Shown: positions 1 through 64,000 of the stretch, piece by piece
Layout of the letters: each line of letters begins with the position of its first letter
How positions within the stretch are numbered: position 1 is the first letter of the stretch
Origin: Ferruginibacter sp.
Lineage (GTDB): Bacteria; Bacteroidota; Bacteroidia; Chitinophagales; Chitinophagaceae
Reading direction: 5' to 3'
Assembly: GCA_031416275.1 (NCBI GenBank)
Contig: JANOTH010000119.1
Location: forward strand, 7,676-71,675
DNA: 64,000 bases
Notes under the pieces: generated by a model
What the model was told of the DNA's origin: nothing
Databases searched by the model: none
What the model saw: the letters and a program-made list of their open reading frames with translations, nothing else
Made by a program: the position numbers and the translations under genes

Positions 1-105
1 ACCAAATATCATTTAGAAAAAGATATTCGCTACTGCCTTACGGACGATGTTGCACCTTCGTTGCCGGTCTATGTAGATGGAAAACTGGTGAATGGAATTT
101 CTTAG
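1..105 (+). CDS. 3' end of a CDS truncated by the window edge, probably 2-phosphosulfolactate phosphatase family
   Basis: Frame 1 reads TKYHLEKDIRYCLTDDVAPSLPVYVDGKLVNGIS* with TAG at 103-105, overlapping the stop of the convergent gene. It resembles the C-terminus of Bacteroidota ComB-like proteins from memory only. Confidence 0.5.
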   Translation, partial: TKYHLEKDIRYCLTDDVAPSLPVYVDGKLVNGIS

Positions 106-1751
106 TTTATAAACATTCTCTTTTGCAGCAATGCATCATGCCCGTAAATATCATCTCTAAAATTCAACAATCCATTTTCATCAACCCAAGCTGTATAATA
201 GGTAATTATTACGGGAACTGAATTTTTCAGTTTCACATATTTTTCTTCTCCACTATTCATTGCATCAGCAATTTTATCAGATGGCCATTCAGGCTGTGAG
301 CGCAACAAATATTCGGCAAGTTTTGTAGGCTCACTCAACCTAATACAACCATGGCTGTAGGCTCTTTTATCTTTACTAAAAAGGCTTTTAGCAGGCGTAT
401 CATGAAAATAAATATTAAAACTATTGGGGAATAAAAACTTTACTTTTCCCAAAGAATTTTCCGGGCCAGGCAATTGTCTAATTACGGGCATACCGCCGCT
501 CGTTCCTGTTACCTCCATATTATGAGTAGCCAAGTAATTAGGATTTTTTGCCATTGCAGGCACTATCTCTTCTCTAATAATATCTGGCGTTAAATTCCAA
601 TATGGGCTAAATACAATCTGGCTTAAATCTCCTTTAAACATCATTGTATTATGACCCTCTTTACCCACAACAACGTTCATACTAAAGGCTTTTTGCTTAC
701 CCTCAAAAACCTGCAGTTTAAATTCCGGAATATTTACAAGCAATAAATTCCCTTCAGGCTCAGGCATCCAGCGCATTCTATTTAAGTTAATTAAGATCTG
801 CTCAATTCTTCTTACTGCAGGCACATTCAACTCTTTAACCAATGCCTCATTTATAACACCATCAGCAGTAAGCCCTAAACTTGTTTGGTAATTTACGATC
901 GCCGTTTGCAGTTGGGTATCATACACGTTGGTACTATCTAAGGGAATATCTCCGGTAGCATACAAACGTTTTTTAATTTGTAAAATAGTTGGAGAAGTGG
1001 TGCCACTTTTTAAAGACATTTTTCCTGAAGTTATTGGTTGCCATCCACCTTTTTTTTGCGCATCATAATATACTTGAAGCTTTTGTTTTAAAGATTTGTA
1101 TGCAGCATTATCATCTTCGTAATATTTATTGTCTTTGTGTTTTTTAGTTAAGAGCGAATCTGCATATAACATAGCATCCCTCTTCACTAATGGAATAAAA
1201 CGCTCGAGTTCTTTCCTTTTTACAACTCCATCCTCGTAGTTAGATAATATGTAATTTATAAAATGAGAAGTCAATAAAAACTCGGCATTCAAAATGTTTT
1301 TATCTCCAGTACCAACCTTTAAATTTTCAACAGTTTCTAACCTATCCATTAAACCTGTCAACACCTTATAATTTCCGGTTGTGTCTTTATTTATTGTTGT
1401 GTAGTAACTCTGTAAATTCCAAAAACCCCTTGCCTGCTCAGTTAATCCATCGCTTGCAAACCATGCATATTGGTAATTGCGTGCATTGTAAAAGCTGCGC
1501 ATACGCCTGATAATGCTATCACCTTGTTTGGTATCAACAATAAATTTTTCCATTGCCAAACTATCTAGAAAAATATCGTTGTATGCATTTGCCGCAGTTA
1601 TACTAAAATCTCTTTTAGTAACCTTTTTTTCAAGTTCTGATTTTGAAGTTTTTGATTCTTCATTGCTTTCTGTTTTGTTGGTTTTATCAGTACTGCTTTG
1701 GCAGCTAAATAATGAAACTACGACAATGGCAGATAGGAGAATTTTTTTCAT
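102..1751 (-). CDS. L,D-transpeptidase (YcbB/LdtD-like scaffold + peptidoglycan-binding + YkuD domain), lipoprotein
   Basis: 549 aa; lipobox-like SLFSC; RRMRSFYNARNYQYAW scaffold; PG-binding segment (IKKRLYATGD...YQTSLGLTADGVI); catalytic IYFHDTP...SHGCIRL. Confidence 0.92.
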   Translation of the reverse strand: MKKILLSAIVVVSLFSCQSSTDKTNKTESNEESKTSKSELEKKVTKRDFSITAANAYNDIFLDSLAMEKFIVDTKQGDSIIRRMRSFYNARNYQYAWFASDGLTEQARGFWNLQSYYTTINKDTTGNYKVLTGLMDRLETVENLKVGTGDKNILNAEFLLTSHFINYILSNYEDGVVKRKELERFIPLVKRDAMLYADSLLTKKHKDNKYYEDDNAAYKSLKQKLQVYYDAQKKGGWQPITSGKMSLKSGTTSPTILQIKKRLYATGDIPLDSTNVYDTQLQTAIVNYQTSLGLTADGVINEALVKELNVPAVRRIEQILINLNRMRWMPEPEGNLLLVNIPEFKLQVFEGKQKAFSMNVVVGKEGHNTMMFKGDLSQIVFSPYWNLTPDIIREEIVPAMAKNPNYLATHNMEVTGTSGGMPVIRQLPGPENSLGKVKFLFPNSFNIYFHDTPAKSLFSKDKRAYSHGCIRLSEPTKLAEYLLRSQPEWPSDKIADAMNSGEEKYVKLKNSVPVIITYYTAWVDENGLLNFRDDIYGHDALLQKRMFIN

Positions 1752-1766
1752 ATTGAATTACACGGT

Positions 1767-1782
1767 TACAAATTGTATGCCT
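1767..1782 (-). promoter_or_regulatory. Putative sigma54 -24/-12 promoter of the L,D-transpeptidase
   Basis: Minus strand AGGCATA-CAAT-TTGTA (GG-N10-GT), 15 nt upstream of the ATG at 1751; compare the canonical TGGCACG-N4-TTGCW. Confidence 0.55.
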
Positions 1783-1966
1783 TAATACAAATTGAATTAA
1801 TTGGCTAACGGTAGTAGAAAATATTATATTCTTAAAACACACTTAACCCTCGATACTTTGTGGAGAAACTTTCCCTTCGTACCTTGCACAATGCGGTCTG
1901 TAAATGCCATTTTATTTACTAACAAACGATCGTTTATAATTTCAACACACATAAACTAATTTTCTT

Positions 1967-4900
1967 TTGGCATTACCACATCTAATTAAGCATATTTACA
2001 ACAACGGTACAGATGAAGTTATTCGCCGTGGAAAAAAAATTCAGTCACTCAATTTTGTAGAACTTGTAGAGCATGATGAACTGATGAGCAACATTGTTTT
2101 TAGGGTGAAGGATGATGTGTACAGCACTTTTTATAAAGTATACATTGAAAAATACAGCGATGCAAAAGCAATGAACTTGCGTTGCAGTTGTCCATATAAT
2201 ATTGGAGATATATGTCGCCACGAAGCCGCAGGGTTACTGCGTTTGCAGGATATGGTTGATAAAAATTTGTTGCATAGCAGTGCTATACAATATAACCAAA
2301 TGCACTCTGTTGCAAAGATGAAAAACATCGATCTTAAAATGATAAAGATGCTTTCATCTCCTTCTATTTTTCATGAGGCGGAGGAACTGATGCAAACAGC
2401 AAAGGCAACTATTTTAAAAGCGGCAGATGAAAGAGTAGAAGCAGAACTAATGATTAAGGGAGAAAAGTATCCGCTTGTAATTCAAAAAAATGATGAGCGC
2501 AATTTTGATACATCGTGCATGTGTAGTGAAGCTATGCACCCATTGTGCGAACATAAAGTTTTATTATTTGTGCAGCTATTGCACAGCTATGGGGCTGATT
2601 ATTTTGATAGTATTCGCAACCGAGATAAGGAAAAAAATAAATTGTTACAAATATATGGTTACAGTTTATCTGACGACCTTACCGGTAAGTTTGAATTTAC
2701 ATACAAAGACAGTAAGCCTTTTTTAAAGGTATTAGATACTTCTATCAAAAGAGTGGTTGCTGCTTCGCCTTCACCTATTCCAACTTATCGCACAGCACCG
2801 GCTTTTGTACCAATTGCAAATGTGCCGCAGCAGGAAAAAGAAGTAGCTACATTAAAACGCATGCGGTTAGGGCTAGTGTTTAATTTTAATTCAAAAAATT
2901 ATCCTGGCTTCACGGTAGATGCCATACAAGGTGAGCCCGATGAAGACAATAAAAAGTATTTGGGCAAAACAGAAGCCATTGATCTTACAAAGTTTGTAGA
3001 TACATCAGATTTTTCTGAAGATGACAAATCGCTTTTTCAACAGGTAAGAAAACTGCAGGAAAATGAAATAAACAAATACCTAAACCGTAACTCTCCGTTT
3101 AGCGGTATTTGGGAAAATATTATTCATACCGATGGTGATGACTTGCCCGAAGAAACAAAGCAGTTAATCACCGAATACCTTCACCCAAAACTGCGAAAGA
3201 TATTTGATGACCAGTGCAACAATCCTTTTGTATTCATATTACCGTCTTCTAAAAAATTAAAAACGGTCAATTTGCAAGAGCTGGAATTGAGCGATCAATT
3301 TTTATCTCCGGTATTTAAAGTTGCTGCTAAAAAAAGCCAGTTCGAAATTTCGTGTATGGTTAAAATTGGCGGTGAACCTGTGGCATTTACAGAAAACAAA
3401 TCTGGCAACAGCCTTGTTTTTTTGTTTGAAGATGTAATGTACACCTGGCAAAAAACCGAGGATGTAATGCAGGCGGAGAAATTTATAAGAGAGGGAAATA
3501 TTGCATTAAGCAAAACCAACTGGGCAGAAAAAATGGAAAACATTATTCTTCCACTAACAAAAGAGTACGAAGTAGAGTTTGATAAATCGTTGGTGAAAGA
3601 AGTAAAAGTTTCGGTGCCTGATATAAAATTAATGTTGCAGGAGCGTGGTGAGTATTTGCTTTTTCAACCCGTATTTTCTTACAAAGGTTTTGAAACAAAA
3701 GCCGGCGATAAGGAAATATTGATAATACCTGATGGCGACAAAATTTTACAGATATACCGCAATAAAGATGCAGAAGATATTTTTATGGCTAAGCTGGAAA
3801 GCCTCCACTCGGGCTTTATTGCAAAGCAGGAAACTGGCAGCCTTGTATTAAAAGGGGCTGATGTGTTGCGCAACAACTGGTTCTTTCTTTTTGTAGATGC
3901 TATGAAGGAAATGAAAATACCTGTTTTTGGTTTTGAAGCCTTAAAAAACTTTAGGTTTAACACCGCACGACCGAATACAAATATTCATGTAAGCAGCGGA
4001 CAAGATTGGTTTGATGCGAAGGTAGAAATTGAATTTGGCGAGCAGCGTGTGGGTATTGCAGATATTAAACAGGCATTGGCAGATAAGCGATCGTTTGTAC
4101 AATTAGGAGATGGTACATTGGGAATATTGCCCGATGAATGGTTAAAAAAATATTCACTGTTGTTTAAGGTAGGTGATGGTAGAAGCGACAAACTTCGCCT
4201 GAGCAAATACCACATGAGTGTGATAGACGACTTGTATGAAAATAGAAACGAAGAGGAAATGAGTTTTGCGCTAGATGAAAAATATGAGCGCCTTAGAGAA
4301 TATAAAAACATACCAGAAATAGAAGCGCCGCACCAGCTTGAGCCAATTTTACGACCATATCAATTGGCAGGTTACCGTTGGTTAAGTTATTTAAATGATG
4401 TAGGCTGGGGAGGAATTTTGGCAGATGATATGGGACTTGGTAAAACTGTACAGGCACTCACCATGCTCGATCATTATAAACATACCAACGAATCATTAAT
4501 TGCCATTGTTGTATGCCCAACAACGCTTATTTACAACTGGCAAAATGAAATTAAAAAGTTCACGCCATCGCTTGTAGCACATGTACACCATGGTAGTACC
4601 CGCAGTAGGAATGTAGAAGAGCTTAAAGCGGCTAACATCATCATAACCACTTATGGTACTTTGCGAAGCGATATACAATTGTTTTTAAAAATACATTTCG
4701 ATTATGTGGTGTTGGATGAGAGCCAGGCAATAAAAAATCCATCATCGAAAGTTACCAAAGCAGCATCGTTGTTAAATGCTACCAACCGTGTTTGTATGAG
4801 CGGTACACCTTTGCAAAATAATACGTTTGATATTTATGCGCAAATGAACTTCTTAAACCCGGGTTTACTTGGCAGCATGGAATTTTTTAGAAATGAATTT

Positions 4901-5737
4901 GCTAACCCAATTGATAAATTTGGTGAACAGGAGCAGAAAGAACATTTGCGCAAACTGTTGTATCCGTTTATTCTACGCCGCACAAAAGAGCAGGTGGCAA
5001 AAGATCTTCCTGAAAAAACAGAGCAGATTCTTTTCTGTGAAATGGAAAAGGAGCAACGTAAAATTTACGATGCTTACCGCAACAGTTACAGAGATAAAAT
5101 CCTTGGCACAATTGAAGAGCAGGGAATACAGAAATCGCAGCTTACAATTTTGCAGGGATTAATGAAACTGCGCCAAATTTGTGATAGCCCGGCTATTTTA
5201 AATGAAGAAGATAAATTCCCTAATCATTCAATAAAACTCGATGAACTTACAAGAGAGATTTTAGAAAATATTGGTGACCACAAAGCATTGGTGTTTTCAC
5301 AATTCTTGGGAATGTTGGCGCTCATAAAACAAAAGCTAACCGAAAATAATATTCCGTTTGAATATTTTGATGGAAGTACTTCGGCACCTGACAGAGAAAA
5401 AGCTATACAGAATTTTCAAAATAATGATGAGTGCCGAGTATTCTTGATTTCGCTAAAAGCCGGTGGTGTAGGGCTTAACCTTACGGCAGCAGATTATGTA
5501 TATATAGTTGATCCTTGGTGGAACCCGGCAGTGGAGCAACAGGCTATTGATAGAACACATAGGATTGGTCAGACGAAAAACATTTTTGCTTATCGAATGA
5601 TTTGTATTGATACTATTGAAGATAAAATATTGCAGTTGCAGGAACGCAAAAAAATACTTGCGAAAGAATTAATTGCAGACGATGCCAATTTTGTAAAGGC
5701 ATTGAGCAAGTCAGATGTTGAGTATCTATTCTCATAA
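1967..5737 (+). CDS. SWIM zinc-finger SNF2-family helicase/ATPase
   Basis: 1256 aa, TTG start; two SWIM-like motifs (CSCPYNIGDICRH; CMCSEAMHPLCEH); ILADDMGLGKT, LDESQAIKN, SGTPLQN, FILRRTK, SLKAGGVGLNL, QAIDRTHRIGQ. Confidence 0.95.
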   Translation: MALPHLIKHIYNNGTDEVIRRGKKIQSLNFVELVEHDELMSNIVFRVKDDVYSTFYKVYIEKYSDAKAMNLRCSCPYNIGDICRHEAAGLLRLQDMVDKNLLHSSAIQYNQMHSVAKMKNIDLKMIKMLSSPSIFHEAEELMQTAKATILKAADERVEAELMIKGEKYPLVIQKNDERNFDTSCMCSEAMHPLCEHKVLLFVQLLHSYGADYFDSIRNRDKEKNKLLQIYGYSLSDDLTGKFEFTYKDSKPFLKVLDTSIKRVVAASPSPIPTYRTAPAFVPIANVPQQEKEVATLKRMRLGLVFNFNSKNYPGFTVDAIQGEPDEDNKKYLGKTEAIDLTKFVDTSDFSEDDKSLFQQVRKLQENEINKYLNRNSPFSGIWENIIHTDGDDLPEETKQLITEYLHPKLRKIFDDQCNNPFVFILPSSKKLKTVNLQELELSDQFLSPVFKVAAKKSQFEISCMVKIGGEPVAFTENKSGNSLVFLFEDVMYTWQKTEDVMQAEKFIREGNIALSKTNWAEKMENIILPLTKEYEVEFDKSLVKEVKVSVPDIKLMLQERGEYLLFQPVFSYKGFETKAGDKEILIIPDGDKILQIYRNKDAEDIFMAKLESLHSGFIAKQETGSLVLKGADVLRNNWFFLFVDAMKEMKIPVFGFEALKNFRFNTARPNTNIHVSSGQDWFDAKVEIEFGEQRVGIADIKQALADKRSFVQLGDGTLGILPDEWLKKYSLLFKVGDGRSDKLRLSKYHMSVIDDLYENRNEEEMSFALDEKYERLREYKNIPEIEAPHQLEPILRPYQLAGYRWLSYLNDVGWGGILADDMGLGKTVQALTMLDHYKHTNESLIAIVVCPTTLIYNWQNEIKKFTPSLVAHVHHGSTRSRNVEELKAANIIITTYGTLRSDIQLFLKIHFDYVVLDESQAIKNPSSKVTKAASLLNATNRVCMSGTPLQNNTFDIYAQMNFLNPGLLGSMEFFRNEFANPIDKFGEQEQKEHLRKLLYPFILRRTKEQVAKDLPEKTEQILFCEMEKEQRKIYDAYRNSYRDKILGTIEEQGIQKSQLTILQGLMKLRQICDSPAILNEEDKFPNHSIKLDELTREILENIGDHKALVFSQFLGMLALIKQKLTENNIPFEYFDGSTSAPDREKAIQNFQNNDECRVFLISLKAGGVGLNLTAADYVYIVDPWWNPAVEQQAIDRTHRIGQTKNIFAYRMICIDTIEDKILQLQERKKILAKELIADDANFVKALSKSDVEYLFS

Positions 5738-5823
5738 GGTAAGCAACTCGTTGCCAAAGAATTAACGTGTAAGGATTAACACCAGTTTCTTAAAGCAGCT
5801 TTCCGATTTAGCGGTTAATGTTT

Positions 5824-5859
5824 CTTTGTGGGTATTCGTGGCTTTGTGCCTTTGTGGTT
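5824..5859. repeat. Short degenerate octamer tandem repeat (CTTTGTGS)
   Basis: CTTTGTGG-GT-ATTCGTGG-CTTTGTGC-CTTTGTGG in the intergenic region between the helicase and adk. Confidence 0.6.
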
Positions 5860-5980
5860 CAACCTATATTGGCGTAAATCAATTTCAATTTTAAAATATT
5901 TTCTATCGAAATTTCTCATCCTTCGCAAAAAATATATTTTACCTTATCTTTACCCACATCGTAAAATTTTACTAAGGCTT

Positions 5981-6556
5981 ATGTTTAATTTAATACTTTT
6001 TGGTCCTCCAGGTAGTGGAAAAGGTACGCAAAGTGAAAAAATAATAGAGAAATACCATCTCGTTCATTTAAGCACGGGAGATTTACTGCGTTCTCAAATT
6101 GCCCAGCAAACCGCTTTAGGCTTAGAAGCAAAAAAGTTGATGGATAAAGGCCAATTGGTACCCGATGAAGTTGTTGTAGGAATGATAAGTACAGCTTTGG
6201 AAGAAAACCCACAGGCTAAAGGGTTTTTGTTTGATGGGTTCCCTCGAACCGCTGCGCAGGCTGAGGCACTAGATAGTTTGTTGGAATTAAAAAAGACGCC
6301 GGTTAGGGTTATGTTGGCCCTTGATGTAACAGAAGATGAATTGATAAAGCGTATTTTAAAAAGAGGACAATCAAGCGGCAGAAGCGATGATGCCGATGAA
6401 GCAATTATAGCAGAAAGAGTTGCAGAATATAAAAATAAAACAGAAGCAGTGGCCGATTATTATCGCAAAGAAGATAAAGTTGTAATGGTGCCGGGAGAAG
6501 GCAGCATCAATGAAATTTTTGAGAGGTTATGTGTGGAAATAGAAAAAAGAATGTAG
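5981..6556 (+). CDS. adk: Adenylate kinase (short-LID type)
   Basis: P-loop GPPGSGKGTQ, STGDLLR, GQLVPDE, FDGFPRT. Start reassigned from GTG 5828 to ATG 5981 (MFNLILFG), where the kinase fold begins. Confidence 0.97.
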   Translation: MFNLILFGPPGSGKGTQSEKIIEKYHLVHLSTGDLLRSQIAQQTALGLEAKKLMDKGQLVPDEVVVGMISTALEENPQAKGFLFDGFPRTAAQAEALDSLLELKKTPVRVMLALDVTEDELIKRILKRGQSSGRSDDADEAIIAERVAEYKNKTEAVADYYRKEDKVVMVPGEGSINEIFERLCVEIEKRM

Positions 6557-6575
6557 TGGAAGTGTAAAATATTTT

Positions 6576-6620
6576 AAAATGCCTTGTAAGTCTTAATGAG
6601 CTTATGAGGCATTTTTATTT
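6576..6620 (+). terminator. Intrinsic terminator after adk, probably bidirectional
   Basis: AAAATGCCTTGTAAG-loop-CTTATGAGGCATTTT followed by T-rich sequence, between convergent genes. Confidence 0.75.
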
Positions 6621-6699
6621 GACGCCAAGAGATGACATTTACTAAAAGATTCCATCTCTGCAAGTATTTTATTTGTACGCCAATAATTATTTACATAAG

Positions 6700-7188
6700 T
6701 CAATATTCATTTCGCTCCATTAAAAATTCGCCGCTGGTTATATTGATAATTTGTCCCGATATGGTATCGATAGCATTAAAAGAAAAAGTACCTTTTAAGG
6801 TTTTCCTTAAATATGTGGTGGATTGAAAATTGCCTTTTTCAATGCTAACACTTCCTTTTTGGGCGATGGAAGTACGATATTTTTTTAAACTATTTTCTTC
6901 GTACCAGGCTCGATTTTTATTGTCAAGCTGATAGGTTCCATTTGCTATATTTCCTTTCATAAAAAACCCTGATCTTGCATCACAACCCACAGAGATTAAC
7001 AATACGCTGTCACCTTCTACTGAACAAGAAAATTCGCCACCACCTCCTGCAAAAAATCCACAAGTTCCTAATGATTCTTTTTTACCATTAACCTTAAGTT
7101 TAAAATATGGTTCAAAAATATTACTCGTTTCTTTTTTACATGAACTTATCAGTACTAAAGTAGACAGCATAAAAAATAAATGTTTCAT
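6700..7188 (-). CDS. Hypothetical lipoprotein
   Basis: 162 aa; signal peptide ending LISSC followed by KKE; beta-rich mature region. Confidence 0.75.
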   Translation of the reverse strand: MKHLFFMLSTLVLISSCKKETSNIFEPYFKLKVNGKKESLGTCGFFAGGGGEFSCSVEGDSVLLISVGCDARSGFFMKGNIANGTYQLDNKNRAWYEENSLKKYRTSIAQKGSVSIEKGNFQSTTYLRKTLKGTFSFNAIDTISGQIINITSGEFLMERNEY

Positions 7189-7245
7189 TAGAGGTGGATT
7201 TTGTTTTTAAAAACATCCTTTTTAAATATGAGTTAATCCCAAAAA

Positions 7246-7524
7246 TTATTTAAAAAGTATAATTAAGGACACAGCAGAAATTAAAATGCTAAGTAAATAA
7301 TACGATTTTAAGGAAAAACTGTTTTTAAAAAGCCCCCATATTGCAATTAAAGGCAAAATAAAAACCGCAGCTATAATAAAAAGCCATAGCAATTCAAACA
7401 CGGCACCTACAAAAGCATATCTGTAAATATCTATTGACCAAAATATTATGACCAACAGCAAGGTTAAAATGCTTAATCCCAAAACAAGTTTGCTTTGCTT
7501 ACTATTAGTGGATAATTGAACCAT
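7246..7524 (-). CDS. Small hypothetical membrane protein (about 3 TM)
   Basis: 92 aa, three hydrophobic stretches; co-oriented with and only a few nt from the Kazal gene. Confidence 0.7.
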   Translation of the reverse strand: MVQLSTNSKQSKLVLGLSILTLLLVIIFWSIDIYRYAFVGAVFELLWLFIIAAVFILPLIAIWGLFKNSFSLKSYYLLSILISAVSLIILFK

Positions 7525-7530
7525 AAAAAA

Positions 7531-7761
7531 TTATTTATTGCATTCGCCTTCCACCCAGGTTTTCACCCCTGCGCATGCAGCCACACAGGCATTGCTGTAA
7601 GTTTTACCATCACAGCCACAAACAGGTTTGTAATCCATAGTGCACATACAATCTGTTTTTACAATACCGATGCAATCTGCTGGCTTCGCCGTTCTACACG
7701 AAGTAAAAAATACAATACCCAAAAGGAAAATCGTGAAAAAATTTTTCTTATTCATATCCAA
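7531..7761 (-). CDS. Kazal-type serine protease inhibitor domain lipoprotein
   Basis: Lipobox FFTSC; Kazal signature C-x7-C-x-CTMDYKPVCGCDGKTYSNACVAAC...EC. Confidence 0.9.
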   Translation of the reverse strand: MDMNKKNFFTIFLLGIVFFTSCRTAKPADCIGIVKTDCMCTMDYKPVCGCDGKTYSNACVAACAGVKTWVEGECNK

Positions 7762-7857
7762 AAAATTAAATGCTCTTTAAAATTACTTTATAAATATTAC
7801 CCTTAGCAAAAAGTGCTTTTATATTTTTATTACAATGACCTGCCATAAATTTGTAAC

Positions 7858-9939
7858 ATGCAAAAATTGGGAAATTACGTTACCGGCAAATGGATAGAAG
7901 GAGATGGAGAAGGTGCAGCATTGTACAACGCTGTGAGCGGCGCTGTTATTACAAATGCAACTTCAAAAGGATTGGATTTTGAGGCTGTTTTAAAATATGC
8001 CAGAGAAAAAGGTAACCCTACCCTCCGTAAAATGACTTTTCAGGAAAGGGGAAGAATGTTGCGTGCGCTTGCACTACATCTGCTTAAACACAAAGAAACT
8101 TTTTATAACATCAGCTATCAAAGCGGTGCAACAAGGGTTGACAGTTGGATAGATATTGAAGGTGGCATAGGAAATCTTTTTAGCAATGCAACACTTCGTA
8201 GAAAATTGCCCGATGAATCCTTTTGTTTAGACGGTGATTCTATCAACCTAAGCAAAGAAAATACCTTTATGGGTCACCATATTTTGGTACCAAAAGAAGG
8301 TGTTGCAGTTCATATAAATGCTTACAACTTTCCTGTGTGGGGCATGTTAGAAAAAATTGCCTGCAACTTATTGGCAGGAATGCCTGCAGTGGTAAAACCT
8401 GCAACTGTTACGTCTTATCTTACCGAAGCAGTTGTGAGAGAAATTATTGCCTCTAAGATTTTACCCGAAGGTGCGCTACAACTTATTTGCGGCAGCGCAG
8501 GCAATATGTTAGATTATGTAAACTCGCAGGATGTAGTAACGTTTACAGGTTCTGCTGAAACGGGTTTAAAATTAAAATCGCACCAAAATATTTTAAAAGA
8601 AAGTGTTCCATTTAACATGGAGGCTGATTCTCTAAACTGCATTGTTTTAGGAACTGATGTTGAGCCCGGCATGCCTGAGTGGGATATTTTTATTAAAGAG
8701 ATTAAAAAAGAAATGACGGTAAAAGCCGGGCAAAAATGTACCGGTATCCGAAGAATATTTGTACCCGAAAATAAAATGGAAGCTGTGCAAAAAGCTATTG
8801 CCTCCGCATTGGCTTCAACTGCTATTGGCAATCCGTTAAACGAAAAAGTACGCATGGGTGCATTGGCCGGGCAAAATCAGCGGGACGATGTACGCAGCCA
8901 AGTGCAAAAAATTCTTGCATCATCACAAATAATTTACGGCTCATTGGATAGTGTAGCCGTGATAGATGCCGATGAAAAAGCGGGTGCATTTTTAAGCCCG
9001 ATTTTATTATTAAACACAACACCGTTTGCAAGTGAGGAGCCACACAATATAGAAGCCTTTGGGCCCGTTAGTACATTGATGCCTTACACAGACATTTATG
9101 ATGCCATTGCTTTAAGTAAAAAAGGAAAAGGTAGTTTGTGTTCATCTATTGTAACCGCAGATGCTAAAATTGCAAAACAGTATGTAATTGGTGCGGCTAC
9201 ACATCATGGTAGAATTTTGGTGCTTAATGCAGCATGTGCCAAAGAAAGTACTGGGCATGGTTCACCATTGCCTTCGCTTGTACATGGTGGGCCTGGTCGT
9301 GCAGGTGGTGGTGAAGAAATGGGTGGCATGCGTGGTGTAAAACATTACCTGCAACGCACAGCCATACAGGGTTCGCCCGATATGATTACGGCTATCAGCA
9401 ATGTTTTTCAACCAAATGCAACGGGGAATATTGAAGCAATACATCCGTTTAAAAAATATTTTGAGGAGCTACATATTGGCGATCAACTCATCAGCGAAAA
9501 ACGTTTAATAACAGCAGAAGATATTGATGCATTTGCAGAACTAACGGGAGATCATTTTTATGCGCACAAAAAAGAAACAGATTTTGCAGGAACCATGTTT
9601 ACTGAACAGGTTGCCCACGGTTATTTTTTAAACAGCGCCTCTGCAGGTTTGTTTGTAGCAAGTTTTGAAAAAAACCCAGTTCTTTTAAATTATGGTATAG
9701 ATGATATGCGTTTTGTAAAACCGGTTTATGCAGGTACTTCTATTTACATTCGTTTTACCTGTAAAGAAAAAATTGCGCAGGAATTAAAAGATGTAAATCC
9801 TGATGTACCCTTTGTGCAAGGGCAAGATATACCGAAGGGAATTGTAAAATGGTTTGTAGAAATTTTGGATGGAACCGATGAAACAGTTGGTGTAGGAACA
9901 ATTTTAACCATGGTAAAAATGAAAAATAAAATTGATTGA
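7858..9939 (+). CDS. paaZ: Bifunctional aldehyde dehydrogenase/MaoC-type hydratase PaaZ
   Basis: 693 aa; HINAYNFPVWG, FTGSAETG, MEADSLN (Glu), GQKCT (Cys), EAFGPV; C-terminal hotdog domain with GDHFYAH. Confidence 0.93.
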   Translation: MQKLGNYVTGKWIEGDGEGAALYNAVSGAVITNATSKGLDFEAVLKYAREKGNPTLRKMTFQERGRMLRALALHLLKHKETFYNISYQSGATRVDSWIDIEGGIGNLFSNATLRRKLPDESFCLDGDSINLSKENTFMGHHILVPKEGVAVHINAYNFPVWGMLEKIACNLLAGMPAVVKPATVTSYLTEAVVREIIASKILPEGALQLICGSAGNMLDYVNSQDVVTFTGSAETGLKLKSHQNILKESVPFNMEADSLNCIVLGTDVEPGMPEWDIFIKEIKKEMTVKAGQKCTGIRRIFVPENKMEAVQKAIASALASTAIGNPLNEKVRMGALAGQNQRDDVRSQVQKILASSQIIYGSLDSVAVIDADEKAGAFLSPILLLNTTPFASEEPHNIEAFGPVSTLMPYTDIYDAIALSKKGKGSLCSSIVTADAKIAKQYVIGAATHHGRILVLNAACAKESTGHGSPLPSLVHGGPGRAGGGEEMGGMRGVKHYLQRTAIQGSPDMITAISNVFQPNATGNIEAIHPFKKYFEELHIGDQLISEKRLITAEDIDAFAELTGDHFYAHKKETDFAGTMFTEQVAHGYFLNSASAGLFVASFEKNPVLLNYGIDDMRFVKPVYAGTSIYIRFTCKEKIAQELKDVNPDVPFVQGQDIPKGIVKWFVEILDGTDETVGVGTILTMVKMKNKID

Positions 9940-10005
9940 TGCTGATAGGATAATTGTAAAAACTTTTACATTTTGATGTAGAAATAATAATAAAAAAATA
10001 TAAAC

Positions 10006-10034
10006 ACCGTAATAGGCCTTGGCGTCTTTACGGT
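10006..10034. repeat. Intergenic hairpin / REP-like element
   Basis: ACCGTAA-(15 nt)-TTACGGT inverted repeat, 14 nt upstream of the hydratase ATG. Confidence 0.4.
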
Positions 10035-10048
10035 AAAACAAAAATAAT

Positions 10049-10816
10049 ATGACAGAAACACAAGAAGGATATGTAACCTCAGAAACACATGCAGGCGTTA
10101 CAACAATTGAATTTGGGCATCCACAAAGCAATTCCATGCCAACAAAGCAATTGGAAAAACTTGCACAGGAAATTCATTTTGCGGGAACACATGCAGAAAC
10201 AAAAGTGATCATTTTAAAAAGTGCAGGCGAAAAGTCATTTTGCTCAGGAGCATCTTTTGATGAGTTACTACAGATAAGTGATAAGGCAACCGGCGAAAAG
10301 TTTTTTAGTGGCTTTGCAAATGTTATAAACAACATGCGCCGTTGCCCAAAGTTTATAATTGTTCGCATACAAGGCAAATGTGTTGGTGGTGGTGTTGGTA
10401 TTGCTGCTGCGGCAGATTATGCAATTGCTGTAGAAGGTGCAGATATAAAACTGAGTGAACTTGCAGTAGGTATAGGCCCTTTTGTAGTTGGTCCGGCAGT
10501 AGAGAGAAAAATTGGTGTCGCAGCTTTTAGTGCACTTTCTATAGATGCTACCATGTGGCGCAACAGTGATTGGGCAAAAAAGAAAGGCTTGTTTGCAGAA
10601 GTACATGAAAATAGTACCAATATGGATGAGTCTGTAAAACGACTTGCAAATACACTTGCCCACTCAAACCCCGAAGCAATGGCGGAAATGAAAAAAGTTT
10701 TTTGGAAGGGTACAGAAAATTGGGATACGCTGCTGCACGAAAGAGCACTTATAAGTGGTAAATTAATACTGAGTAGTTTTAGCAAAGAAGCTATTGGAAA
10801 ATTTAAAGCAAAATAG
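10049..10816 (+). CDS. Enoyl-CoA hydratase/isomerase family protein
   Basis: 255 aa; FCSGASF oxyanion loop, GKCVGGGVGIAAAAD, SELAVGIGP. Confidence 0.92.
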   Translation: MTETQEGYVTSETHAGVTTIEFGHPQSNSMPTKQLEKLAQEIHFAGTHAETKVIILKSAGEKSFCSGASFDELLQISDKATGEKFFSGFANVINNMRRCPKFIIVRIQGKCVGGGVGIAAAADYAIAVEGADIKLSELAVGIGPFVVGPAVERKIGVAAFSALSIDATMWRNSDWAKKKGLFAEVHENSTNMDESVKRLANTLAHSNPEAMAEMKKVFWKGTENWDTLLHERALISGKLILSSFSKEAIGKFKAK

Positions 10817-10831
10817 AAATTCTAAAAAGAC

Positions 10832-10862
10832 AAACCCCGAGAAAACTTCCCGGGGTTTATTA
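10832..10862 (+). terminator. Intrinsic terminator between convergent genes
   Basis: AAACCCCG-AGAAAACTTCC-CGGGGTTT hairpin followed by AT-rich sequence. Confidence 0.75.
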
Positions 10863-10934
10863 TTATATTGCTATGATTCGTTAATTACTGCTAATGGTTC
10901 TTATGCCAAAATATAATCTAATGTTTCTGTACGC

Positions 10935-11411
10935 TTATCCGAATTTATAATGTTGTTCATTTGCTGGAAAGAACAAGTGTGTGATGGAATTTTTAATCTT
11001 CTGTGGAAAAGACATAGGCTCGTGCGCTGGTTGTCCAAAAAATTCAGCCTGCATAATTTTCATTTTAACAAGCACAATTGATTTTTCAGTAATACCATAA
11101 ATATTTTTCTCGGGCTCAATTTCTTCGTTCTCTTCTTTTACAATGATGGCCTTGCCACTTATACAAAGCCTTTCTCCATACCCTTTTTTGTGATAATCTA
11201 AATATGCATAAAATGGATGGTCAATATTTTTTGCAAAGTTTCCATTACACGATGTAAAGAAGTAAATGTTACCATCTTCATCAACACTTATCGTTTGAAT
11301 AACGTTTGTAGGTAATGTTAACTCTGAATTTGTTTCAGATTTAAATAAGGCAACTTTCGTCTCCATTATTTTATCCCGCAAAAATGTAAGGTGTGTATCG
11401 TTGTACTGCAT
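10935..11411 (-). CDS. Divergent pyridoxamine 5'-phosphate oxidase-like / general stress protein 26-like protein
   Basis: Start reassigned to ATG 11411 (MQYNDTHLTFLRDKI, 158 aa); VDEDGNIYFFT and LCISGKAIIV fit the split-barrel FMN-binding family. The longer ORF-track version overlaps TopIB and its promoter. Confidence 0.75.
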   Translation of the reverse strand: MQYNDTHLTFLRDKIMETKVALFKSETNSELTLPTNVIQTISVDEDGNIYFFTSCNGNFAKNIDHPFYAYLDYHKKGYGERLCISGKAIIVKEENEEIEPEKNIYGITEKSIVLVKMKIMQAEFFGQPAHEPMSFPQKIKNSITHLFFPANEQHYKFG

Positions 11412-11436
11412 AAGGTGATTTTTGTAGTTATAAAAA

Positions 11437-11452
11437 TTCAAACGATATACCA
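11437..11452 (-). promoter_or_regulatory. Putative sigma54 promoter of the GSP26-like gene
   Basis: Minus strand TGGTATA-TCGT-TTGAA, 25 nt upstream of ATG 11411. Confidence 0.6.
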
Positions 11453-11491
11453 AATTCATTTTATCGCTAATTGGTCGTTTGACTTTAAATA

Positions 11492-11509
11492 CGTAGAAAG
11501 GTTTACACA
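11492..11509. promoter_or_regulatory. Candidate enhancer (bEBP-binding) dyad
   Basis: CGTAGA-AAGGTT-TACACA between two divergent sigma54-like elements; similar to 33133-33150. Confidence 0.4.
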
Positions 11510-11570
11510 TAGATTGTAGAAAAAACGTTGTTAATGTAAAAAAGCAGGAAGAATTATACTCAATATTGAC

Positions 11571-11586
11571 AGGCACAAAACTTTCA
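11571..11586 (+). promoter_or_regulatory. Putative sigma54 promoter of TopIB
   Basis: AGGCACA-AAAC-TTTCA, 38 nt upstream of ATG 11625. Confidence 0.55.
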
Positions 11587-11624
11587 TGTATTAAATCCAT
11601 CGTATAAAACCACGGTTTTGTTTT

Positions 11625-12716
11625 ATGACAGCAGTAGATGAAATGATTGAACTTTTGCCCAAAAAGGATATTGCAAAAATTATTAAAGATCCAATAAAGA
11701 CTGCAGAAGCCGCAAACCTTGTGTATGTAACAGATGCAACGCCCGGTATAGTAAGGCAAAAAAAGGCAAGCGACTTTTTTTATGCACTTGGAAAAGAAAA
11801 ACTAAAAGATGAAATGCAGCTTAAAAGGATAAAAAGCCTTGTAATTCCGCCTGCCTGGGAAAATGTTTGGATCTGCGCTTTAGAAAATGGTCATTTACAG
11901 GCAACAGGTATTGATGTAAAAATGCGGAAACAATATCGATATCACCCCGCATGGAATGCTTTACGCAACCATACAAAATTTTATAGGTTGTTGGAGTTTG
12001 GTAAAGTATTGCCCGCAATAAGGCTGCAACTGGAAAAAGATTTGTCGGTAAAAGACCTCACCCAACAAAAAGTGCTGGCAACCGTGGTTAGTTTAATGGA
12101 GCGCACCAACATACGGGTTGGCAATAATGTTTACGAAAAATTATACGGGTCATTTGGGTTAACAACCTTAAAAGATAAGCATGTACAATTTAATGCCGGC
12201 AGTGTAAAGTTTTCTTTTGTTGGTAAAAAAGGAGTTAAACATGATATCAGTTTAAAGAACAAAAAACTTGCTTCCATTGTTCAAAAATGCAGAGATATTC
12301 CCGGCAAAGAATTGTTTCAATATTACAACCAAGATGGCAGCCGACATAGCATTGACAGCGGTATGGTTAATGAGTACATAAAAAACATTAGCGGTAAAGA
12401 TTTTTCTGCGAAAGATTTTAGAACATGGTCCGGAACAGTGAATGCATTTTTAGCATTTAAAGAAATTGGGTTTGGAGACAAGGAAAGTGTAATAAAGAAA
12501 AATATTGCGCAGGCGCTCGATAAAGTGGCAGAGCATTTGGGTAATACAAGAACAGTATGTAGAAAGTATTACGTGCATCCACTAATTATTTCTTTGTACG
12601 AAAATAAAAGCTTGGATAAATATTTTAACCAGCTCGATAAAATTGAGGAAAATGATGGAAAAGCAGATCTCACACAGGAAGAAAAACTTATCATGAAAAT
12701 ACTTGAATCAAACTAA
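11625..12716 (+). CDS. Bacterial DNA topoisomerase IB
   Basis: 363 aa; IPPAWENVWI, GRKQYRY-like MRKQYRYH, IRVGN (Arg), FVGKKG (Lys), KDFRTW (Arg), LGNT (Asn), CRKYY (Tyr nucleophile). Confidence 0.95.
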   Translation: MTAVDEMIELLPKKDIAKIIKDPIKTAEAANLVYVTDATPGIVRQKKASDFFYALGKEKLKDEMQLKRIKSLVIPPAWENVWICALENGHLQATGIDVKMRKQYRYHPAWNALRNHTKFYRLLEFGKVLPAIRLQLEKDLSVKDLTQQKVLATVVSLMERTNIRVGNNVYEKLYGSFGLTTLKDKHVQFNAGSVKFSFVGKKGVKHDISLKNKKLASIVQKCRDIPGKELFQYYNQDGSRHSIDSGMVNEYIKNISGKDFSAKDFRTWSGTVNAFLAFKEIGFGDKESVIKKNIAQALDKVAEHLGNTRTVCRKYYVHPLIISLYENKSLDKYFNQLDKIEENDGKADLTQEEKLIMKILESN

Positions 12717-12726
12717 AAAATTAATT

Positions 12727-12978
12727 ATGAAAAACATTGAAATTACAATAAAATATGCGGGCTCAGAAATGGCCGTTCATATTTTACCGGAAGAAAACTG
12801 TAATGGTATAATGTACCCGGTAGAAGCAGATGGAAAATACATGTTTACTTTTTTGGAAGATGAAGAGGGTGATTGGAGTGTAATGAAAGAGGCAGATGCT
12901 AGAACCCCCTTAGTAGACGAGGAATTGTATGAGGTTATTTTGAAAAGATTGCATTACGAATTATTATATGCAGCCTAG
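12727..12978 (+). CDS. Small acidic hypothetical protein
   Basis: 83 aa from ATG 12727 (MKNIEITIKY), 10 nt after the TopIB stop; an alternative ATG at 12703 overlaps TopIB. Confidence 0.7.
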   Translation: MKNIEITIKYAGSEMAVHILPEENCNGIMYPVEADGKYMFTFLEDEEGDWSVMKEADARTPLVDEELYEVILKRLHYELLYAA

Positions 12979-13053
12979 AAAATTAGAACCATATATTTAT
13001 TTTACATAATTATGAATGATTAGGTGAAAATTTATTGATAATTTGAAAGGGTT

Positions 13054-14253
13054 ATGCATAGAAAGTTTGATGAGGCAGAACGCCTTAAAGAAGTGAGTTC
13101 CTATAAAATTGAAGATACCCTTACCGAAAAAGAATATGATGATATTGCTTTTCTGGCATCATTAATTTGCGGTACACCCATAGCACTTGTAACCCTTGTA
13201 TATGAAGACAGACAATGGTTTAAAGCTACTGTGGGCACAGAGTTAAAAGAAAATAAAAGAGAACTGTCTTTTTGTACCCACGCCATTTCAGGAGAAGAAG
13301 ATGTAATGGTGGTAGAAGATGCAACAGTTGATAATAGATTTATGCATAATCCACTTGTGCAGGGTGGTCCACAACTAGTTTTTTATGCAGGTGCCCCTAT
13401 TGTAAACAAAAATGGTTACAGCCTAGGCACTGTGTGTGTGTATGATGTAGAAAAAAAATCACTGACTGATGCACAGGTAAAAGGACTAAAAATGTTGTCA
13501 GCACAGGTGATGGGTTTATTGGAATTAAGAAAACAAAATTTTCAGTTAGAAATGATGAAAGACCGACTGGAAATTAGCAATAAAAGCCTGGAAGCATTTG
13601 CTATGGTTTTAGCGCATGATATTAAAACACCCTTGACCAGTGTAACACTTGCAAACAATATGTTGGAAGAAGAGGCCGACGAAGCCAAGCTTGATGTAAA
13701 AGATCTTACAGATATTATTAAGAAAAATGCAGAAAAGATAAAAAGGTTGGTAGATGGAATACTTACCAATGCTAAAATTGCTGAAAAACATAATACACTA
13801 AATGAAATTGAATTGTTATCTTTTTTAGAAAAATTAAGATCTGCATTGTTTTGCCCTAAACCGTTACACTTTATTTATTCTTTAAACATACATAAGTTGT
13901 TTTTTAATGAAATACAACTGGAACAGCTTTTTAATAATTTATTCACCAATGCTATTAGGTATAATGATAAAGAAAGTGTTGAAATAAAGATATCTGCAAA
14001 ACAAAATAATGGGTTTTACAATTTTGAAGTAACTGATAATGGAATGGGAATAGCCATGGAAAACCAATCATCTATTTTTAAACTCTTTGAAACTGTAAAC
14101 GAAAAAGATAATTACGGCCTTGAAAGTAGCGGCATTGGATTAAGCATTGTAAAAAAAATTATTTCAGCTGCAGAAGGTTCTATCAAAATAACATCTAACC
14201 CAGGCGAATACACCACTTTTATTTTTGGATTAAAAATGGCCGAGGAAAAATAG
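13054..14253 (+). CDS. GAF-domain sensor histidine kinase (cytoplasmic)
   Basis: 399 aa; GAF (ICGTPIALVT...FCTHAI...FYAGAPI...LGTVCVYD); H-box AHDIKTPL; NNLFTNAIRY; DNGMGI; GIGLSIVKKII; no TM segment. Confidence 0.93.
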   Translation: MHRKFDEAERLKEVSSYKIEDTLTEKEYDDIAFLASLICGTPIALVTLVYEDRQWFKATVGTELKENKRELSFCTHAISGEEDVMVVEDATVDNRFMHNPLVQGGPQLVFYAGAPIVNKNGYSLGTVCVYDVEKKSLTDAQVKGLKMLSAQVMGLLELRKQNFQLEMMKDRLEISNKSLEAFAMVLAHDIKTPLTSVTLANNMLEEEADEAKLDVKDLTDIIKKNAEKIKRLVDGILTNAKIAEKHNTLNEIELLSFLEKLRSALFCPKPLHFIYSLNIHKLFFNEIQLEQLFNNLFTNAIRYNDKESVEIKISAKQNNGFYNFEVTDNGMGIAMENQSSIFKLFETVNEKDNYGLESSGIGLSIVKKIISAAEGSIKITSNPGEYTTFIFGLKMAEEK

Positions 14254-14411
14254 ACACTCTAAAAAATCTTCTCTCATTTATTTTAAAATGCATTGTTCAT
14301 CAATTGTATTTTATATTTTGTTAAATATCTCTGCATAAAAATTGCAATACCCCTTCAGTGGATAAATTGTAAATTTTATTCCCCGCAATAATCATAAATA
14401 AAATATACAAC

Positions 14412-15188
14412 ATGAGACCAATATGGACAGGCGCCATTGGCTTCGGTTTGGTTAACATACCGGTTAAATTATACAGTGCCACCGAGAGCAGCGATGTTGA
14501 TTTGGATATGCTCGATAAAAAAGACCATAGCCATATTAAGTATTTAAGGGTAAATGAAAAAACCGGTAAAGAAGTGCCTTGGAGCAATATTGTAAAAGGA
14601 TACGATACGGGTAGCAAATATGTAGTGCTGGATGAAGCGGATTTCGAAAAAGCCGGTGCTGAAAAAACAAAGCTGATAGAAATTACTGATTTTGTAAAGC
14701 AGGAAGAAATAGATAGTGTGTATTATGAAACGCCTTATTATTTAGCTCCTGAAAAAAGTGGCGTGCGTCCGTATGCATTGCTGCGGGAAGCATTGATAAA
14801 AACTAAACGAGCTGGTGTGGCGAGTTTTGTAATGAGGAATAAAGAACACCTTGCAATACTAAGAGTATCGGGAGATGCCATTATTTTAAACCGCATTCGT
14901 TTTCATGAAGAGATAAGATCCACAGCAGAGTTGGCATTACCTGCAAAGACAGTTGTAAAACCTGCAGAGTTAAAAATGGCTATTGCTTTGGTGGATCAAC
15001 TATCGGGTAGGTTCGATATTACCGGTTATAAAGACAGTTACACCGCCTCATTAATGAAAGTGATAAATGCAAAAGCAAAAGGCAAAAAAACTGAGGTGCC
15101 TGTTTTAAAAGTGGTACACAGCAAAGCAAAAGATTTAATGGAACAATTAAAAGCCAGCATTGAAACTAAACGCAAAAAAGTCTCTTAA
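14412..15188 (+). CDS. ku: Non-homologous end-joining protein Ku
   Basis: 258 aa; IWTGAIGFGLVNIPVKLYSA, IDSVYYETPYYL, YKDSY, DLMEQLKASI, basic tail. Confidence 0.96.
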   Translation: MRPIWTGAIGFGLVNIPVKLYSATESSDVDLDMLDKKDHSHIKYLRVNEKTGKEVPWSNIVKGYDTGSKYVVLDEADFEKAGAEKTKLIEITDFVKQEEIDSVYYETPYYLAPEKSGVRPYALLREALIKTKRAGVASFVMRNKEHLAILRVSGDAIILNRIRFHEEIRSTAELALPAKTVVKPAELKMAIALVDQLSGRFDITGYKDSYTASLMKVINAKAKGKKTEVPVLKVVHSKAKDLMEQLKASIETKRKKVS

Positions 15189-15190
15189 TT

Positions 15191-15811
15191 ATGAGCCTTT
15201 CTTTATACAATAAAAAAAGAAAATTTAATGATACGCCCGAGCCTGGCGGAAAAATATCTGTTGACAAAACACAATTTTCTTTTGTAGTGCAACGCCACAA
15301 AGCAAGCCATTTACATTACGACTTTAGGTTAGAAATGGATGGTGTGTTAAAAAGCTGGGCGGTGCCAAAAGGCCCATCGTTAAACCCGGCAGATAAACGA
15401 CTGGCTATGATGGTAGAAGATCATCCTTACGATTACAAAGATTTTAAAGGAATAATACCTGAAGGTAATTATGGTGCAGGTATAGTTGAAATTTGGGACC
15501 AAGGCACTTACTCCGCTTTTACAGATGATAAAACAGCTGACCATAAAAAAGTATTAAAAGCAGGATTGAAAGCCGGCAATTTAAAATTTGTTTTAAAAGG
15601 AAAGAAATTAAAGGGTGAATTTGCGCTGGTAAAAATTAAAAATAAAAACAGCGATAAAGACAATGCATGGCTGCTTATAAAACACAACGACAGCTTCGCA
15701 ACAGATAAACTGTACGACAGTGAAAAAGAAACACCGAAAAACTCACCTATAAACAAAGCGTTTGCTGAAAAATTAACATCGGCTGTAAAAAAAAAGCCAA
15801 GTACAGCCTAA
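15191..15811 (+). CDS. ligD: LigD 3'-phosphoesterase (PE) domain ORF; N-terminal part of a split ligD
   Basis: 206 aa; FVVQRHKASHLHYDFRLE, SWAVPKGPS, MVEDHPYDY, YGAGIVEIWDQG, WLLIKH; ends just after a 9-A run. Confidence 0.93.
   Translation: MSLSLYNKKRKFNDTPEPGGKISVDKTQFSFVVQRHKASHLHYDFRLEMDGVLKSWAVPKGPSLNPADKRLAMMVEDHPYDYKDFKGIIPEGNYGAGIVEIWDQGTYSAFTDDKTADHKKVLKAGLKAGNLKFVLKGKKLKGEFALVKIKNKNSDKDNAWLLIKHNDSFATDKLYDSEKETPKNSPINKAFAEKLTSAVKKKPSTA
15787..15796 (+). other. Candidate -1 frameshift / transcriptional slippage site A9G (A_AAA_AAG)
   Basis: PE frame reads GTA AAA AAA AAG CCA. The -1 frame is open from 15769 into the ligase ORF and encodes KAKYSLRANPQKIHNPVKPMLAK. Confidence 0.65.
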
Positions 15812-15849
15812 GGGCAAATCCTCAAAAAATACATAATCCTGTAAAGCCA

Positions 15850-17730
15850 ATGCTGGCTAAAGAAAGTACAGAAGTATTTGATAGCAAAGAATGGATCTAC
15901 GAAATAAAATGGGATGGCTATCGAGCTATTGCAGAGGTTTTGCCAAAAGAAATTAAATTATACTCCCGCAACGGCAACGTCTTTTCGCAAAAATATCCGC
16001 TTATTGCAGAAGAATTAAAGAAGATAAAACATGATGCTATTCTTGATGGTGAGATTGTGGTATTAAATGAAAATGGATTTCCTGATTTTCAGAAAATGCA
16101 GCATTATGAGGATAATACAAACTTCCCCTTATGTTATTATGTATTCGATTTATTGATGTTGGATGGAAATGACATCAAACATTTACCCCTTACAGACAGA
16201 AAGGAACTGCTCAAAAGCATATTACCTAAAAATGAGGTGATTCAATTCTCAGATCATGTTTTGGAAAGCGGAACAGACTTTTTTAATGCAGCACTACAAA
16301 ACAACCTGGAAGGCATAATGGCTAAAAAAACGGACAGCGAATATTATACAGGAAGCCGAAGCAATGAATGGCTGAAAATAAAAAACCATAAAACAGCTGA
16401 TGTAATTATTTGTGGATATACCGCACCAACCGGCAGTAGAAAATATTTTGGCTCCCTTGTTTTAGGCATAATGAAAAATAAAAAACTTGTCCATACCGGG
16501 CATGCAGGAACAGGATATGATGAAGAGACATTAAAAACCATTTTTAATGTATTGCAACCATATGTTCAAAGCAAATCGCCTTTTGCAGAAAAAGTAATTA
16601 CCAATAATAAGGTTACTTGGGTTAAACCCGAAATTGTATGCGAAGTAAAATTTACAGAATGGACAAAAGACGAGAAACTGCGGCACCCCGTTTTTATAAG
16701 AATAAGAGATGATAAAAATATAAAGCAAACAAATATGGAAGCGCAAAAACCTATTGAAAAAATAATTGCGAAGAAGAAAACAGCATCTGCACCGGTAAAA
16801 AAAACAACCTCAAAAAATGATGAACATTTTTTAATACAAGAAGGAAAAAATATTGTTGAAATTACACACCCTGATAAAATATATTTTTCAAATGATAAGG
16901 TTACTAAAAAAATGGTGGCGGAATATTACCAGTCAATTGCATCATACATTTTACCATTTTTAAAAGATAGACCGGAGTCTTTAAAAAGGGATCCTGGCGG
17001 AATAAAAGCAGGCGGTTTTTTTCATAAAGATGCAGGGGAAAATGCACCGCATTTTATCAAGTCATTTGCCGTGCATTCGGAGTCATCAAATAAAGAAATT
17101 GATTACATTATTTGCAACGATAAAATTACCCTTGCTTACTTAAATAATCTGGGTTGTATAGAGCTGAATCCATGGCATTCAACTTTGCAAAAACCTGACA
17201 AACCAGATTATATGATCATTGATATTGACCCATCTGAAAAAAATAATTTTGAGCAGGTAATTGATGCCGCAAATGCATTTAAAAAATTGTTAGATAAAGC
17301 GGGTACAAAAAGTTTTTGTAAAACTTCGGGCGCATCTGGGTTGCATATTTATGTACCTATGAAAAAGAAATATGATTATGAAGAAGTGAAAAATTTTGCG
17401 CATTTGTTGTGCATGATGGTAAGTGAAATGCTACCGGATTTTACAACGCTGGAAAGAAATTTAAAGAAGCGTGGCAACGAAAAAATATACCTCGATTATT
17501 TGCAAAATAGAAGCGGGCAAACTATTGCCTGTGTGTATTCTTTACGACCAAAAGATGGCGCAACAGTATCTATGCCTTTGCACTGGAAAGAAGTAAAAAA
17601 AGGGTTATCACCCAAACAATTTACCATCTTCAATGCAAAAGAAATTATTGAAAAAAGAGCGGATATTTTTAAAGGAGTTTTGGGACCTGCAACAAATATT
17701 GAGAAATGTTTAAAAAAACTGAATGTGTAA
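15850..17730 (+). CDS. ligD: LigD ATP-dependent ligase + primase-like polymerase domains
   Basis: 626 aa from ATG 15850; EIKWDGYR (motif I), LDGEIV, EGIMAKK, WLKIK, LRHPVF; POL domain PDYMIIDIDP, KTSGASGLHIY, YLDYLQN. Confidence 0.95.
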   Translation: MLAKESTEVFDSKEWIYEIKWDGYRAIAEVLPKEIKLYSRNGNVFSQKYPLIAEELKKIKHDAILDGEIVVLNENGFPDFQKMQHYEDNTNFPLCYYVFDLLMLDGNDIKHLPLTDRKELLKSILPKNEVIQFSDHVLESGTDFFNAALQNNLEGIMAKKTDSEYYTGSRSNEWLKIKNHKTADVIICGYTAPTGSRKYFGSLVLGIMKNKKLVHTGHAGTGYDEETLKTIFNVLQPYVQSKSPFAEKVITNNKVTWVKPEIVCEVKFTEWTKDEKLRHPVFIRIRDDKNIKQTNMEAQKPIEKIIAKKKTASAPVKKTTSKNDEHFLIQEGKNIVEITHPDKIYFSNDKVTKKMVAEYYQSIASYILPFLKDRPESLKRDPGGIKAGGFFHKDAGENAPHFIKSFAVHSESSNKEIDYIICNDKITLAYLNNLGCIELNPWHSTLQKPDKPDYMIIDIDPSEKNNFEQVIDAANAFKKLLDKAGTKSFCKTSGASGLHIYVPMKKKYDYEEVKNFAHLLCMMVSEMLPDFTTLERNLKKRGNEKIYLDYLQNRSGQTIACVYSLRPKDGATVSMPLHWKEVKKGLSPKQFTIFNAKEIIEKRADIFKGVLGPATNIEKCLKKLNV

Positions 17731-17811
17731 GGTTGGGAACCTTTTTCCCCAACTAAATTATTCCATTACATTTAGGCATCTTTATTTTATGATTTTATAC
17801 TTAGAGAAGGT

Positions 17812-17827
17812 GGGCATAAAAATTTCA
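17812..17827 (+). promoter_or_regulatory. Putative sigma54 promoter of the tamB operon
   Basis: GGGCATA-AAAA-TTTCA, 59 nt upstream of ATG 17887. Confidence 0.5.
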
Positions 17828-17886
17828 TATAGGGCAAAGAATTGACTGCCTCAAAAAGGTCGCTTTTAGAACCATCTTTTAACTGA

Positions 17887-20800
17887 ATGACAAATACCAA
17901 AACCATATTAATAAAAAGCACTAAAGTAATATTGTGGATTTTTGTTGCTGTATGTATTTTGGCAATCGTTTTTTTCGGTTTCATAAACACAAATGCTGGA
18001 AAGAGAACTGTAAGAAACCAGGTCGTAAATTATCTGGAAAAAAAGCTTAAAACAAAAGTTGTCATTGGCTCTGTTGATTATACTTTACCCAAGTGGTTAA
18101 AAATAAAAAATGTTTATATAGAGGATCAGCAAAAAGATACCTTAATGTTTGGTGAAGAGCTGGCCGTTGACTTGGACATGGTAAAATTGTTACAGGGAAA
18201 CACAGATATAAAGAAAGTATTTCTAAAAAATATTATTATCAATGTTAAGAGAGCGGAGAAGGATACAAATTTTAATTACCAGTTTGTAGTAAATTCTTTT
18301 ACGGGCAATAAAGCCACCACAAAAAATAAGGATACCGCAGAACTAAAACTTACACTTAAGCAATTAATCTTTGACAGGGTGGGTGTAAAATTTGAAGATA
18401 AATATGCAGGAAGCAATTTTAATGCGTACATAAAAAACCTTGATTTAACCACCACTAAATTTCAACCCGACAGACTCAATTTTGGCATTGATAATTTAGC
18501 CGCAAGTGGGGTTAAATTTTACATGACAACGTACAAAGATGTTGAAACAGAAATAGACAATAAATTGCCTGTGGATACACTTACAAATTCGCCTTATAAA
18601 TTCCTTATTTCTGGCAGTCATGTAAGTTTAAAAAATATAGATGTTGAAATAAATAATAAGGTTTCGGGAATGTATTATGCAAACCGAATTGGTACACTTG
18701 CAGGCAACAGTATTTTTTATAGTATAGAACAATCTAAAGCACTTTCTGATAGTTTAATTTTAGACAGTGCAAATATTATTTTTACCGCAGCAAAGCAAAA
18801 GTTACCGGTACAAAAAAATATAAAAAGGGAAGTTTCTCCATGGGTGTATGCTGCCACTTATTTAAACATTACCAACAGCAATTTAAAATTCGATGATGTA
18901 AATAAACCTGCTGCGCCCGGTTTAGATTTTTCTCATCTTGATGCAAAAAATATTGTAGCGGGTATTGCTGGGTTTCGTTATTCAATCGACTCAACAAAAG
19001 CACTCGTATCTCAATTAGCCTTTAGCGATAAAAGTGGCTTTGCTCTAGATACTACCCATGTAAGGCTTATGTTTACTGATACACTTTTATCAGCCACTGA
19101 ACTATATGTGAAAACGCCTCAATCCCTCATTCAAAATTCTTTTCAACTTAAATACGATAGCGTTGCGGCAATAATTTCATCGCCACAAAATTCCTTAATA
19201 GCTGCCACTTTAAATAATTCGGTTGTTGCGTTTAACGATCTGTATTTATTAATGCCTTCCCTTAATACATCTTTACCAAAAGCACAGTTTAAAAACCAAT
19301 CATTAAATGTAAATACAGAGTTACGTGGTAATTTACAAAGACTGTATTTGCCTTATTTGCAGATAGTGGGTTTATCAGGTTCTAAAATTAGTGCTAACGG
19401 AACACTCTTTAATATTACTGATCCTTTACGATTTTCATTTGACCTAAACATTCTGCAGAGTAATATTTATAAAAAAGATTTATTAAGGTTTGTACCACCT
19501 GCAAACTGGGCGCAACTTGCATCGTTACCCAACCTAATAAATGTGCGAGGACGAATAGCAGGGAACAGAAATACAGTTGCCGCCAATGTAACTGCAACCG
19601 CCAAAGACCTTGCGTTTACAGGAAAAATAAATCTCTTTAACATTACCGATCCCCAAAATATAAAGTATGATTTAGCATTTACAAACATGGCTTTCAATAA
19701 ATCGCTCATTGAAGGCTTTATTCCTCCCGCAGCTTTAGCACAAATAAATTTGCCGCAACAAATTGCAGCAGCAGGAAAGTTTAGTGGCAACACTGAAAAT
19801 GTGGATATGGATTTAAAAGCCAGATCAAGTTATGGTCCGCTAACGGTGAAAGGATACATGAAAAATATTAAAAATCCTGACAGGGTAAACTATGATCTCT
19901 TTATTAACACTCCAGGTTTTGCCATTGGTAAATTAATTAAACAGGATTCTATTATTGGTAATGTTGCAGGTGCTTTTACAGCAAAAGGCACAGGGTTCGA
20001 TTACCTCACAATGGTTTCCTCCATAAAAGCAGATGTAGCTTCTCTGCAGTATAATAAATACAATTACCGCAATGCAAAAATTAATGCAGATTTTAATAAT
20101 GGCTTAATAAAAAGCATCGGCAAAATAAACGACAGCAGCCTGCAGTTAACGTATGATATTATCGCAAATGTGCGTGGCAAATATCCAACAGTAAAAGGCG
20201 ACATTGATGTGGATACCGCCATGCTCAATAAATTAAATCTTACAAAAGATACCATCAACTTTTCATTAAGGGCTTTGGTAGATGCGGTTAATCTTCAGCC
20301 TAGAAGTTTAGATGCAAGTTTATTGTTAGATAGTGTGAAGTTGCAAACCGGGCAAAAGTTTTTAAACATTGACAGCACTTCACTCATTGCATCGTCTTTA
20401 AACGGAATTGATTCAATCATTTTAAAAGCCCCCTTTGCAGATGTACACGCTGGCGGTACTTTTGATTATGATAAAATTGGAGAATCCCTCATGCGGTATG
20501 TAAATAATTATTACAAGATACCGGGCTATAAACCAACTGCAGAAAATATAGCCGAGCAGCAGTTTGCCATCAAAGGTTCTATAAAACAAAGTTCTGTTAT
20601 TACTACGCTGGTGCCCGGCCTTAACAATTATGAAGATTTTAATTTTACAGGTAGCTACACATCAGCAGATAGAGACAGTGCTTTAAATTTTAATACGGCG
20701 GTTAAAAATGTATCGTACACCAGCAACAACATTGCAAATGCTATATTAAATATTAATGCTAAAAACGAAAGAATAAATTATGAAGCCAGCTTTGATACGT

Positions 20801-23130
20801 TAAGAACTGTAAGCAATACTTTATATGGAACAAGGTTAAATGGTGCTGCTGCAAAAGATAGCCTTTCCTTAAATGTGGTAACAAAGGATAATGCAAATAG
20901 AGATTGGTTTGGTTTATCAGGAACTGCATTTGTGAAAGATGAAAATTATACTCTTCGTATGAAGGATAGTCTTATCCTTAATTATGAAAAATGGCGGGTG
21001 GCTCCTGATAATTATATTGCTTACGGGCCTGTAGGCATTGTTATAAACAATTTTGTAATAAGCAGCGATACCGCAAAAATTGATATCAGAAGTAAGCAGT
21101 TAATTGGCGATAGCCCGATAGATATTTCGATTGACAACTTTAATCTAAAAAGCATCAGCTCGATTGTAAATAAGGATACCGTTTTGCTTGCAGGCATTTT
21201 AGATATGCAGGCAACGGTAAGCGATTTACAAAAAGCGCTTCCGTCTTTTACAGGTAATGCATCAATAACTGATGTAGCCTTTATGCAATATCCACTTGGT
21301 ACTATTACAGCAAGTGCACAAAAGCAATCTGAAAATAATATTAGTGCAACCGTAAATTTATTAGGTGCAAACAATGATATAACTGCATCGGGTAATTATT
21401 ATTTAAACAGTACAACAGATCAGTTTGATGCAGACCTCCAAGTGAAAGCGTTAAGTTTTAAAACTCTGGAAGCTTTTTCTGCAAACCAATTAATAAACAG
21501 CCGGGGGAATATTTCTGGCAATTTAAAATTGAATGGTCAATTTGCCAATCCGCAATATAACGGTCAGCTAAATTTTGATACCGTTAAATTTTCTTTGGCA
21601 AAATTGGGGACACCTTATTTCATTGATAAGCAAAAAATAGTTTTCAATTACCCACAAATACAATTTCCTACATTTAATGTAACCGACTCTTTAAATAACG
21701 TGTTGAAGATTAATGGCGATGTAACATCTCGAAGTGTTACAGATTATGATTTAAATATAGATTTTAATGCAAATGATTTTGTACTATTAAACGCACCCAA
21801 AACACTCAACAATGAATTGTATGGTTTTGCATCGGTGGATGTAGATGTATCAGTAAAAGGCTCATCTGCAAGACCGGTAATTGATGGCGATATTTTATTA
21901 AATGATAAGAGTGATGTAAAAATAGTTTTGCCTCAAACAACTTATGAAAAGACGGACGGTAAAACCATTGTTCGTTTTGTAGATGTAGACACTTTTAGAA
22001 TAGACCCACCACAGGAAGGTTTTGAGCCTGCAGTAAAACCTGTTTCTGAATTTGCACAGTTTTTAAATTATAACCTCAATATAGAACTTACAAAAGAGGC
22101 AGCACTTACCATTTTGGTAGATCCATCAACAGGCGACGAAATAAAAGTGCAGGGAGATGCAAGATTAAATGCGGGTGTTGACCCCGGCGGAAACCTTGTA
22201 TTAGCGGGCGTTTATGAACTTGATAAAGGTTATTATGATCTAAATTACAACATACTGAACCGTAAGTTTAATCTAATAAGAGGAAGTACCATCACCTTTG
22301 CGGGTGCGCCCATAAATGCGGTTGCAAATATTACCGCAGAGTACATTGCACTTACCTCTTCCAAAGAATTGCTAAGCAACGAGGTCACTGATGTGTCGCC
22401 AACATTATCTAATTCATTCAACCAAAAACTACCATTTAGAGTAGTACTTTACTTAACTGGCCCGCTTACCAAACCCAACATTAATTTTGATATTCAATTA
22501 CCTGAAGAAAGTAATTTTTTGAACGGTGACTTAAGAACAACCATTGAAAATAAATTATTGCAAATAAGAAGTGATCCGGCATCTATCAACAAACAGGTTT
22601 TTTCATTGTTATTGTTTAACCGTTTTGTAAGTGAACAAAGCAGTGATTTCTTTAAAGGTAATGGTGGTGACTTTAATGACTTGGCACGCCAAAGTGTGAG
22701 TCAGTTTTTATCATCTGCATTAAATGAAATAGCTGGCGATATTTTTAAGGGAATTGATATTGATCTCAACTTAAATTCTTACAACGATTTTTCAAATGGT
22801 GGCAATACACAGCGTACAGATTTGAACCTTGCGGTGAGTAAATCTTTTGCCAACGACAGGCTTGTAATAAGTGTTGGTAAAAACTTTGGTATTGAAGGGC
22901 AAGATGCCGCTGCAAAATCTGCGGGAGCAAACACAGGCTTTAAGCCAGATATTACTTTGGCATATAAACTTACAACGGACGGTAAATATTTAATTAGAGC
23001 ATACACAAAAAACCAGTTTGAAGTAACGCTTGATGGGTATGTGGTGGAAACAGGATTATCGTTTGTTGTAACGCTCGACTACGATAAATTTAATGAACTC
23101 TTTAGGCGCAAGAAAAAAGTAACCAATTAA
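17887..23130 (+). CDS. tamB: Translocation and assembly module TamB-like (AsmA/DUF490) protein
   Basis: 1747 aa; N-terminal TM anchor, long beta-taco-like body, C-terminal DUF490-like region (VDPSTGDEIKVQG...QVFSLLLFNRF...ETGLSF). Confidence 0.88.
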   Translation: MTNTKTILIKSTKVILWIFVAVCILAIVFFGFINTNAGKRTVRNQVVNYLEKKLKTKVVIGSVDYTLPKWLKIKNVYIEDQQKDTLMFGEELAVDLDMVKLLQGNTDIKKVFLKNIIINVKRAEKDTNFNYQFVVNSFTGNKATTKNKDTAELKLTLKQLIFDRVGVKFEDKYAGSNFNAYIKNLDLTTTKFQPDRLNFGIDNLAASGVKFYMTTYKDVETEIDNKLPVDTLTNSPYKFLISGSHVSLKNIDVEINNKVSGMYYANRIGTLAGNSIFYSIEQSKALSDSLILDSANIIFTAAKQKLPVQKNIKREVSPWVYAATYLNITNSNLKFDDVNKPAAPGLDFSHLDAKNIVAGIAGFRYSIDSTKALVSQLAFSDKSGFALDTTHVRLMFTDTLLSATELYVKTPQSLIQNSFQLKYDSVAAIISSPQNSLIAATLNNSVVAFNDLYLLMPSLNTSLPKAQFKNQSLNVNTELRGNLQRLYLPYLQIVGLSGSKISANGTLFNITDPLRFSFDLNILQSNIYKKDLLRFVPPANWAQLASLPNLINVRGRIAGNRNTVAANVTATAKDLAFTGKINLFNITDPQNIKYDLAFTNMAFNKSLIEGFIPPAALAQINLPQQIAAAGKFSGNTENVDMDLKARSSYGPLTVKGYMKNIKNPDRVNYDLFINTPGFAIGKLIKQDSIIGNVAGAFTAKGTGFDYLTMVSSIKADVASLQYNKYNYRNAKINADFNNGLIKSIGKINDSSLQLTYDIIANVRGKYPTVKGDIDVDTAMLNKLNLTKDTINFSLRALVDAVNLQPRSLDASLLLDSVKLQTGQKFLNIDSTSLIASSLNGIDSIILKAPFADVHAGGTFDYDKIGESLMRYVNNYYKIPGYKPTAENIAEQQFAIKGSIKQSSVITTLVPGLNNYEDFNFTGSYTSADRDSALNFNTAVKNVSYTSNNIANAILNINAKNERINYEASFDTLRTVSNTLYGTRLNGAAAKDSLSLNVVTKDNANRDWFGLSGTAFVKDENYTLRMKDSLILNYEKWRVAPDNYIAYGPVGIVINNFVISSDTAKIDIRSKQLIGDSPIDISIDNFNLKSISSIVNKDTVLLAGILDMQATVSDLQKALPSFTGNASITDVAFMQYPLGTITASAQKQSENNISATVNLLGANNDITASGNYYLNSTTDQFDADLQVKALSFKTLEAFSANQLINSRGNISGNLKLNGQFANPQYNGQLNFDTVKFSLAKLGTPYFIDKQKIVFNYPQIQFPTFNVTDSLNNVLKINGDVTSRSVTDYDLNIDFNANDFVLLNAPKTLNNELYGFASVDVDVSVKGSSARPVIDGDILLNDKSDVKIVLPQTTYEKTDGKTIVRFVDVDTFRIDPPQEGFEPAVKPVSEFAQFLNYNLNIELTKEAALTILVDPSTGDEIKVQGDARLNAGVDPGGNLVLAGVYELDKGYYDLNYNILNRKFNLIRGSTITFAGAPINAVANITAEYIALTSSKELLSNEVTDVSPTLSNSFNQKLPFRVVLYLTGPLTKPNINFDIQLPEESNFLNGDLRTTIENKLLQIRSDPASINKQVFSLLLFNRFVSEQSSDFFKGNGGDFNDLARQSVSQFLSSALNEIAGDIFKGIDIDLNLNSYNDFSNGGNTQRTDLNLAVSKSFANDRLVISVGKNFGIEGQDAAAKSAGANTGFKPDITLAYKLTTDGKYLIRAYTKNQFEVTLDGYVVETGLSFVVTLDYDKFNELFRRKKKVTN

Positions 23131-25436
23131 TGAGGAAGATTATTTTTATATCAACTGTTCTATTAATCTTCATTGCATCATCGTGTAGTGTGCAAAAACA
23201 TCTGCCACCCGGTGAGCGATTGTACAAAAAAGCAACTGTAAAAGTTGACAAGAATAAGGAGACAACTACCACAGCCAGGTCCTTAAGAAAAACAATTGCT
23301 TTGGCAGCTTCGCCAAGACCAAACAAGTTTTTACTTGGACAGCCTTATAAAGTTTGGTTTTATTACAAAATTGGTGAGCCAAAAAGAGAGAAGGGTTTAA
23401 AGGCTTTTTTGCGTAACAGGTTAGGTGAACCTCCGGTTTTAAGCAGCAGGGTAAATGCAAAAGCTACTGCAGAAAATATGGCCTCGCTGATGGAAAACCT
23501 TGGCTACTTTCATACAACCGTACAGGGCGATACGGTACACACCGGCTCTTATTTTGTAAAAGCAAATTATACCGCACAGGTACAACCTCAGTACAAAATA
23601 GATTCTATAAAATGGGTGGGCGATACAACGTTGCCGCTGCAAAAATTACTTAAAAGAAATGCTACCCGAGCCGGACTTTTAAAAACAGGTAGCCCTTACC
23701 GCTTAAGCGATATAACAGCAGAGCGTGACAGATTAGACCTATTTGTAAAAACTCGAGGATATTACTTTTTTAATCCAGATTACTTGATGGCTTATGTTGA
23801 TAGCACAGTAGGTGGCAGAAAAGTAAACATGTATTTAAACTTAAAAAAAATTACGCCTGAAGATGCTAAACATCCATACAAAATAAACAGCATCACCGTT
23901 TTTCCAAATTACTCGCTTACATCGCCTGACCTTGATACCTCTAAACGTGGCGTTGAAATATTTGATGGAATAAGAATTAAGGATACGATAAAGAACTTTA
24001 AAAAACAGTTGTTTGCACAAACTGTTACCTATCGCCCAGGCAGTATTTACAACAGTCGCCAGCAGAATACTACCCTCAATAGGTTTATTAATTTAGGTGC
24101 TTTTAAATTTGTAAAAAATAGGTTTGAGGCAATAAAGATTGCAGAGGTAAACGACACTGCGCATTTAATGAATGTGTATTATTATTTAACCCCGGCAAAA
24201 CAAAAATCGATACAGGCACAGGTGGATGGTTTTACAAAAGAGAATAATTTTTTAGGAACCCAGTTTAGTTTAAACTGGCGAAACAGAAATGCATTTAAAG
24301 GCGCTGAACAACTTGCAGTAAAAACGTATGCGGGTATTGAAACAACCTCAGGAGATTCTGTAAAAAACAATAACTACAGACTTGGTGCGGAAATAACATT
24401 AAAAATACCGAGGTATGCCATTCCCTTTTTTAAAATAAAAGAAAACTTATTTTACCCGCCTAATACAAGTTTATTGTTGGGGTACGAAGTGTTTAAAAAA
24501 GATATTTTCTACCTTAAAAATCTGTTTCGTTTTCAGTACGAATTTACCTGGAAGCCCAACATACAAACTCAATATACTGTCGCACCGGTTTCGTTAAGTT
24601 ATCTGCAGGCATCCAACATTACTGATTCATTTCAAAAGCAGATCGCAGCAAGTCCATCCTTATTATTGTCTGTTTATTCCGAAGCTATACTCGGCACTTC
24701 TGCATCGTACACGTACAACTCTGCACTTAGGCGTTCAAAAAATAAAATCTATTTTAATACAGGTATTGAACTGTCAGGTAATATTGCAGGGTTGATTACC
24801 GGCGCAAAAGACTTTCGTTCAAAAAATGTTTTTGGAGTGCCTTTTGCGCAATATGCAAAGCTGGATTTTGATTACCATTTTACCCGTAAGCTTACCAACA
24901 AATTTGATTGGGCCAACAGACTGCAGCTTGGCATCGGGCTACCTTACAACAACTCTAGGTTATTACCTTTTAATAAATTGTATACTATTGGTGGCTCTAG
25001 TTCTATAAGAGGGTTTAGAACAAGAACATTGGGACCGGGAACATATAAACCAACACCTGGTGACCAACGCTTTTTTCAAATAATTGGTGGCGATTATAAA
25101 TTGCTTTTCAATACAGAATTGCGTATTCCATTTACACCACAAATAAGCGGTGCCGTATTTGTTGATGCCGGTAATGTTTGGACAAAAGACACATTACTTT
25201 TTGGGGCGCAGGGAAAATTATCGCCACAATTTTTGAAAGAACTTGCTGTGGCTTCTGGCTTTGGAATTAGGTTTGACGCTACCGTATTGTTGATACGTGC
25301 AGACTTAGGTATACCTGTAAGAAAACCTTATTTACCTGACGGAGAAAGATGGGTCTTTGATCAAATTGACTTTGGTTCGAGATTATGGCGGAGAGAAAAT
25401 TTGATTTTAAATATCGCTATAGGACTCCCTTTTTAA
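23130..25436 (+). CDS. Omp85-family TamA/TamL-like outer membrane lipoprotein
   Basis: 768 aa, start overlaps the tamB stop; lipobox IASSC; POTRA-like region (GEPPVL...ENLGYF); GGSSSIRGF (VRGF motif), FVDAGNVW, RADLG; terminal Phe (GLPF). Confidence 0.9.
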   Translation: MRKIIFISTVLLIFIASSCSVQKHLPPGERLYKKATVKVDKNKETTTTARSLRKTIALAASPRPNKFLLGQPYKVWFYYKIGEPKREKGLKAFLRNRLGEPPVLSSRVNAKATAENMASLMENLGYFHTTVQGDTVHTGSYFVKANYTAQVQPQYKIDSIKWVGDTTLPLQKLLKRNATRAGLLKTGSPYRLSDITAERDRLDLFVKTRGYYFFNPDYLMAYVDSTVGGRKVNMYLNLKKITPEDAKHPYKINSITVFPNYSLTSPDLDTSKRGVEIFDGIRIKDTIKNFKKQLFAQTVTYRPGSIYNSRQQNTTLNRFINLGAFKFVKNRFEAIKIAEVNDTAHLMNVYYYLTPAKQKSIQAQVDGFTKENNFLGTQFSLNWRNRNAFKGAEQLAVKTYAGIETTSGDSVKNNNYRLGAEITLKIPRYAIPFFKIKENLFYPPNTSLLLGYEVFKKDIFYLKNLFRFQYEFTWKPNIQTQYTVAPVSLSYLQASNITDSFQKQIAASPSLLLSVYSEAILGTSASYTYNSALRRSKNKIYFNTGIELSGNIAGLITGAKDFRSKNVFGVPFAQYAKLDFDYHFTRKLTNKFDWANRLQLGIGLPYNNSRLLPFNKLYTIGGSSSIRGFRTRTLGPGTYKPTPGDQRFFQIIGGDYKLLFNTELRIPFTPQISGAVFVDAGNVWTKDTLLFGAQGKLSPQFLKELAVASGFGIRFDATVLLIRADLGIPVRKPYLPDGERWVFDQIDFGSRLWRRENLILNIAIGLPF

Positions 25437-25472
25437 AATGATTCTTTCATACAATATTTTAATATTAGTTAA

Positions 25473-27590
25473 TTGAAAAAAAATTACGGCAAACCTATTG
25501 GGATAGCGCTAATAGTTATTGTTATTGGCCCAATAATCTGGTGGCAGTTTAATAAAAAATCTATTGTAAAAAATGAAATTTCTAAAGCTGTCTCTAAGGG
25601 TACAGACAGTACTTATTATATACATTACGACAGCAGCAAAATAGATGCGCTTGCAGGCAATGCTAGTTTTTACAATATCGTTTTACAGTCAGATTCTTTA
25701 CAACAAGAATTATATACGGATGATACATCCGGCTATCCAAAAACAATTTTTAATGTGCGGATAGAAAAATTGGCAATTGTAGGTGCAGATATTCCATCAT
25801 TTTTACAAAAAAATAAAATAGAAGCAAATAGTATTGAACTTATTCGCCCCGTAATTACGATCATCAACACAGGCAAAGATGAACCGGTAAAATTTACCGC
25901 TGCAGATTCGCTTGCACTTTATGAAAAAATCACAGGAAAATTTAAGAGTATACAGGCGAAAGAAATTAAAATTATAGATGGAACTATTGCTTTTGCAAAA
26001 GGCAAAAAAAGCCCCCATACAAATATGCAAGGGGTAAATGTTACGCTGCAAAACTTAAAAATAGACAGTACCAGAAACTACGATAATATTATAAGCTATT
26101 TTATAAAAGATATTGTTGTACAAGTAAAAAGCATCACCACAAAAAATGAAAAATCAAAACAGAATTTTGTCTTTGAAACGGTGGAATACAATGCACCGAA
26201 AAGATTTGTAAGCGTACAAAAATTTTTACAAAAAGATGAACGCTCAGATAAGACCATGATGGCGTTGGCAAATACAAGAGTAATAGGTTTATCAACCAAT
26301 GCTTTTATATTAAACAAAAAATTAAAGGCAGATTCTATTGTTACCGCTGGTGGCGATATAACCGTTTACAAAACAGCTAAAAAAACTGGCGGTAGTGAAA
26401 CTATAGAGATTGACAATAACTTTTTTGATGAGGCCATTGTAAAAAATATACGTATAGGAAATACAACGCTTACTGTTTTAAACAAGGCAAATGCTAATGA
26501 AAAACCATTGGTATTAAAGAATGTATTGTTCAACGCTGCTGATATAGATAGCGTTTACAATGGTACAGATATGATGGAACTGCTTGCAAAAAGCAAATGG
26601 AATTTTAAAGCGGATGGTATTTCTTTTCTTTCCAAAGACAAAATTTATAATATACAAATTGGTCCTTTTGAGCTTGATAAAATAGAGCAGTCCATCAAAA
26701 TAAATAGCGCTAACGTTACGCCTACAATGTCAGAAGCGGCGTTTGTAAAATCTTTAAAATTTCAAAAAGACCTGTTTAATGTTCAGCTTAAAAAAATTTA
26801 TTTTACAGGGGTTGATTTAAAAAGTTTATTAGATAAAAAAATGTTGATTGCCGATGCACTTGTGTTAGAGCCTGTAATAAAAGTATTTAATGATAAAACT
26901 GTAACTCCAGATACTGCAAATAAAGTTGGTAAGTTTCCTTTTCAGTCAATGATGACTATGCCCACGCAATTTTATATTAAAAATGTAAAGGTAAAAAGCG
27001 GTTACATTTCTTATAGAGAGCGTGGTGCCATATCTAAAGACATTGGCGATGTGTTTTTTAGTAATGTAAATGGCGGTATTAATAACATTACTAACATGGC
27101 AAGTTATTTAAAGCAACAGGCATTGATGGAAGTAAACGTTACTACAACATTTTTAAATATGGCAGCTGTAAAATCTAATTGGAAAATACCGCTGAATGCC
27201 AATGATGGTGCATTTACAATTGTAGGAAATGTGGGTGGTTTTAATGGTACTAAGCTTAACCCGATTATTGAACCATTGGGTATGGGTTTTATAAAAAGCG
27301 GTACCATAAAGCGTTTTAATTTTAACTTAAAGGGAAATGATTTAAAAGCCGTTGGTGATGCGGTAATGTTGTACAATGACCTTAAAATAAAATTGCTGAA
27401 GAGTAGGGACGAAGAAATGAAAAATAAGAAGCTAACAAGTTTTGTAGCCAATATCATTATTAAAGATCAAAACCCATCTAACGGAAAAACCCGAACAGGT
27501 AAAATTGATTTTAATCGAGTGGAAACTAAATCATTTTTTAATTTGGTATGGAAAAGCATATTTGATGGTGCAAAAAATTCTACCAGGTAA
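25473..27590 (+). CDS. AsmA-like / repeating beta-groove hypothetical protein
   Basis: 705 aa, TTG start; single N-terminal TM; beta-rich; C-terminal KSFFNLVWKSIFDG. Confidence 0.75.
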   Translation: MKKNYGKPIGIALIVIVIGPIIWWQFNKKSIVKNEISKAVSKGTDSTYYIHYDSSKIDALAGNASFYNIVLQSDSLQQELYTDDTSGYPKTIFNVRIEKLAIVGADIPSFLQKNKIEANSIELIRPVITIINTGKDEPVKFTAADSLALYEKITGKFKSIQAKEIKIIDGTIAFAKGKKSPHTNMQGVNVTLQNLKIDSTRNYDNIISYFIKDIVVQVKSITTKNEKSKQNFVFETVEYNAPKRFVSVQKFLQKDERSDKTMMALANTRVIGLSTNAFILNKKLKADSIVTAGGDITVYKTAKKTGGSETIEIDNNFFDEAIVKNIRIGNTTLTVLNKANANEKPLVLKNVLFNAADIDSVYNGTDMMELLAKSKWNFKADGISFLSKDKIYNIQIGPFELDKIEQSIKINSANVTPTMSEAAFVKSLKFQKDLFNVQLKKIYFTGVDLKSLLDKKMLIADALVLEPVIKVFNDKTVTPDTANKVGKFPFQSMMTMPTQFYIKNVKVKSGYISYRERGAISKDIGDVFFSNVNGGINNITNMASYLKQQALMEVNVTTTFLNMAAVKSNWKIPLNANDGAFTIVGNVGGFNGTKLNPIIEPLGMGFIKSGTIKRFNFNLKGNDLKAVGDAVMLYNDLKIKLLKSRDEEMKNKKLTSFVANIIIKDQNPSNGKTRTGKIDFNRVETKSFFNLVWKSIFDGAKNSTR

Positions 27591-27597
27591 ATGGGCA

Positions 27598-27620
27598 TAA
27601 AAAAAGGCGAATTATCGCCT
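27598..27620 (-). terminator. Probable terminator for the convergent ytxH operon
   Basis: AGGCGA-ATTA-TCGCCT hairpin with an A-run on the plus strand (T-run on minus). Confidence 0.55.
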
Positions 27621-27630
27621 GTATCTTTAG

Positions 27631-27798
27631 TTATTTCTTTTCAGTGTCACTGTTGTTTGCAAGCCCCTCTTTAAAACTCCTTTCTTTTTCATCATCGGCT
27701 TTTGCAAGTTCAAAATTTTCTTCTGCAATATCTTCAATAGTTTTAACTAATGGGACGTCGCTTTTTAAAATAGGCTTATCATCTTTAGTATTTTCCAT
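27631..27798 (-). CDS. Small hydrophilic protein, 55 aa (not in the ORF track)
   Basis: MENTKDDKPILKSDVPLVKTIEDIAEENFELAKADDEKERSFKEGLANNSDTEKK*; start overlaps the 3' end of the upstream gene by 14 nt and the stop lies just before the terminator. Confidence 0.65.
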   Translation of the reverse strand: MENTKDDKPILKSDVPLVKTIEDIAEENFELAKADDEKERSFKEGLANNSDTEKK

Positions 27799-28210
27799 TT
27801 TGCCTGTTGTCTTTTAGGTTGTTGTGCGGAGTTTCTTTTTTTGTAAATAGGTTTTTGTAAATAGATATTCCCCATGCAGCAATTTTATCTGTGTTGTTAA
27901 ACACGGTGGTTGTAGCACCAAGTTTAAGTGCATTAGACGCAAGTTTGCCAACCAATGAGGTTGCCATGCCGCCCGGCAATAAGTTTTTTGCTAAAAGCCC
28001 AGCACCAATTCCTCCAGCTGCCTTCAAAATAGTGTGCGCTGTTTCACCGGGTTCCAACATACCCGAAAATGCAGATTTAATTAAGTTCTTTGGTCTGTAA
28101 TGGTCAATAGTGTCATTGTATTGCTTTTTCAAAATAACTTCCTGTATAAGTCTCTTTTCTTCTAAAGCTTTAATAGCCGCATTGAGATCAATAGCATTAT
28201 TAATTTCCAT
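27785..28210 (-). CDS. Hypothetical protein of the ytxH operon
   Basis: 141 aa; coiled-coil N-terminus, Gly-rich hydrophobic segment AAGGIGAGLLAK; 4 nt from the upstream gene. Confidence 0.8.
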   Translation of the reverse strand: MEINNAIDLNAAIKALEEKRLIQEVILKKQYNDTIDHYRPKNLIKSAFSGMLEPGETAHTILKAAGGIGAGLLAKNLLPGGMATSLVGKLASNALKLGATTTVFNNTDKIAAWGISIYKNLFTKKETPHNNLKDNRQNGKY

Positions 28211-28214
28211 GATA

Positions 28215-28574
28215 TTAATCGTTTATTTTTTTAATGATGGAATCTGCAATAGGTGAACTCAAAATCTTTTTTCTGTTGCTGTAAACAATAATCCCGACGA
28301 TAAGGTAAAGTGCTGAAAGTGCAAAAAACCCATAGTAAGAACTACCTAAAATGCTACCGAGCCAAAGCCCAATTCCAATATTTAAGAAAATAAAAAAAGA
28401 AGAAAAAACAATTACGATGATCGTGTTTGATATTAAGGAAGATCCAACTTCAGCCGTTTTTTTTATTGCTTTTAAACGGAATAAATCAGCCCTCGTTTCA
28501 ACATAATCCTTTGTCTTTTCAAAAAGCGCATCAATTACGCCTTCTCTTTCATTGCTATGGTTTTCTTGTAACAT
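28215..28574 (-). CDS. Two-TM membrane protein of the 'phage holin family' (YqjE-like) type
   Basis: 119 aa; KDYVETRADLFRLKA followed by two TM helices (LGSSYYGFFALSALYL). Confidence 0.8.
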   Translation of the reverse strand: MLQENHSNEREGVIDALFEKTKDYVETRADLFRLKAIKKTAEVGSSLISNTIIVIVFSSFFIFLNIGIGLWLGSILGSSYYGFFALSALYLIVGIIVYSNRKKILSSPIADSIIKKIND

Positions 28575-28629
28575 ACTTTATAATTATCGCCGGGAAAAAA
28601 CTGTTTACTTAATTTACAAAAAACAAAAA

Positions 28630-28926
28630 TTAAGCAAAGTTTCTAGTTGCATCGTCTTTAAAATCTTTTGCCTTTTCAGTATATTCTTTTGCTGCATCTT
28701 TTCCTTTTTCAACCATGCTGTTTGCATCGCCTTTAATGCTTTGATATTTTTCTTGTAATGCTTCGCCAAGTTCATTAAACTTATTGCGTACAGTATCTCC
28801 TAAATCTGTTCCTTTTTTACCAAGTTTTTTGCGTGTTTCCATTCCTTTCTCAGGTGCAAATAAAATTCCTAAAGCCGCTCCTACTGCTGCCCCTAATATA
28901 ACACCGGTTAATAATTTCTTGCTCAT
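28630..28926 (-). CDS. YtxH domain-containing protein (LEA-like tail)
   Basis: GVILGAAVGAALGILFAPEKGMETRKKL signature; Lys/Asp/Ala-rich helical C-terminus. Confidence 0.93.
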   Translation of the reverse strand: MSKKLLTGVILGAAVGAALGILFAPEKGMETRKKLGKKGTDLGDTVRNKFNELGEALQEKYQSIKGDANSMVEKGKDAAKEYTEKAKDFKDDATRNFA

Positions 28927-28969
28927 AATTGTAATTTTAAAATTTTAATAAATTATTTGTAAATACTAT

Positions 28970-28985
28970 TGCCAAAATACTGCCA
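28970..28985 (-). promoter_or_regulatory. Putative sigma54 promoter of the ytxH operon
   Basis: Minus strand TGGCAGT-ATTT-TGGCA, exact GG-N10-GC spacing, 43 nt upstream of ATG 28926. Confidence 0.65.
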
Positions 28986-29138
28986 ATACCTTAAAATTAA
29001 TAAATACGGTAAATATTTTTAAGGATTTATTTTTAATCGTGAAATTTTTTCCCCTTTAACGGAAACATATTTTACGACCTTTTTGTAATTAATATCATCC
29101 CATATTTTTTCTACTATTAACAGCGAAGCTTTTAGCAT

Positions 29139-29154
29139 TGGCATAAATATAGAA
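29139..29154 (+). promoter_or_regulatory. Putative sigma54 promoter of the yciF operon
   Basis: TGGCATA-AATA-TAGAA, 30 nt upstream of ATG 29185. Confidence 0.6.
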
Positions 29155-29184
29155 ACGTAGATTTTATCACCTAAAATATTTTTT

Positions 29185-29775
29185 ATGCAAACAAAATCGA
29201 TTGCTACAAAAAAACCTGTAGCTATAAAAACAAACCAATTAAAAAACACTTTCCCGGTAAAAGATTCAATGCTTGCAGATTTCTTTCATGGCGAGTTAAA
29301 AGATATTTATTGGGCAGAAAAGCATTTGATTAAAACATTGCCTAAAATGGTAAAAGCTGCTACCTCACCTGCATTAAAGCAGGCATTTACAAAACATATG
29401 GATGAAACAAAAGTGCATTGCGCAAGGCTAGAGGAAGTGTTCGGTTTAATAGAGAAAAAGCCACAGGCAAAAAAGTGTGAGGCAATGGAAGGCATAACGA
29501 AAGAGGGCGAAGGCATAATAGAGGAAACCAAGGCCGGTACCGCCACAAGAGATGTTGGATTAATACTTGCAGCTCAAAAAGTAGAGCATTATGAAATTGC
29601 TACTTATGGAGGCCTCATACAATTGGCAAAAACACTAGGGCTGGAGGATTGTGCTGATATTATGCTGAAAACACTTAATGAAGAAAAGAAAGCTGATGAA
29701 GGGTTGACTGAAATTGCTGAAACTAAAATTAACTATGCAGCAGCCGGAGAAACAGAAGTAAAAAAGAAAAAATAA
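29185..29775 (+). CDS. Ferritin-like YciE/YciF (DUF892) stress protein
   Basis: ELKDIYWAEKHL, KHMDETKVH..RLEEVF, CEAMEGI, AAQKVEHYEIATYG, TLNEEKKAD. Confidence 0.93.
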   Translation: MQTKSIATKKPVAIKTNQLKNTFPVKDSMLADFFHGELKDIYWAEKHLIKTLPKMVKAATSPALKQAFTKHMDETKVHCARLEEVFGLIEKKPQAKKCEAMEGITKEGEGIIEETKAGTATRDVGLILAAQKVEHYEIATYGGLIQLAKTLGLEDCADIMLKTLNEEKKADEGLTEIAETKINYAAAGETEVKKKK

Positions 29776-29781
29776 TATACA

Positions 29782-30276
29782 ATGAGTAACGAAGTAAAGG
29801 TTGATCAATTAGGTAAATTTAAAACCCTTGTTGAGGATATTAAAACTTGTATGATGATTACAAGTGACGGCAATGCAAAATTAAACGCAAGGCCTATGAA
29901 CAATGCTAAGGTGGATGATGATGGATCTGTTTGGTTTTTTACAAATGAATTTTCCGGAAAAGTTGCGCAGATTTCGCATGAAAATAAAATCTTTTTAACC
30001 TATGCATCTCCAAGCGAAAATTCATATGTAGCATTTAATGCAACTGCAGCGTTAATTGATGAGCAAAATAAAATTGATGAATTATGGACGCCTGATATGA
30101 AGGCTTGGTTTCCCAAAGGAAAAGAAGATCCTAAAATTTTATTGATTCACGCAAAGCCAATTGATGCCGAATATTGGGACCACAGTTCCAGCAAAATTGT
30201 TATGATGTTTAACATGATAAAATCTGCCGTTACAGGAAATTACACAGAGGGTGACCATGCCAAAATAAAATTATAA
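29782..30276 (+). CDS. General stress protein 26 / PNPOx-like FMN-binding protein
   Basis: ARPMNN, DDDGSVWFFT, LWTPDMKAWFPKGKEDP, AEYWD. Confidence 0.9.
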   Translation: MSNEVKVDQLGKFKTLVEDIKTCMMITSDGNAKLNARPMNNAKVDDDGSVWFFTNEFSGKVAQISHENKIFLTYASPSENSYVAFNATAALIDEQNKIDELWTPDMKAWFPKGKEDPKILLIHAKPIDAEYWDHSSSKIVMMFNMIKSAVTGNYTEGDHAKIKL

Positions 30277-30284
30277 GCACTAAT

Positions 30285-31487
30285 ATGAATTTAAGTTCTG
30301 GTTATCCGTTTTGGCTTATTCGTTATGGATTACCTTTTGATTACCCAACACTGCAAGCTGATATTGAAACAGATGTTGTAATAATGGGCGGTGGAATTTC
30401 AGGCGCATTAATGTCTTTTTATCTTACTGAGGCAGGAGTGAGCCATATTGTTGTTGATGGCCGAACTATTGGCCTTGGTAGTACATGTGCAAGCACAGCT
30501 TTGTTGCAATACGAAATAGATACACCGCTGTGTGAATTGCAACACAAGGTTGGTTTATACAACGCTGTTAGGGCTTATAGGTTATGCGATCAATCTATTG
30601 ACCAGTTGGAAGCTATAGCAACAAAAATAAAATTTAAGGAGTTTGAAAAATTAGAAAGCCTCTACTTTGCAGCCGCAAAAAAAGATGTAAAATTTATTGC
30701 AGAGGAATTTAATATTAGGCAGAAACATGGCTTTGCAGTGAAACTACTTACAACGGAAGAAAATCAAAGTAAGTTTGATATTAAGGCTCCCAATGCAATT
30801 CTTTCGAAACAGGGGGCACAGACAAATGCTTATACTTTTGCCCACGCATTGCACCAATATTCAATAAAAAAGGGCAGTAAGGTTTTTGATCGTACGAGCA
30901 TATCTAAAATAGTGCATAAAAAAGATGATGTAACCCTTACTACCGAAAACAATAATATTATTCGTGCAAAAAAATTGGTGTATGCAACAGGGTACGAATC
31001 AGTAAAATATATCGATAAAAAAATTGTTGATTTACATAGCACTTATGCTGTTTGTAGCGAACAGGGCAATGCCGATGAAACGCCATTTAAACACAAAGCT
31101 TTGTTGTGGAATACCGCGGACCCTTATTTGTATTTGCGCAATACGCACGATAACAGAATATTAATTGGAGGTAGAGATGAGCAATTTTTTAACCCTAAGA
31201 AAAGAGACCAATTATTAGCATCTAAAACAGCGGAACTTGTAAAAGATTTTAAAAAACTGTACCCTAAAGTAACATTTAAGCCTGAGTTTAATTGGTGTGG
31301 CACATTTGGTGCAACAGAAGATGGGTTGCCGTATATAGGTGAATATCCCGGCTTAACAAATGGCTATTTCGCTTTGGGTTTTGGTGGAAATGGCATAACA
31401 TTCAGTCTTATTGCTGCAGAAATAATTAAAGATTTAATTATTGGTAAAAAGAACAAAGACCAGGAAATTTTTTCATTTGCGAGATGA
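30285..31487 (+). CDS. FAD-dependent oxidoreductase (DAO/PuuB-like family)
   Basis: GGGISG dinucleotide fold, GSTCASTALLQYEID, TEDGLPYIG, GFGGNGITFS. Confidence 0.9.
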   Translation: MNLSSGYPFWLIRYGLPFDYPTLQADIETDVVIMGGGISGALMSFYLTEAGVSHIVVDGRTIGLGSTCASTALLQYEIDTPLCELQHKVGLYNAVRAYRLCDQSIDQLEAIATKIKFKEFEKLESLYFAAAKKDVKFIAEEFNIRQKHGFAVKLLTTEENQSKFDIKAPNAILSKQGAQTNAYTFAHALHQYSIKKGSKVFDRTSISKIVHKKDDVTLTTENNNIIRAKKLVYATGYESVKYIDKKIVDLHSTYAVCSEQGNADETPFKHKALLWNTADPYLYLRNTHDNRILIGGRDEQFFNPKKRDQLLASKTAELVKDFKKLYPKVTFKPEFNWCGTFGATEDGLPYIGEYPGLTNGYFALGFGGNGITFSLIAAEIIKDLIIGKKNKDQEIFSFAR

Positions 31488-31501
31488 TAAAATGGTAGTT
31501 T

Positions 31502-31966
31502 ATGAAAAGTAACAATGAGCTTGTTGAGAAAAAGGGCGGCTTGAAAAAAAAGTTCGGCCAATTTTCTACATGGGTTACAAAAGCAACCGGCAGCCCATCA
31601 GCATTTTTTATTGCCTTATTAGTAGTGGTTGTGTGGGCGCTTACAGGGCCAATATTTAATTTTTCTGAAACCTGGCAACTCGTAATAAATACAGGTACAA
31701 CCATCATTACGTTTTTAATGATTTTCGTTATTCAACAATCTCAAAATAAGGAAACGCTAGCACTTCATTTAAAGTTGAACGAGCTAATCGCCGCAAATGA
31801 ATTTACAAGCAACCGTTTGGTAGATAGTGAGGAGTTAACAGAGGAGGAATTGTTGGTTATTAAAAAATATTATAAGAGGTTGGCCTCTATAACGAAGCAA
31901 GAAGATTCAATTTTCACATCTCATTCAGTTGATGAAGCAGGGGAAGACTCAAAGCGAAAAAAATAA
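31502..31966 (+). CDS. Low-affinity iron permease family membrane protein
   Basis: WQLVINTGTTIITFLMIFVIQQSQN, ALHLKLNELI signature. Confidence 0.9.
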   Translation: MKSNNELVEKKGGLKKKFGQFSTWVTKATGSPSAFFIALLVVVVWALTGPIFNFSETWQLVINTGTTIITFLMIFVIQQSQNKETLALHLKLNELIAANEFTSNRLVDSEELTEEELLVIKKYYKRLASITKQEDSIFTSHSVDEAGEDSKRKK

Positions 31967-32009
31967 CATTGATTATATACAATTACATCTTCACTTTTAA
32001 AACAACAAT

Positions 32010-32180
32010 ATGAATAAATTATCTTTTTCCCTTATTACCGTAATGGTTATTTTAATGACAACTTTAAGCAGTTGCGAAGCTATTGGCAGCATTTTTAAAG
32101 CAGGTATATGGACGGGCGTAATTGGTATCGGCCTAGTAGTTATTCTTGTAATATATTTAATAAGTAAATCGAGAAAATAG
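32010..32180 (+). CDS. Small membrane lipoprotein, 56 aa (not in the ORF track)
   Basis: MNKLSFSLITVMVILMTTLSSCEAIGSIFKAGIWTGVIGIGLVVILVIYLISKSRK*; lipobox LSSC plus a C-terminal TM helix. Confidence 0.8.
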   Translation: MNKLSFSLITVMVILMTTLSSCEAIGSIFKAGIWTGVIGIGLVVILVIYLISKSRK

Positions 32181-32188
32181 CATTTTTT

Positions 32189-32240
32189 AAAAACTCTTTT
32201 ATTATAATGTTTACCCGACAAGACTTTTAAAAGAGTTTTT
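32189..32240. terminator. Inverted repeat between convergent genes
   Basis: AAAAACTCTTTTA (32189-32201) and TAAAAGAGTTTTT (32228-32240), 26-nt spacer. Confidence 0.45.
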
Positions 32241-32299
32241 ATTCATTACGAGGCTTTATATTTCTGCAATATCACTTTGTGGTAAGAAATTCTATTAAG

Positions 32300-32632
32300 T
32301 TACTTTAAAGTATTTACAGCCTTTATTTCATTTATATGCTCGCTAACTTTTAATAAAAAAGCATTCGCTTTGTTTACTTTTTTTAAATAAGTAAATGCAG
32401 CTCCCGAAGCTTGTTTTAAAAGCAGCGGCATACTTATACTAGTGAAATTGTTTACCGCTCGCTTGTTATAAATATCAATAAAAACATCAGTTAATATTTT
32501 ATCTGCTATATCTTTATTGGGTATCAATCTATAAATACAGCCATACATTAGGGCTGCATGTTTGTCATACATTTCTTCAAAAAATCCTGTTGGTTTATGG
32601 TTGTCTGTTAGCATTGTTTCAATACATAACAA
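32300..32632 (-). CDS. ECF sigma factor region-2-like protein lacking region 4
   Basis: FEEMYDKHAALMYGCIYRLIPNKDIADKILTDVFIDIY matches the ECF sigma2 pattern; the ORF ends after about 110 aa with no HTH. An alternative start is ATG 32614. Confidence 0.6.
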   Translation of the reverse strand: MLCIETMLTDNHKPTGFFEEMYDKHAALMYGCIYRLIPNKDIADKILTDVFIDIYNKRAVNNFTSISMPLLLKQASGAAFTYLKKVNKANAFLLKVSEHINEIKAVNTLK

Positions 32633-33080
32633 ACCTTGCTGTATTAAGCGTTTGTATTTTTTGGAAACTTATTTTTAGCGCATTTAGTTGACACAAAATT
32701 ATTTCCTGTAAACTTTTGCAAGGCATTGGCTCCTCTAGCAATTCGTTGTACGCTTTCGTTAAGTATCTCTCTTTAAAACTCACTAAAGACATCAATTCCA
32801 CGCCTCTTTCGCAATTTTCACTGTCAGTTGAATCACCATTAAATTCATCAAATTGAATTGCTGTTTCAGAAAATGAAGTAGTATTTATGCCCAAAGCCTT
32901 TAGGTAAGTTTTTAATTCATTTGCATAGTAACTGCTTTCTTCAGAAAGGCCATTAAGTGCAGATTTAAGTGTATAGTTTTCAACTTCATCTGCTACCATT
33001 TCAAAATCGTGTTTCGAACGTTTTAAGAAAAACATCAATCCTGAAAATTTGTTTAGAGCGGCAGAGGTTAGGGTATTCAT
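32619..33080 (-). CDS. Divergent PA2169/DUF2383-like four-helix (ferritin-like) protein
   Basis: 153 aa; DFEMVADEVENYTLKSAL...YANELKTYLKALG...E..LTKAYNELLEEPMP...IILCQLNAL follows the helical pattern of the family. Confidence 0.6.
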   Translation of the reverse strand: MNTLTSAALNKFSGLMFFLKRSKHDFEMVADEVENYTLKSALNGLSEESSYYANELKTYLKALGINTTSFSETAIQFDEFNGDSTDSENCERGVELMSLVSFKERYLTKAYNELLEEPMPCKSLQEIILCQLNALKISFQKIQTLNTARFVMY

Positions 33081-33132
33081 AAAATTATCTTTACAAATGT
33101 TGATTCAGTTTATTTAGGAAAAAAATCCAACA

Positions 33133-33150
33133 TGTAGAAACATCTCCACA
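33133..33150. promoter_or_regulatory. 18-bp dyad TGT-N12-ACA, candidate operator/enhancer
   Basis: TGTAGA-AACATC-TCCACA, the best-formed copy of the dyad in the window. Confidence 0.5.
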
Positions 33151-33161
33151 CTTTGGGTAAT

Positions 33162-33548
33162 TTAATTAGAAAGCGCATCAACAGTTTTATAAATAATATC
33201 ACTTGTAAAAGGCTTACCAATAAAAAAGTCTGCACCGTTTGCCAAAGCTTTGGCTCTATCATCTCCGGAGTCATGTGCTGTAATCATTACTATTTTACAA
33301 TCGGGATAATTCTTTTTTATGTAAGGAATATAATTTATACCAAGCCCATCGGGTAAATGGTTGTCTAAAAATATAATTTCCGGATGTTGAGTTTTGAGCG
33401 CCTTATCTGCCTCAGACAAAGAATTTACGAAGGCAGTATCTAATTTTTTAAATTTTAATAATCTGCTTAATAAATAACAAATATCTGTTTCATCGTCAAT
33501 AATTAGTGCTTTCAAGGTCATATCATTGAAGTAGTTAACATTTTTCAT
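33162..33548 (-). CDS. Stand-alone response regulator receiver protein
   Basis: LIIDDE, IFLDNHLPDGLG (phospho-Asp), MITAH, FIGKPF. Confidence 0.93.
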   Translation of the reverse strand: MKNVNYFNDMTLKALIIDDETDICYLLSRLLKFKKLDTAFVNSLSEADKALKTQHPEIIFLDNHLPDGLGINYIPYIKKNYPDCKIVMITAHDSGDDRAKALANGADFFIGKPFTSDIIYKTVDALSN

Positions 33549-33572
33549 TTTAATAATTTCTACTATAAAAGA

Positions 33573-33588
33573 TTCAATATTGTTGCCA
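33573..33588 (-). promoter_or_regulatory. Putative sigma54 promoter of the receiver gene
   Basis: Minus strand TGGCAAC-AATA-TTGAA, 24 nt upstream of ATG 33548. Confidence 0.62.
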
Positions 33589-33797
33589 ACTAAGCATTTT
33601 GAAATACAGTGACTTTCTTAAAAACGCTATAAATATCAAAAAATGTACCTTTCACCGTATAAAATAGCCTCGACAAACGAAAAAACTGCAATTATTAAAC
33701 TTTTAAAATGTTACTAACTTGTGAGTTAGGCTATTATAGATTAACCAACGCAAAAAAAATTGAGGAATTTTTTTATTTTATCGAGGAAAACATTACA

Positions 33798-33813
33798 TGG
33801 TATAATTATAGAA
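33798..33813 (+). promoter_or_regulatory. Putative sigma54 promoter of yihY (and possibly the bEBP gene)
   Basis: TGGTATA-ATTA-TAGAA, 24 nt upstream of ATG 33838. Confidence 0.6.
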
Positions 33814-33837
33814 AGGTTTGTTTAACACCTAACAGAT

Positions 33838-34791
33838 ATGCGTAGAAAAATAACGACGTTTTTCACTTTTTTAAAAGAAGTTTTTGTAGAGTTTATTGGC
33901 GACAACATACTAAAATACAGCGCTTCCCTCGCATATTATACAGTGCTCTCTATTGCGCCGTTGTTGGTTATTTTATTAACTGTTACAGGTTTTTTATTTG
34001 GCAAAGAGGCCATTAACGGCCAACTCTACGGGCAAATCAATAAACTTGTAGGTTCAGATGCTGCGCTGCAAATACAAACATCTATTCAAAACATACATTT
34101 AAACAAAGACAATATTTTTGCAACCACAATCGGTATCATCGTTTTAACCATTGGCGCAACCGGTATTTTTGGAGAAATTCAAGACTCATTAAACAGAATA
34201 TGGGGGTTAAAAATTAAAGCAAAAAAAATATGGTGGAAGGTGCTCATAGATAGGTTGATATCTTTTTCACTTATTTTAAGTTTGGGTTTTGTACTAATCG
34301 TATCGCTTGTGTTAAATGCAATAGCAGCTGCAATAAGCGATAAAATCATTGCTTTACTGCCCGCCTCAGGAGATGTGTTGTTGTTGATAATTGATACTGT
34401 GGTAACACTATTAATAACAACTATATTGTTTGGCTCTATATTTAAGGTATTGCCAGATGCTAAAATAAAATGGAGAGATGTTGCTGTGGGTGCCTTTGTA
34501 ACTGCTTGTTTGTTTTTGTTAGGCAAATATGGCATTGGCTTTTACCTTGGCCAAAGTAAGTTGGGTACTATATATGGAGCGGCGGGCTCTATTATGATTT
34601 TAATGATTTGGGTATATTACACTTCTGCCATACTTTATTTAGGAGCTGTGTTTACAAAAGTTTACGCTACAGACTTTGGCGGAAAAATTTATCCCAGCGA
34701 TTTTTCGGAGTGGATAAAAGTGGAGGAAATACCTGTGCCCGATGTGCATCTTAAAATTGATGATTTAAAAGAGGAAGAAGAAAAACATTAA
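33838..34791 (+). CDS. YihY/virulence factor BrkB family membrane protein
   Basis: ASLAYYTVLSIAPLL, QDSLNRIWG, IFKVLPDAKIKWRDV, YGAAGSIMILMIWVYY. Confidence 0.93.
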   Translation: MRRKITTFFTFLKEVFVEFIGDNILKYSASLAYYTVLSIAPLLVILLTVTGFLFGKEAINGQLYGQINKLVGSDAALQIQTSIQNIHLNKDNIFATTIGIIVLTIGATGIFGEIQDSLNRIWGLKIKAKKIWWKVLIDRLISFSLILSLGFVLIVSLVLNAIAAAISDKIIALLPASGDVLLLIIDTVVTLLITTILFGSIFKVLPDAKIKWRDVAVGAFVTACLFLLGKYGIGFYLGQSKLGTIYGAAGSIMILMIWVYYTSAILYLGAVFTKVYATDFGGKIYPSDFSEWIKVEEIPVPDVHLKIDDLKEEEEKH

Positions 34792-34819
34792 TTGGCATGT
34801 TTTTTAAATTAATAATAAT

Positions 34820-36274
34820 ATGAAAAAGAAGATTTTAATCATTGACGATGACTTGGATATGTGTTTGGTGCTTAGTAAATTTCTTTTAAGAAATGGTTAC
34901 GATGTAGAAACAGCAAACTCAGGTGGCAAGGGTATACTAAAATTTAAGGAAGATAATTTCGATATAGTTATCTGCGATTTTCGTTTAGGAGATAGAGATG
35001 GAAAAGATATTCTTAAAGAAATAAAAAGCATTTCGCCCGATACGATCGTGTTAATAATAACTGGCTATTCAGATATTAAAGTAGCGGTTGATGTTATTAA
35101 AATGGGCGCTTTCGATTATATAACAAAGCCGCTTATTCCCGATGAGGTATTAAGCGTACTTAACAACGCAATTGAGGGCCCCGGTAATGCAGAAATTGCA
35201 GCTCATAATGGTATAAAAAATACAGGAGATAAAACGCAGGGCAACAAAAAAACTGCAATAAATAGTGAGTTTTTGGTAGGCGAAGCGGGCGCCACTAAAG
35301 ATCTTTATAAGCAAATAGAAATAGTAGCGCCAACAAATTACAGCATTATACTTTACGGCGAGAGTGGTACAGGCAAAGAAGTAATTGCAAAAACAATTCA
35401 CAGTTTAAGCGATAGGGCAGATAAGCCATTTATAGCGATGGATTGTGGTACCTTATCAAAAGAACTTTCGGGTAGTGAACTTTTTGGTCACGTGAAAGGT
35501 GCTTTTACCGGTGCCTTAACCGATAAAGAGGGTCACTTTGAACTTGCTAATGGCGGCACTTTGTTTTTAGATGAAGTTGCTAATCTTACCTACGAAATTC
35601 AGGCCTCGTTGCTAAGGGTTATACAGGAAAGAAAATTTAAACGAGTTGGCGGCAACAAAGAAATGCCTGTAGATGTGCGCATCATTGTAGCATCTAACGA
35701 AAACCTGCAGGAGGCTTACCGTAAAGGAAAATTTAGGGAAGATTTGTATCACCGTTTTAATGAGTTTTCTATAAACCTTCCGCCCTTAAGAGACCGTAAA
35801 AAAGATATTCCTTTGTTTGCCGATTTCTTTTTAGAAAAAGCAAAATCAGAATTAAAAAGAGATATAGAAGGCTTTGAGGATGATGTAATGCAGATGTTCA
35901 TTCATTATTCATGGCCGGGTAATTTAAGGGAATTTAGGAACGTGGTTCGCAGATCTGTTTTGCTCACACAGTCAGGTAAAGTACATGCTAAAACATTACC
36001 GTGGGAAATAACAAATACAGATTCATCATCAGCAGCACCACCTGCATTTGCACACCGGCACGAGGAGGAAATGAATGCTTCTAATCATACTACTATTGCT
36101 GTAGCAAAGCCTGTGTACGATCTTAAAGATGCTGCATCAAAAGCTGAGTACGAGGCTATAATGAATGTTTTAAAGCAGGTTAATTTTAATAAAACAAAGG
36201 CAGCCGAAATTTTAAAAATCGATAGAAAAACTTTGTATAATAAAATCAAAGGTTTTGAAGAAATTAATAATTAG
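34820..36274 (+). CDS. Sigma54-dependent transcriptional activator (NtrC-family bEBP: REC-AAA+-HTH)
   Basis: REC (IIDDD, ICDFRL, ITKP); Walker A GESGTGKE; intact GAFTGA; FLDEV; REDLYHR; WPGNLRE; Fis-type HTH NKTKAAEILKIDRKTLYNK. Confidence 0.96.
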   Translation: MKKKILIIDDDLDMCLVLSKFLLRNGYDVETANSGGKGILKFKEDNFDIVICDFRLGDRDGKDILKEIKSISPDTIVLIITGYSDIKVAVDVIKMGAFDYITKPLIPDEVLSVLNNAIEGPGNAEIAAHNGIKNTGDKTQGNKKTAINSEFLVGEAGATKDLYKQIEIVAPTNYSIILYGESGTGKEVIAKTIHSLSDRADKPFIAMDCGTLSKELSGSELFGHVKGAFTGALTDKEGHFELANGGTLFLDEVANLTYEIQASLLRVIQERKFKRVGGNKEMPVDVRIIVASNENLQEAYRKGKFREDLYHRFNEFSINLPPLRDRKKDIPLFADFFLEKAKSELKRDIEGFEDDVMQMFIHYSWPGNLREFRNVVRRSVLLTQSGKVHAKTLPWEITNTDSSSAAPPAFAHRHEEEMNASNHTTIAVAKPVYDLKDAASKAEYEAIMNVLKQVNFNKTKAAEILKIDRKTLYNKIKGFEEINN

Positions 36275-36295
36275 CTAGAATAAAGATTGTTACTC

Positions 36296-36325
36296 AACAA
36301 AAGCTGCTGTATGGTAGCTTTTGTT
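36296..36325 (+). terminator. Intrinsic terminator after the bEBP gene
   Basis: AACAAAAGCTGC-TGTATG-GTAGCTTTTGTT. Confidence 0.7.
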
Positions 36326-36498
36326 ATTTGTGGGATGCTTATGATCTATAACTTAGCTTTTTTGCTTTCACTTTGAGCATTGTTTGCGTGTAAATAATTT
36401 TTTAATTAAAACTATAATTATGTGTCGTGTGCTAACAATTAGGAAATGTTGTTTATGTTAATATTAAATGCCTTAAAACAAACCCATATCAAAATAAG

Positions 36499-36514
36499 TG
36501 GTATAAAATTGGTT
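36499..36514 (+). promoter_or_regulatory. Putative sigma54 promoter of the 36555 gene
   Basis: TGGTATA-AAAT-TGGTT, 40 nt upstream of the ATG. Confidence 0.5.
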
Positions 36515-36554
36515 GTGTAACGGGTCCTATCTTTAAATAACTAAAACTTTCAGA

Positions 36555-36908
36555 ATGATAAATACCAACTATTTAACTACCCTTAGTTCTGTAATGGAGC
36601 GCTTGCGTTTAAAAAAACAGGATAAAGAATTTATAATGAGCAAAACAGGTTTTGGAACAGAGGCAAAAACCTATTTACCAAGTGAATTAGTTATCATAAA
36701 AACCTACAGGTTTGAAGGTAATTCAGATCCTTCAGACAGTTCAATTTTATACCTTATAGAAGCAAATGATGGAAGTATTGGGTATACGATTGATGCCTAC
36801 GGCGTTTATAGCAACCATGAAGGAGAAGGGTATGATGATTTTATAAGAAAAATACCTGTGATGGAAAGAACAGAACAACAAATATTTGGAGAGGATAAAA
36901 CATCATAA
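36555..36908 (+). CDS. Conserved small hypothetical protein (YRFEGxSDPxD motif)
   Basis: 117 aa; YRFEGNSDPSDSSILYLIE..DG..G...DAYGVY. Confidence 0.8.
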   Translation: MINTNYLTTLSSVMERLRLKKQDKEFIMSKTGFGTEAKTYLPSELVIIKTYRFEGNSDPSDSSILYLIEANDGSIGYTIDAYGVYSNHEGEGYDDFIRKIPVMERTEQQIFGEDKTS

Positions 36909-36927
36909 AATAGTTCAAGCACATATT

Positions 36928-36956
36928 AAAGCCTCACAAATTTTGTGGGGCTTTTT
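36928..36956 (+). terminator. Intrinsic terminator
   Basis: AAAGCCTCACAAA/TTTTGTGGGGCTTTTT hairpin with T-tract. Confidence 0.75.
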
Positions 36957-37074
36957 GTTGTGACAAAATTTTTTATTGATCATTTACACGAATGTTTTTG
37001 GAATATGTTTTTAATAACATCACTACCATTTTTAATTACTGATTTCTATAATTGAAAAAATATTTTCTAAAAAA

Positions 37075-37102
37075 AAGCGGAAGTTTTTAAAAACTTCCGC
37101 TT
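37075..37102. repeat. Perfect 28-bp palindrome (terminator for the peptidase and/or REP-like)
   Basis: AAGCGGAAGTTTTTAAAAACTTCCGCTT equals its own reverse complement; preceded by an A-run. Confidence 0.7.
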
Positions 37103-37165
37103 GGTAAAGACTTCAAATTTGATACTAATGCTCTTCCAACAAATCTCTCAATAGATCTACTACTT

Positions 37166-37196
37166 TTCCCTCCCTCTTGGGGAGGATAGGAGGGGC
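37166..37196. repeat. GC-rich REP-like hairpin element
   Basis: TTCCCTCCCTCTTGGGGAGGATAGGAGGGGC: CCTCCC/GGGAGG stem plus a G-rich tail, just after the peptidase stop. Confidence 0.5.
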
Positions 37197-37198
37197 AT

Positions 37199-39361
37199 TT
37201 ACCTCACCAGCTTCAATTCGTCTATAATATTTTTAGCTCCACCTAATTTATCTACACACCACAATACATACCGGACATCTACACAAATAGTACGGTTAAG
37301 GTCTTTATCAAAAGCAATTTTATGGCTTAGCGCTTCGTAGTTTCCGTCAAAAGCAAGCCCTATTAAATTACCATTGCCATCAATAATTGGTGAACCCGAG
37401 TTACCGCCGGTTATGTCGTTGGTTGTTATAAAACCTACTACTAAGTCGTTTCTGCTTTTATCAATGTATTGCCCAAAGTCTCTTTTCTTTAATAATTCAA
37501 CCTGTTTTGTTGGAAGATCAAACTCGTAATCGCCGGCAACATATTTTTCCAATAGACCCTTGCTTGTTGTTACAAAATCATACTTTACAGCATCTCTAGG
37601 TGCATAGCTTTTTACGTTACCGTAACTCACCCGCATACTAAAGTTTGCATCGGGGTACATCTTAGCAGCAGCTACGGGGTCTTTCTCCATAATGCCTTTT
37701 AAATATGCACGCCCAAGCTCATTGTTTTTATTTACAAACACGGTGTATAAAGATGCATATTTACCATTGTAACTTTTTACAAACGATGTAGCATAGTCAA
37801 ATGCAGGGTCAGCTTGCAGCGTTACAGCGTCAGGGTTTGCAACAAATGCAGCCCATTTTGTGTCGTCTAAAATCATGGTGCTTGCAAACAAATTAGCAGC
37901 CCATTTTTTAAATGTTGCCTCATCGTTCAGCGCACCATAAGTTGCCTTAATTTTTTCGTAAAAACCAATGGGGTGCTGGTTTTTATCTACATCATTGTAA
38001 AAGGCCATTGCTGTTGCTGCTACAATTTTTTCATCACTCGCTCTGTCTGCGCTTTCTAAAAAGGCTTTGCGACTTGCACTTGCTGCAGTTAAAGCTTTTG
38101 TAACATCACTCCCCGTCATGCCTGTTTTTACAAGAGCAGTTTCTACAGTTTGTAGCGACGATGCATAGGTAGCAAGAGAGGAGCCCAAAATACCTTCAAT
38201 TAAATAGGCACGTTGTTTTGCATAAGGTGTCCATGCCGCATAGTTTGCCGCATAGTCATTCATAATACCTGCATACTCAGGTTTAGCTGCAGCCCATGTG
38301 CTAAAGTTAGTTTCGTAAGCCTGCTTTTGTTCGTATGTTTTAAACTTCACTAACTGTTTAGTTTCACCATCAAAAAACTTCCAGTAGTTTGCCACACCTG
38401 CATAATTGCTCGCAAGTTTTAATTTTACTGCAGGGTCTTTTATCATTTGCTCGTGCATGTACTTTAAACGTGTATCACGCAAACCAACCAAAGATGGGTT
38501 TTCAATGTCATTTTTTAACTTAATGCCATAGCTCGTTTCATAACGGTTGGTGCCGCCTGGGTAGCCATATATCATCGCATAGTCACCATCTTTTATTCCT
38601 TTAATGCTTACCGGTAAAAATGCTTTTGGTTTTAACGGAATGTTCTCGCTGCTAAAATCTGCAGGCTTACCATCTTTGCTACCATACACACGAAAAATAG
38701 AGAAATCACCCGTATGGCGTGGCCACTCCCAGTTATCTGTATCGCCGCCAAACTTACCTACACTCTCTGGTGGTGCACCCACCAACCGAACATCTCTATA
38801 CGTTTTGTAGGTGTACATGAGGTACTGGTTTCCTTTAAACATACTGTATATTCTACCTGTAATACCATTGTCTTTATCTATTGCCTTATCAGTAATAGCT
38901 TTGTAAACATCGGGTGTTTTTTTTGTGCGGTCTGCCCAGTTTAAACCCTTTAACCCATCCTCTACTTCTTTGGTTACATCTATAATTTTATCTAAAAACT
39001 GCACTGTCAATTTGCTCTGTATTTCCTGCCCCATGTTGTAGGCATAAAAGCCATCTCGTAGGTAATTATTTTGCACAGAGCTTGCACTTGCAATAGCGTC
39101 GTAACCACAATGGTGGTTGGTAAATATTAGCCCCTTGCTACTTACAACTTCGCCCGTACAGCCGCCACCAAAAATGAGAATGGCATCCTTTAACGATGAT
39201 TTGTTTACGGAGTATAACTGCTCTTTAGTAAGTTTTAGTCCGCGCTTCACCATATCATTGTAAACCTGTTGCCCCAGTAACATTGGCAGCCACATACCTT
39301 CATCGGCACGGGCCTGTAGCAAGCTCGAAATAAGTACAAGCGAAAAGAATATTTTTTTCAT
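37199..39361 (-). CDS. S46 family dipeptidyl peptidase (DPP7-type)
   Basis: Signal peptide then ADEGMWLP; TNHHCGY (His); HTGDFS (Asp); ITGGNSGSP (Ser); AFDGN (Gly at the S1 position, as in DPP7 rather than DPP11). Confidence 0.94.
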   Translation of the reverse strand: MKKIFFSLVLISSLLQARADEGMWLPMLLGQQVYNDMVKRGLKLTKEQLYSVNKSSLKDAILIFGGGCTGEVVSSKGLIFTNHHCGYDAIASASSVQNNYLRDGFYAYNMGQEIQSKLTVQFLDKIIDVTKEVEDGLKGLNWADRTKKTPDVYKAITDKAIDKDNGITGRIYSMFKGNQYLMYTYKTYRDVRLVGAPPESVGKFGGDTDNWEWPRHTGDFSIFRVYGSKDGKPADFSSENIPLKPKAFLPVSIKGIKDGDYAMIYGYPGGTNRYETSYGIKLKNDIENPSLVGLRDTRLKYMHEQMIKDPAVKLKLASNYAGVANYWKFFDGETKQLVKFKTYEQKQAYETNFSTWAAAKPEYAGIMNDYAANYAAWTPYAKQRAYLIEGILGSSLATYASSLQTVETALVKTGMTGSDVTKALTAASASRKAFLESADRASDEKIVAATAMAFYNDVDKNQHPIGFYEKIKATYGALNDEATFKKWAANLFASTMILDDTKWAAFVANPDAVTLQADPAFDYATSFVKSYNGKYASLYTVFVNKNNELGRAYLKGIMEKDPVAAAKMYPDANFSMRVSYGNVKSYAPRDAVKYDFVTTSKGLLEKYVAGDYEFDLPTKQVELLKKRDFGQYIDKSRNDLVVGFITTNDITGGNSGSPIIDGNGNLIGLAFDGNYEALSHKIAFDKDLNRTICVDVRYVLWCVDKLGGAKNIIDELKLVR

Positions 39362-39383
39362 AATTAGGTTGATTATTGTCTAG

Positions 39384-39391
39384 CGAAAGTA
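39384..39391 (-). promoter_or_regulatory. Bacteroidota housekeeping -7 element for the peptidase
   Basis: Minus strand TACTTTCG (near TAnnTTTG), 22 nt upstream of the ATG. Confidence 0.45.
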
Positions 39392-39692
39392 GTGTTTTTG
39401 CATGGATTGCTACATTAGTATAAAGGTTGTTTAAAACTTGATCTTCTAGGGTAAAGTTTGCTTCTTACATCAACAGCACTAACTGAAATTTTTAGGTATC
39501 TGTGGAAAATAACGTTTACAAATGTTGTGTGTTTACCCCAAAATCATCCGCATTAAATAGTACCGCAAATAATTGATAAACTTTTTGCTTTCAAATGAAT
39601 CCAACGTAACAGTTTATAAATCAGTTTAAAAAATAAATTTCGAGCAAATCTTTATTTCATTTTAAAAGGGTTGCAAACATTAACTTGTTTTT

Positions 39693-39708
39693 AGGCGTAA
39701 AACTTGTT
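39693..39708 (+). promoter_or_regulatory. Putative sigma54 promoter of the PAS kinase
   Basis: AGGCGTA-AAAC-TTGTT, 90 nt upstream of ATG 39799. Confidence 0.4.
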
Positions 39709-39798
39709 CGGTTGATTTCCAATTTTCTGGTGTAGGTTATTTTTTGCTCTACTACAGGGTTTAGACTTTCGGCAGATAATAAATGTAAATTTTACTAA

Positions 39799-42597
39799 AT
39801 GAGCGAACAGAACAATAATTTATATTTTCTAAATGGCGGCGGTAGCATGGGCCAACTAACAAGAGAGAAAAATTGGACAACCACACTCTTGGGTGATCCT
39901 GCAACATGGCCGCAAAGTTTGCGCACCATGGTGAGCGTAATGCTGGAAAATCCTTTTGGTATGTACATGGCATGGGGCAAAGACCACATACAATTATACA
40001 ACGATGCATACCGACCCATACTAGGCTCAACAAAACATCCACATGCGCTAGGTAACAGCGCCAAAGAAACCTTTTCTGAAATATGGCATATTATAGAGCC
40101 TATGTTTAATGGGGTACTTGAAGGGAAACCTGTGGGGTTCCCAGATTTTATGCTCCCCCTTAATAGAAATGGCTTTAAAGAAGAATGCTACTTCGATTTT
40201 TCCTACAGCCCTATAAGGCAGGAAAACGGGGAAGTGGGCGGTATTTTAGTTACAGTAATAGAAACTACCAACAAAAAAAAGGCAGAAACAGCCCTTAGAG
40301 AAAGTGAAATAAAATTTAGAACGCTTGCAGATAACATTCCAAACTTTGCCTGGATGGCAGGGGCTGATGGAGCAATATATTGGTACAACAAAAAATGGTA
40401 CGATTACACCGGCACATCACATGAAGACATGAAAGGTTGGGGTTGGCAATCTGTGCACGACCCAAATGAATTGCCATGTGTTTTAGAAAAATGGAATGCT
40501 TCTATAAAAAATGGAAAACCTTTTGAAATGGTATTTCCTATTAGAGGAGCTGATGGAATTTACAGGTCATTTTTAACAAGGGTATTACCCGTAAAAAATG
40601 AGGATGGAGAAATATACCAGTGGTTTGGGAGCAATACTGATATTACTGAACAGAAAAAGTCAGAAGCCGCTTTAATAGAAAGTGAGCATCGATTTAGAAA
40701 CATGGCTGAAGGTTCAGACATTTTAATTGCTGTTGGAGATGAAACCGGCAACGGTACATATTTTAATAAAACATGGCAATGGTTTACAAACAGACCCATG
40801 GAAGATTTGCTCCAGTTTGGTTGGGCAGATTTAATACATGAAGATGATAGACAAACCTTTTTAAATATTTACTTAAGCGCATTTGCTGACAAAAAACCCT
40901 TTGAAGGAGAATTTAGGGTGTTTAATAAAGACAAAGAATACAGATGGGTTATAGCAAAAGGCACACCTAGGTATAATGCAGATGAAACTTTTGCAGGCTA
41001 TGTAAGTTCCTGTGTAGATGTAACTGAGTTAAAAAAAATGCAGAATGCTTTAAAAACAAGTGAGCAACGTTTTAAAAATCTCATTAGGCAGTCACCCATA
41101 CCTACAGTTATATTAAGGGGCGCTGAGCATAAAATAGAAATGGCCAATATCATTGTAGAAAAAAATTGGGGATATGGAGAAGTAGATTTTTCAAACAAAA
41201 CCATTGAAGATCTTTTTCCGGTATTGCGACAAAGAAAGCACGATGAGTTGCTGGATGAAATTTATAAAACAGGAAAGCCATTTAAAGAATATGAATCAGA
41301 GGTGTATTTTAAAGAGGGCGATGGATTTGTGACCTGTTATTTTGATTTTGAGTATGCGCCGCTTTTTGAAAATGATGGCACTGTTTCGGGTATTATTGCT
41401 ACTATTAATGATGTTACTGCACATGTTGAAGCAAGGCGTAAAATTGAAAAGAGTGAACAGAAGTTTCGCTTGCTGGCAGACGCTATGCCACAGCATATTT
41501 GGACCGCAGATGCCGAAGGAAACCTAAATTATTTTAATAAATCTGTATTCGATTTTTCAGGTTTAACGTTAGAGCAAATTAAAAAAGATGGGTGGATACA
41601 AATAGTACATCCTCATGATAGAGATGCAAATCTTAAAACTTGGATGGAAGCTATAGGTACAGGAAAAAATTTTTTATTTGAGCATCGGTTTCGCAGGCAT
41701 GATGGTGAATATAGGTGGCAACTAAGCAGAGCAATACCACAATTAAATAGCAATGGTAAAATACAAATGTGGGTGGGCACGAGTACCGATATACAAGATC
41801 AAAAAAACTCTGCAGCTGAGTTAGAAATGCAGGTTAATGAGCGTACCAAACAAATAGCTCAAAATAATATTGAGCTGGAAAAAATGAACAAGGAGTTGCA
41901 ATCCTTCGCATATATTTCGAGCCACGATTTGCAGGAGCCGTTAAGAAAAATACAGATTTTTTCTTCTCAAATTTTAAAAGACGAATCAGAGAATTTATCT
42001 GAAGCTGGTAAAAACAAGTTTGTAAGAATGCAAAATTCTGCAAGTAGAATGCAATTGCTCATTGAAGATTTGCTCACATATTCCAGAACAAGTACCACAG
42101 AGCGAAGATTTGAAAAAACAGATGTACATAAAATAATAGCTGAAATAAAAGAGGAATTGCAGGAAGAAATTGTGCAAAAAAATGCAGTTATTACTTCCGA
42201 GGGCCAAGGAATTATTACCATTATCCCTTTTCAATTTAGGCAACTTCTGTATAATCTTATTAGCAATTCATTAAAATTTGCATCTCCACATAAGTCGCCA
42301 CATATAGCAATTGTAATACAATGTAAAAAAGGAAAACTGTTACAAAATGAAAAGCTGCGGTTAGATGAAGATTACTGCCATATAAGCGTATCAGATAACG
42401 GTATTGGTTTTGAGCCTCAATACAGTGAAAGAATATTTGAGGTTTTTCAAAGGCTCCACGGAAAGAAGGAATACAGAGGTACAGGCATTGGGCTTGCAAT
42501 TGTAAAAAAAATTGTTGAGAACCATTCAGGGATAATTACAGCAACTGGCCAAATTGACAAGGGGGCTACATTTGATATTTTTATACCGGTTTTATAG
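39799..42597 (+). CDS. Multi-PAS (about 5) cytoplasmic sensor histidine kinase
   Basis: 932 aa; repeated PAS/PAC units (GWGWQSVHDP, FGWADLIHEDD, GWIQIVHPHD, RRHDGEYRW); H-box SSHDLQEPLRKI; NLISNSLKF; DNGIGF; GTGIGLAIVKKI. Confidence 0.94.
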   Translation: MSEQNNNLYFLNGGGSMGQLTREKNWTTTLLGDPATWPQSLRTMVSVMLENPFGMYMAWGKDHIQLYNDAYRPILGSTKHPHALGNSAKETFSEIWHIIEPMFNGVLEGKPVGFPDFMLPLNRNGFKEECYFDFSYSPIRQENGEVGGILVTVIETTNKKKAETALRESEIKFRTLADNIPNFAWMAGADGAIYWYNKKWYDYTGTSHEDMKGWGWQSVHDPNELPCVLEKWNASIKNGKPFEMVFPIRGADGIYRSFLTRVLPVKNEDGEIYQWFGSNTDITEQKKSEAALIESEHRFRNMAEGSDILIAVGDETGNGTYFNKTWQWFTNRPMEDLLQFGWADLIHEDDRQTFLNIYLSAFADKKPFEGEFRVFNKDKEYRWVIAKGTPRYNADETFAGYVSSCVDVTELKKMQNALKTSEQRFKNLIRQSPIPTVILRGAEHKIEMANIIVEKNWGYGEVDFSNKTIEDLFPVLRQRKHDELLDEIYKTGKPFKEYESEVYFKEGDGFVTCYFDFEYAPLFENDGTVSGIIATINDVTAHVEARRKIEKSEQKFRLLADAMPQHIWTADAEGNLNYFNKSVFDFSGLTLEQIKKDGWIQIVHPHDRDANLKTWMEAIGTGKNFLFEHRFRRHDGEYRWQLSRAIPQLNSNGKIQMWVGTSTDIQDQKNSAAELEMQVNERTKQIAQNNIELEKMNKELQSFAYISSHDLQEPLRKIQIFSSQILKDESENLSEAGKNKFVRMQNSASRMQLLIEDLLTYSRTSTTERRFEKTDVHKIIAEIKEELQEEIVQKNAVITSEGQGIITIIPFQFRQLLYNLISNSLKFASPHKSPHIAIVIQCKKGKLLQNEKLRLDEDYCHISVSDNGIGFEPQYSERIFEVFQRLHGKKEYRGTGIGLAIVKKIVENHSGIITATGQIDKGATFDIFIPVL

Positions 42598-42602
42598 ACC
42601 AC

Positions 42603-42632
42603 AAAAAAAGCGGCTAACATTCAAGTAGCCGC
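42603..42632. terminator. Terminator between convergent genes
   Basis: A-run then GCGGCTA-ACATTCAAG-TAGCCGC; T-tract on the minus strand. Confidence 0.65.
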
Positions 42633-42652
42633 AAATAAATATCAGGCATCTC

Positions 42653-43150
42653 TTAAATTTCAGCAAATTGCCTTTTTCTTTCTGGCTTAAAGTTCATCCT
42701 TTGTAACGTATTTAAGTCAATGGTAATCCCTGCAATTAACTTATCTTCTAAAACATTTGCAAACGTTTCAAAGTACACAATGGCATCCTCTTTTTTATTT
42801 CTTTTCAACCACCTAAAGCCGTCGGGTAGGTTTTCTAAAACCTCTCTATCGCTTAAATATTCAATATGATGAATATCGGTTGGGGTTAAACCAATTTCTT
42901 CAAGTTTATTAAAAATGAGTTTTAACGGTGCGTTCGTTATGGGACAAAATTCTTCAGCTAGTTCTGTCCACTCACCGGTACCTGTATGAGCGTAGGATAC
43001 AATTTCTTCTTTGGTAAATTTGGTAACAGATTGTACAAGGTTACCGCAGTTGCAAGCACCATGATGCCCCCAAGAATGATATGCCCCGTTTTTTAAATTT
43101 GTAGCTGTTAAACGCAATGCATCTATTAATGCTGTAGTTGGATTTGCCAT
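42653..43150 (-). CDS. Conserved-looking hypothetical protein with WGHHGACNCG motif
   Basis: 165 aa, soluble; Cys/His cluster near the N-terminus plus a further Cys and HH. Confidence 0.8.
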   Translation of the reverse strand: MANPTTALIDALRLTATNLKNGAYHSWGHHGACNCGNLVQSVTKFTKEEIVSYAHTGTGEWTELAEEFCPITNAPLKLIFNKLEEIGLTPTDIHHIEYLSDREVLENLPDGFRWLKRNKKEDAIVYFETFANVLEDKLIAGITIDLNTLQRMNFKPERKRQFAEI

Positions 43151-43522
43151 GTAGTAAAATTAATTCTTTACATTAATTTCAAAAAGAAAATACTGTTGAA
43201 ATAAGGAAATTTTAAGATGTGCTGCATAGTCGTTTTTCACTTGAGGATAAAAAAAAACCCCAAAAAAAGAAGGAAATTAAAAATGTTAAATAAATCAGCT
43301 AGCCTCAAAAAATAAAAATTTATCCTACGCTTTTAAAAAGCAATTATTTTCTTTGCTTTATTGAGGTAATAATAATGTGAACAAAAACTTTTTCTCTTCT
43401 GCAGCAGTCAAATCCTAATTCAATTAATTTTTTTTACTATTTAGGGAGTTTGTAAAACCCTAATCACATTAAATGCGTAGTTTAGCATCTCTTAATTAAT
43501 AACCAAATTAATAAAACCAAAA

Positions 43523-44116
43523 ATGAAAAAAACATTCTTATCAGCACTAATGGTAGCTTCTGCTTCCGTTTTAATGCTTGCTTCTTGCAACGACGAAAAA
43601 AAGACAGAAGTTTCAACTGAAACTACTACTACTGACACAACTAAAATGGCTGAAGCTCCTGCAGAAGCTGGTGTTATGGTAGGCGGTGCAAACATGGTAC
43701 CATCTAAAAACATCGTAGAAAACGCAGCAGGATCTGCTGACCATACTACGCTTGTAGCTGCTGTAACCGCAGCAGGTCTTGGCGAAACTTTAAGTGGCGC
43801 TGGTCCTTTCACAGTATTTGCTCCAACTAATGCAGCTTTTGCAGCATTACCAGCAGGTGCGGTTGATGGTTTATTGAAGCCGGAAAGCAAAGCAGCACTT
43901 ACAGGTGTATTGACTTACCACGTAGTATCTGGTGCAGTAAAAGCAGCTGATCTAAAAGACGGTCAAAAAATTAAAACAGTACAAGGTGAAGAATTAACTG
44001 TTGGTGTTAAAGATGGTAAAGTAACTATCAATGGCGCAAACGTAACTATTGCTGATGTTGTATCTAGCAACGGAGTAACACACGTAATTGATGCGGTGTT
44101 AATGCCTAAAAAGTAA
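43523..44116 (+). CDS. Fasciclin (FAS1) domain lipoprotein
   Basis: Lipobox MLASC; FTVFAPTNAAF (H1), VLTYHVV, SNGVTHVIDAVLMP (H2). Confidence 0.95.
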   Translation: MKKTFLSALMVASASVLMLASCNDEKKTEVSTETTTTDTTKMAEAPAEAGVMVGGANMVPSKNIVENAAGSADHTTLVAAVTAAGLGETLSGAGPFTVFAPTNAAFAALPAGAVDGLLKPESKAALTGVLTYHVVSGAVKAADLKDGQKIKTVQGEELTVGVKDGKVTINGANVTIADVVSSNGVTHVIDAVLMPKK

Positions 44117-44142
44117 AATTGTTTGTTTAATTTTAATTTAAG

Positions 44143-44171
44143 AAAAAGTCGCTCATGTTGGGCGACTTTTT
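44143..44171 (+). terminator. Intrinsic terminator after fasciclin
   Basis: AAAAAGTCGCTC-ATGTT-GGGCGACTTTTT. Confidence 0.8.
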
Positions 44172-44425
44172 CTTTTGCATCTCAACAAGGTTTCTGCCCT
44201 TGTTGGACGTAGCATTGATTGAGCCAATCCATTTACTTCCACAGCAATTTCTTATTCCTCATTTTTGAGGTTCCTTTCACTAATCTAATTCAACTCCCAT
44301 TAAATAGTTTAACACGTAAATTTTTACCTAAAAAAATAAAGCAGAGTTAACTGTTTGAAAATTATTCCGAAAAAAGGTAAGTAATTTTTTAAAAAAGACG
44401 GTCCTGGTCTAAGAAATGTGGAACG

Positions 44426-45202
44426 TTATTTTAACACGTTATTCGGCACTCCCATCATCTCCTCTTTTTTTGCACTACCCAAACTGTTGGTTTTCTTAAA
44501 GTGGTAAAATGCATTCAACAAATACTGGTTGAACTCAATCTCGCTGCTGTTTGCAGTAAATTCGTAAGTTGGTTTGTACCACACCAAAAAACTGTCAAGC
44601 GCAGGGCTTTGTAATTGGGTAATACGCCGCACAAAAACTTTATTAAACCTGTAGTTAATGTATTTCTCCTGCTCATCTTCTTCTAGCCTTTTCTGAAAAG
44701 CTTTTAGTCTTTTGTTTCTTTTAAACCGAAATGCATTTATTAATTCATTCGCATCGAGCCCAACACCACCACCGGGCGAAATAGAAGTTTGAATACCCTG
44801 TTTTTTGTATGAAAATATTTCTCCATAATTTTCTCTGTTTTCCGCAGAATCTTGTTTATAACTTTTTGAATAAACCACCACCTCTTTTAAAAGGCTGTAC
44901 CTGCTTTTTACAGAAATATGCAGTGAAATATCGAACTGTGCTGTATTCGGAATTTTGTTTACGGCAAATTTTTGGGTCGGCTTATTGTTATAAATAAAAT
45001 ACAGCGAGTCATCATTGCTTACCTGTATGTTGTATTTGCCTAATGAGTCAGTAACAGCAATTTTGCCGCTTGTACTTAGCACGCCTGCTGCTTCCACAAA
45101 GTTTATTTTGCTGTTATCAAGCACAGTGCCACTCACTAAAATTTGTGCATTAGCCGCTCGGCAAAAAAAACAAACAGTAAATAAAGTAAAAAATATGCGC
45201 AA
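44426..45202 (-). CDS. Secreted hypothetical protein with a carboxypeptidase-regulatory-like N-terminal domain
   Basis: Signal peptide; VSGTVLD...TDSLGKYNI pattern; LKEVVV linker. Confidence 0.75.
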   Translation of the reverse strand: MRIFFTLFTVCFFCRAANAQILVSGTVLDNSKINFVEAAGVLSTSGKIAVTDSLGKYNIQVSNDDSLYFIYNNKPTQKFAVNKIPNTAQFDISLHISVKSRYSLLKEVVVYSKSYKQDSAENRENYGEIFSYKKQGIQTSISPGGGVGLDANELINAFRFKRNKRLKAFQKRLEEDEQEKYINYRFNKVFVRRITQLQSPALDSFLVWYKPTYEFTANSSEIEFNQYLLNAFYHFKKTNSLGSAKKEEMMGVPNNVLK

Positions 45203-45262
45203 GCCTTTTATTTTGATGAGTAATATTACGGTACAAAAGTAAATATGATAAAGGCAGCTATT

Positions 45263-45859
45263 TTATTTAACAGGAATTTGAGAAAGAAGCACTTCGGAAA
45301 TAACTTTCGTGTAATGAGCGTGTTCTAAAGACAATATTTTGGTTGCTAAACTTTCAGGTGTATCATTTTTTTCAACAACACATGTTGTTTGAAAAATAAT
45401 TTGTCCATGGTCATACACCTCGTCAACATAATGTATCGTAATGCCACTTTCTTTTTCTCCAGCTGCAATTACAGCTTCATGTACGTACTTGCCATACATA
45501 CCTACTCCACCATACGCCGGTAAAAGCGCCGGGTGTATGTTCACAATTTTTTTTCGGTAAGCGGTCGTTATTTCTTTGGGTAATTTTTTAAGATATCCTG
45601 CTAAAATGATAAAGTCTACATCATGCTTTTTTAAAACTGCTGCATACAGTTCAACCTCATTTTTGTTTGCGGTATTTTTAAAGTTTATAATCTCTGTTGG
45701 AATATGATTGGTGCCTGCAATTCCTAAAATAGGCGCTTTTTCATTGTTTGTTACAACGAGAGAAATACTTGCATGCTGCTTGTCTATATAAGAATGAAGC
45801 GTATTAATAATTACTGCAGCATTGCTGCCCCCTCCGCTTGCAAAAATGGCTATGTTCAT
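45263..45859 (-). CDS. purN: Phosphoribosylglycinamide formyltransferase
   Basis: IAIFASGGGSNA, LAGYLKKL, VNIHPALLP, GITIHYVDEVYDHG. Confidence 0.95.
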   Translation of the reverse strand: MNIAIFASGGGSNAAVIINTLHSYIDKQHASISLVVTNNEKAPILGIAGTNHIPTEIINFKNTANKNEVELYAAVLKKHDVDFIILAGYLKKLPKEITTAYRKKIVNIHPALLPAYGGVGMYGKYVHEAVIAAGEKESGITIHYVDEVYDHGQIIFQTTCVVEKNDTPESLATKILSLEHAHYTKVISEVLLSQIPVK

Positions 45860-46173
45860 GTAGTGTTATCTGTTTTTTCTTGTTTTATTGCAGATCTTTT
45901 GCCCCTTATTCTGTTAAATAAACCGGTTAAATATCGTTTAAAAAAAGAGAATTGCCCCAAAGGAATACTAACCAATAACACCGATATCGGCCACAAAATG
46001 GTTACGGTAAGTACATAAGTTATCACCCAAAAAACCCCTTTGTCAATTGTTGTTAGCCCTAACAGTTTTCTTCCTGTATAGCCACACAAACTACCACCAA
46101 CTGCAAAAGTTATAATGATTAGGATTAAACGCAGCGGACCAACTTGCCATTTATTTTGCAGTTTATTCAGCAT
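45856..46173 (-). CDS. Small conserved membrane protein (DUF6787-like)
   Basis: KLQNKW...IITFAVGGSLC...GQFSFFKRY; two TM; 4-nt overlap with purN. Confidence 0.75.
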   Translation of the reverse strand: MLNKLQNKWQVGPLRLILIIITFAVGGSLCGYTGRKLLGLTTIDKGVFWVITYVLTVTILWPISVLLVSIPLGQFSFFKRYLTGLFNRIRGKRSAIKQEKTDNTT

Positions 46174-46353
46174 AGCGTTAATATCAATTAAAAATCACCG
46201 AATGGGGTATCAAAAATCTTCTAAAAAAAGGCAATAAATTCTGTTACAATGCGATGACAATCAAAATTAAGTGAATCTTTCTAAATAGGGTATTTAGTAT
46301 AAAAAGACTACAAAAAAAATTAATAATGTTGATAGTTTGTCAGTATCGTGTCT

Positions 46354-46361
46354 TATTTTTG
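46354..46361 (+). promoter_or_regulatory. Bacteroidota housekeeping -7 promoter element for the act-cox cluster
   Basis: TATTTTTG matches TAnnTTTG and supports a start at ATG 46427. Confidence 0.55.
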
Positions 46362-46426
46362 CACATGGAATAGCCATTTTATACAAAAAAACCCGGCTAA
46401 ATTGTATGATTCGTTATCAAAAACTC

Positions 46427-47722
46427 ATTTCTCGGTTTATAGCAAGCCTTATCCTTATCGTTTTTATCTCAAATAATAGTGCTTTTGCACAAGGAGAAGC
46501 ATTGTTTAAAGCACAATGTGCCAATTGCCATAAACCAAATCAAGACTATACTGGTCCTGCACTTGCAGGAGTTAGAAACAGACAGCCAAGCAAGGATTGG
46601 ATTTACAAATGGGTAGCAAACCCATCTGCAATGATTGCTTCAGAACCATACGCAAAAGCATTGTTCGAAAAATGGAAGCCAACTGTTATGACGGCTTTTC
46701 CTGCACTTAAAAAGGCAGAAATAGATGCTATACTTGATTATGTAGATGCTTACAAAGAACCCGTAGCTCCATCAGGCACTGCAGCAGGCGCTACTTCAGA
46801 AAGTAAAGACAACAACTCACTCTTGTTTGGAATACTCACTTTAATACTTGCAATTGTTGCCTTTATATTGTTGCAGGTTAATAGCAACCTCCGTAAATTA
46901 TCTGATGATAAAGAAGGTGTATTACGTGGTGAACCGGTACCTTTTTACCGCAACAAAACCTATTTAATGGCTGCTGTGTTACTACTCTTTGGCTTAGGTG
47001 GCTACACTACAATTAATGCAGCTTACGGCTTAGGTCGTATGAAGGATTATCAGCCAGAGCAACCAATTTACTATTCGCACAAAGTGCATGCGGGTACCAA
47101 TCAAATCTCCTGTTTGTATTGCCATGGCGGCACACAGGATAGCAAAAGTGGAAGTATCCCATCTGTAAATGTTTGTATGAACTGCCACATGGCTATTAAG
47201 GAATACAAAGGCGAAGCCATTACAAGAGAAGATGGTACATCGGTAAACGGTACTGCAGAAATTCAAAAATTATATGCATACGCAGGATGGAATCCTGAAA
47301 AAAAAGAATACAATCCTGATAACAACAAAGATGGCTTACCTGATGGGGCTCATCCAATAGAGTGGATTAAAATTCACAACCTACCTGACCATGTTTACTT
47401 TAACCACAGCCAGCACGTAAAAGTTGGTAAACAAAACTGTCAAACTTGTCACGGAAATATTCAGGAAATGCCTGAAGTTTATCAGTTTTCTGATTTAAGC
47501 ATGGGTTGGTGTATCAACTGTCACAGAGAATCTAAAGTAGATTTTTACAATAAAGAAGATAGCACAGGCAATAAGTTTTACAGCATTTACGAAAAGTTTC
47601 ATGAGCAAATGAAAGATTCAGTGCTTGATGAGTCAGGTAGAAAAATACCTAACCCACACAGAATGGATAGCGTAACTGTAGAAAAGATAGGTGGTACGGA
47701 GTGTCAGAAATGTCACTATTAA
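46427..47722 (+). CDS. actA: Alternative complex III multiheme cytochrome c subunit A
   Basis: Six CxxCH motifs (CANCH; CLYCH, CMNCH, CQTCH, CINCH, CQKCH): a monoheme domain plus a pentaheme domain. Start reassigned from TTG 46337 to ATG 46427. Confidence 0.93.
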   Translation: MSRFIASLILIVFISNNSAFAQGEALFKAQCANCHKPNQDYTGPALAGVRNRQPSKDWIYKWVANPSAMIASEPYAKALFEKWKPTVMTAFPALKKAEIDAILDYVDAYKEPVAPSGTAAGATSESKDNNSLLFGILTLILAIVAFILLQVNSNLRKLSDDKEGVLRGEPVPFYRNKTYLMAAVLLLFGLGGYTTINAAYGLGRMKDYQPEQPIYYSHKVHAGTNQISCLYCHGGTQDSKSGSIPSVNVCMNCHMAIKEYKGEAITREDGTSVNGTAEIQKLYAYAGWNPEKKEYNPDNNKDGLPDGAHPIEWIKIHNLPDHVYFNHSQHVKVGKQNCQTCHGNIQEMPEVYQFSDLSMGWCINCHRESKVDFYNKEDSTGNKFYSIYEKFHEQMKDSVLDESGRKIPNPHRMDSVTVEKIGGTECQKCHY

Positions 47723-47782
47723 ATAGTTGGTTTCCTCCAAAGTACAAGCTAACAGTAATTTAAAAAAGACCTGAATTTAAAA

Positions 47783-47822
47783 ATTAGCATATTAGCACAT
47801 CAGCTAATCAGCACATTTTAAC
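47783..47822. repeat. Degenerate octamer tandem repeat upstream of actB
   Basis: ATTAGCAT ATTAGCAC ATCAGCTA ATCAGCAC ATTTTAAC. Confidence 0.65.
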
Positions 47823-47826
47823 TAGT

Positions 47827-50800
47827 ATGAATAATAAGCAGTATTGGCAAAATTTTGGAGATCTTACGCAGTCAGACAGATTTAAAAAATCTACTGAAAA
47901 AGAGTTTCAGGAGGAATTGCTCCCGTTAGAAGAGTTAGATGGCAAAGGATTGCTGGATGTTAAAACACCAAGAAGAGATTTCTTAAAATACCTAGGTTTT
48001 AGTACTGCTGCCGCGGCAATAGCTGCAAGTTGTGAAATGCCTGTTCGCAAAGCTGTTCCTTTTTTACAAAGACCAGATAACGTTATACCGGGTGTTGCTA
48101 ATTACTATGCATCTACCTATGTAAATGGTGGCGATGCAATTAGTGTGGTTGTAAAACAGAGAGACGGTCGCCCTATCAAAATAGAAGGCAACGAACTTTC
48201 TTCAATTACAAAAGGTGCAACAAGTGCCGCATCACAGGCATCTGTATTAGATTTATACGATCCAACACGCCTTCGCCACCCATTGCAAAAGAGTGGCAAC
48301 CAGTTTAAAGAAATAACCAGTTTTGAGAATTTCGATAAAATAATTTCTTCCGCAATGGCGGGAATAGCAGGCAAGCCAATTGTTTTGCTTACTTCTACAA
48401 TACATTCACCCTCTACATTACAACTTATTAGTGAGTTTTTGGCGAAATATCCGGGAAGTCGCCACGTGCAGTACGATGCAGTAAGTTACAGTGGAATGTT
48501 GTTGGCAAACGAAGCGAGTTACGGTAAAAAAGCCTTGCCTCAATATCGTTTTGATAAGGCAACAACCATCGTTAGCCTTGGTGCTGATTTTCTTGGTACT
48601 TGGTTAAGTGCTACTGAATACAGCAAGCAATATGCAGAAAACAAAAAAGTAAAAGCAGGTAAGCCTGAGTTGAGCCGTCATATACAGTTTGAAAGTATGA
48701 TGAGCATGACGGGTAGCAATGCTGATGATCGTTATACACACAAGCCATCAGAAACAGGAAATGTTGCGTTGGCTTTGCTGGCAAAATTAGGTGGTGCAGT
48801 TACTGGTCCAACCTTTAAAAACGAAAGATTAAATAAAGGAATTGCCCAAACTGCCGCATTGCTTGCAGCAAACAAAGGAACTTCATTGGTAGTTTGTGGT
48901 AGCAACGATGTAAATGTTCAGTTGATAGTAAATGCCATTAACGAAGCAATTGGTGCAAATGGTACAACAATAAACTGGAGCAACACAGCTAACATTAGAA
49001 AGGGGATTGATACCGAAATGGTAACCCTTGCTGCTGATATGAATGCAAACAATGTAGGTGCACTCTTAATTTACGATTGTAACCCGGTGTACACTTATAC
49101 CGATGGTAAAAAGTTTGCAGAAGCCTTGTTAAAAGTACCGGTGAGTGTTTCATTTAATACAACGATGGATGAAACTACTGAACTGTGTAAATATATTTTA
49201 CCAAGTAACCATTGGTTAGAAAGTTGGGGAGATGCAGAAGCAGTTTCAGGATATGTAAGTGTTATACAGCCGATCATTAATCCTTTATTTAAAACACGTC
49301 CTTTTCAAACATCATTACTTAATTGGAGTGGTGCAGGTATTGTACCAACAGTTGTAGTGAAAGATAGCGTGCCACAGGGTTATGTGCAGGGCTCAACATT
49401 AGAAGTTACAGATGCTTACGAAAGCTATTTTAAAAATTATTGGGCTACAAAATTAGGTTCAGTAAATGTTTGGGATAAAGCACTGCAGGATGGTGTGATT
49501 GAAACTACAGGTGCTGTAATAGCTACCGGTGGTGCCTATAACGGTGCTAATGTTTCTACCGCAGCAGCAAAAATTGCAGCGGTAAAAACAGGCGAATACG
49601 AAGTATTGCTTTACCAAAAAATAGGAATGGGTACAGGTAGCCAGGCTAATAACCCTTGGTTACAGGAATTGCCAGATCCTATCACAAAAGTTACTTGGGA
49701 CAATTACGCAATGGTAGCGCCATCTATGGCTAAGACCTTGTTTAATTTTGATGTAACAAATCCTAATAAAAAAGACGCAGATACATACGAAGTACATCCT
49801 GAAAAACCGGTAATGAAAATTACGGTTAACGGGAAAGCCTTGAGTTTACCAGTTTTAATTATACCAGGTTTAAATGCAAATACCATTGCAATTGCAGTTG
49901 GTTACGGTCGTGGAAACGCAGCTGCTGAAAAAGAAGTTAATTTAGAAAGAATTGGTCGTGCAGCTTATGGCTCAGGTCAAAACGCATACATATTTGCAGG
50001 TTGGGATGGTAGCACATTCTCTTATTCATCTCCCGCAACAATTGAAAAAACAGGTGAAACTTATGCGCTTGCTCAAACGCAGGTTCACGGTTTTACAGAA
50101 GGGCGCCCGGTTATTTACGAAACCAATTTAGCTGCATTTCAAAAAAACCCCGAAGATGTTTTAGCAGAGCCTAGGCATGAAAGAATGCTGATTACTCCTG
50201 ATGGTAAAACTGATTTTGTAAAAGACGCTACGCAATATCCTGATTTTGAAAAGCCAGGTATTAAGTGGGGAATGAGCATTGATTTAAATACATGTACAGG
50301 TTGCAGCGCTTGTGTTGTGGCTTGTAATGCAGAAAACAATGTGAGTGTTGTAGGTAAAATTCAAGTACAACGTGCACACGAAATGCATTGGTTGCGCATC
50401 GATAGGTATTTTACAGGAGATCTTGAAAACCCTGATGTTGTATTTCAACCAATGATGTGCCAGCATTGTGACAATGCACCATGCGAAAATGTTTGCCCGG
50501 TGGCAGCAACAAACCACAGCAGCGAAGGCTTAAACCAAATGACTTACAACCGTTGTATAGGTACAAGATATTGTGCAAACAACTGTCCTTACAAAGTACG
50601 TCGTTTTAACTGGCTTGATTATAACGGTGCAGATAGTTTTGCAGATAACCAAAAAAGCTTGGTAGGTGTAGATACAAATGAGGTAATGTATCAGATGAAC
50701 GATGATCTTACAAGAATGGTATTAAACCCAGATGTTACTATTCGTTCTCGTGGTGTAATCGAAAAATGTTCTTTCTGCGTACAACGTTTACAGGATAGTA

Positions 50801-51138
50801 AATTGGAAGCAAAAAAGCAGCAAGAACCGGCTTTGGTACGTAATGTAAAAGTTGCATGTGCACAGGCTTGTCCTGCAAATGCAATAACCTTTGGTAATGT
50901 TAACGACAAACAAAGTGATGTTTACAAAATAAGAAACGTTGAACAGGTAAACCGTAATTTTTATGTGTTGGAGCAATTGCACGTTTTACCGAATGTGAGT
51001 TACCTGGCTAAAATTAGAAATACAGATAGAGTGGTAAATAATGGCAACGAAGTAGAACACCACGAAGCCGGCGCACATGAAGGAACAGAAAAAGCAGCAG
51101 GACAAAAAGAAGAGAAAGCGGTAGAAGCGGCTCATTAA
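47827..51138 (+). CDS. actB: ACIII subunit B (molybdopterin-oxidoreductase-like + Fe-S domain, TAT/lipoprotein signal)
   Basis: RRDFLKYLGF...AASC; RDGRPIKIEGN; Fe-S motifs CTGCSACVVAC, CQHCDNAPCENVC, CIGTRYCANNC, CSFC/CAQAC. Confidence 0.94.
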   Translation: MNNKQYWQNFGDLTQSDRFKKSTEKEFQEELLPLEELDGKGLLDVKTPRRDFLKYLGFSTAAAAIAASCEMPVRKAVPFLQRPDNVIPGVANYYASTYVNGGDAISVVVKQRDGRPIKIEGNELSSITKGATSAASQASVLDLYDPTRLRHPLQKSGNQFKEITSFENFDKIISSAMAGIAGKPIVLLTSTIHSPSTLQLISEFLAKYPGSRHVQYDAVSYSGMLLANEASYGKKALPQYRFDKATTIVSLGADFLGTWLSATEYSKQYAENKKVKAGKPELSRHIQFESMMSMTGSNADDRYTHKPSETGNVALALLAKLGGAVTGPTFKNERLNKGIAQTAALLAANKGTSLVVCGSNDVNVQLIVNAINEAIGANGTTINWSNTANIRKGIDTEMVTLAADMNANNVGALLIYDCNPVYTYTDGKKFAEALLKVPVSVSFNTTMDETTELCKYILPSNHWLESWGDAEAVSGYVSVIQPIINPLFKTRPFQTSLLNWSGAGIVPTVVVKDSVPQGYVQGSTLEVTDAYESYFKNYWATKLGSVNVWDKALQDGVIETTGAVIATGGAYNGANVSTAAAKIAAVKTGEYEVLLYQKIGMGTGSQANNPWLQELPDPITKVTWDNYAMVAPSMAKTLFNFDVTNPNKKDADTYEVHPEKPVMKITVNGKALSLPVLIIPGLNANTIAIAVGYGRGNAAAEKEVNLERIGRAAYGSGQNAYIFAGWDGSTFSYSSPATIEKTGETYALAQTQVHGFTEGRPVIYETNLAAFQKNPEDVLAEPRHERMLITPDGKTDFVKDATQYPDFEKPGIKWGMSIDLNTCTGCSACVVACNAENNVSVVGKIQVQRAHEMHWLRIDRYFTGDLENPDVVFQPMMCQHCDNAPCENVCPVAATNHSSEGLNQMTYNRCIGTRYCANNCPYKVRRFNWLDYNGADSFADNQKSLVGVDTNEVMYQMNDDLTRMVLNPDVTIRSRGVIEKCSFCVQRLQDSKLEAKKQQEPALVRNVKVACAQACPANAITFGNVNDKQSDVYKIRNVEQVNRNFYVLEQLHVLPNVSYLAKIRNTDRVVNNGNEVEHHEAGAHEGTEKAAGQKEEKAVEAAH

Positions 51139-51199
51139 AGAGCATGTGATGTTGTTCAGTCTAAGAGAAATAAAAAGGTAATTGTTTAGAAAGATTCAA

Positions 51200-51234
51200 G
51201 TCTAAAATCTTGTATCTAATATCTAAAATCTAAA
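51200..51234. repeat. Degenerate heptamer tandem repeat upstream of actC
   Basis: GTCTAAA ATCTTGT ATCTAAT ATCTAAA ATCTAAA. Confidence 0.65.
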
Positions 51235-51241
51235 AAAATAT

Positions 51242-52693
51242 ATGTCATTACTTAAATACGAATCACAACAAAGGGAGCCGCTGGTAGATGGTAACAAAGA
51301 TTATCACCAGGTAACAGAAGATATTATAAGCCCTATTGAGATGAAGCCGGGAAGGCTTTGGTACATTGGTTTCTACATAAGTGTTGCCTTACTTTTATTT
51401 GGTGTGTATAGTATTTACAGAGAGGTTACTTATGGTATTGGCCAGTGGAACCTTAATAAAACGATTGGTTGGGGTTGGGATATTACCAACTTCGTATGGT
51501 GGGTAGGTATTGGTCACGCAGGAACGCTTATCTCAGCTATTCTTTTATTGTTTAGACAAGGTTGGAGAACAGGAGTAAACCGTGCTGCAGAAGCGATGAC
51601 GATTTTCGCTGTAATGTGTGCAGGTCAGTTTCCAATTTGGCATATGGGTCGTGTTTGGATGGCGTTTTTCGTACTACCTTATCCTAATACTCGTGGTCCT
51701 TTATGGGTTAACTTTAACTCTCCGCTTTTGTGGGACGTGTTTGCGATATCAACTTATTTTACGGTTTCCTTATTATTCTGGTACTCAGGTTTATTGCCTG
51801 ATTTTGCAACGGTAAGAGACAGGGCTAAAACGAAATTCCGCAAGATGATGTACGGTGTTGCAGCTTTTGGTTGGACGGGCAGTACAAAACACTGGCAGCG
51901 TTTCGAGTCTTTATCATTGGTATTGGCAGGTTTAAGTACACCGCTTGTACTTTCTGTACACACGATTGTATCTTTTGACTTTGCAACATCAGTAGTACCA
52001 GGTTGGCATACAACAATTTTTCCTCCTTACTTCGTAGCCGGAGCCATATTCTCAGGTTTTGCCATGGTGCAAACCTTGTTGATCATTGTTAGAAAAGTTT
52101 TAAACCTTCAGGATTATATTACCATAGGTCACATTGAAGCAATGAATAAAGTAATTGTACTTACAGGTAGTATTGTAGGTATCGCTTACCTAACAGAATT
52201 GTTCATTGCATGGTACGGTCAAAACCCGTATGAAATACATGCATTCTTTGAAAACAGAGGAAACATATTCAGTCCTTACGGTTGGAGTTATTATTTAATG
52301 ATGTTCTGTAACGTGGTTTCTCCACAATTGTTCTGGAGTAAGAAATTAAGAAGAAATATTACGGTTACTTTCTTTATGAGTATTATCGTAAACATTGGTA
52401 TGTGGTACGAGCGTTTCGTTATCATTGTAACATCCGTTTACAGAGATTTCTTACCATCAAGCTGGAGTACTTATTATAGCCCAAGTATTTATGAAATAGG
52501 ATTCTATTTAGGTACGTTCGGTTTGTTCTTTACTTGTTTCTTCTTCTTTGCAAAATACTTCCCTGTTATTGCGGTGGCAGAAATTAAGTCTATCTTAAAG
52601 ACAAGTGGTGAAAATTATAAAGTGAAGATGAGTGATATTGAAAAAGAAGATGCAGAGAAATTTTATATAGAAGAAGTAGAGCATGCGCACTAA
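51242..52693 (+). CDS. actC: ACIII subunit C (NrfD/polysulfide reductase membrane family)
   Basis: WGWDITNFVWWVGIGHAGTLISA, RAAEAMT, HMGRVW, LWDVFAISTY, WYERFVII. Confidence 0.95.
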   Translation: MSLLKYESQQREPLVDGNKDYHQVTEDIISPIEMKPGRLWYIGFYISVALLLFGVYSIYREVTYGIGQWNLNKTIGWGWDITNFVWWVGIGHAGTLISAILLLFRQGWRTGVNRAAEAMTIFAVMCAGQFPIWHMGRVWMAFFVLPYPNTRGPLWVNFNSPLLWDVFAISTYFTVSLLFWYSGLLPDFATVRDRAKTKFRKMMYGVAAFGWTGSTKHWQRFESLSLVLAGLSTPLVLSVHTIVSFDFATSVVPGWHTTIFPPYFVAGAIFSGFAMVQTLLIIVRKVLNLQDYITIGHIEAMNKVIVLTGSIVGIAYLTELFIAWYGQNPYEIHAFFENRGNIFSPYGWSYYLMMFCNVVSPQLFWSKKLRRNITVTFFMSIIVNIGMWYERFVIIVTSVYRDFLPSSWSTYYSPSIYEIGFYLGTFGLFFTCFFFFAKYFPVIAVAEIKSILKTSGENYKVKMSDIEKEDAEKFYIEEVEHAH

Positions 52694-52744
52694 GCAGCTT
52701 TAAGTAGTAGGTATTTTTTAGAATTATCAATTATCATATATATT

Positions 52745-53332
52745 ATGAGCGGAATTAAAAAATTTGTGGTAGGGTCATTTGACGATGAGGTAGTGCTTTT
52801 TCCTGCAGTTAAAAACGTTAGAAAAGCAGGCTATAAAATCCATGATGTTTACACGCCATTTCCGGTACACGGGTTGGACCATGCAATGGGTTTAAGAGAA
52901 ACGAGTATCCATACAGCGGGTTTTATTTTTGCCATTACAGGTACTGCAACGGCCTTAACATTTATAAGCTGGGTTTTTACAAAAGACTGGCCTTTAAATA
53001 TTGGTGGTAAACCGCATTTTGCTTTGCCCGCCTGGATCCCAATTACTTTTGAACTTACCGTGTTGTTTTCAGCTGTTGGTATGGTACTTACATTTTGTTA
53101 CCTCTGCCAATTATCTCCGTTTGTGAAAAAGCATCATTTTAGCGCACGTGCTACAGATGATCATTTTGTAATGGTAATAGAATGTACAGATAAAACAAAT
53201 GACAGCGAGGTGCAAAGCTTTCTGCAAAACGCAGGAGCAAAAGAAGTGAATGTGCAGGTGGCGGAAAGTGGTTGGTGGCTTGGCAGATATGATAAAGAGC
53301 AAAAACTTTATAGAGAAGAACTAGGATATTAA
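52745..53332 (+). CDS. actD: ACIII subunit D (DUF3341)
   Basis: YTPFPVHGLDHAMG, IGGKP, PITFELTVL. Confidence 0.93.
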   Translation: MSGIKKFVVGSFDDEVVLFPAVKNVRKAGYKIHDVYTPFPVHGLDHAMGLRETSIHTAGFIFAITGTATALTFISWVFTKDWPLNIGGKPHFALPAWIPITFELTVLFSAVGMVLTFCYLCQLSPFVKKHHFSARATDDHFVMVIECTDKTNDSEVQSFLQNAGAKEVNVQVAESGWWLGRYDKEQKLYREELGY

Positions 53333-53387
53333 TTGTAATCGATTTTTTTAATGGTCGCTGTGACCTTGAATGGTTAATAAAAGAATA

Positions 53388-54044
53388 ATGAAAGTACTTA
53401 CACATCTATTACAAATAACATTGGTAACTGCAGTGGTAATTTTTGCAAGTTGCGATAGCAAGCGGCAACCAGGCAAGACTTATATGCCCGATATGGCTTA
53501 CAGTAGAGCTTACGAAAGTTTTGCAAACAGAGACAGCACAAAGTTCACCATGGATATGTATAAAAAGGGTGGTGATATGATCTTTTTTAACAACGTTCCA
53601 CCAGCTGGAACCATCAAAAGAGGAGAATTGTTTCCGTACAGTTTACCTAATGATAGCAATGGTTATAAAATGAGTAGCATGGTACAAAATCCATACGATT
53701 CACTCGGAATGACAAAAGCACAGATGGATGAGGCAGGTAGATTGTATAACATCAATTGTGGAATTTGTCACGGTGCAGGTGGTGTGGCAAATGGACCGAT
53801 AGCTGCAGGTGGATATGTAGGTGGTGTGGCAAATTTAACAGCAGATGCCTATGTAAAAATGGCTGATGGTACCATGTTCCATTCCATTACTTATGGTAAA
53901 GGTGTTATGGGTAGTTATGCATCGCAGGTTACGAGAGCACAGCGTTGGATGATTGTAAAATACATCCGCACATTGCAACCAAAAGCAGATTCAACAGCAC
54001 CTGCAGTTGCAGCTACAAAAGATACTACAGCAAAAAAGATTTAA
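53388..54044 (+). CDS. actE: ACIII monoheme cytochrome c lipoprotein subunit E
   Basis: Lipobox FASC; YMPDMAYS; CGICH; ITYGKGVMGSY. ATG 53388 preferred over 53370. Confidence 0.92.
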   Translation: MKVLTHLLQITLVTAVVIFASCDSKRQPGKTYMPDMAYSRAYESFANRDSTKFTMDMYKKGGDMIFFNNVPPAGTIKRGELFPYSLPNDSNGYKMSSMVQNPYDSLGMTKAQMDEAGRLYNINCGICHGAGGVANGPIAAGGYVGGVANLTADAYVKMADGTMFHSITYGKGVMGSYASQVTRAQRWMIVKYIRTLQPKADSTAPAVAATKDTTAKKI

Positions 54045-54086
54045 TAAAGTATAAAAGAATATTTAAGCCCTATAAATTAGTATTAG

Positions 54087-55373
54087 ATGAACAACAAACA
54101 ATTTGAATTACCGGGAAGCTATAAAAAATGGACTTGGGGCCTTATCGTTGTAGGTTTATTAGCAGTGTTGTACGGTTTTATAATGTTTCATCCATTTGCT
54201 GCGCCCTCTCATGGTGAAGGTGGTGCTCATTCAGATGTAAATGGTACAAGGTTTTGGGCAGTGTTATTGCAAAACAGTGTTTATTGGTTGCTCACAGCAA
54301 ATGCTGCAATGTTTTTTATATGTATTACCACTTTAGCAATGGGCGGTTGGCAAGTTGCTATGCGTAGAGTGCCCGAGGCTATTTCCAGTGTTGTGCCTGT
54401 TTTGGGTCTTATAACATTTATAATTTTATTGGCCATCGTTTTGGGTGGTCGCACAGATATTTATCATTGGTTAGATCCAAACCTTTACGTAAAAGGTACA
54501 GGTACTTTCGATAAAATTCTTAATGGTAAACATGGCTTCTTAAATCCTACCTTCTTTCTTGTATGGTCAGGCGTTTCTATCGCTTTATGGATTTTATTGG
54601 GTCGTAAAATGCGTTCTTTAAGTTTAAAGTCTGATGAAGAGGGACCAATGGATCATGTTCAGGCAAAAAAGTGGATTGATATAAACTTTACCTACGCATC
54701 TTACTTCATAGTATTTTTTGGATTAAGCGTTGCGTCAACGGTTCCATGGTTGTGGTTAATGAGTATTGATCCACATTGGTACAGTACCATGTACAGCTGG
54801 TATACTTTTGCAAGCACTTTCGTTTCAGGGCTTTCATTGATTGCGATATTCGTAATATTTTTAAAGAACAGAGGCCAGTTAGAATACGTGACAGAGGAAC
54901 ATTTGCATGATATTGGCAAGTTCATGTTCGCCTTCTCTGTGTTCTGGACGTACCTTTGGTTTGATCAGTATATGTTGATTTGGTACAGTAACCAGCCTGA
55001 GGAAACACGTTATTTTATTGATAGAATTGGTACCGCAACAAAAACAGGTCCTTACTACGGAATCTTCTTTTTCAACCTGGTTGTAAACTTTTTAGCTCCA
55101 TTATTAATCTTGATGAGAAAGAGTTCTAAGAGAAACTGGACGGTAGTAACATTCGTAGCTGTTTTAATCATCTTTGGCCATTGGATAGATTTTTTCCAAA
55201 TGGTAATGCCTGGCACAGTAGGTCCAAATTTTGAGTTGATGCCTTTCGAATTTGGAATTGCTTGTCTATTTATTGGAGTAATTATGTGGGGTGTTGGTAG
55301 CTATATAACGAAGCACTCTCTAATTGCGAAAAATCATCCTTTTTTAAAGGAAAGTATGATACACCACACTTAG
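54087..55373 (+). CDS. actF: ACIII subunit F (membrane)
   Basis: WLWLMSIDPHWYSTMY, HLHDIGKFMFAFSVFWTYLWFDQYMLIWY; multi-TM. Confidence 0.92.
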   Translation: MNNKQFELPGSYKKWTWGLIVVGLLAVLYGFIMFHPFAAPSHGEGGAHSDVNGTRFWAVLLQNSVYWLLTANAAMFFICITTLAMGGWQVAMRRVPEAISSVVPVLGLITFIILLAIVLGGRTDIYHWLDPNLYVKGTGTFDKILNGKHGFLNPTFFLVWSGVSIALWILLGRKMRSLSLKSDEEGPMDHVQAKKWIDINFTYASYFIVFFGLSVASTVPWLWLMSIDPHWYSTMYSWYTFASTFVSGLSLIAIFVIFLKNRGQLEYVTEEHLHDIGKFMFAFSVFWTYLWFDQYMLIWYSNQPEETRYFIDRIGTATKTGPYYGIFFFNLVVNFLAPLLILMRKSSKRNWTVVTFVAVLIIFGHWIDFFQMVMPGTVGPNFELMPFEFGIACLFIGVIMWGVGSYITKHSLIAKNHPFLKESMIHHT

Positions 55374-55489
55374 AATCATCGTAAATTTATATACTGAAAT
55401 ATTTTGGGTTTTTAGTTGAAGTTAAGTGTCTCTTTTAAGAAAACGACAGGATAAAACGGCTGTTTCATCCACAAAAAATAAAGCAAAAG

Positions 55490-56536
55490 ATGAAAGAATT
55501 ATTTATTTTGGCAATAGTGATAATGGTCTTTGTGGTCATTTTTCAAATAGCAAAAGCAAGTGAATATGTAAGTGTGTTAAAAGGAGAAGAAAAAACACGC
55601 AAACAAAACAATAAAATAAATGGTTTTTTACTTGTTGCCTTTTTAATATTTGGGTTAATAGGTGTGTATGTATGTAACGAATGGTTTTTTCACAAAACAC
55701 TTTTCCCACAAGGTTCTGCATCCGTTGAAGGAGAAAAAATTGATTTCATGTTGTACCTAACAATTGGTGTAACAGGTTTTATATTCATTATTACCCAAAT
55801 TCTTCTTTTTTGGTTTGCGTTTAAATACCAGGAAAAAGAAGGTAAGAAGGCTTTTTTCTTTCCGCACAATACTAAATTAGAATTGCTTTGGACAACCGTA
55901 CCGGCAATTTTTCTTACAATATTGGTTGTATTCGGTTTAATAAACTGGTTTAAAATAACTGGTGCGCCTCCTGACAACGCAATTACAGTTGAAATTACAG
56001 GTCACCAGTTTGCATGGGAAATGCGCTACCCTGGTAAGGATAATATTTTAGGTAAGAAAAATTATAGATTATATAACAAGCCTTCTGGCAATACATTGGG
56101 TGTAGATTTTGAAGATGTAAATAGCATTGATGATTTACATACACAGCAAATGCATTTACCCGTTGGTGTTCCCGTAAAATTAGTTATAGGCGCTCAAGAT
56201 GTTATTCATGATGTAGGGTTGGTACATTTTAGGATGAAGATGGATGCCGTACCCGGTATACCTACCACACTTTGGTTCACGCCTAAGTACACTACAGAAG
56301 AAATGAAAGTGCGCACAGGTAATCCAAATTTTACCTATGAAATTAGTTGTGACCAGATATGTGGAGCAGGGCATTTTTCTATGAGAGGAATTATTGTTGT
56401 AGAAAAACCTGAAGAGTATAAAAAATGGATTGCAGATCAAAAACCTGAATACCTCACTTTGTATCCTGATAGAGATCCTAACAAAGTGGCTACAGATTCA
56501 ACAAAAACATTAGCAGCGGTTCTACCCGGTAAATAA
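55490..56536 (+). CDS. coxB: Cytochrome c oxidase subunit II (CuA)
   Basis: LELLWTTVP, GHQFAW, DVIHDV, CDQICGAGHFSM. Confidence 0.95.
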   Translation: MKELFILAIVIMVFVVIFQIAKASEYVSVLKGEEKTRKQNNKINGFLLVAFLIFGLIGVYVCNEWFFHKTLFPQGSASVEGEKIDFMLYLTIGVTGFIFIITQILLFWFAFKYQEKEGKKAFFFPHNTKLELLWTTVPAIFLTILVVFGLINWFKITGAPPDNAITVEITGHQFAWEMRYPGKDNILGKKNYRLYNKPSGNTLGVDFEDVNSIDDLHTQQMHLPVGVPVKLVIGAQDVIHDVGLVHFRMKMDAVPGIPTTLWFTPKYTTEEMKVRTGNPNFTYEISCDQICGAGHFSMRGIIVVEKPEEYKKWIADQKPEYLTLYPDRDPNKVATDSTKTLAAVLPGK

Positions 56537-56562
56537 AAACATTAAAGCTTAAAATCACAAAA

Positions 56563-58380
56563 ATGAGTAACGTTATAACATTGAATGAGGCGGCGGTTCA
56601 GCAGGATATTCACCACGACTCACACCTTGATCATCACCACAAAGAAACGTTTATTTCAAAATACGTTTTTAGTTTAGATCATAAAACCATATCAAAACAA
56701 TTTTTGGTAACAGGTATAATTTGGGCAATTATTGGAGGCTTGTTCTCTGTGGTTTTCCGTTTACAACTTGGTTACCCTAACAGTACTTTCCCTTGGTTAG
56801 AAGATTTGTTGGGACACTGGGCAAAGGGTGGTAAAATTCAACCTGAATTCTACTACGCACTTGTAACAATGCACGGTACTATCCTTGTATTTTTTGTATT
56901 GACTGCAGGTTTAAGTGGAACATTTTCAAACTTTCTTATTCCGTTGCAAATCGGTGCAAGAGATATGGCTTCGCCGTTGCTTAACTGTTTAAGTTATTGG
57001 TTCTTCTTTGGTGCATCTGTAGTTATGATGTCTTCTTTGTTTGTTCAAACAGGTCCTGCAAGTGGCGGTTGGACGATCTATCCACCACTAAGTGCCTTAG
57101 GAGACGCTTCATCAGGAAGTAAAATTGGTATGGACCTTTGGTTGGTAAGTATGGCTTTATTTATTGTCTCTTCTCTTTTAGGAGGATTAAATTATATAAC
57201 TACAGTATTAAACATGCGTACAAAAGGCATGAGCATGACGAGAATGCCATTGACAATTTGGGCGTTTTTCTTCACTGCAGTTTTAGGTGTATTGTCTTTC
57301 CCTGTATTATTATCAGGTGCTATATTGTTATTATTTGATAGAAATTTAGGAACGAGTTTCTTTTTGAGTGATATCGTTGTAGCAGGTAAAGTTTTACCAA
57401 ACGAAGGTGGTAGTGCAATTTTATTCCAGCATTTGTTTTGGTTCCTTGGTCACCCTGAAGTGTACATTATTTTGTTACCGGCAATGGGTATGTCATCAGA
57501 AATTTTATCAGTTAACAGTCGTAAACCAATATTTGGATATATGGCGATGGTAGGTTCATTGTTCGCAATTACAATTCTTGCATTCTTGGTTTGGGCCCAT
57601 CATATGTTTGTAACGGGGTTAAATCCTTTCTTGGGAGCATTCTTCGTGTTACTTACGCTGTTAATTGCCGTACCATCAGCTATTAAAGTGTTTAACTGGC
57701 TTACTACATTGTGGAGAGGTAATATTCGCTTTACGCCGGCTATGTTATTCGCAATTGGTTTTGTTAGTTTGTTTATCAGTGGTGGTCTTACAGGCATATT
57801 CCTTGGTAACTCAGCGTTGGACATTCACTTGCATGATACTTATTTTGTAATTGCGCATTTTCATATTGTAATGGGTGTTGCATCTTTCTTTGGTTTGTTT
57901 GCGGGTGTTTATCATTGGTTTCCAAAAATGTTTGGTAGGTTCATGAACAACACACTTTCTTATATCCACTTCTGGTTAACCATAGTTGGCGCTTACTTAA
58001 TATTTTGGCCAATGCACTATGAAGGTTTAGCAGGTATGCCACGCAGATATTATGATTTCTCCAACTGGGAGTCTTTTAAAATGTTCGGTGGTTTAAATGA
58101 GTTCATAAGTATTGTATCTATGGTTGTATTTGCAGCTCAATTACTTTTCGTAATCAACTTCTTTTACAGCATTTGGAAAGGTAGAAAAGTTACAACCATG
58201 AATCCGTGGGATGCAACTACATTAGAGTGGACAACCCCAATTAGACCAGGACACGGCAACTGGGTAGGTGAAATACCTGAAGTGCACAGATGGCCTTATG
58301 ATTATGCAAAAGAAGGTAAGGATGGTAAAGATTTTATTATGCAGACTGTGCCGGTTGGTGACGATGAGGAAAAGCATTAA
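56563..58380 (+). CDS. coxA: Cytochrome c oxidase subunit I (A1-type heme-copper oxidase)
   Basis: TMHGTI, GWTIYPPL, LGHPEVY, WAHH, AHFH, GMPRRY. Confidence 0.97.
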   Translation: MSNVITLNEAAVQQDIHHDSHLDHHHKETFISKYVFSLDHKTISKQFLVTGIIWAIIGGLFSVVFRLQLGYPNSTFPWLEDLLGHWAKGGKIQPEFYYALVTMHGTILVFFVLTAGLSGTFSNFLIPLQIGARDMASPLLNCLSYWFFFGASVVMMSSLFVQTGPASGGWTIYPPLSALGDASSGSKIGMDLWLVSMALFIVSSLLGGLNYITTVLNMRTKGMSMTRMPLTIWAFFFTAVLGVLSFPVLLSGAILLLFDRNLGTSFFLSDIVVAGKVLPNEGGSAILFQHLFWFLGHPEVYIILLPAMGMSSEILSVNSRKPIFGYMAMVGSLFAITILAFLVWAHHMFVTGLNPFLGAFFVLLTLLIAVPSAIKVFNWLTTLWRGNIRFTPAMLFAIGFVSLFISGGLTGIFLGNSALDIHLHDTYFVIAHFHIVMGVASFFGLFAGVYHWFPKMFGRFMNNTLSYIHFWLTIVGAYLIFWPMHYEGLAGMPRRYYDFSNWESFKMFGGLNEFISIVSMVVFAAQLLFVINFFYSIWKGRKVTTMNPWDATTLEWTTPIRPGHGNWVGEIPEVHRWPYDYAKEGKDGKDFIMQTVPVGDDEEKH

Positions 58381-58446
58381 TTTTTTATAATTTGCTGATG
58401 TGCTTTTTTGCTACATACAAAAGCAAAAAGGCTATTCAGTTTTACG

Positions 58447-59370
58447 ATGGATAAAATAGAAAATACCGGAATATCAGATTCTAAGTCTTTTGCGTTGGCA
58501 AGCAAGGTTAAAGATTATTTTCAACTCATAAAGTTTACTTTAAGCTTTATGGTGGTATTTAGTACAGTGGTTAGTTTTTTGATTGCGCCTTACGAACAGG
58601 TTTACACAAGACACCCATTGTTATCAGTTCTTTTACTTTTTGTTGCAGGGCTTTTTATAACAGGGTCGGCAAACACCATTAACCAGGTATTAGAAAAAGA
58701 TACCGATGCCATGATGCTGAGAACAGCAAAAAGGCCTATCGCAAGCGGCAGAATGAGCGTTAACGAGGGTTATATTTTTGCTTTTTTGCTTGGTGTTTTA
58801 GGTACAGCAATGATGTGGTACTTTTTTAACCTAAACAGCGCCATAGTTGGTTTAGCAAGTTTATTTATATACGGGTTTGTTTATACACCCTTAAAAAAAG
58901 TAAATTCAATTGCAGTGCTTGTGGGCGCAATACCCGGAGCTTTGCCTTGTTTAATTGGTTGGGTTGCTGCCACAGATAATTTTGAAATTGGTGGTTGGAT
59001 CTTATTTGCCATTCAGTTTATTTGGCAGTTTCCACATTTTTGGGCAATTGCATGGTTGGCCCATGAAGATTATAGCAAAGCAGGTTTTAAATTACTGCCA
59101 AGCGACAAGGGACCTACAAAATTTACAGCATTGCAAACAATTATGTATAGTGCAATGATGATTCCTGTTGGGATCTTGCCTTATTTCTACCATATTTCAG
59201 GCGTTACAAGTATGTGGATTTTGTTGGGATGTAATTTGTGGATGCTCTATATGAGTGTGATATTGTTTATAAAGATGGATAAGGCAGCTGCAAGAAAAGT
59301 GATGTTCAGTTCCTACTTTTATTTGATGGTTGTGTTTTTAAGCCTTTGGGCAGATAAAATAATTAAATAG
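58447..59370 (+). CDS. cyoE: Protoheme IX farnesyltransferase (heme o synthase)
   Basis: NQVLEKDTDAMMLRTAKRP, YTPLKK, GAIPGALP, WQFPHFWAIAW. ATG 58447 preferred over TTG 58408. Confidence 0.95.
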   Translation: MDKIENTGISDSKSFALASKVKDYFQLIKFTLSFMVVFSTVVSFLIAPYEQVYTRHPLLSVLLLFVAGLFITGSANTINQVLEKDTDAMMLRTAKRPIASGRMSVNEGYIFAFLLGVLGTAMMWYFFNLNSAIVGLASLFIYGFVYTPLKKVNSIAVLVGAIPGALPCLIGWVAATDNFEIGGWILFAIQFIWQFPHFWAIAWLAHEDYSKAGFKLLPSDKGPTKFTALQTIMYSAMMIPVGILPYFYHISGVTSMWILLGCNLWMLYMSVILFIKMDKAAARKVMFSSYFYLMVVFLSLWADKIIK

Positions 59371-59450
59371 TACCTATCACAGAAAATTTTTAATAATAAG
59401 GTATAAAAAGAATTGAAGTTTAAGGGTTTTGTTTACGAAATAAATACAAT

Positions 59451-60020
59451 ATGAATACCGTGGCGATAGAAAAAAAATCAACAAAAATACATCCACATAA
59501 ATTTACCCTTTGGGTAGGTATTGGTAGTATTTTGATGATGTTTGCGGGCCTTACAAGTGCTTATATCGTTAAAAGAAACCAAGCAAATTGGCAAACGTTT
59601 GATTTGCCTGCGGCATTTTGGTATAGTACCGCAGTAATAGTTTTAAGCAGTTTCACATTAATGATGGCAGTAAGTTCTTTCAAAAAAAGAATGATGAGCC
59701 GCTATAGGCTGTTGATGGGGGCCACGCTTTTGTTAGGTTCGATATTTATTGTTTTACAGGTCGTTGGTTTTCAGCAATTGTGGCGTTTGGGCATTACTTT
59801 GCAAGGCAACGTATCCTATTCATTTTTGTATGTTATTGTTGGTTTACATGCGGTGCACGTAGTTGGTGGGGTAATTGCCTTAGTTGTTATGTGTTTGCAG
59901 GCTTTTAGAAGTAGCGTTAGAAATTACAGTATAATACCGGTAGAATTGATGAATACCTACTGGCATTTCGTAGATATTTTGTGGATCTATTTATTGGTTT
60001 TTTTAATGATGATAAAATAG
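59451..60020 (+). CDS. Cytochrome c oxidase subunit III (first of two)
   Basis: MMFAGLTSAY, GLHAVHV, YWHFVDILW. Confidence 0.9.
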   Translation: MNTVAIEKKSTKIHPHKFTLWVGIGSILMMFAGLTSAYIVKRNQANWQTFDLPAAFWYSTAVIVLSSFTLMMAVSSFKKRMMSRYRLLMGATLLLGSIFIVLQVVGFQQLWRLGITLQGNVSYSFLYVIVGLHAVHVVGGVIALVVMCLQAFRSSVRNYSIIPVELMNTYWHFVDILWIYLLVFLMMIK

Positions 60021-60171
60021 CAGCAATTTTCCTGATTACATTGAATGATTTTTGTGAAATAGAGTGTAATTTTGACTTTCGGAAAGGGGAAAATAAACTT
60101 TAAATAATTTGGTACTAGTCTAGATGCTAGCTACAAATTAATTGATACTGAGAAAATACTAAGTTCTAATT

Positions 60172-61053
60172 ATGTCGACAACAGCAATACCTGCAGGAAC
60201 TAAATGGTGGAACGGTGGCAGAAGCCCGTTTAACGCCAGCTATGGAAAAGTAATGATGTGGTACTTTTTAATGAGCGATGCATTTACTTTTGGTGCATTT
60301 CTTATTAGTTATGGTACTATTCGTTTTAGTGTAAACGATTGGGCAGATCCTAATAAAGTGTTTAATTCCTTCCCTTTTGCTGGCCATGCTAACTTGCCAC
60401 TTGCGTTTGTAAGTTTAATGACCTTTATTTTGATTTTTAGTTCGGTAACAATGGTATTAGCCGTGCACGAAGGGCATAACATGAACAAAAAGGGAGTTGA
60501 GAAATATATGATCCTAACCATTATTGGTGGTGCAGCATTTTTAAGTTGCCAGGCTTGGGAGTGGACGCATTTATTAACCGGTGAACATGTTACACTTTTG
60601 AATGATGGTACAATGACGGTTATGCCAACTACAGCAAGTTCAAATCCTTGGGGTTTGCCATTAGAACATGAAGCTATGCTTGCAGCGCTACAAAAAACGC
60701 CACACGATCAGCTAGCAAATATTGCATCAACAATTCATCATACAGGTACAGAGGCTGCGCATAATACATACGCAATGTCAGATCCTGAACTAATAAAAAT
60801 GATTGGCAGTGCTGATATACACGCTACAAATGTTGGACGACCGGCCTTTGGAAGTTATTTCTTTGGGATAACAGGCTTCCATGGTTTCCATGTATTGAGT
60901 GGTGTGGTGATAAATATCATCATGTACATTAAAACTAAGCTTGGTCATTTCGATCAGAGAGGTCATTACGAAATGATAGAAAAAGCTGGACTTTACTGGC
61001 ACTTTGTAGATTTAGTTTGGGTTTTCGTTTTCCTTTGTTTTTATCTTGTATAG
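60172..61053 (+). CDS. Cytochrome c oxidase subunit III (second, with insertion)
   Basis: MWYFLMSDAFTF, TFILIFSSVTM, TGFHGFHV, GLYWHFVDLVW. Confidence 0.92.
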   Translation: MSTTAIPAGTKWWNGGRSPFNASYGKVMMWYFLMSDAFTFGAFLISYGTIRFSVNDWADPNKVFNSFPFAGHANLPLAFVSLMTFILIFSSVTMVLAVHEGHNMNKKGVEKYMILTIIGGAAFLSCQAWEWTHLLTGEHVTLLNDGTMTVMPTTASSNPWGLPLEHEAMLAALQKTPHDQLANIASTIHHTGTEAAHNTYAMSDPELIKMIGSADIHATNVGRPAFGSYFFGITGFHGFHVLSGVVINIIMYIKTKLGHFDQRGHYEMIEKAGLYWHFVDLVWVFVFLCFYLV

Positions 61054-61134
61054 TATGTAACATATAAATTACAAATAGGTTTACAAGAAAATATAAAATT
61101 ATTAAAATTGTTATTTCTTCGTCTTGGTATTAAG

Positions 61135-61155
61135 ATCTAACGTCTAACATTTAAT
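61135..61155. repeat. Short heptamer repeat upstream of subunit IV
   Basis: ATCTAAC GTCTAAC ATTTAAT immediately before the ATG at 61158. Confidence 0.45.
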
Positions 61156-61157
61156 TT

Positions 61158-61583
61158 ATGAGCCAACATACCATATCACCCGAAATTACACATGCGCCTG
61201 ATCACTCCCAGGGTACAGGAAGGATTTGGAAGATATTTTGGGTACTTTCTTTTCTTACAGTAATTGAGTTGGCGCTAGGATATTTCTTATATTTTAAAGG
61301 GGAGGATATTTCTCAAATTGTTGTATTAGGTACCAAAATAGTTATTGGTGTACTTACACTGCTCAAAGCATACTATATTGTTTCTGTTTTTATGCATTTA
61401 GGCGATGAAGTAAGAAATATGATCATGACAATTACAGTCCCATTGGTGCTTTTTGTGTGGTTTATAATTGCCTTTTTATGGGATGGCAATAGCTGGAAGA
61501 ATTTAAGAAACACAAATGCAGGTAGTAAGCCCAATATAGAAAAAGTACAGACAGCACCCGTAAAAGCAGGAACGCTGAAATAG
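61158..61583 (+). CDS. Cytochrome c oxidase subunit IV family protein
   Basis: IWKIFWVLSFLTVIE, KAYYIVSVFMHL. Confidence 0.88.
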   Translation: MSQHTISPEITHAPDHSQGTGRIWKIFWVLSFLTVIELALGYFLYFKGEDISQIVVLGTKIVIGVLTLLKAYYIVSVFMHLGDEVRNMIMTITVPLVLFVWFIIAFLWDGNSWKNLRNTNAGSKPNIEKVQTAPVKAGTLK

Positions 61584-61600
61584 TAAAATAAAATTTATTG

Positions 61601-61635
61601 AAAAGCCATCATAAAAAAATGATGGCTTTTTTATT
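61601..61635 (+). terminator. Intrinsic terminator after the cox cluster
   Basis: AAAAGCCATCAT-AAAAAA-ATGATGGCTTTT plus T-tract. Confidence 0.85.
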
Positions 61636-61669
61636 TCGTATTTAAAATAAAAAACTTTTCATTATAAAT

Positions 61670-61677
61670 TATCTTTG
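61670..61677 (+). promoter_or_regulatory. Housekeeping -7 element upstream of SCO
   Basis: TATCTTTG matches TAnnTTTG. Confidence 0.55.
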
Positions 61678-61722
61678 CATCTAAGGCTGTTGGCAAACAG
61701 CCTGCGCATTAAATAAACAACA

Positions 61723-62511
61723 GTGAACAAAAAAGCCCTTCTCGCTCTTCTTTTGGCAATTATGCTGCCGCTTACAGGTTATTGGTTCGTAAAATATTAC
61801 AGTAAAGATGCGGTAACGATGCCAGGCAAATATTTCTTTGATGATGTAGTTACAACGCCAAAAAACGGAAAGCTGTCTTCGGATACATTATGGCACAGCG
61901 TTAAAAATATAAACTTCACCAACCAACTTGGTAAAAAGGTTTCGCTAAATGATTTAAGAGGGAAAATTATTGTGATGAATTTCTTCTTTACAAGTTGCCC
62001 AACAATCTGCCCCGGTCTAGCTCGCAATATGAAACGCCTGCAAGATTCATACATTAAAAACGATAGTATTGTTCAATTTGTTTCTGTAAGTATAGATCCT
62101 GAGAGAGACAGTGTGCCACGCCTTAGAGCATTTGCTGATAAATACAATGCTAACCACGACAGCTGGTGGTTTGTTACAGGCGATAAAAAAGAAATATATG
62201 ATTTTGCAATACAAGAAATGAAGGCGAATGTTGCAGATGTTGGCGCAGATACTGCCTTCCCACACACAGAGAACTTTTTTTTGTTAGATACCAATAGAAT
62301 TATAAGAGGATGGTACAATGGATTTGATACCGTAAAGCTTGCAAAACTTGCTAAGGATATTCCGACCATTATGTTGGAGAGAAATAAAAAAGCGCCTTCA
62401 GTTTTCAGAGATTTTATTCCAATATTGCCTGTTATTTTCGTTGGCATTGGGCTCATCATCTTAGTAATGGCATTACTCAGCAGAAATAAAAAATTAAAAC
62501 CACAATATTAA
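61723..62511 (+). CDS. SCO1/SenC copper chaperone
   Basis: GTG start; FFFTSCPTICP (CxxxC), SIDPERD, HTENFFLLD. Confidence 0.93.
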   Translation: MNKKALLALLLAIMLPLTGYWFVKYYSKDAVTMPGKYFFDDVVTTPKNGKLSSDTLWHSVKNINFTNQLGKKVSLNDLRGKIIVMNFFFTSCPTICPGLARNMKRLQDSYIKNDSIVQFVSVSIDPERDSVPRLRAFADKYNANHDSWWFVTGDKKEIYDFAIQEMKANVADVGADTAFPHTENFFLLDTNRIIRGWYNGFDTVKLAKLAKDIPTIMLERNKKAPSVFRDFIPILPVIFVGIGLIILVMALLSRNKKLKPQY

Positions 62512-63095
62512 TGTTACAACCATCGCTTGTAAAAAATGACAGCAAGGCCAAAGTTTTAATATGGACAGTGTCTATAATTGTGTTTGTTGCAGTCGTAATT
62601 CTAAGTAAAGTAAAATTAGTTTTAGACTTGCCTTTTAATGTGCATGTTTTTGCAACCATAAATGCAGTAATAAATTCTATTGTGGCAGTTTTATTGGTAG
62701 CTGGGTTGGTTACAGCAAAGAGCAAAAATTACGCAACGCATAAAAAAATAATGCTCTCAGCAATTATATTATCCGTTCTTTTTTTGGTGAGCTATATATG
62801 CCATCACTTACTTGCCGGCGATACAAAATATGGTGATCTTGACCATGATGGTGTTCTTAGCATAAATGAAACAGCTATGGCAGGGAGTGTAAGAATGTAT
62901 TATTATGTTTTATTGTTAACGCACATTCCATTAGCAGCAATCATTCTACCTTTTATACTTTTTACTGCATACCGTGCGCTCACAGGAGAATACGAAAAGC
63001 ATAGAAAGCTTGTGCGCATAACATGGCCTGTATGGTTTTTTGTTGCAGTAAGTGGTGTGGTGGTATATTTAATGATAAGCCCTTACTACAATTAA
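62511..63095 (+). CDS. DUF420 membrane protein
   Basis: HKKIM, FLVSYICHH, LLTHIPLA, HRKLVRITWPVWFFVAVSGVVVY. Confidence 0.9.
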   Translation: MLQPSLVKNDSKAKVLIWTVSIIVFVAVVILSKVKLVLDLPFNVHVFATINAVINSIVAVLLVAGLVTAKSKNYATHKKIMLSAIILSVLFLVSYICHHLLAGDTKYGDLDHDGVLSINETAMAGSVRMYYYVLLLTHIPLAAIILPFILFTAYRALTGEYEKHRKLVRITWPVWFFVAVSGVVVYLMISPYYN

Positions 63096-63820
63096 TCAGC
63101 TGCTTCTTTATCAGCTTTTACCACTGCAATTTTATTTTTACCAAGGTAAGAGATAACAATGTTTATTGTATCGCCTACTTGCATGCCATCTTCAAACTCT
63201 ATTTTGCTTTGTATTTTGTTGCCAATAATATTTAGGTAGATGCTGTGCGGCGCAACTTTGTAAACTTGTGCAGGAATAACAGTTTTGGCTTTAAATAATT
63301 TTACAGCCTGTTCAAATTCGGGGATGTAGTTGTTGTTAAAAAGAGATGCAAATATTTTTTCTTTCTTTTCAATATTTTCTAAAGAAAAAGTGACCTGTTC
63401 GTTTAGGTCAAGTTCTGCAGGTACAATTTGCCAGGGAGAAAAGGGAACGGGGAAAAACAGATAGCTGTCTATTTCTTTTACAAAATATTTGTCATCAACC
63501 ATTTTTAAATAGCCAATAAATTTATTATTCAACAAGCTTTTATTTATAAGTACATCCAACGCATTGTTGTATAAAAATTCCATGCCCATAGCCATCATTC
63601 TATCGCCTCTGTCAGATAATTTTACCTGAAAACTAACTATATCGCCTACCATAAAATGATGGGTTTTTCTGATGAGCTTTTTCTCCTTCATTTCCTTCTG
63701 CACCTTTTCATCAATACTTGCACGAACCGTTTTCTTCTTATTGCCTTCCTCATATTCAACCATGGCGTATTGCTTATCATGGTTTATAAAAGCTATTGTC
63801 CCCTCTGTGCGTTGGCTCAT
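63092..63820 (-). CDS. Hypothetical multi-OB-fold (cold-shock-like + S1-like) protein
   Basis: N-terminal GTIAFINHDKQYAMV...GDIVSFQV resembles a CSD; C-terminal AQVYKVAPHSIYL...MQVGDTINIVI resembles S1. Confidence 0.6.
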   Translation of the reverse strand: MSQRTEGTIAFINHDKQYAMVEYEEGNKKKTVRASIDEKVQKEMKEKKLIRKTHHFMVGDIVSFQVKLSDRGDRMMAMGMEFLYNNALDVLINKSLLNNKFIGYLKMVDDKYFVKEIDSYLFFPVPFSPWQIVPAELDLNEQVTFSLENIEKKEKIFASLFNNNYIPEFEQAVKLFKAKTVIPAQVYKVAPHSIYLNIIGNKIQSKIEFEDGMQVGDTINIVISYLGKNKIAVVKADKEAAD

Positions 63821-63853
63821 GTTATGAAATTGTAGATGCAGAAAGTTGATGAT

Positions 63854-64000
63854 TTAAAGAGATAATTCTAATGAAGGATCCCAAAAATACTTTTCAAAAT
63901 TAATAATTGTCTCTTCTTGTACTTTTATTTTTTCTTTTAATAATAGTTCCTCCATTAAAGTTGGCGTTGCAAAATGATGTTTGCCGGTAAGCATGCCATT
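63854..64000 (-). CDS. 3' end of a CDS truncated by the window edge, probably MGMT/ATL-family protein
   Basis: NGMLTGKHHFATPTLMEELLLKEKIKVQEETIINFEKYFWDPSLELSL*; the family call is from recalled similarity only. Confidence 0.55.
   Translation of the reverse strand, partial: NGMLTGKHHFATPTLMEELLLKEKIKVQEETIINFEKYFWDPSLELSL

What the first reader, a model, noticed from the sequence alone, without database searches (positions are those of the whole stretch)
10935..42597. Candidate sigma54 (RpoN)/bEBP-driven general-stress regulon encoded as one island
Seen in sequence: 16-bp elements with GG at the -25/-24 position and a T-rich/TTG -12 box sit correctly oriented 11-90 nt upstream of most island transcription units. 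They are at 11437(-) TGGTATATCGTTTGAA, 11571 AGGCACAAAACTTTCA, 17812 GGGCATAAAAATTTCA, 28970(-) TGGCAGTATTTTGGCA, 29139 TGGCATAAATATAGAA, 33573(-) TGGCAACAATATTGAA, 33798 TGGTATAATTATAGAA, 34793 TGGCATGTTTTTTAAA, 36499 TGGTATAAAATTGGTT and 39693 AGGCGTAAAACTTGTT. I did not find them upstream of adk, purN, paaZ, the S46 peptidase or act/cox, several of which carry TAnnTTTG-type elements instead. Established: sigma54 binds TGGCACG-N4-TTGCW and needs a GAFTGA bEBP, and one is encoded here (34820). YciF, GSP26, YtxH, YihY, Ku/LigD and low-affinity iron permease genes are typical members of RpoS/SigB/EcfG general-stress regulons in other phyla. Inference: this lineage runs its general stress/desiccation response through RpoN and a local NtrC-like activator, with a relaxed -12 box. 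I know of no described master regulator of this kind in Bacteroidota, but I cannot check the literature.
Basis: partly seen in the sequence, partly recalled or inferred. Interest (0 to 1): 0.85.

Follow-up and report, generated by a model that had tools for sequence, protein, structure and literature searches.

The report
Sigma-54 stress island in Ferruginibacter
A freshwater/soil Bacteroidota bacterium (Ferruginibacter) carries a ~35-kb gene island of DNA-break repair, envelope and classic "general stress" genes. The island appears to be switched on as a block from sigma-54-type promoters by its own two-component activator. This wiring is conserved in dozens of related genomes, but I found no paper describing it and no experiment has tested it.

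Summary
All ten 16-mers are at the stated coordinates. The loose pattern occurs about once per kb in either orientation, so it proves nothing by itself. Phylogenetic footprinting does. Eight sites (11437-, 11571, 17812, 28970-, 29139, 33573-, 33798, 36499) lie in blocks conserved across up to 80 Chitinophagaceae loci while their flanks diverge. Site 34793 is kept only in the closest subclade, and 39693 is unsupported.

The pooled consensus is TGGYA-N6-T-n-G-M. GC at -12 occurs in only 28% of sites; G or C is kept in 91%. The genome has rpoN and a GAFTGA bEBP. The same motif precedes dnaK and groES, which are TSS-mapped sigma-54 targets in Flavobacterium psychrophilum.

A dyad, GKGGAA-N4-TTCCMC, sits 50, 61, 72 or 94 bp upstream of five promoters, which is helical phasing. 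In this genome, dyad-plus-promoter modules before genes are almost confined to this window, including a new one before an L,D-transpeptidase. TopIB occurs in 25 of 39 genomes with the activator and 1 of 41 without.

This is best read as an accessory, self-contained sigma-54/bEBP stress-protection island, not a proven lineage-wide master regulator.

The parts
102..1751 (-). L,D-transpeptidase (YkuD + PG-binding).
   Evidence: Pfam; composite dyad + promoter.
1767..1782 (-). -24/-12 promoter AGGCATACAATTTGTA, 15 nt before the ATG, implying a leaderless or near-leaderless mRNA.
   Evidence: Conserved as nGGCAyAnnnTTTGYW, 12-15 nt before the ATG, in 15+ Ferruginibacter genomes.
1860..1875 (.). Dyad GTGGAGAAACTTTCCC, centred 87 bp upstream of the GG of the 1767 promoter.
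10935..11396 (-). PNPOx-like (general-stress-protein-26-like) gene.
   Evidence: Pfam PF16242, weak hit.
11437..11452 (-). Promoter TGGTATATCGTTTGAA.
   Evidence: Conserved as TGGTAyAnnnTTTGAA in relatives.
11493..11508 (.). Shared dyad GTAGAAAGGTTTACAC, 50 bp from the 11437 promoter and 72 bp from the 11571 promoter.
   Evidence: conserved in relatives.
11571..11586 (+). Promoter AGGCACAAAACTTTCA of the TopIB operon.
   Evidence: Conserved as nGGCAyAAnAnTTTCw.
11625..17730 (+). Presumed operon: TopIB, 83-aa ORF, GAF histidine kinase, Ku, LigD phosphoesterase, LigD ligase-polymerase.
   Evidence: Pfam. TopIB-Ku-LigD are adjacent in relatives.
14369..14384 (.). Dyad-like site 28 nt before the ku ATG. 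Its role is unexplained.
17735..17750 (.). Dyad GGGAACCTTTTTCCCC, 71 bp upstream of the 17812 promoter.
   Evidence: conserved in relatives.
17812..17827 (+). Promoter GGGCATAAAAATTTCA.
   Evidence: Conserved as nGGCAyAATAATTTCw before TamB-like genes that share only ~45-55% identity.
17887..27590 (+). TamB-like protein, Omp85-family protein and a 705-aa unknown. A bidirectional terminator lies at 27605-27620.
   Evidence: Pfam; terminator.
27631..28926 (-). Operon: YtxH, holin-X-like membrane protein, 141-aa ORF, 55-aa ORF.
   Evidence: Pfam; synteny in 63 of 80 loci.
28970..28985 (-). Promoter TGGCAGTATTTTGGCA, a canonical GG-N10-GC.
   Evidence: TTGGCA-nn-ATTTT-nG is near-invariant across ~60 genomes.
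29039..29075 (.). Enhancer region. Dyad GTGAAATTTTTTCCCC (29039-29054) plus a second site GGAAACATATTTTAC (29061-29075). It is 63 bp from the YtxH promoter and 94 bp from the DUF892 promoter.
29139..29154 (+). Promoter TGGCATAAATATAGAA.
   Evidence: TGGCAT + T-rich box conserved.
29185..31966 (+). Operon: DUF892/YciF-like, PNPOx (GSP26-like), FAD oxidoreductase (DAO), low-affinity iron permease.
   Evidence: Pfam.
31997..33548 (-). Presumed operon: stand-alone receiver RR128 (33162-33548), DUF2383/PA2169-like ORF, 104-aa sigma-region-2-like ORF, 74-aa ORF. A conserved dyad lies at 33134-33149.
   Evidence: Pfam/NCBIfam; dyad.
33573..33588 (-). Promoter TGGCAACAATATTGAA.
   Evidence: TGGCA-N6-TTG conserved in 58 of 62 loci.
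33783..33813 (+). Conserved block GAGGAAAACATTACA|TGGTATAATTATAGAA: a half-dyad abutting the yihY-bEBP promoter (33798-33813).
33838..36274 (+). YihY/BrkB-family membrane protein, then the NtrC-type bEBP (34820-36274: REC D53, GESGTGKE, GAFTGA, HTH_8).
34793..34808 (+). Possible internal promoter TGGCATGTTTTTTAAA, 11 nt before the bEBP ATG.
   Evidence: Conserved only in the closest subclade, L072-L082. Doubtful.
36499..36514 (+). Promoter TGGTATAAAATTGGTT.
   Evidence: nGGTAtAAAnTTGG conserved in 45 of 62 loci.
36555..36954 (+). Conserved 117-aa protein of unknown family, plus a terminator at 36928-36954.
39693..39708 (+). Claimed motif AGGCGTAAAACTTGTT before the PAS kinase. Not supported.

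Best explanation
The window holds an accessory regulon.

Proposed mechanism (inferred):
1. A histidine kinase phosphorylates the island's own NtrC-type activator (34820-36274; domains REC, AAA+ with GAFTGA, Fis-type HTH).
2. The activator binds 16-bp dyads (GKGGAA-N4-TTCCMC) centred 50-94 bp upstream of the promoter GG, on one face of the helix.
3. ATP hydrolysis opens the sigma-54 closed complex.

The cargo suggests a dormancy, desiccation or general-stress protection programme (inferred from content). It comprises TopIB-Ku-LigD end joining, a TamB/Omp85 envelope system, an L,D-transpeptidase, YtxH, YciF-like and GSP26-like proteins, and an iron permease.

The stand-alone receiver RR128 and the yihY-bEBP operon carry the same promoter type, giving feedback (inferred).

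Shown here: motif and dyad conservation, geometry, presence of rpoN and the bEBP, phyletic co-occurrence, and confinement of the modules to the island. Inferred: sigma-54 dependence, which protein binds the dyad, the inducing signal, and the physiological role.
For: - rpoN is present, and there are three true bEBPs, one of them in the island. The island bEBP has GAFTGA, Walker A, REC Asp and HTH_8.
- Eight promoter blocks are conserved across up to 80 loci while their flanks diverge.
- In the 231 pooled sites (unique as 22-mers), T12 is present in 98% and G14 in 84%; GG was required by the selection. Collapsed to 175 distinct 16-mers, G14 or C15 is kept in 91%.
- The same PWM hits dnaK, groES, a PorP/SprF gene and OMP genes elsewhere in the genome. 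These are the same classes as the 5'-end-mapped sigma-54 SM4 promoters of F. psychrophilum (PMC9723704).
- The dyad is found upstream of YtxH 50/52, DUF892 16/16, TamB-like 14/18, TopIB 10/16 and PNPOx 7/10. Pooled over all eight families, 40% of upstream regions score >=10 against 0.9% of shuffles. Median offsets are 50, 61, 71-72 and 94 bp.
- Six of about seven gene-proximal dyad-plus-promoter composites in the 3.35-Mb genome lie in this window.
- TopIB occurs in 25/39 genomes with the bEBP versus 1/41 without (p = 9e-10). The TamB-like gene occurs in 25/39 versus 6/41.
- The TamB module is found in 12/21 bEBP+ versus 0/5 bEBP- genomes by PWM, and 16/21 versus 0/5 by eye.
- The bEBP HTH is invariant in the orthologues with a complete C-terminus (two truncated), matching the conserved dyad.
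- Synteny of the YtxH operon, RR128, yihY-bEBP and h117 holds in 61-69 of 80 loci.
Against:
- The canonical -12 GC is present in only 28% of sites. The TamB and TopIB promoters use TTTC, and DUF892 in distant relatives has only a T-run.
- GG invariance is partly imposed by how sites were collected.
- The dyad alone is barely enriched in non-coding DNA genome-wide.
- The regulatory promoters (RR128, yihY, h117) lack a canonical dyad at activator distance.
- Two dyads (14369, 33134) have no promoter at the expected offset.
- One genome without a bEBP orthologue still has the YtxH promoter (G017).
- The phyletic tests are not corrected for phylogeny.
- The genome is a 93%-complete, 410-contig MAG, so members outside the island could be missed.
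Confidence: 0.66

Rival explanations
1. The conserved 16-mers and dyads are real regulatory sites, but the 16-mers are not sigma-54 promoters. For example, TTGGCA could act as a -35-like element of a sigma-70-family or ECF promoter, or as an operator of an unknown factor.
For: - The -12 GC is often absent.
- The sigma-70 scan pairs TTGGCA with -10-like hexamers at 33589 and 34792.
- A sigma-region-2-like ORF sits in the island.
- No TSS data are available.
Against: - The conserved block is one contiguous 16-mer with fixed GG-N8-T-n-G spacing. Positions where a -10 would lie are not conserved.
- Bacteroidota sigma-A uses TAnnTTTG, not TATAAT (PMC9723704).
- The same motif precedes dnaK and groES, which are mapped sigma-54 targets in F. 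psychrophilum.
- No complete ECF sigma is encoded in the island.
Confidence: 0.1
2. The promoters are sigma-54-dependent, but the island bEBP is not the (only) activator. One of the two other bEBPs (contigs C80, C400) or another dyad-binding protein drives some or all units. This applies especially to RR128, yihY and h117, which lack the canonical dyad.
For: - Three bEBPs are present.
- RR128, YihY and h117 show dyad hits in only 3/58, 1/42 and 2/45 promoters.
- G017 keeps a YtxH -24/-12 promoter without a bEBP orthologue.
Against: - The island bEBP is tightly syntenic with these units.
- Cargo genes and the TamB module co-occur with it phyletically.
- Its HTH is invariant, matching the conserved dyad.
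- The island encodes no other DNA-binding protein.
Confidence: 0.12
3. The sigma-54/bEBP architecture is right, but the programme is a specific response rather than a general-stress response. Candidates are DNA-damage repair with envelope remodelling, iron or oxidative stress, or a resting-cell programme.
For: - The regulon is small and local.
- Much of the cargo is DNA repair, envelope and ferritin-like or iron proteins.
- The island is absent from half of the congeners.
Against: The gene set overlaps the RpoS, SigB and EcfG regulons: YtxH, YciF, GSP26 and Ku/LigD. NHEJ is under the general-stress sigma RpoE2 in S. meliloti (PMC6379672). The inducing signal is unknown either way.
Confidence: 0.08
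4. The motifs are chance matches in AT-rich intergenic DNA.
For: The loose pattern occurs ~1/kb in both orientations. Site 39693 is unsupported.
Against: Eight sites are conserved amid divergent flanks. There is orientation bias, a shuffle control and coupling to the dyad.
Confidence: 0.02

Closest known systems
Sigma-54 (motif SM4) regulon of Flavobacterium psychrophilum, mapped by 5'-end RNA-seq (Guerin et al. 2021, PMC9723704)
   Same: It is in the same phylum and has -24/-12 promoters and three bEBPs. Its targets include groES-groEL, dnaK, envelope and exported proteins and SprF-type genes. The same gene classes carry the motif outside the island here.
   Different: That regulon is chaperone, envelope and gliding centred and scattered around the chromosome. 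No Ku/LigD, TopIB, YtxH or YciF cargo is listed in the parts of that paper I read (its sigma-54 text and the listed selection of SM4 promoters); nor is a dedicated island or a defined enhancer dyad. The island bEBP here is a clade-specific accessory gene.
Classical NtrC-family two-component sigma-54 activators (NtrC, ZraR, AtoC; also the stress or repair-dedicated PspF and RtcR)
   Same: The domain order is REC, AAA+ (GAFTGA), HTH_8. It acts through dyad enhancers upstream of -24/-12 promoters, with divergent promoter pairs sharing one enhancer and probable autoregulation.
   Different: All NCBIfam equivalog scores are far below their cut-offs (for example ntrC 376 versus 558.6), so this is not an orthologue of any named activator. 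The enhancers lie closer (50-94 bp), and the -12 box is relaxed. The cargo is stress-protection and NHEJ genes.
General stress regulons run by alternative sigma factors (RpoS; SigB; EcfG/PhyR-NepR, including RpoE2-controlled NHEJ in Sinorhizobium meliloti, PMC6379672)
   Same: The gene content overlaps: YtxH, YciF/DUF892, GSP26-like PNPOx, Ku and LigD, and an L,D-transpeptidase.
   Different: Control here is by sigma-54 plus an ATPase activator, not by a dedicated sigma-70-family stress sigma with partner switching. The regulon is a ~25-30-gene island, not a dispersed regulon of many genes scattered around the chromosome. The stress induction is untested.

Membership tests
Sigma-54-dependent (-24/-12) promoter | GG at -24 with fixed spacing to the -12 element (GG-N10-GC frame). 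| tested here: met
   In the 231 unique orthologous sites the frame is fixed, with T12 98%, A5 97% and G14 84%. GG was required by the selection.
Sigma-54-dependent (-24/-12) promoter | GC dinucleotide at -12. | tested here: inconclusive
   GC is present in 49/175 distinct 16-mers, and G14 or C15 in 160/175. The TamB and TopIB promoters use TTTC.
Sigma-54-dependent (-24/-12) promoter | rpoN is encoded in the genome. | tested here: met
   PF04552 hit at 182 bits in a 522-aa open frame on contig C199.
Sigma-54-dependent (-24/-12) promoter | Transcription starts ~11 nt downstream of -12 and is lost without rpoN or the bEBP. | not testable with these tools
The organism is an uncultured MAG.
Sigma-54-dependent (-24/-12) promoter | The same motif sits before genes with experimentally mapped sigma-54 promoters in the phylum. 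| tested here: met
   dnaK has TGGCACAATGATTGAA, groES has TGGTATAATATTAGAC, and a PorP/SprF gene also carries the motif, compared with Table 2 of PMC9723704.
NtrC-type bacterial enhancer-binding protein | AAA+ sigma-54 interaction domain with GAFTGA and a Walker A motif. | tested here: met
   PF00158 at 3.5e-65; GESGTGKE and GAFTGA are read in the translation.
NtrC-type bacterial enhancer-binding protein | N-terminal receiver with a phospho-acceptor Asp, and a C-terminal Fis-type HTH. | tested here: met
   PF00072 and PF02954 hits; D53 lies in the VICDF context.
NtrC-type bacterial enhancer-binding protein | Binds dyad enhancers upstream of its target promoters. | tested here: inconclusive
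   A conserved dyad sits at phased offsets of 50-94 bp before five units. No binding data exist, and three units lack it.
NtrC-type bacterial enhancer-binding protein | A cognate histidine kinase. | tested here: inconclusive
   Relatives encode a kinase downstream of h117. This window instead has a GAF kinase inside the TopIB operon and a non-syntenic PAS kinase.
General stress response regulon | Gene content typical of RpoS, SigB or EcfG regulons. | tested here: met
   YtxH, DUF892, PNPOx-like (x2), Ku, LigD and YkuD by Pfam. Their membership in those regulons rests on the literature and on my own knowledge (PMC6379672 for NHEJ).
General stress response regulon | A global, dispersed regulon under a master regulator present throughout the lineage. 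| tested here: not met
   Composite modules are confined to this window. The bEBP is present in 39 of 80 other sampled congeners.
General stress response regulon | Induction by multiple stresses or in stationary phase. | not testable with these tools
   No expression data are available.

The most novel reading that the evidence does not exclude
Chitinophagaceae lack RpoS, SigB and EcfG-type stress sigmas (by my own knowledge; not checked here) and instead carry a portable general-stress, desiccation or dormancy cassette. It would be a self-contained sigma-54/bEBP island that brings its own activator, receiver, enhancers and promoters together with TopIB-Ku-LigD repair and envelope remodelling genes. 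Its promoters would have a relaxed -12 element and sometimes give leaderless transcripts. It may be tuned by a receiver plus a sigma-region-2-like mimic, reminiscent of PhyR/NepR logic.
Probability: 0.3. Interest if true: 0.75.

Novelty: new variant of a known kind. Interest (0 to 1): 0.6.

Why it matters
I know of no defined general-stress regulator in Bacteroidota, which are abundant in soil, freshwater and host habitats. If this reading is right, a stress and DNA-repair gene set that other phyla place under RpoS, SigB or EcfG is here wired to sigma-54 and an ATP-dependent activator, and it moves as one accessory island.

The reading yields concrete, testable parts:
- a promoter consensus with a relaxed -12 box;
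- a 16-bp enhancer dyad with phased spacing;
- a candidate activator;
- cultured carriers in which to test them (Ferruginibacter yonginensis, Ginsengibacter hankyongi, Hanamia caeni, Foetidibacter luteolus).

It also ties bacterial topoisomerase IB, whose role I believe is unclear, to Ku/LigD end joining through shared regulation and operon structure.

Tried and rejected
- A first PWM grown from genome-wide hits drifted to accept TTGCA at -24. I replaced it with a PWM built from orthologous sites.
- The dyad PWM alone, applied genome-wide, showed only ~2-3x non-coding enrichment with many coding hits. Only the composite with a promoter is specific, and even there the downstream-mirror control is high at low thresholds (30 versus 21). 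Separation appears only at promoter score >=12 (11 versus 2).
- The PAS-kinase site 39693 showed no conservation, and the gene is not syntenic even in 90%-identical relatives.
- A covariation test between the bEBP recognition helix and the dyad was uninformative, because the HTH is invariant in all 80 orthologues.
- In YtxH loci of genomes lacking the bEBP, most lack the promoter, but G017 keeps it and orthology is uncertain. This is only weak support.
- Literature searches found no description of this island.

Full report
**Observation.** All ten 16-mers are at the stated coordinates and point towards a start codon 11-106 nt away.
- a PNPOx-like gene;
- TopIB, a GAF kinase, Ku, LigD-PE and LigD;
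- a TamB-like protein, an Omp85-family protein and a 705-aa unknown;
- YtxH, a holin-X-like protein and two small ORFs;
- DUF892/YciF-like, PNPOx, DAO and a low-affinity iron permease;
- a stand-alone receiver (RR128), DUF2383 and two small ORFs;
- YihY/BrkB and an NtrC-type bEBP;
- a conserved 117-aa unknown (h117).

The genome is a 3.35-Mb, 410-contig, 36% G+C MAG. Record titles of near relatives place it in Ferruginibacter, family Chitinophagaceae.

**Is it more than chance?** The loosest pattern that fits all ten sites occurs about once per kb of intergenic DNA in either orientation, so it carries no weight. Tighter forms do:
- TGGYA-N6-T[TAG]G occurs 54 times in sense and 25 times in antisense orientation in upstream regions genome-wide. 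Many hits lie 35-65 nt from a start codon.
- TGGYANNNNNNTNGMW occurs 12 times in the window against 5.97 +/- 2.16 in shuffles, and no shuffle of 100 reached 12.
- With a PWM built from orthologous sites, 28 of 33 non-coding hits scoring >=14 point at a gene start within 250 nt.

**Phylogenetic footprinting is the main evidence.** Orthologues of the island bEBP (52-91% identity) were fetched with their flanks from 14 relatives and then from 80 Chitinophagaceae loci. Synteny of [h141-holinX-YtxH]<-, <-RR128, yihY-bEBP-> and h117-> holds in 61-69 of the 80 loci. Variable cargo sits between these units. In alignments of the upstream regions the flanks are scrambled but the 16-mers stand out:
- YtxH: TTGGCA-nn-ATTTT-nG (52/64).
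- RR128: TGGCA-N6-TTG (58/62).
- yihY: CATGGTATAATTATAG (42/69, in the Ferruginibacter clade).
- h117: nGGTAtAAAnTTGG (45/62).
- DUF892: TGGCAT plus a T-rich box (16/19).

Separate genus-wide searches show the same for three more genes:
- the TamB-like gene: nGGCAyAATAATTTCw, although the proteins share only ~45-55% identity;
- TopIB: nGGCAyAAnAnTTTCw;
- the divergent PNPOx gene: TGGTAyAnnnTTTGAA.

Eight of the ten claimed sites are thus validated. Site 34793 is conserved only in the 9-10 nearest relatives, though with divergent flanks. Site 39693 is not conserved, has G at the near-invariant A5, and its gene is not syntenic.

**Is it sigma-54?** The pooled matrix from the 231 sites (unique as 22-mers) is T-G-G-Y-A-n-A-A-w-w-w-T-n-G-M-W. 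Among the 175 distinct 16-mers, the canonical -12 GC is present in only 28%, but G14 or C15 is kept in 91%. Gene families differ in which base they keep: TTGAA, TAGC, TGGC or TTTC. So "relaxed -12 box" is an accurate description.

Other evidence points the same way:
- rpoN is present.
- The genome has three true bEBPs.
- The island bEBP has REC (D53), GESGTGKE, GAFTGA and HTH_8, but reaches no NCBIfam equivalog cut-off.
- Outside the island the same PWM finds dnaK, groES, a PorP/SprF gene, OmpA and OMP-barrel genes and a YkuD gene.
- In Flavobacterium psychrophilum, 5'-end mapping assigned a -24/-12 motif (SM4) to groES-groEL, dnaK, grpE-dnaJ, lon, clpB, htpG, skp and the remFG-sprCDBF operon, and promoter mutagenesis supported it (PMC9723704).
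- A 2025 comparative study also predicts sigma-54 control of chaperones in Bacteroidota (PMC12316311).

This positive control ties the motif class to sigma-54 in this phylum. From my own knowledge, T-tracts between -24 and -12 strengthen sigma-54 binding in enterobacterial promoters, which fits the conserved ATTTT.

**Enhancer.** A 16-bp dyad, G-K-G-G-A-A-N4-T-T-C-C-M-C, recurs upstream of the cargo promoters:
- YtxH 50/52, median offset 61 bp from dyad centre to GG.
- DUF892 16/16, offset 94 bp.
- TamB-like 14/18, offset 71 bp.
- TopIB 10/16, offset 72 bp.
- PNPOx 7/10, offset 50 bp.

Pooled over all eight promoter families, 40% of upstream regions score >=10, against 0.9% of shuffled regions. 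The offsets differ by multiples of about 10.5-11 bp, which places activator and promoter on one face of the helix.

In the window the dyads at 11493 and 29039 each lie between a divergent promoter pair, and the dyad at 17735 precedes the TamB promoter. The bEBP HTH (NKTKAAEILKIDRKTLYNKIK) is invariant in the orthologues with a complete C-terminus (two are truncated), which is consistent with a conserved site.

**Scope.** In the whole MAG, dyad-plus-promoter composites in front of genes are almost all in this window. One is new, at 1767(-) with a dyad at 1860, before an L,D-transpeptidase (102-1751). That promoter is conserved in 15+ genomes and lies only 12-15 nt from the ATG, implying leaderless transcripts. 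The same geometry would apply to 34793.

The island is accessory:
- The bEBP is present in 39 of 80 other sampled congeners.
- TopIB is present in 25/39 bEBP+ versus 1/41 bEBP- genomes (p = 9e-10).
- The TamB-like gene is present in 25/39 versus 6/41 (p = 8e-6).
- DUF892 shows the same trend.
- The TamB upstream module is found in 12/21 bEBP+ versus 0/5 bEBP- genomes by PWM (p = 0.04), and 16/21 versus 0/5 by eye.

These tests are not corrected for phylogeny.

**Interpretation.** The best reading is a self-contained sigma-54/bEBP regulon of about nine units.
- Shown: conservation, geometry, component presence, co-occurrence and locality.
- Inferred: sigma-54 dependence, bEBP-dyad binding, feedback through RR128 and yihY-bEBP, and a dormancy, desiccation or general-stress role.

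The role is inferred from cargo that in other phyla belongs to the RpoS, SigB or EcfG regulons. For example, NHEJ is under RpoE2 in S. meliloti (PMC6379672). The "master regulator of the lineage" claim is not supported.

**Unexplained.**
- RR128, yihY and h117 promoters lack a canonical dyad at activator distance.
- The yihY promoter is abutted by a conserved half-dyad.
- Dyads at 14369 (28 nt before ku) and 33134 (between RR128 and DUF2383, conserved) have no promoter at the expected offset.

**Literature and limits.** Searches found no description of this island. Two earlier notes of this scan on other genomes reach the same reading. They are not independent evidence.

Noticed in passing
window 32300-32614 (-): The 104-aa ORF in the RR128 operon has weak similarity to region 2 only of Bacteroidetes-type ECF sigma factors (TIGR02985, E = 2.6e-6, profile positions 3-84 of 162, far below the cut-off). 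It could be a sigma-region-2-only protein next to a stand-alone receiver, reminiscent of PhyR-type sigma mimicry.
   Followed up: partly
It has a near-canonical -24/-12 promoter (1767-1782, minus strand) only 15 nt from its ATG and a dyad 87 bp upstream. The promoter is conserved in 15+ congeners at 12-15 nt from the ATG, implying leaderless sigma-54 transcripts.
   Followed up: yes
window 14369-14384 and 33134-33149: Two dyad-like sites have no promoter at activator distance. One lies 28 nt before the ku start codon. The other lies in the 81-nt gap between RR128 and DUF2383 and is conserved in close relatives. They could be operators, downstream enhancers or internal control points.
   Followed up: partly
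window 33783-33813: The yihY-bEBP promoter is part of a ~31-nt conserved block, GAGGAAAnnATTACA|TGGTATAATTATAG. A half-dyad therefore abuts the -24 element, which could be an autoregulatory site. A second TGAGGAA half-site lies ~35 nt further upstream in relatives.
   Followed up: partly
window 33555-33572 (minus strand, just downstream of the RR128 promoter): A GTAGAAA half-site about 10-14 nt after the -12 element, near the expected start site, recurs in most of the sampled RR128 promoter rows I inspected by eye.
   Followed up: no
L196-L220 (TopIB loci of relatives): In relatives, TopIB is nearly always in one operon with Ku-LigD, or behind DUF892-iron permease, DAO or an SDR gene. With one exception it occurs only in genomes that carry the island bEBP (25 of 26 among the 80 sampled congeners). 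This suggests a functional link between TopIB and end joining.
   Followed up: partly
L093-L115 and other relatives, downstream of h117: Many relatives encode a histidine kinase right after h117 that this window and its closest relatives lack. Here the only kinase inside the regulon is the GAF kinase in the TopIB operon (13054-14253).
   Followed up: no
L233 (G000 C222:6945-8852) and L236 (G000 C349:3852-4139): dnaK and groES of this genome are preceded by TGGCACAATGATTGAA (45 nt from motif start to the ATG) and TGGTATAATATTAGAC (71 nt). So heat-shock chaperones appear sigma-54-dependent here, as in Flavobacterium psychrophilum.
   Followed up: partly
window 27605-27620: A bidirectional terminator-like hairpin lies between the convergent TamB-Omp85-h705 unit and the YtxH operon. 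Another terminator lies at 36928-36954, after h117.
   Followed up: no
window 15769-15852: Another first-reader note proposes a -1 frameshift joining the LigD-PE and LigD ligase ORFs at an A-run. I did not examine it. Relatives also show separate PE and ligase-polymerase hits.
   Followed up: no

Follow-up and report, generated by a model that had tools for sequence, protein, structure and literature searches.

The ligD gene of Ferruginibacter sp. is divided between two reading frames at a run of nine A. This raises the question of whether the break is an error in the sequence, a boundary between two separate genes, or a site at which expression changes frame to produce a complete ligase D (LigD). 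An initial annotation of the window, i.e., the whole stretch of 64,000 nucleotides that was analyzed, had proposed the last of these as probable. We addressed the question by comparing the locus with related loci across the Bacteroidota.

Organization of the ligD locus

The features of the region are listed in Table 1. The stop codon of ku lies 2 nt before the start of the phosphoesterase (PE) ORF, and ku is directly upstream of ligD. The PE ORF terminates in ...AVKKKPSTA*, encoded by GCT GTA AAA AAA AAG CCA AGT ACA GCC TAA, and this 206-aa protein would be the product of expression without a slip. The -1 frame, which carries the ligase (LIG) and polymerase (POL) domains, is open from 15769 to 17730 and reads KINIGCKKKAKYSLRANPQKIHNPVKPMLAKE. 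On its upstream side it is closed by a TGA, so that it opens only 18 nt ahead of the A run. The annotated ATG of the LIG-POL ORF encodes the Met within the conserved PMLA motif and is located 39 nt after the PE stop. The linker in between would be translated only after a change of frame.

Table 1 Coordinates of features in the ku-ligD region of the window
Feature	Position	Strand	Matches
ku (258 aa), opening the NHEJ operon	14412..15188	+	Pfam PF02735 Ku, E=1e-50
ligD 0-frame ORF: 3'-phosphoesterase (PE) and Lys-rich tail, 206 aa	15191..15811	+	PF13298 LigD_N, TIGR02777 (residues 3-167)
TGA closing the -1 (LIG) frame on the upstream side	15766..15768	+	
A9 run, preceded by T and followed by G; proposed slippage site	15787..15795	+	
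A_AAA_AAG heptamer in the phase of the PE ORF; candidate site of a -1 ribosomal frameshift	15790..15796	+	
54-nt linker, AKYSLRANPQKIHNPVKP in the LIG frame, without ATG, GTG or TTG	15796..15849	+	
PE-frame TAA stop	15809..15811	+	
Annotated LIG-POL ORF, 626 aa: ATP-dependent ligase and primase-polymerase domains of LigD	15850..17730	+	PF01068, PF04679, PF21686, TIGR02776

Addition of one A yields a protein of 846 aa with the domains PE, LIG and POL. The fused sequence matched PRK05972 in one stretch over positions 5-866 of 870 with 813 bits, slightly below the cut-off of 895, and the matches to TIGR02776, TIGR02777, TIGR02778, and TIGR02779 all exceeded their cut-offs. According to Pfam and NCBIfam, PE, ligase, and polymerase occur in this order and adjoin ku, as in Pseudomonas-type LigD. 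The junction of the predicted slipped product (...AVKKKAKYSLR / ANPQK) would be marked by the peptides ...LTSAVKKKAKYSLR, ANPQK, and IHNPVKPMLAK. All sequence statements of the initial annotation were reproduced here, namely the A9 run followed by G, the PE stop, the heptamer in phase with the PE frame, and the open -1 frame that gives a three-domain protein of 846 aa when one A is added.

Conservation of the frame break and the A run

A homopolymer error in sequencing or assembly, or a recent pseudogene, could also account for such a break. The source genome is a metagenome-assembled genome of 410 contigs (93% complete), and the nanopore-derived relatives L057 and L061 are messy at the run. 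However, dozens of Illumina assemblies that are independent of each other and were built with different assemblers show the same state. The T-A9-G and the -1 relation recur in four independently assembled genomes close to this species (L073, L074, L181, and L016), which originate from different samples, and many studies contributed the further 40 or so Ferruginibacter or Chitinophagaceae genomes that have the same split. It also occurs as CTG-A10-TTC in the closed genome of a cultured isolate, Ferruginibacter albus (CP083388.1). This recurrence across independent assemblies and a closed genome effectively refutes an assembly error. Against a pseudogene, both ORFs are intact and conserved, and we consider the whole explanation negligible.

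To quantify the conservation, we tallied 111 unique PE+LIG loci from the Bacteroidota. A -1 split was found in 62 of them, with A9 in 49, A10 in nine, A7 in one, no run in three, and A8 in none. In 58 of these 62 loci, an A9 or A10 is placed exactly where both frames are open, and the codon phase of the run among the 58 is 37/13/8. Fused genes account for 39 of the 111 loci, and 23 of the 39 contain an in-frame run of A9-A11 at the same PE/LIG boundary. In the fused loci examined, gain or loss of one A brings a stop codon into frame after 0 to about 24 additional residues, in most cases fewer than 15; a slip by one nucleotide in either direction would give a PE-only product in fused genes with an in-frame run. 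Two loci need a +1 shift (A8 and A11), a state that is otherwise almost absent. Among the best 120 matches, PE was absent from 119 of the 120 LIG-POL proteins.

In the LigD tree, 40 of the 44 members of the window's clade are split and carry the run, with branch lengths of several tenths of a substitution per site. Across the tree, the frame flipped at least 8-11 times between in frame and -1, which means that length changes do occur at the DNA level. The genes of L149 and L150 are about 3% apart, one being fused with A10 and the other split with A9.

The flanking T and G are invariant in the window's clade (35 of 35), and a G directly follows the A run in 62 of 66 loci. As a universal motif, T...G was rejected, since C or G precedes the run in other families; the 5' T appears to be a feature of the lineage and the 3' G a more general one. 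In two close relatives, the PE stop has changed from TAA to TGA, which turns CTA into CTG and is synonymous in the LIG frame. Next to diverging flanks, the run and its length are retained regardless of codon phase, and the run is invariant beside a linker pS of 0.54-0.72. On this comparative evidence, the frame break at A9 is not an error, and the run is kept at this boundary in most of the related Bacteroidia genomes sampled. Alignment of orthologs, the check suggested in the initial annotation, showed the split and the run kept over dozens of species with diverging flanks. This supports its interpretation of the A run as a recoding site, and not a sequencing error, that would give PE-only and full LigD.

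A runs elsewhere in the genome

An A9 alone is not rare, as the genome contains 116 A/T runs of nine or more, including another A9 of the window, at 43249-43257, which is intergenic. Among these 116 runs, the one in ligD is the only genuine frame junction within a gene. The sole other junction-like run, an A10 at C250:6575, was rejected as an ordinary overlap, in which the stop of a Tag-like glycosylase gene overlaps the start of the next gene with its own ATG. Not the presence of A9 but its placement and conservation at a frame junction go beyond what chance would give.

Genome-wide, KKK is encoded as AAA-AAA-AAA seven times compared to an expected 104, and run counts drop tenfold from A8 to A9. 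These counts show that A9 is avoided in genes elsewhere in this genome and selected against. From composition, A runs are somewhat likelier in Lys-rich linkers of AT-rich genomes.

Coding constraint on the linker

From the run to the annotated ATG, the LIG frame is open in 43 of 43 loci, whereas the other two frames are open in three and in none. For the linker, pN/pS amounts to 0.58 and 0.35 when read in the LIG frame and reaches at least 0.95 when read in the others, and third-position entropy is higher (p=0.002 and 0.0002). Upstream of the ATG, the LIG frame stays open and coding-like for 18-30 codons, and most loci have no start codon there. These substitution patterns show that the linker evolves as coding sequence of the LIG frame. 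The suggestion of the initial annotation that the annotated Met looks internal is only partly right, as PMLA opens the ligase domain and a protein starting at this Met would keep the domain complete.

The latter point bears on the explanation that involves no recoding, under which PE and LIG-POL form two genes, translation of LIG-POL begins at ATG 15850, and a Lys- and AT-rich linker or an A-rich initiation region has given rise to the run incidentally. TIGR02779 begins one residue before this Met, a protein starting there would hold complete LIG and POL domains, and gene callers annotate the locus in this way. Splits of NHEJ genes without a run exist as well (L010, L064, L134, L136, L186, and L187), and stand-alone PE enzymes are active in archaea according to PMC3082917 and PMC3258152. 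However, separate genes leave the open, coding-like, and start-less LIG frame upstream of the ATG unexplained, as well as the exact placement of the run in the interval where both frames are open and the persistence of A9 given the avoidance of AAA-AAA-AAA. The run is 54 nt from the ATG, too distant for an initiation signal. The gap of 39 nt between stop and ATG and the constraint on the LIG frame upstream differ from translational coupling of two genes, and the truly coupled splits L010 and L064, which have ATGA-type overlaps, look different. We therefore regard two separate genes as improbable.

Proposed slippage by RNA polymerase or by the ribosome

Considering these observations together, we favor, with a probability of roughly 60%, the interpretation that ligD is one gene in two frames joined by a conserved slippage site, T-A9-G, at which slips would produce full LigD. 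Faithful expression would release the free 206-aa 3'-phosphoesterase. In a minority of expression events, one A would be gained, restoring the frame and yielding the 846-aa PE-LIG-POL protein. The extra A would most likely arise by RNA polymerase realigning on a hybrid of nine A:T pairs (programmed transcriptional slippage), and a -1 ribosomal shift on A_AAA_AAG may contribute as well. In related Bacteroidia, a slip on an out-of-frame run would yield the long form and a slip on an in-frame run the short form. The run would act as a built-in device through which a single NHEJ gene provides two products. The surplus of free PE put forward in the initial annotation is a presumed stoichiometry, and the opposite ratio of PE to full-length protein is expected in related species with an in-frame run.

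Slippage by RNA polymerase, already listed as an option in the initial annotation, fits the data better than ribosomal frameshifting because the run occurs in all codon phases, has a length of 9-10, and lacks a conserved stimulatory structure. The A9 at the frame junction lies in the range associated with programmed transcriptional slippage (about 8-9 or more A/T), and its length is conserved independently of phase, with no A8 among the split loci. The length of 9-10 is about that of the RNA polymerase hybrid given in PMC5009743.

RNAalifold revealed no conserved RNA structure downstream of the run: in each of two groups, comprising 16 and 9 sequences, the consensus was empty or negligible. 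The z-scores from single-sequence folding were mostly near 0. The hairpin GCC-TAAG-GGC named in the initial annotation does exist; it is weak, restricted to the lineage, and not conserved. Inspection by eye of the 14 nt preceding the run revealed no Shine-Dalgarno (SD)-like motif.

UUU as the sole tRNA-Lys anticodon favors shifting on A_AAA_AAG in E. coli. In the genome studied here, UUU was the only tRNA-Lys type found, and the same applies to 10 of 15 further genomes. According to BLAST, tRNA-Lys(CUU) has a patchy distribution: it is present in F. albus, G013, G066, G075, and G079 and was not found in 11 others, including this genome. F. albus and G013 retain the split in the presence of tRNA-Lys(CUU), with A10-T and no AAG. 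As a means to discriminate between ribosome and polymerase, this distribution is suggestive and too thin to decide.

A purely ribosomal mechanism, i.e., -1 programmed frameshifting on A_AAA_AAG as in E. coli dnaX with no share of the polymerase, could draw on the tRNA-Lys(UUU) complement and on the heptamer, an X_XXY_YYZ motif that is in phase in the window and in 37 of the 58 split loci; in the other phases the run holds an in-phase A_AAA_AAA, as every A9 does. Its length is nevertheless held at 9-10, with no A8 and a single A7 among the 62 split loci, and this favors the polymerase, as a ribosomal heptamer needs only 6-7. In addition, the first A of the run is at a synonymous third position and yet always kept, and the two +1 loci are beyond rescue by a -1 shift. 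A conserved stimulatory element, be it a downstream stem-loop or an SD-type stimulator, was not found, and PMC9976891 describes Bacteroidia ribosomes as operating without the latter. The split in F. albus and G013, which have no AAG, also speaks against it. Together, these observations make a ribosome-only mechanism unlikely, and the emphasis of the initial annotation on a textbook A_AAA_AAG site was probably misplaced, while its proposal of recoding stands.

Phase variation at the DNA level would instead toggle full-length LigD through gain or loss of an A during replication, the -1 state being the commoner "off" allele. Tracts of A9-A10 are mutable, and in-frame, -1, and +1 states all occur with the run retained, with the repeated changes on the tree reaching down to the pair that is about 3% apart. 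The state is nevertheless stable at the level of clades, as in that of the window, and the lengths are tight, with A9 in all four close assemblies. The near absence of the +1 state and the coding constraint on the linker argue against phase variation as well, and a contingency gene would not typically encode a repair enzyme (PMC3711429). We regard this possibility as quite improbable.

Programmed slippage itself might serve as a GTP sensor that raises full-length LigD at low GTP, rather than as a device that sets a fixed ratio. This doubtful reading is based on the G that follows nearly all runs. A polymerase that waits for GTP once it has copied the run would slip more often in starvation, stationary phase, or the stringent response, providing more full-length LigD when no sister chromosome is present and end joining is needed. 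Lineages with an in-frame run would respond inversely. If true, nucleotide pools would control DNA repair via slippage during elongation.

Comparison with known systems

The closest parallel to ligD is dnaX of Thermus thermophilus, in which tau and gamma are produced by transcriptional slippage on A9, together with the two-ORF dnaX genes with A10 (Antonov et al. 2013, PMC3711429). Both have a run of A9-A10 inside a cellular, non-mobile gene of DNA metabolism and a long and a short product per locus, which are predicted ones in ligD; relatives show both in-frame and two-ORF runs, and no RNA structure is needed. In contrast, ligD encodes the NHEJ ligase D and not a clamp-loader subunit. Its break is located between two enzymatic domains, and the short product would be a complete, independent enzyme instead of a truncated subunit. 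It is also from sequence that we infer the occurrence of slippage in ligD, its step and rate, and the function of both products.

The -1 frameshift site of E. coli dnaX consists of A_AAA_AAG with an upstream SD-like element and a downstream stem-loop. The ligD gene shares the identical in-phase heptamer and, as a prediction, the two products, but it lacks a conserved stem-loop and an SD-like stimulator, and its run is longer than needed and independent of codon phase. Moreover, the shift would lengthen the protein in ligD, whereas it truncates the one of dnaX. IS-element transposases, whose orfA and orfB are joined at A6G, A7, or longer A runs by poly-A slippage or -1 frameshifting, have the same overlapping 0 and -1 ORFs and a fusion that is the full enzyme. 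Unlike them, ligD is not mobile but belongs to a ku operon of the chromosome as a housekeeping repair gene, and its upstream product is an enzyme and not a regulator.

The predicted fused product resembles Pseudomonas-type LigD (PE-LIG-POL, PRK05972) in domain order and length, and the short product corresponds to the independently active PE type of the stand-alone archaeal enzymes described in PMC3082917. Both of these are encoded by ordinary uninterrupted ORFs, unlike the split ligD.

Implications for NHEJ in Bacteroidia

To our knowledge, programmed recoding occurs in only a handful of cellular, non-mobile bacterial genes, e.g., prfB and dnaX. If the recoding of ligD is real, a DNA-repair enzyme would join them. 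A literature search revealed no published account of slippage or frameshifting in LigD; neither ligD nor DNA ligase D is mentioned in the text of Antonov et al. 2013 (PMC3711429) or in the portion examined of the Atkins 2016 review (PMC5009743).

Gene callers render the locus as a stand-alone PE and a two-domain LigD, or may flag it as a possible pseudogene. Surveys of bacterial NHEJ count domains per protein, and one of them calls all NHEJ of Bacteroidetes "conventional" (PMC7719229). With real recoding, a large group of bacteria from soil and freshwater would be assigned the wrong NHEJ architectures. Direct testing is feasible, as F. albus is a cultured carrier with a closed genome.

Spanning several orders of Bacteroidia with in-frame and two-ORF forms, ligD would offer a natural experiment on how the ratio of two products is set. 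In functional terms, the case suggests that the 3'-end-cleaning activity of NHEJ may be tuned apart from the ligase-polymerase in these bacteria.

The ligD frame break is genuine

The ligD locus adjoins ku, with 2 nt separating ku from the ORF of the 3'-phosphoesterase (PE) domain. This ORF ends GCT GTA AAA AAA AAG CCA AGT ACA GCC TAA, and the -1 frame across the A9 run reads KINIGCKKKAKYSLRANPQKIHNPVKPMLAKE..., followed by the ligase (LIG) and primase-polymerase (POL) domains (TIGR02776). With one additional A, the two frames would give an 846-aa protein, to which the Pseudomonas-type LigD model PRK05972 aligns in a single stretch (positions 5-866 of 870). The sequence bears out every element described in the initial annotation: the PE ORF, the A9 followed by G, the -1 frame, and the 846-aa product. 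The genome of the window (410 contigs, 93% complete, 36% G+C) has relatives that indicate the genus Ferruginibacter (Chitinophagaceae).

Features of the ligD locus and other positions in the window
Feature	Position	Strand	Basis or remark
ku	14412-15188	+	Pfam Ku
ligD PE ORF	15191-15811	+	TIGR02777 over residues 3-167
TGA closing the -1 frame	15766-15768	+	open thereafter to 17730
A9 run, T before, G after	15787-15795	+	sequence reading
Very large ORF, 1747 aa	17887-23130		begins 157 nt past ligD
Divergent ORF	42653-43150	-	A-rich stretch upstream
Second A9 run	43249-43257		intergenic; then CCCC and A7

A sequencing or assembly error at the frame break is excluded in practice. Four independent assemblies close to the window's species (LIG-POL identity 90-97%, one unscored) carry the identical T-A9-G and -1 relation while neighbouring bases vary; in two of the four, the PE-frame stop is TGA rather than TAA, a substitution that the ligase frame reads as synonymous (CTA to CTG). 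About 40 more Ferruginibacter/Chitinophagaceae genomes from various studies and assemblers are arranged alike. In cultured Ferruginibacter albus, whose genome is closed (CP083388.1), the split falls at CTG-A10-TTC, 54 nt upstream of the ATG. Among the best 120 LIG-POL matches in a 5.8-billion-protein collection, 119 were proteins of 608-666 aa without PE and one was fused. The alignment of orthologs, which had been proposed as a check, bore out the claim: split and A run are kept across relatives although nearby bases differ. The ligD split is therefore genuine and conserved.

Distribution of the A run among Bacteroidota

The PE domain was used to sample the window's order and phylum, and 67 further loci were fetched. 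All loci with both PE and LIG were scored (n = 111 unique); in split loci, A runs were counted only inside the short interval where both frames are open.

State of the PE-LIG junction and longest A run in the linker
State	Loci	Longest A run (loci)
Split, -1	62	A9 49; A10 9; A7 1; none 3; A8 0
Fused	39	A9 17; A10 5; A11 1; A8 2; A7 8; A6 1; none 5
Split, +1	8	A11 1; A8 1; A6 3; none 3
Same frame, with stop	2	none

Run-bearing loci occur in at least four families within the window's order and, in other orders of the same class, in three more, and PE genes of other classes in the phylum were stand-alone or split without a run. The PE ORFs of some relatives that lack a ligase directly downstream (loci L005, on contig C44 of genome G007; L009, in G002; L147, L154, L157, L185, and L188) were stand-alone except L005, which continues as an open frame of ~520 aa where the ligase query gave no match. 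In fused genes with a run, gain or loss of one A leads to a stop after 0 to ~24 residues, mostly fewer than 15, so the predicted product would be PE-only.

In a LigD gene tree, not a species tree (FastTree, 95 sequences), the window's clade (n = 44, support 99) comprised 40 split and 3 fused loci with the run, and the whole tree required at least 8-11 changes of the split state. One pair of loci ~3% apart differed solely by A10 (fused) versus A9 (split).

The run is retained against genome-wide avoidance

A/T runs in the window's genome fall from 969 of length 8 to 100 of length 9, a tenfold drop compared with 2.5- to 4-fold at earlier steps. In a crude set of 1431 long ORFs, Lys-Lys-Lys was encoded as AAA-AAA-AAA 7 times against 104 expected by codon usage, and as the run-breaking AAA-AAG-AAA 82 times against 26 expected. 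A9 is thus strongly avoided in coding sequence and selected against. Only 1 of the 116 runs of at least 9 lies at a genuine within-gene frame junction, that of ligD. Judging from these comparisons, composition does not account for the A9 being kept at precisely this junction in several orders of the class.

Outside the window, on contig C250 of the same genome (6575-6584), an A10 lies where the end of a Tag-like DNA-3-methyladenine glycosylase ORF (...KKVKKK, then stop) overlaps a gene for a P-loop protein beginning MEKSKKKIVVIGPESTGKS..., both frames reading KKK through the run. Slippage in this A10 would produce a fusion or a truncation of the two genes; we rejected the site as a recoding junction, since it resembles a normal overlap of neighbouring genes.

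Recoding, phase variation, or two genes

Between the run and the annotated LIG-POL ATG (15850), the ligase frame was open in 43 of 43 loci and the other two frames in 3 and 0. pN/pS in the ligase frame was 0.58 and 0.35 in alignable groups of 16 and 9 sequences (other frames, 0.95-1.35), and third codon positions of this linker varied more (Mann-Whitney p = 0.002 and 0.0002). In most split loci, including the window, this frame holds no ATG, GTG, or TTG before the annotated Met. An open, mostly startless linker with coding-type evolution suggests translation by ribosomes arriving from the PE ORF and is hard to explain otherwise. A plain arrangement of separate PE and LIG-POL genes leaves it unexplained, nor does it account for the run falling inside the frame overlap. 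As the ligase-domain motif begins with the annotated Met, initiation at that codon would still yield a complete protein, and independent initiation may coexist with recoding. DNA-level phase variation of the A tract is possible, as the split and fused states have flipped repeatedly over evolution, but a fast switch is at odds with clade-level stability, tightly held run lengths, and the same consensus in the four close assemblies. Most likely, the run is a programmed slippage site that would give PE-only and full-length LigD, a candidate mechanism put forward from sequence comparison.

Several features favour slippage by RNA polymerase. The run is held at 9-10 A, about the RNA:DNA hybrid length in the polymerase (PMC5009743), while a ribosomal heptamer requires just 6-7 A. 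All three codon phases occur among split loci (37/13/8), and in the commonest the run opens on a synonymous third position that is nonetheless invariably A. We also counted toward the polymerase that no conserved downstream RNA structure was found at the ligD junction, that ribosomes of Bacteroidia work without Shine-Dalgarno-type pairing (PMC9976891), that two loci need +1 (A8, A11), and that in-frame loci retain the run.

Ribosomal frameshifting nevertheless remains a contender: a slippery heptamer is present in every in-phase A9, the window's being the best one, A_AAA_AAG, and tRNA-Lys(UUU) is the only tRNA-Lys found in its genome. In E. coli, having only this tRNA renders AAG shift-prone. 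tRNA-Lys(CUU) was present in F. albus and genomes G013, G066, G075, and G079, and was not found in the window's genome (G000) or in G001, G005-G007, G010, G025, G064, G067, G072, and G074. At the ligD junctions seen, carriers (G013, F. albus) had A10 then T and non-carriers (G000, G005, G010) A9 then G; within one genus, this distribution is too patchy to decide between polymerase and ribosome. Separately, ARAGORN reported an additional tRNA whose anticodon has four bases (aaag) in a Thr-Tyr-Gly-Thr tRNA cluster of the Ferruginibacter relative G010 (contig C7, L102:1098-1172). Four other relatives have the cluster without this tRNA, which could be degenerate or frameshift-suppressor-like.

Relation to known systems

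The closest parallel is dnaX, which in Thermus thermophilus undergoes transcriptional slippage at an A9 run and in other bacteria occurs as two ORFs with A10 (PMC3711429); E. coli dnaX uses ribosomal A_AAA_AAG, the same heptamer as the window's ligD. The ligD junction would be a further case of an already known type of recoding. Our literature search turned up no publication that connects LigD to slippage or frameshifting, and a survey of bacterial NHEJ scored all Bacteroidetes as having conventional single-protein LigD (PMC7719229). Programmed slippage at the A run would instead provide PE-only and full-length LigD from one gene. As archaeal stand-alone PE enzymes are active (PMC3082917 and PMC3258152), it is plausible by analogy that the short product works as an enzyme.
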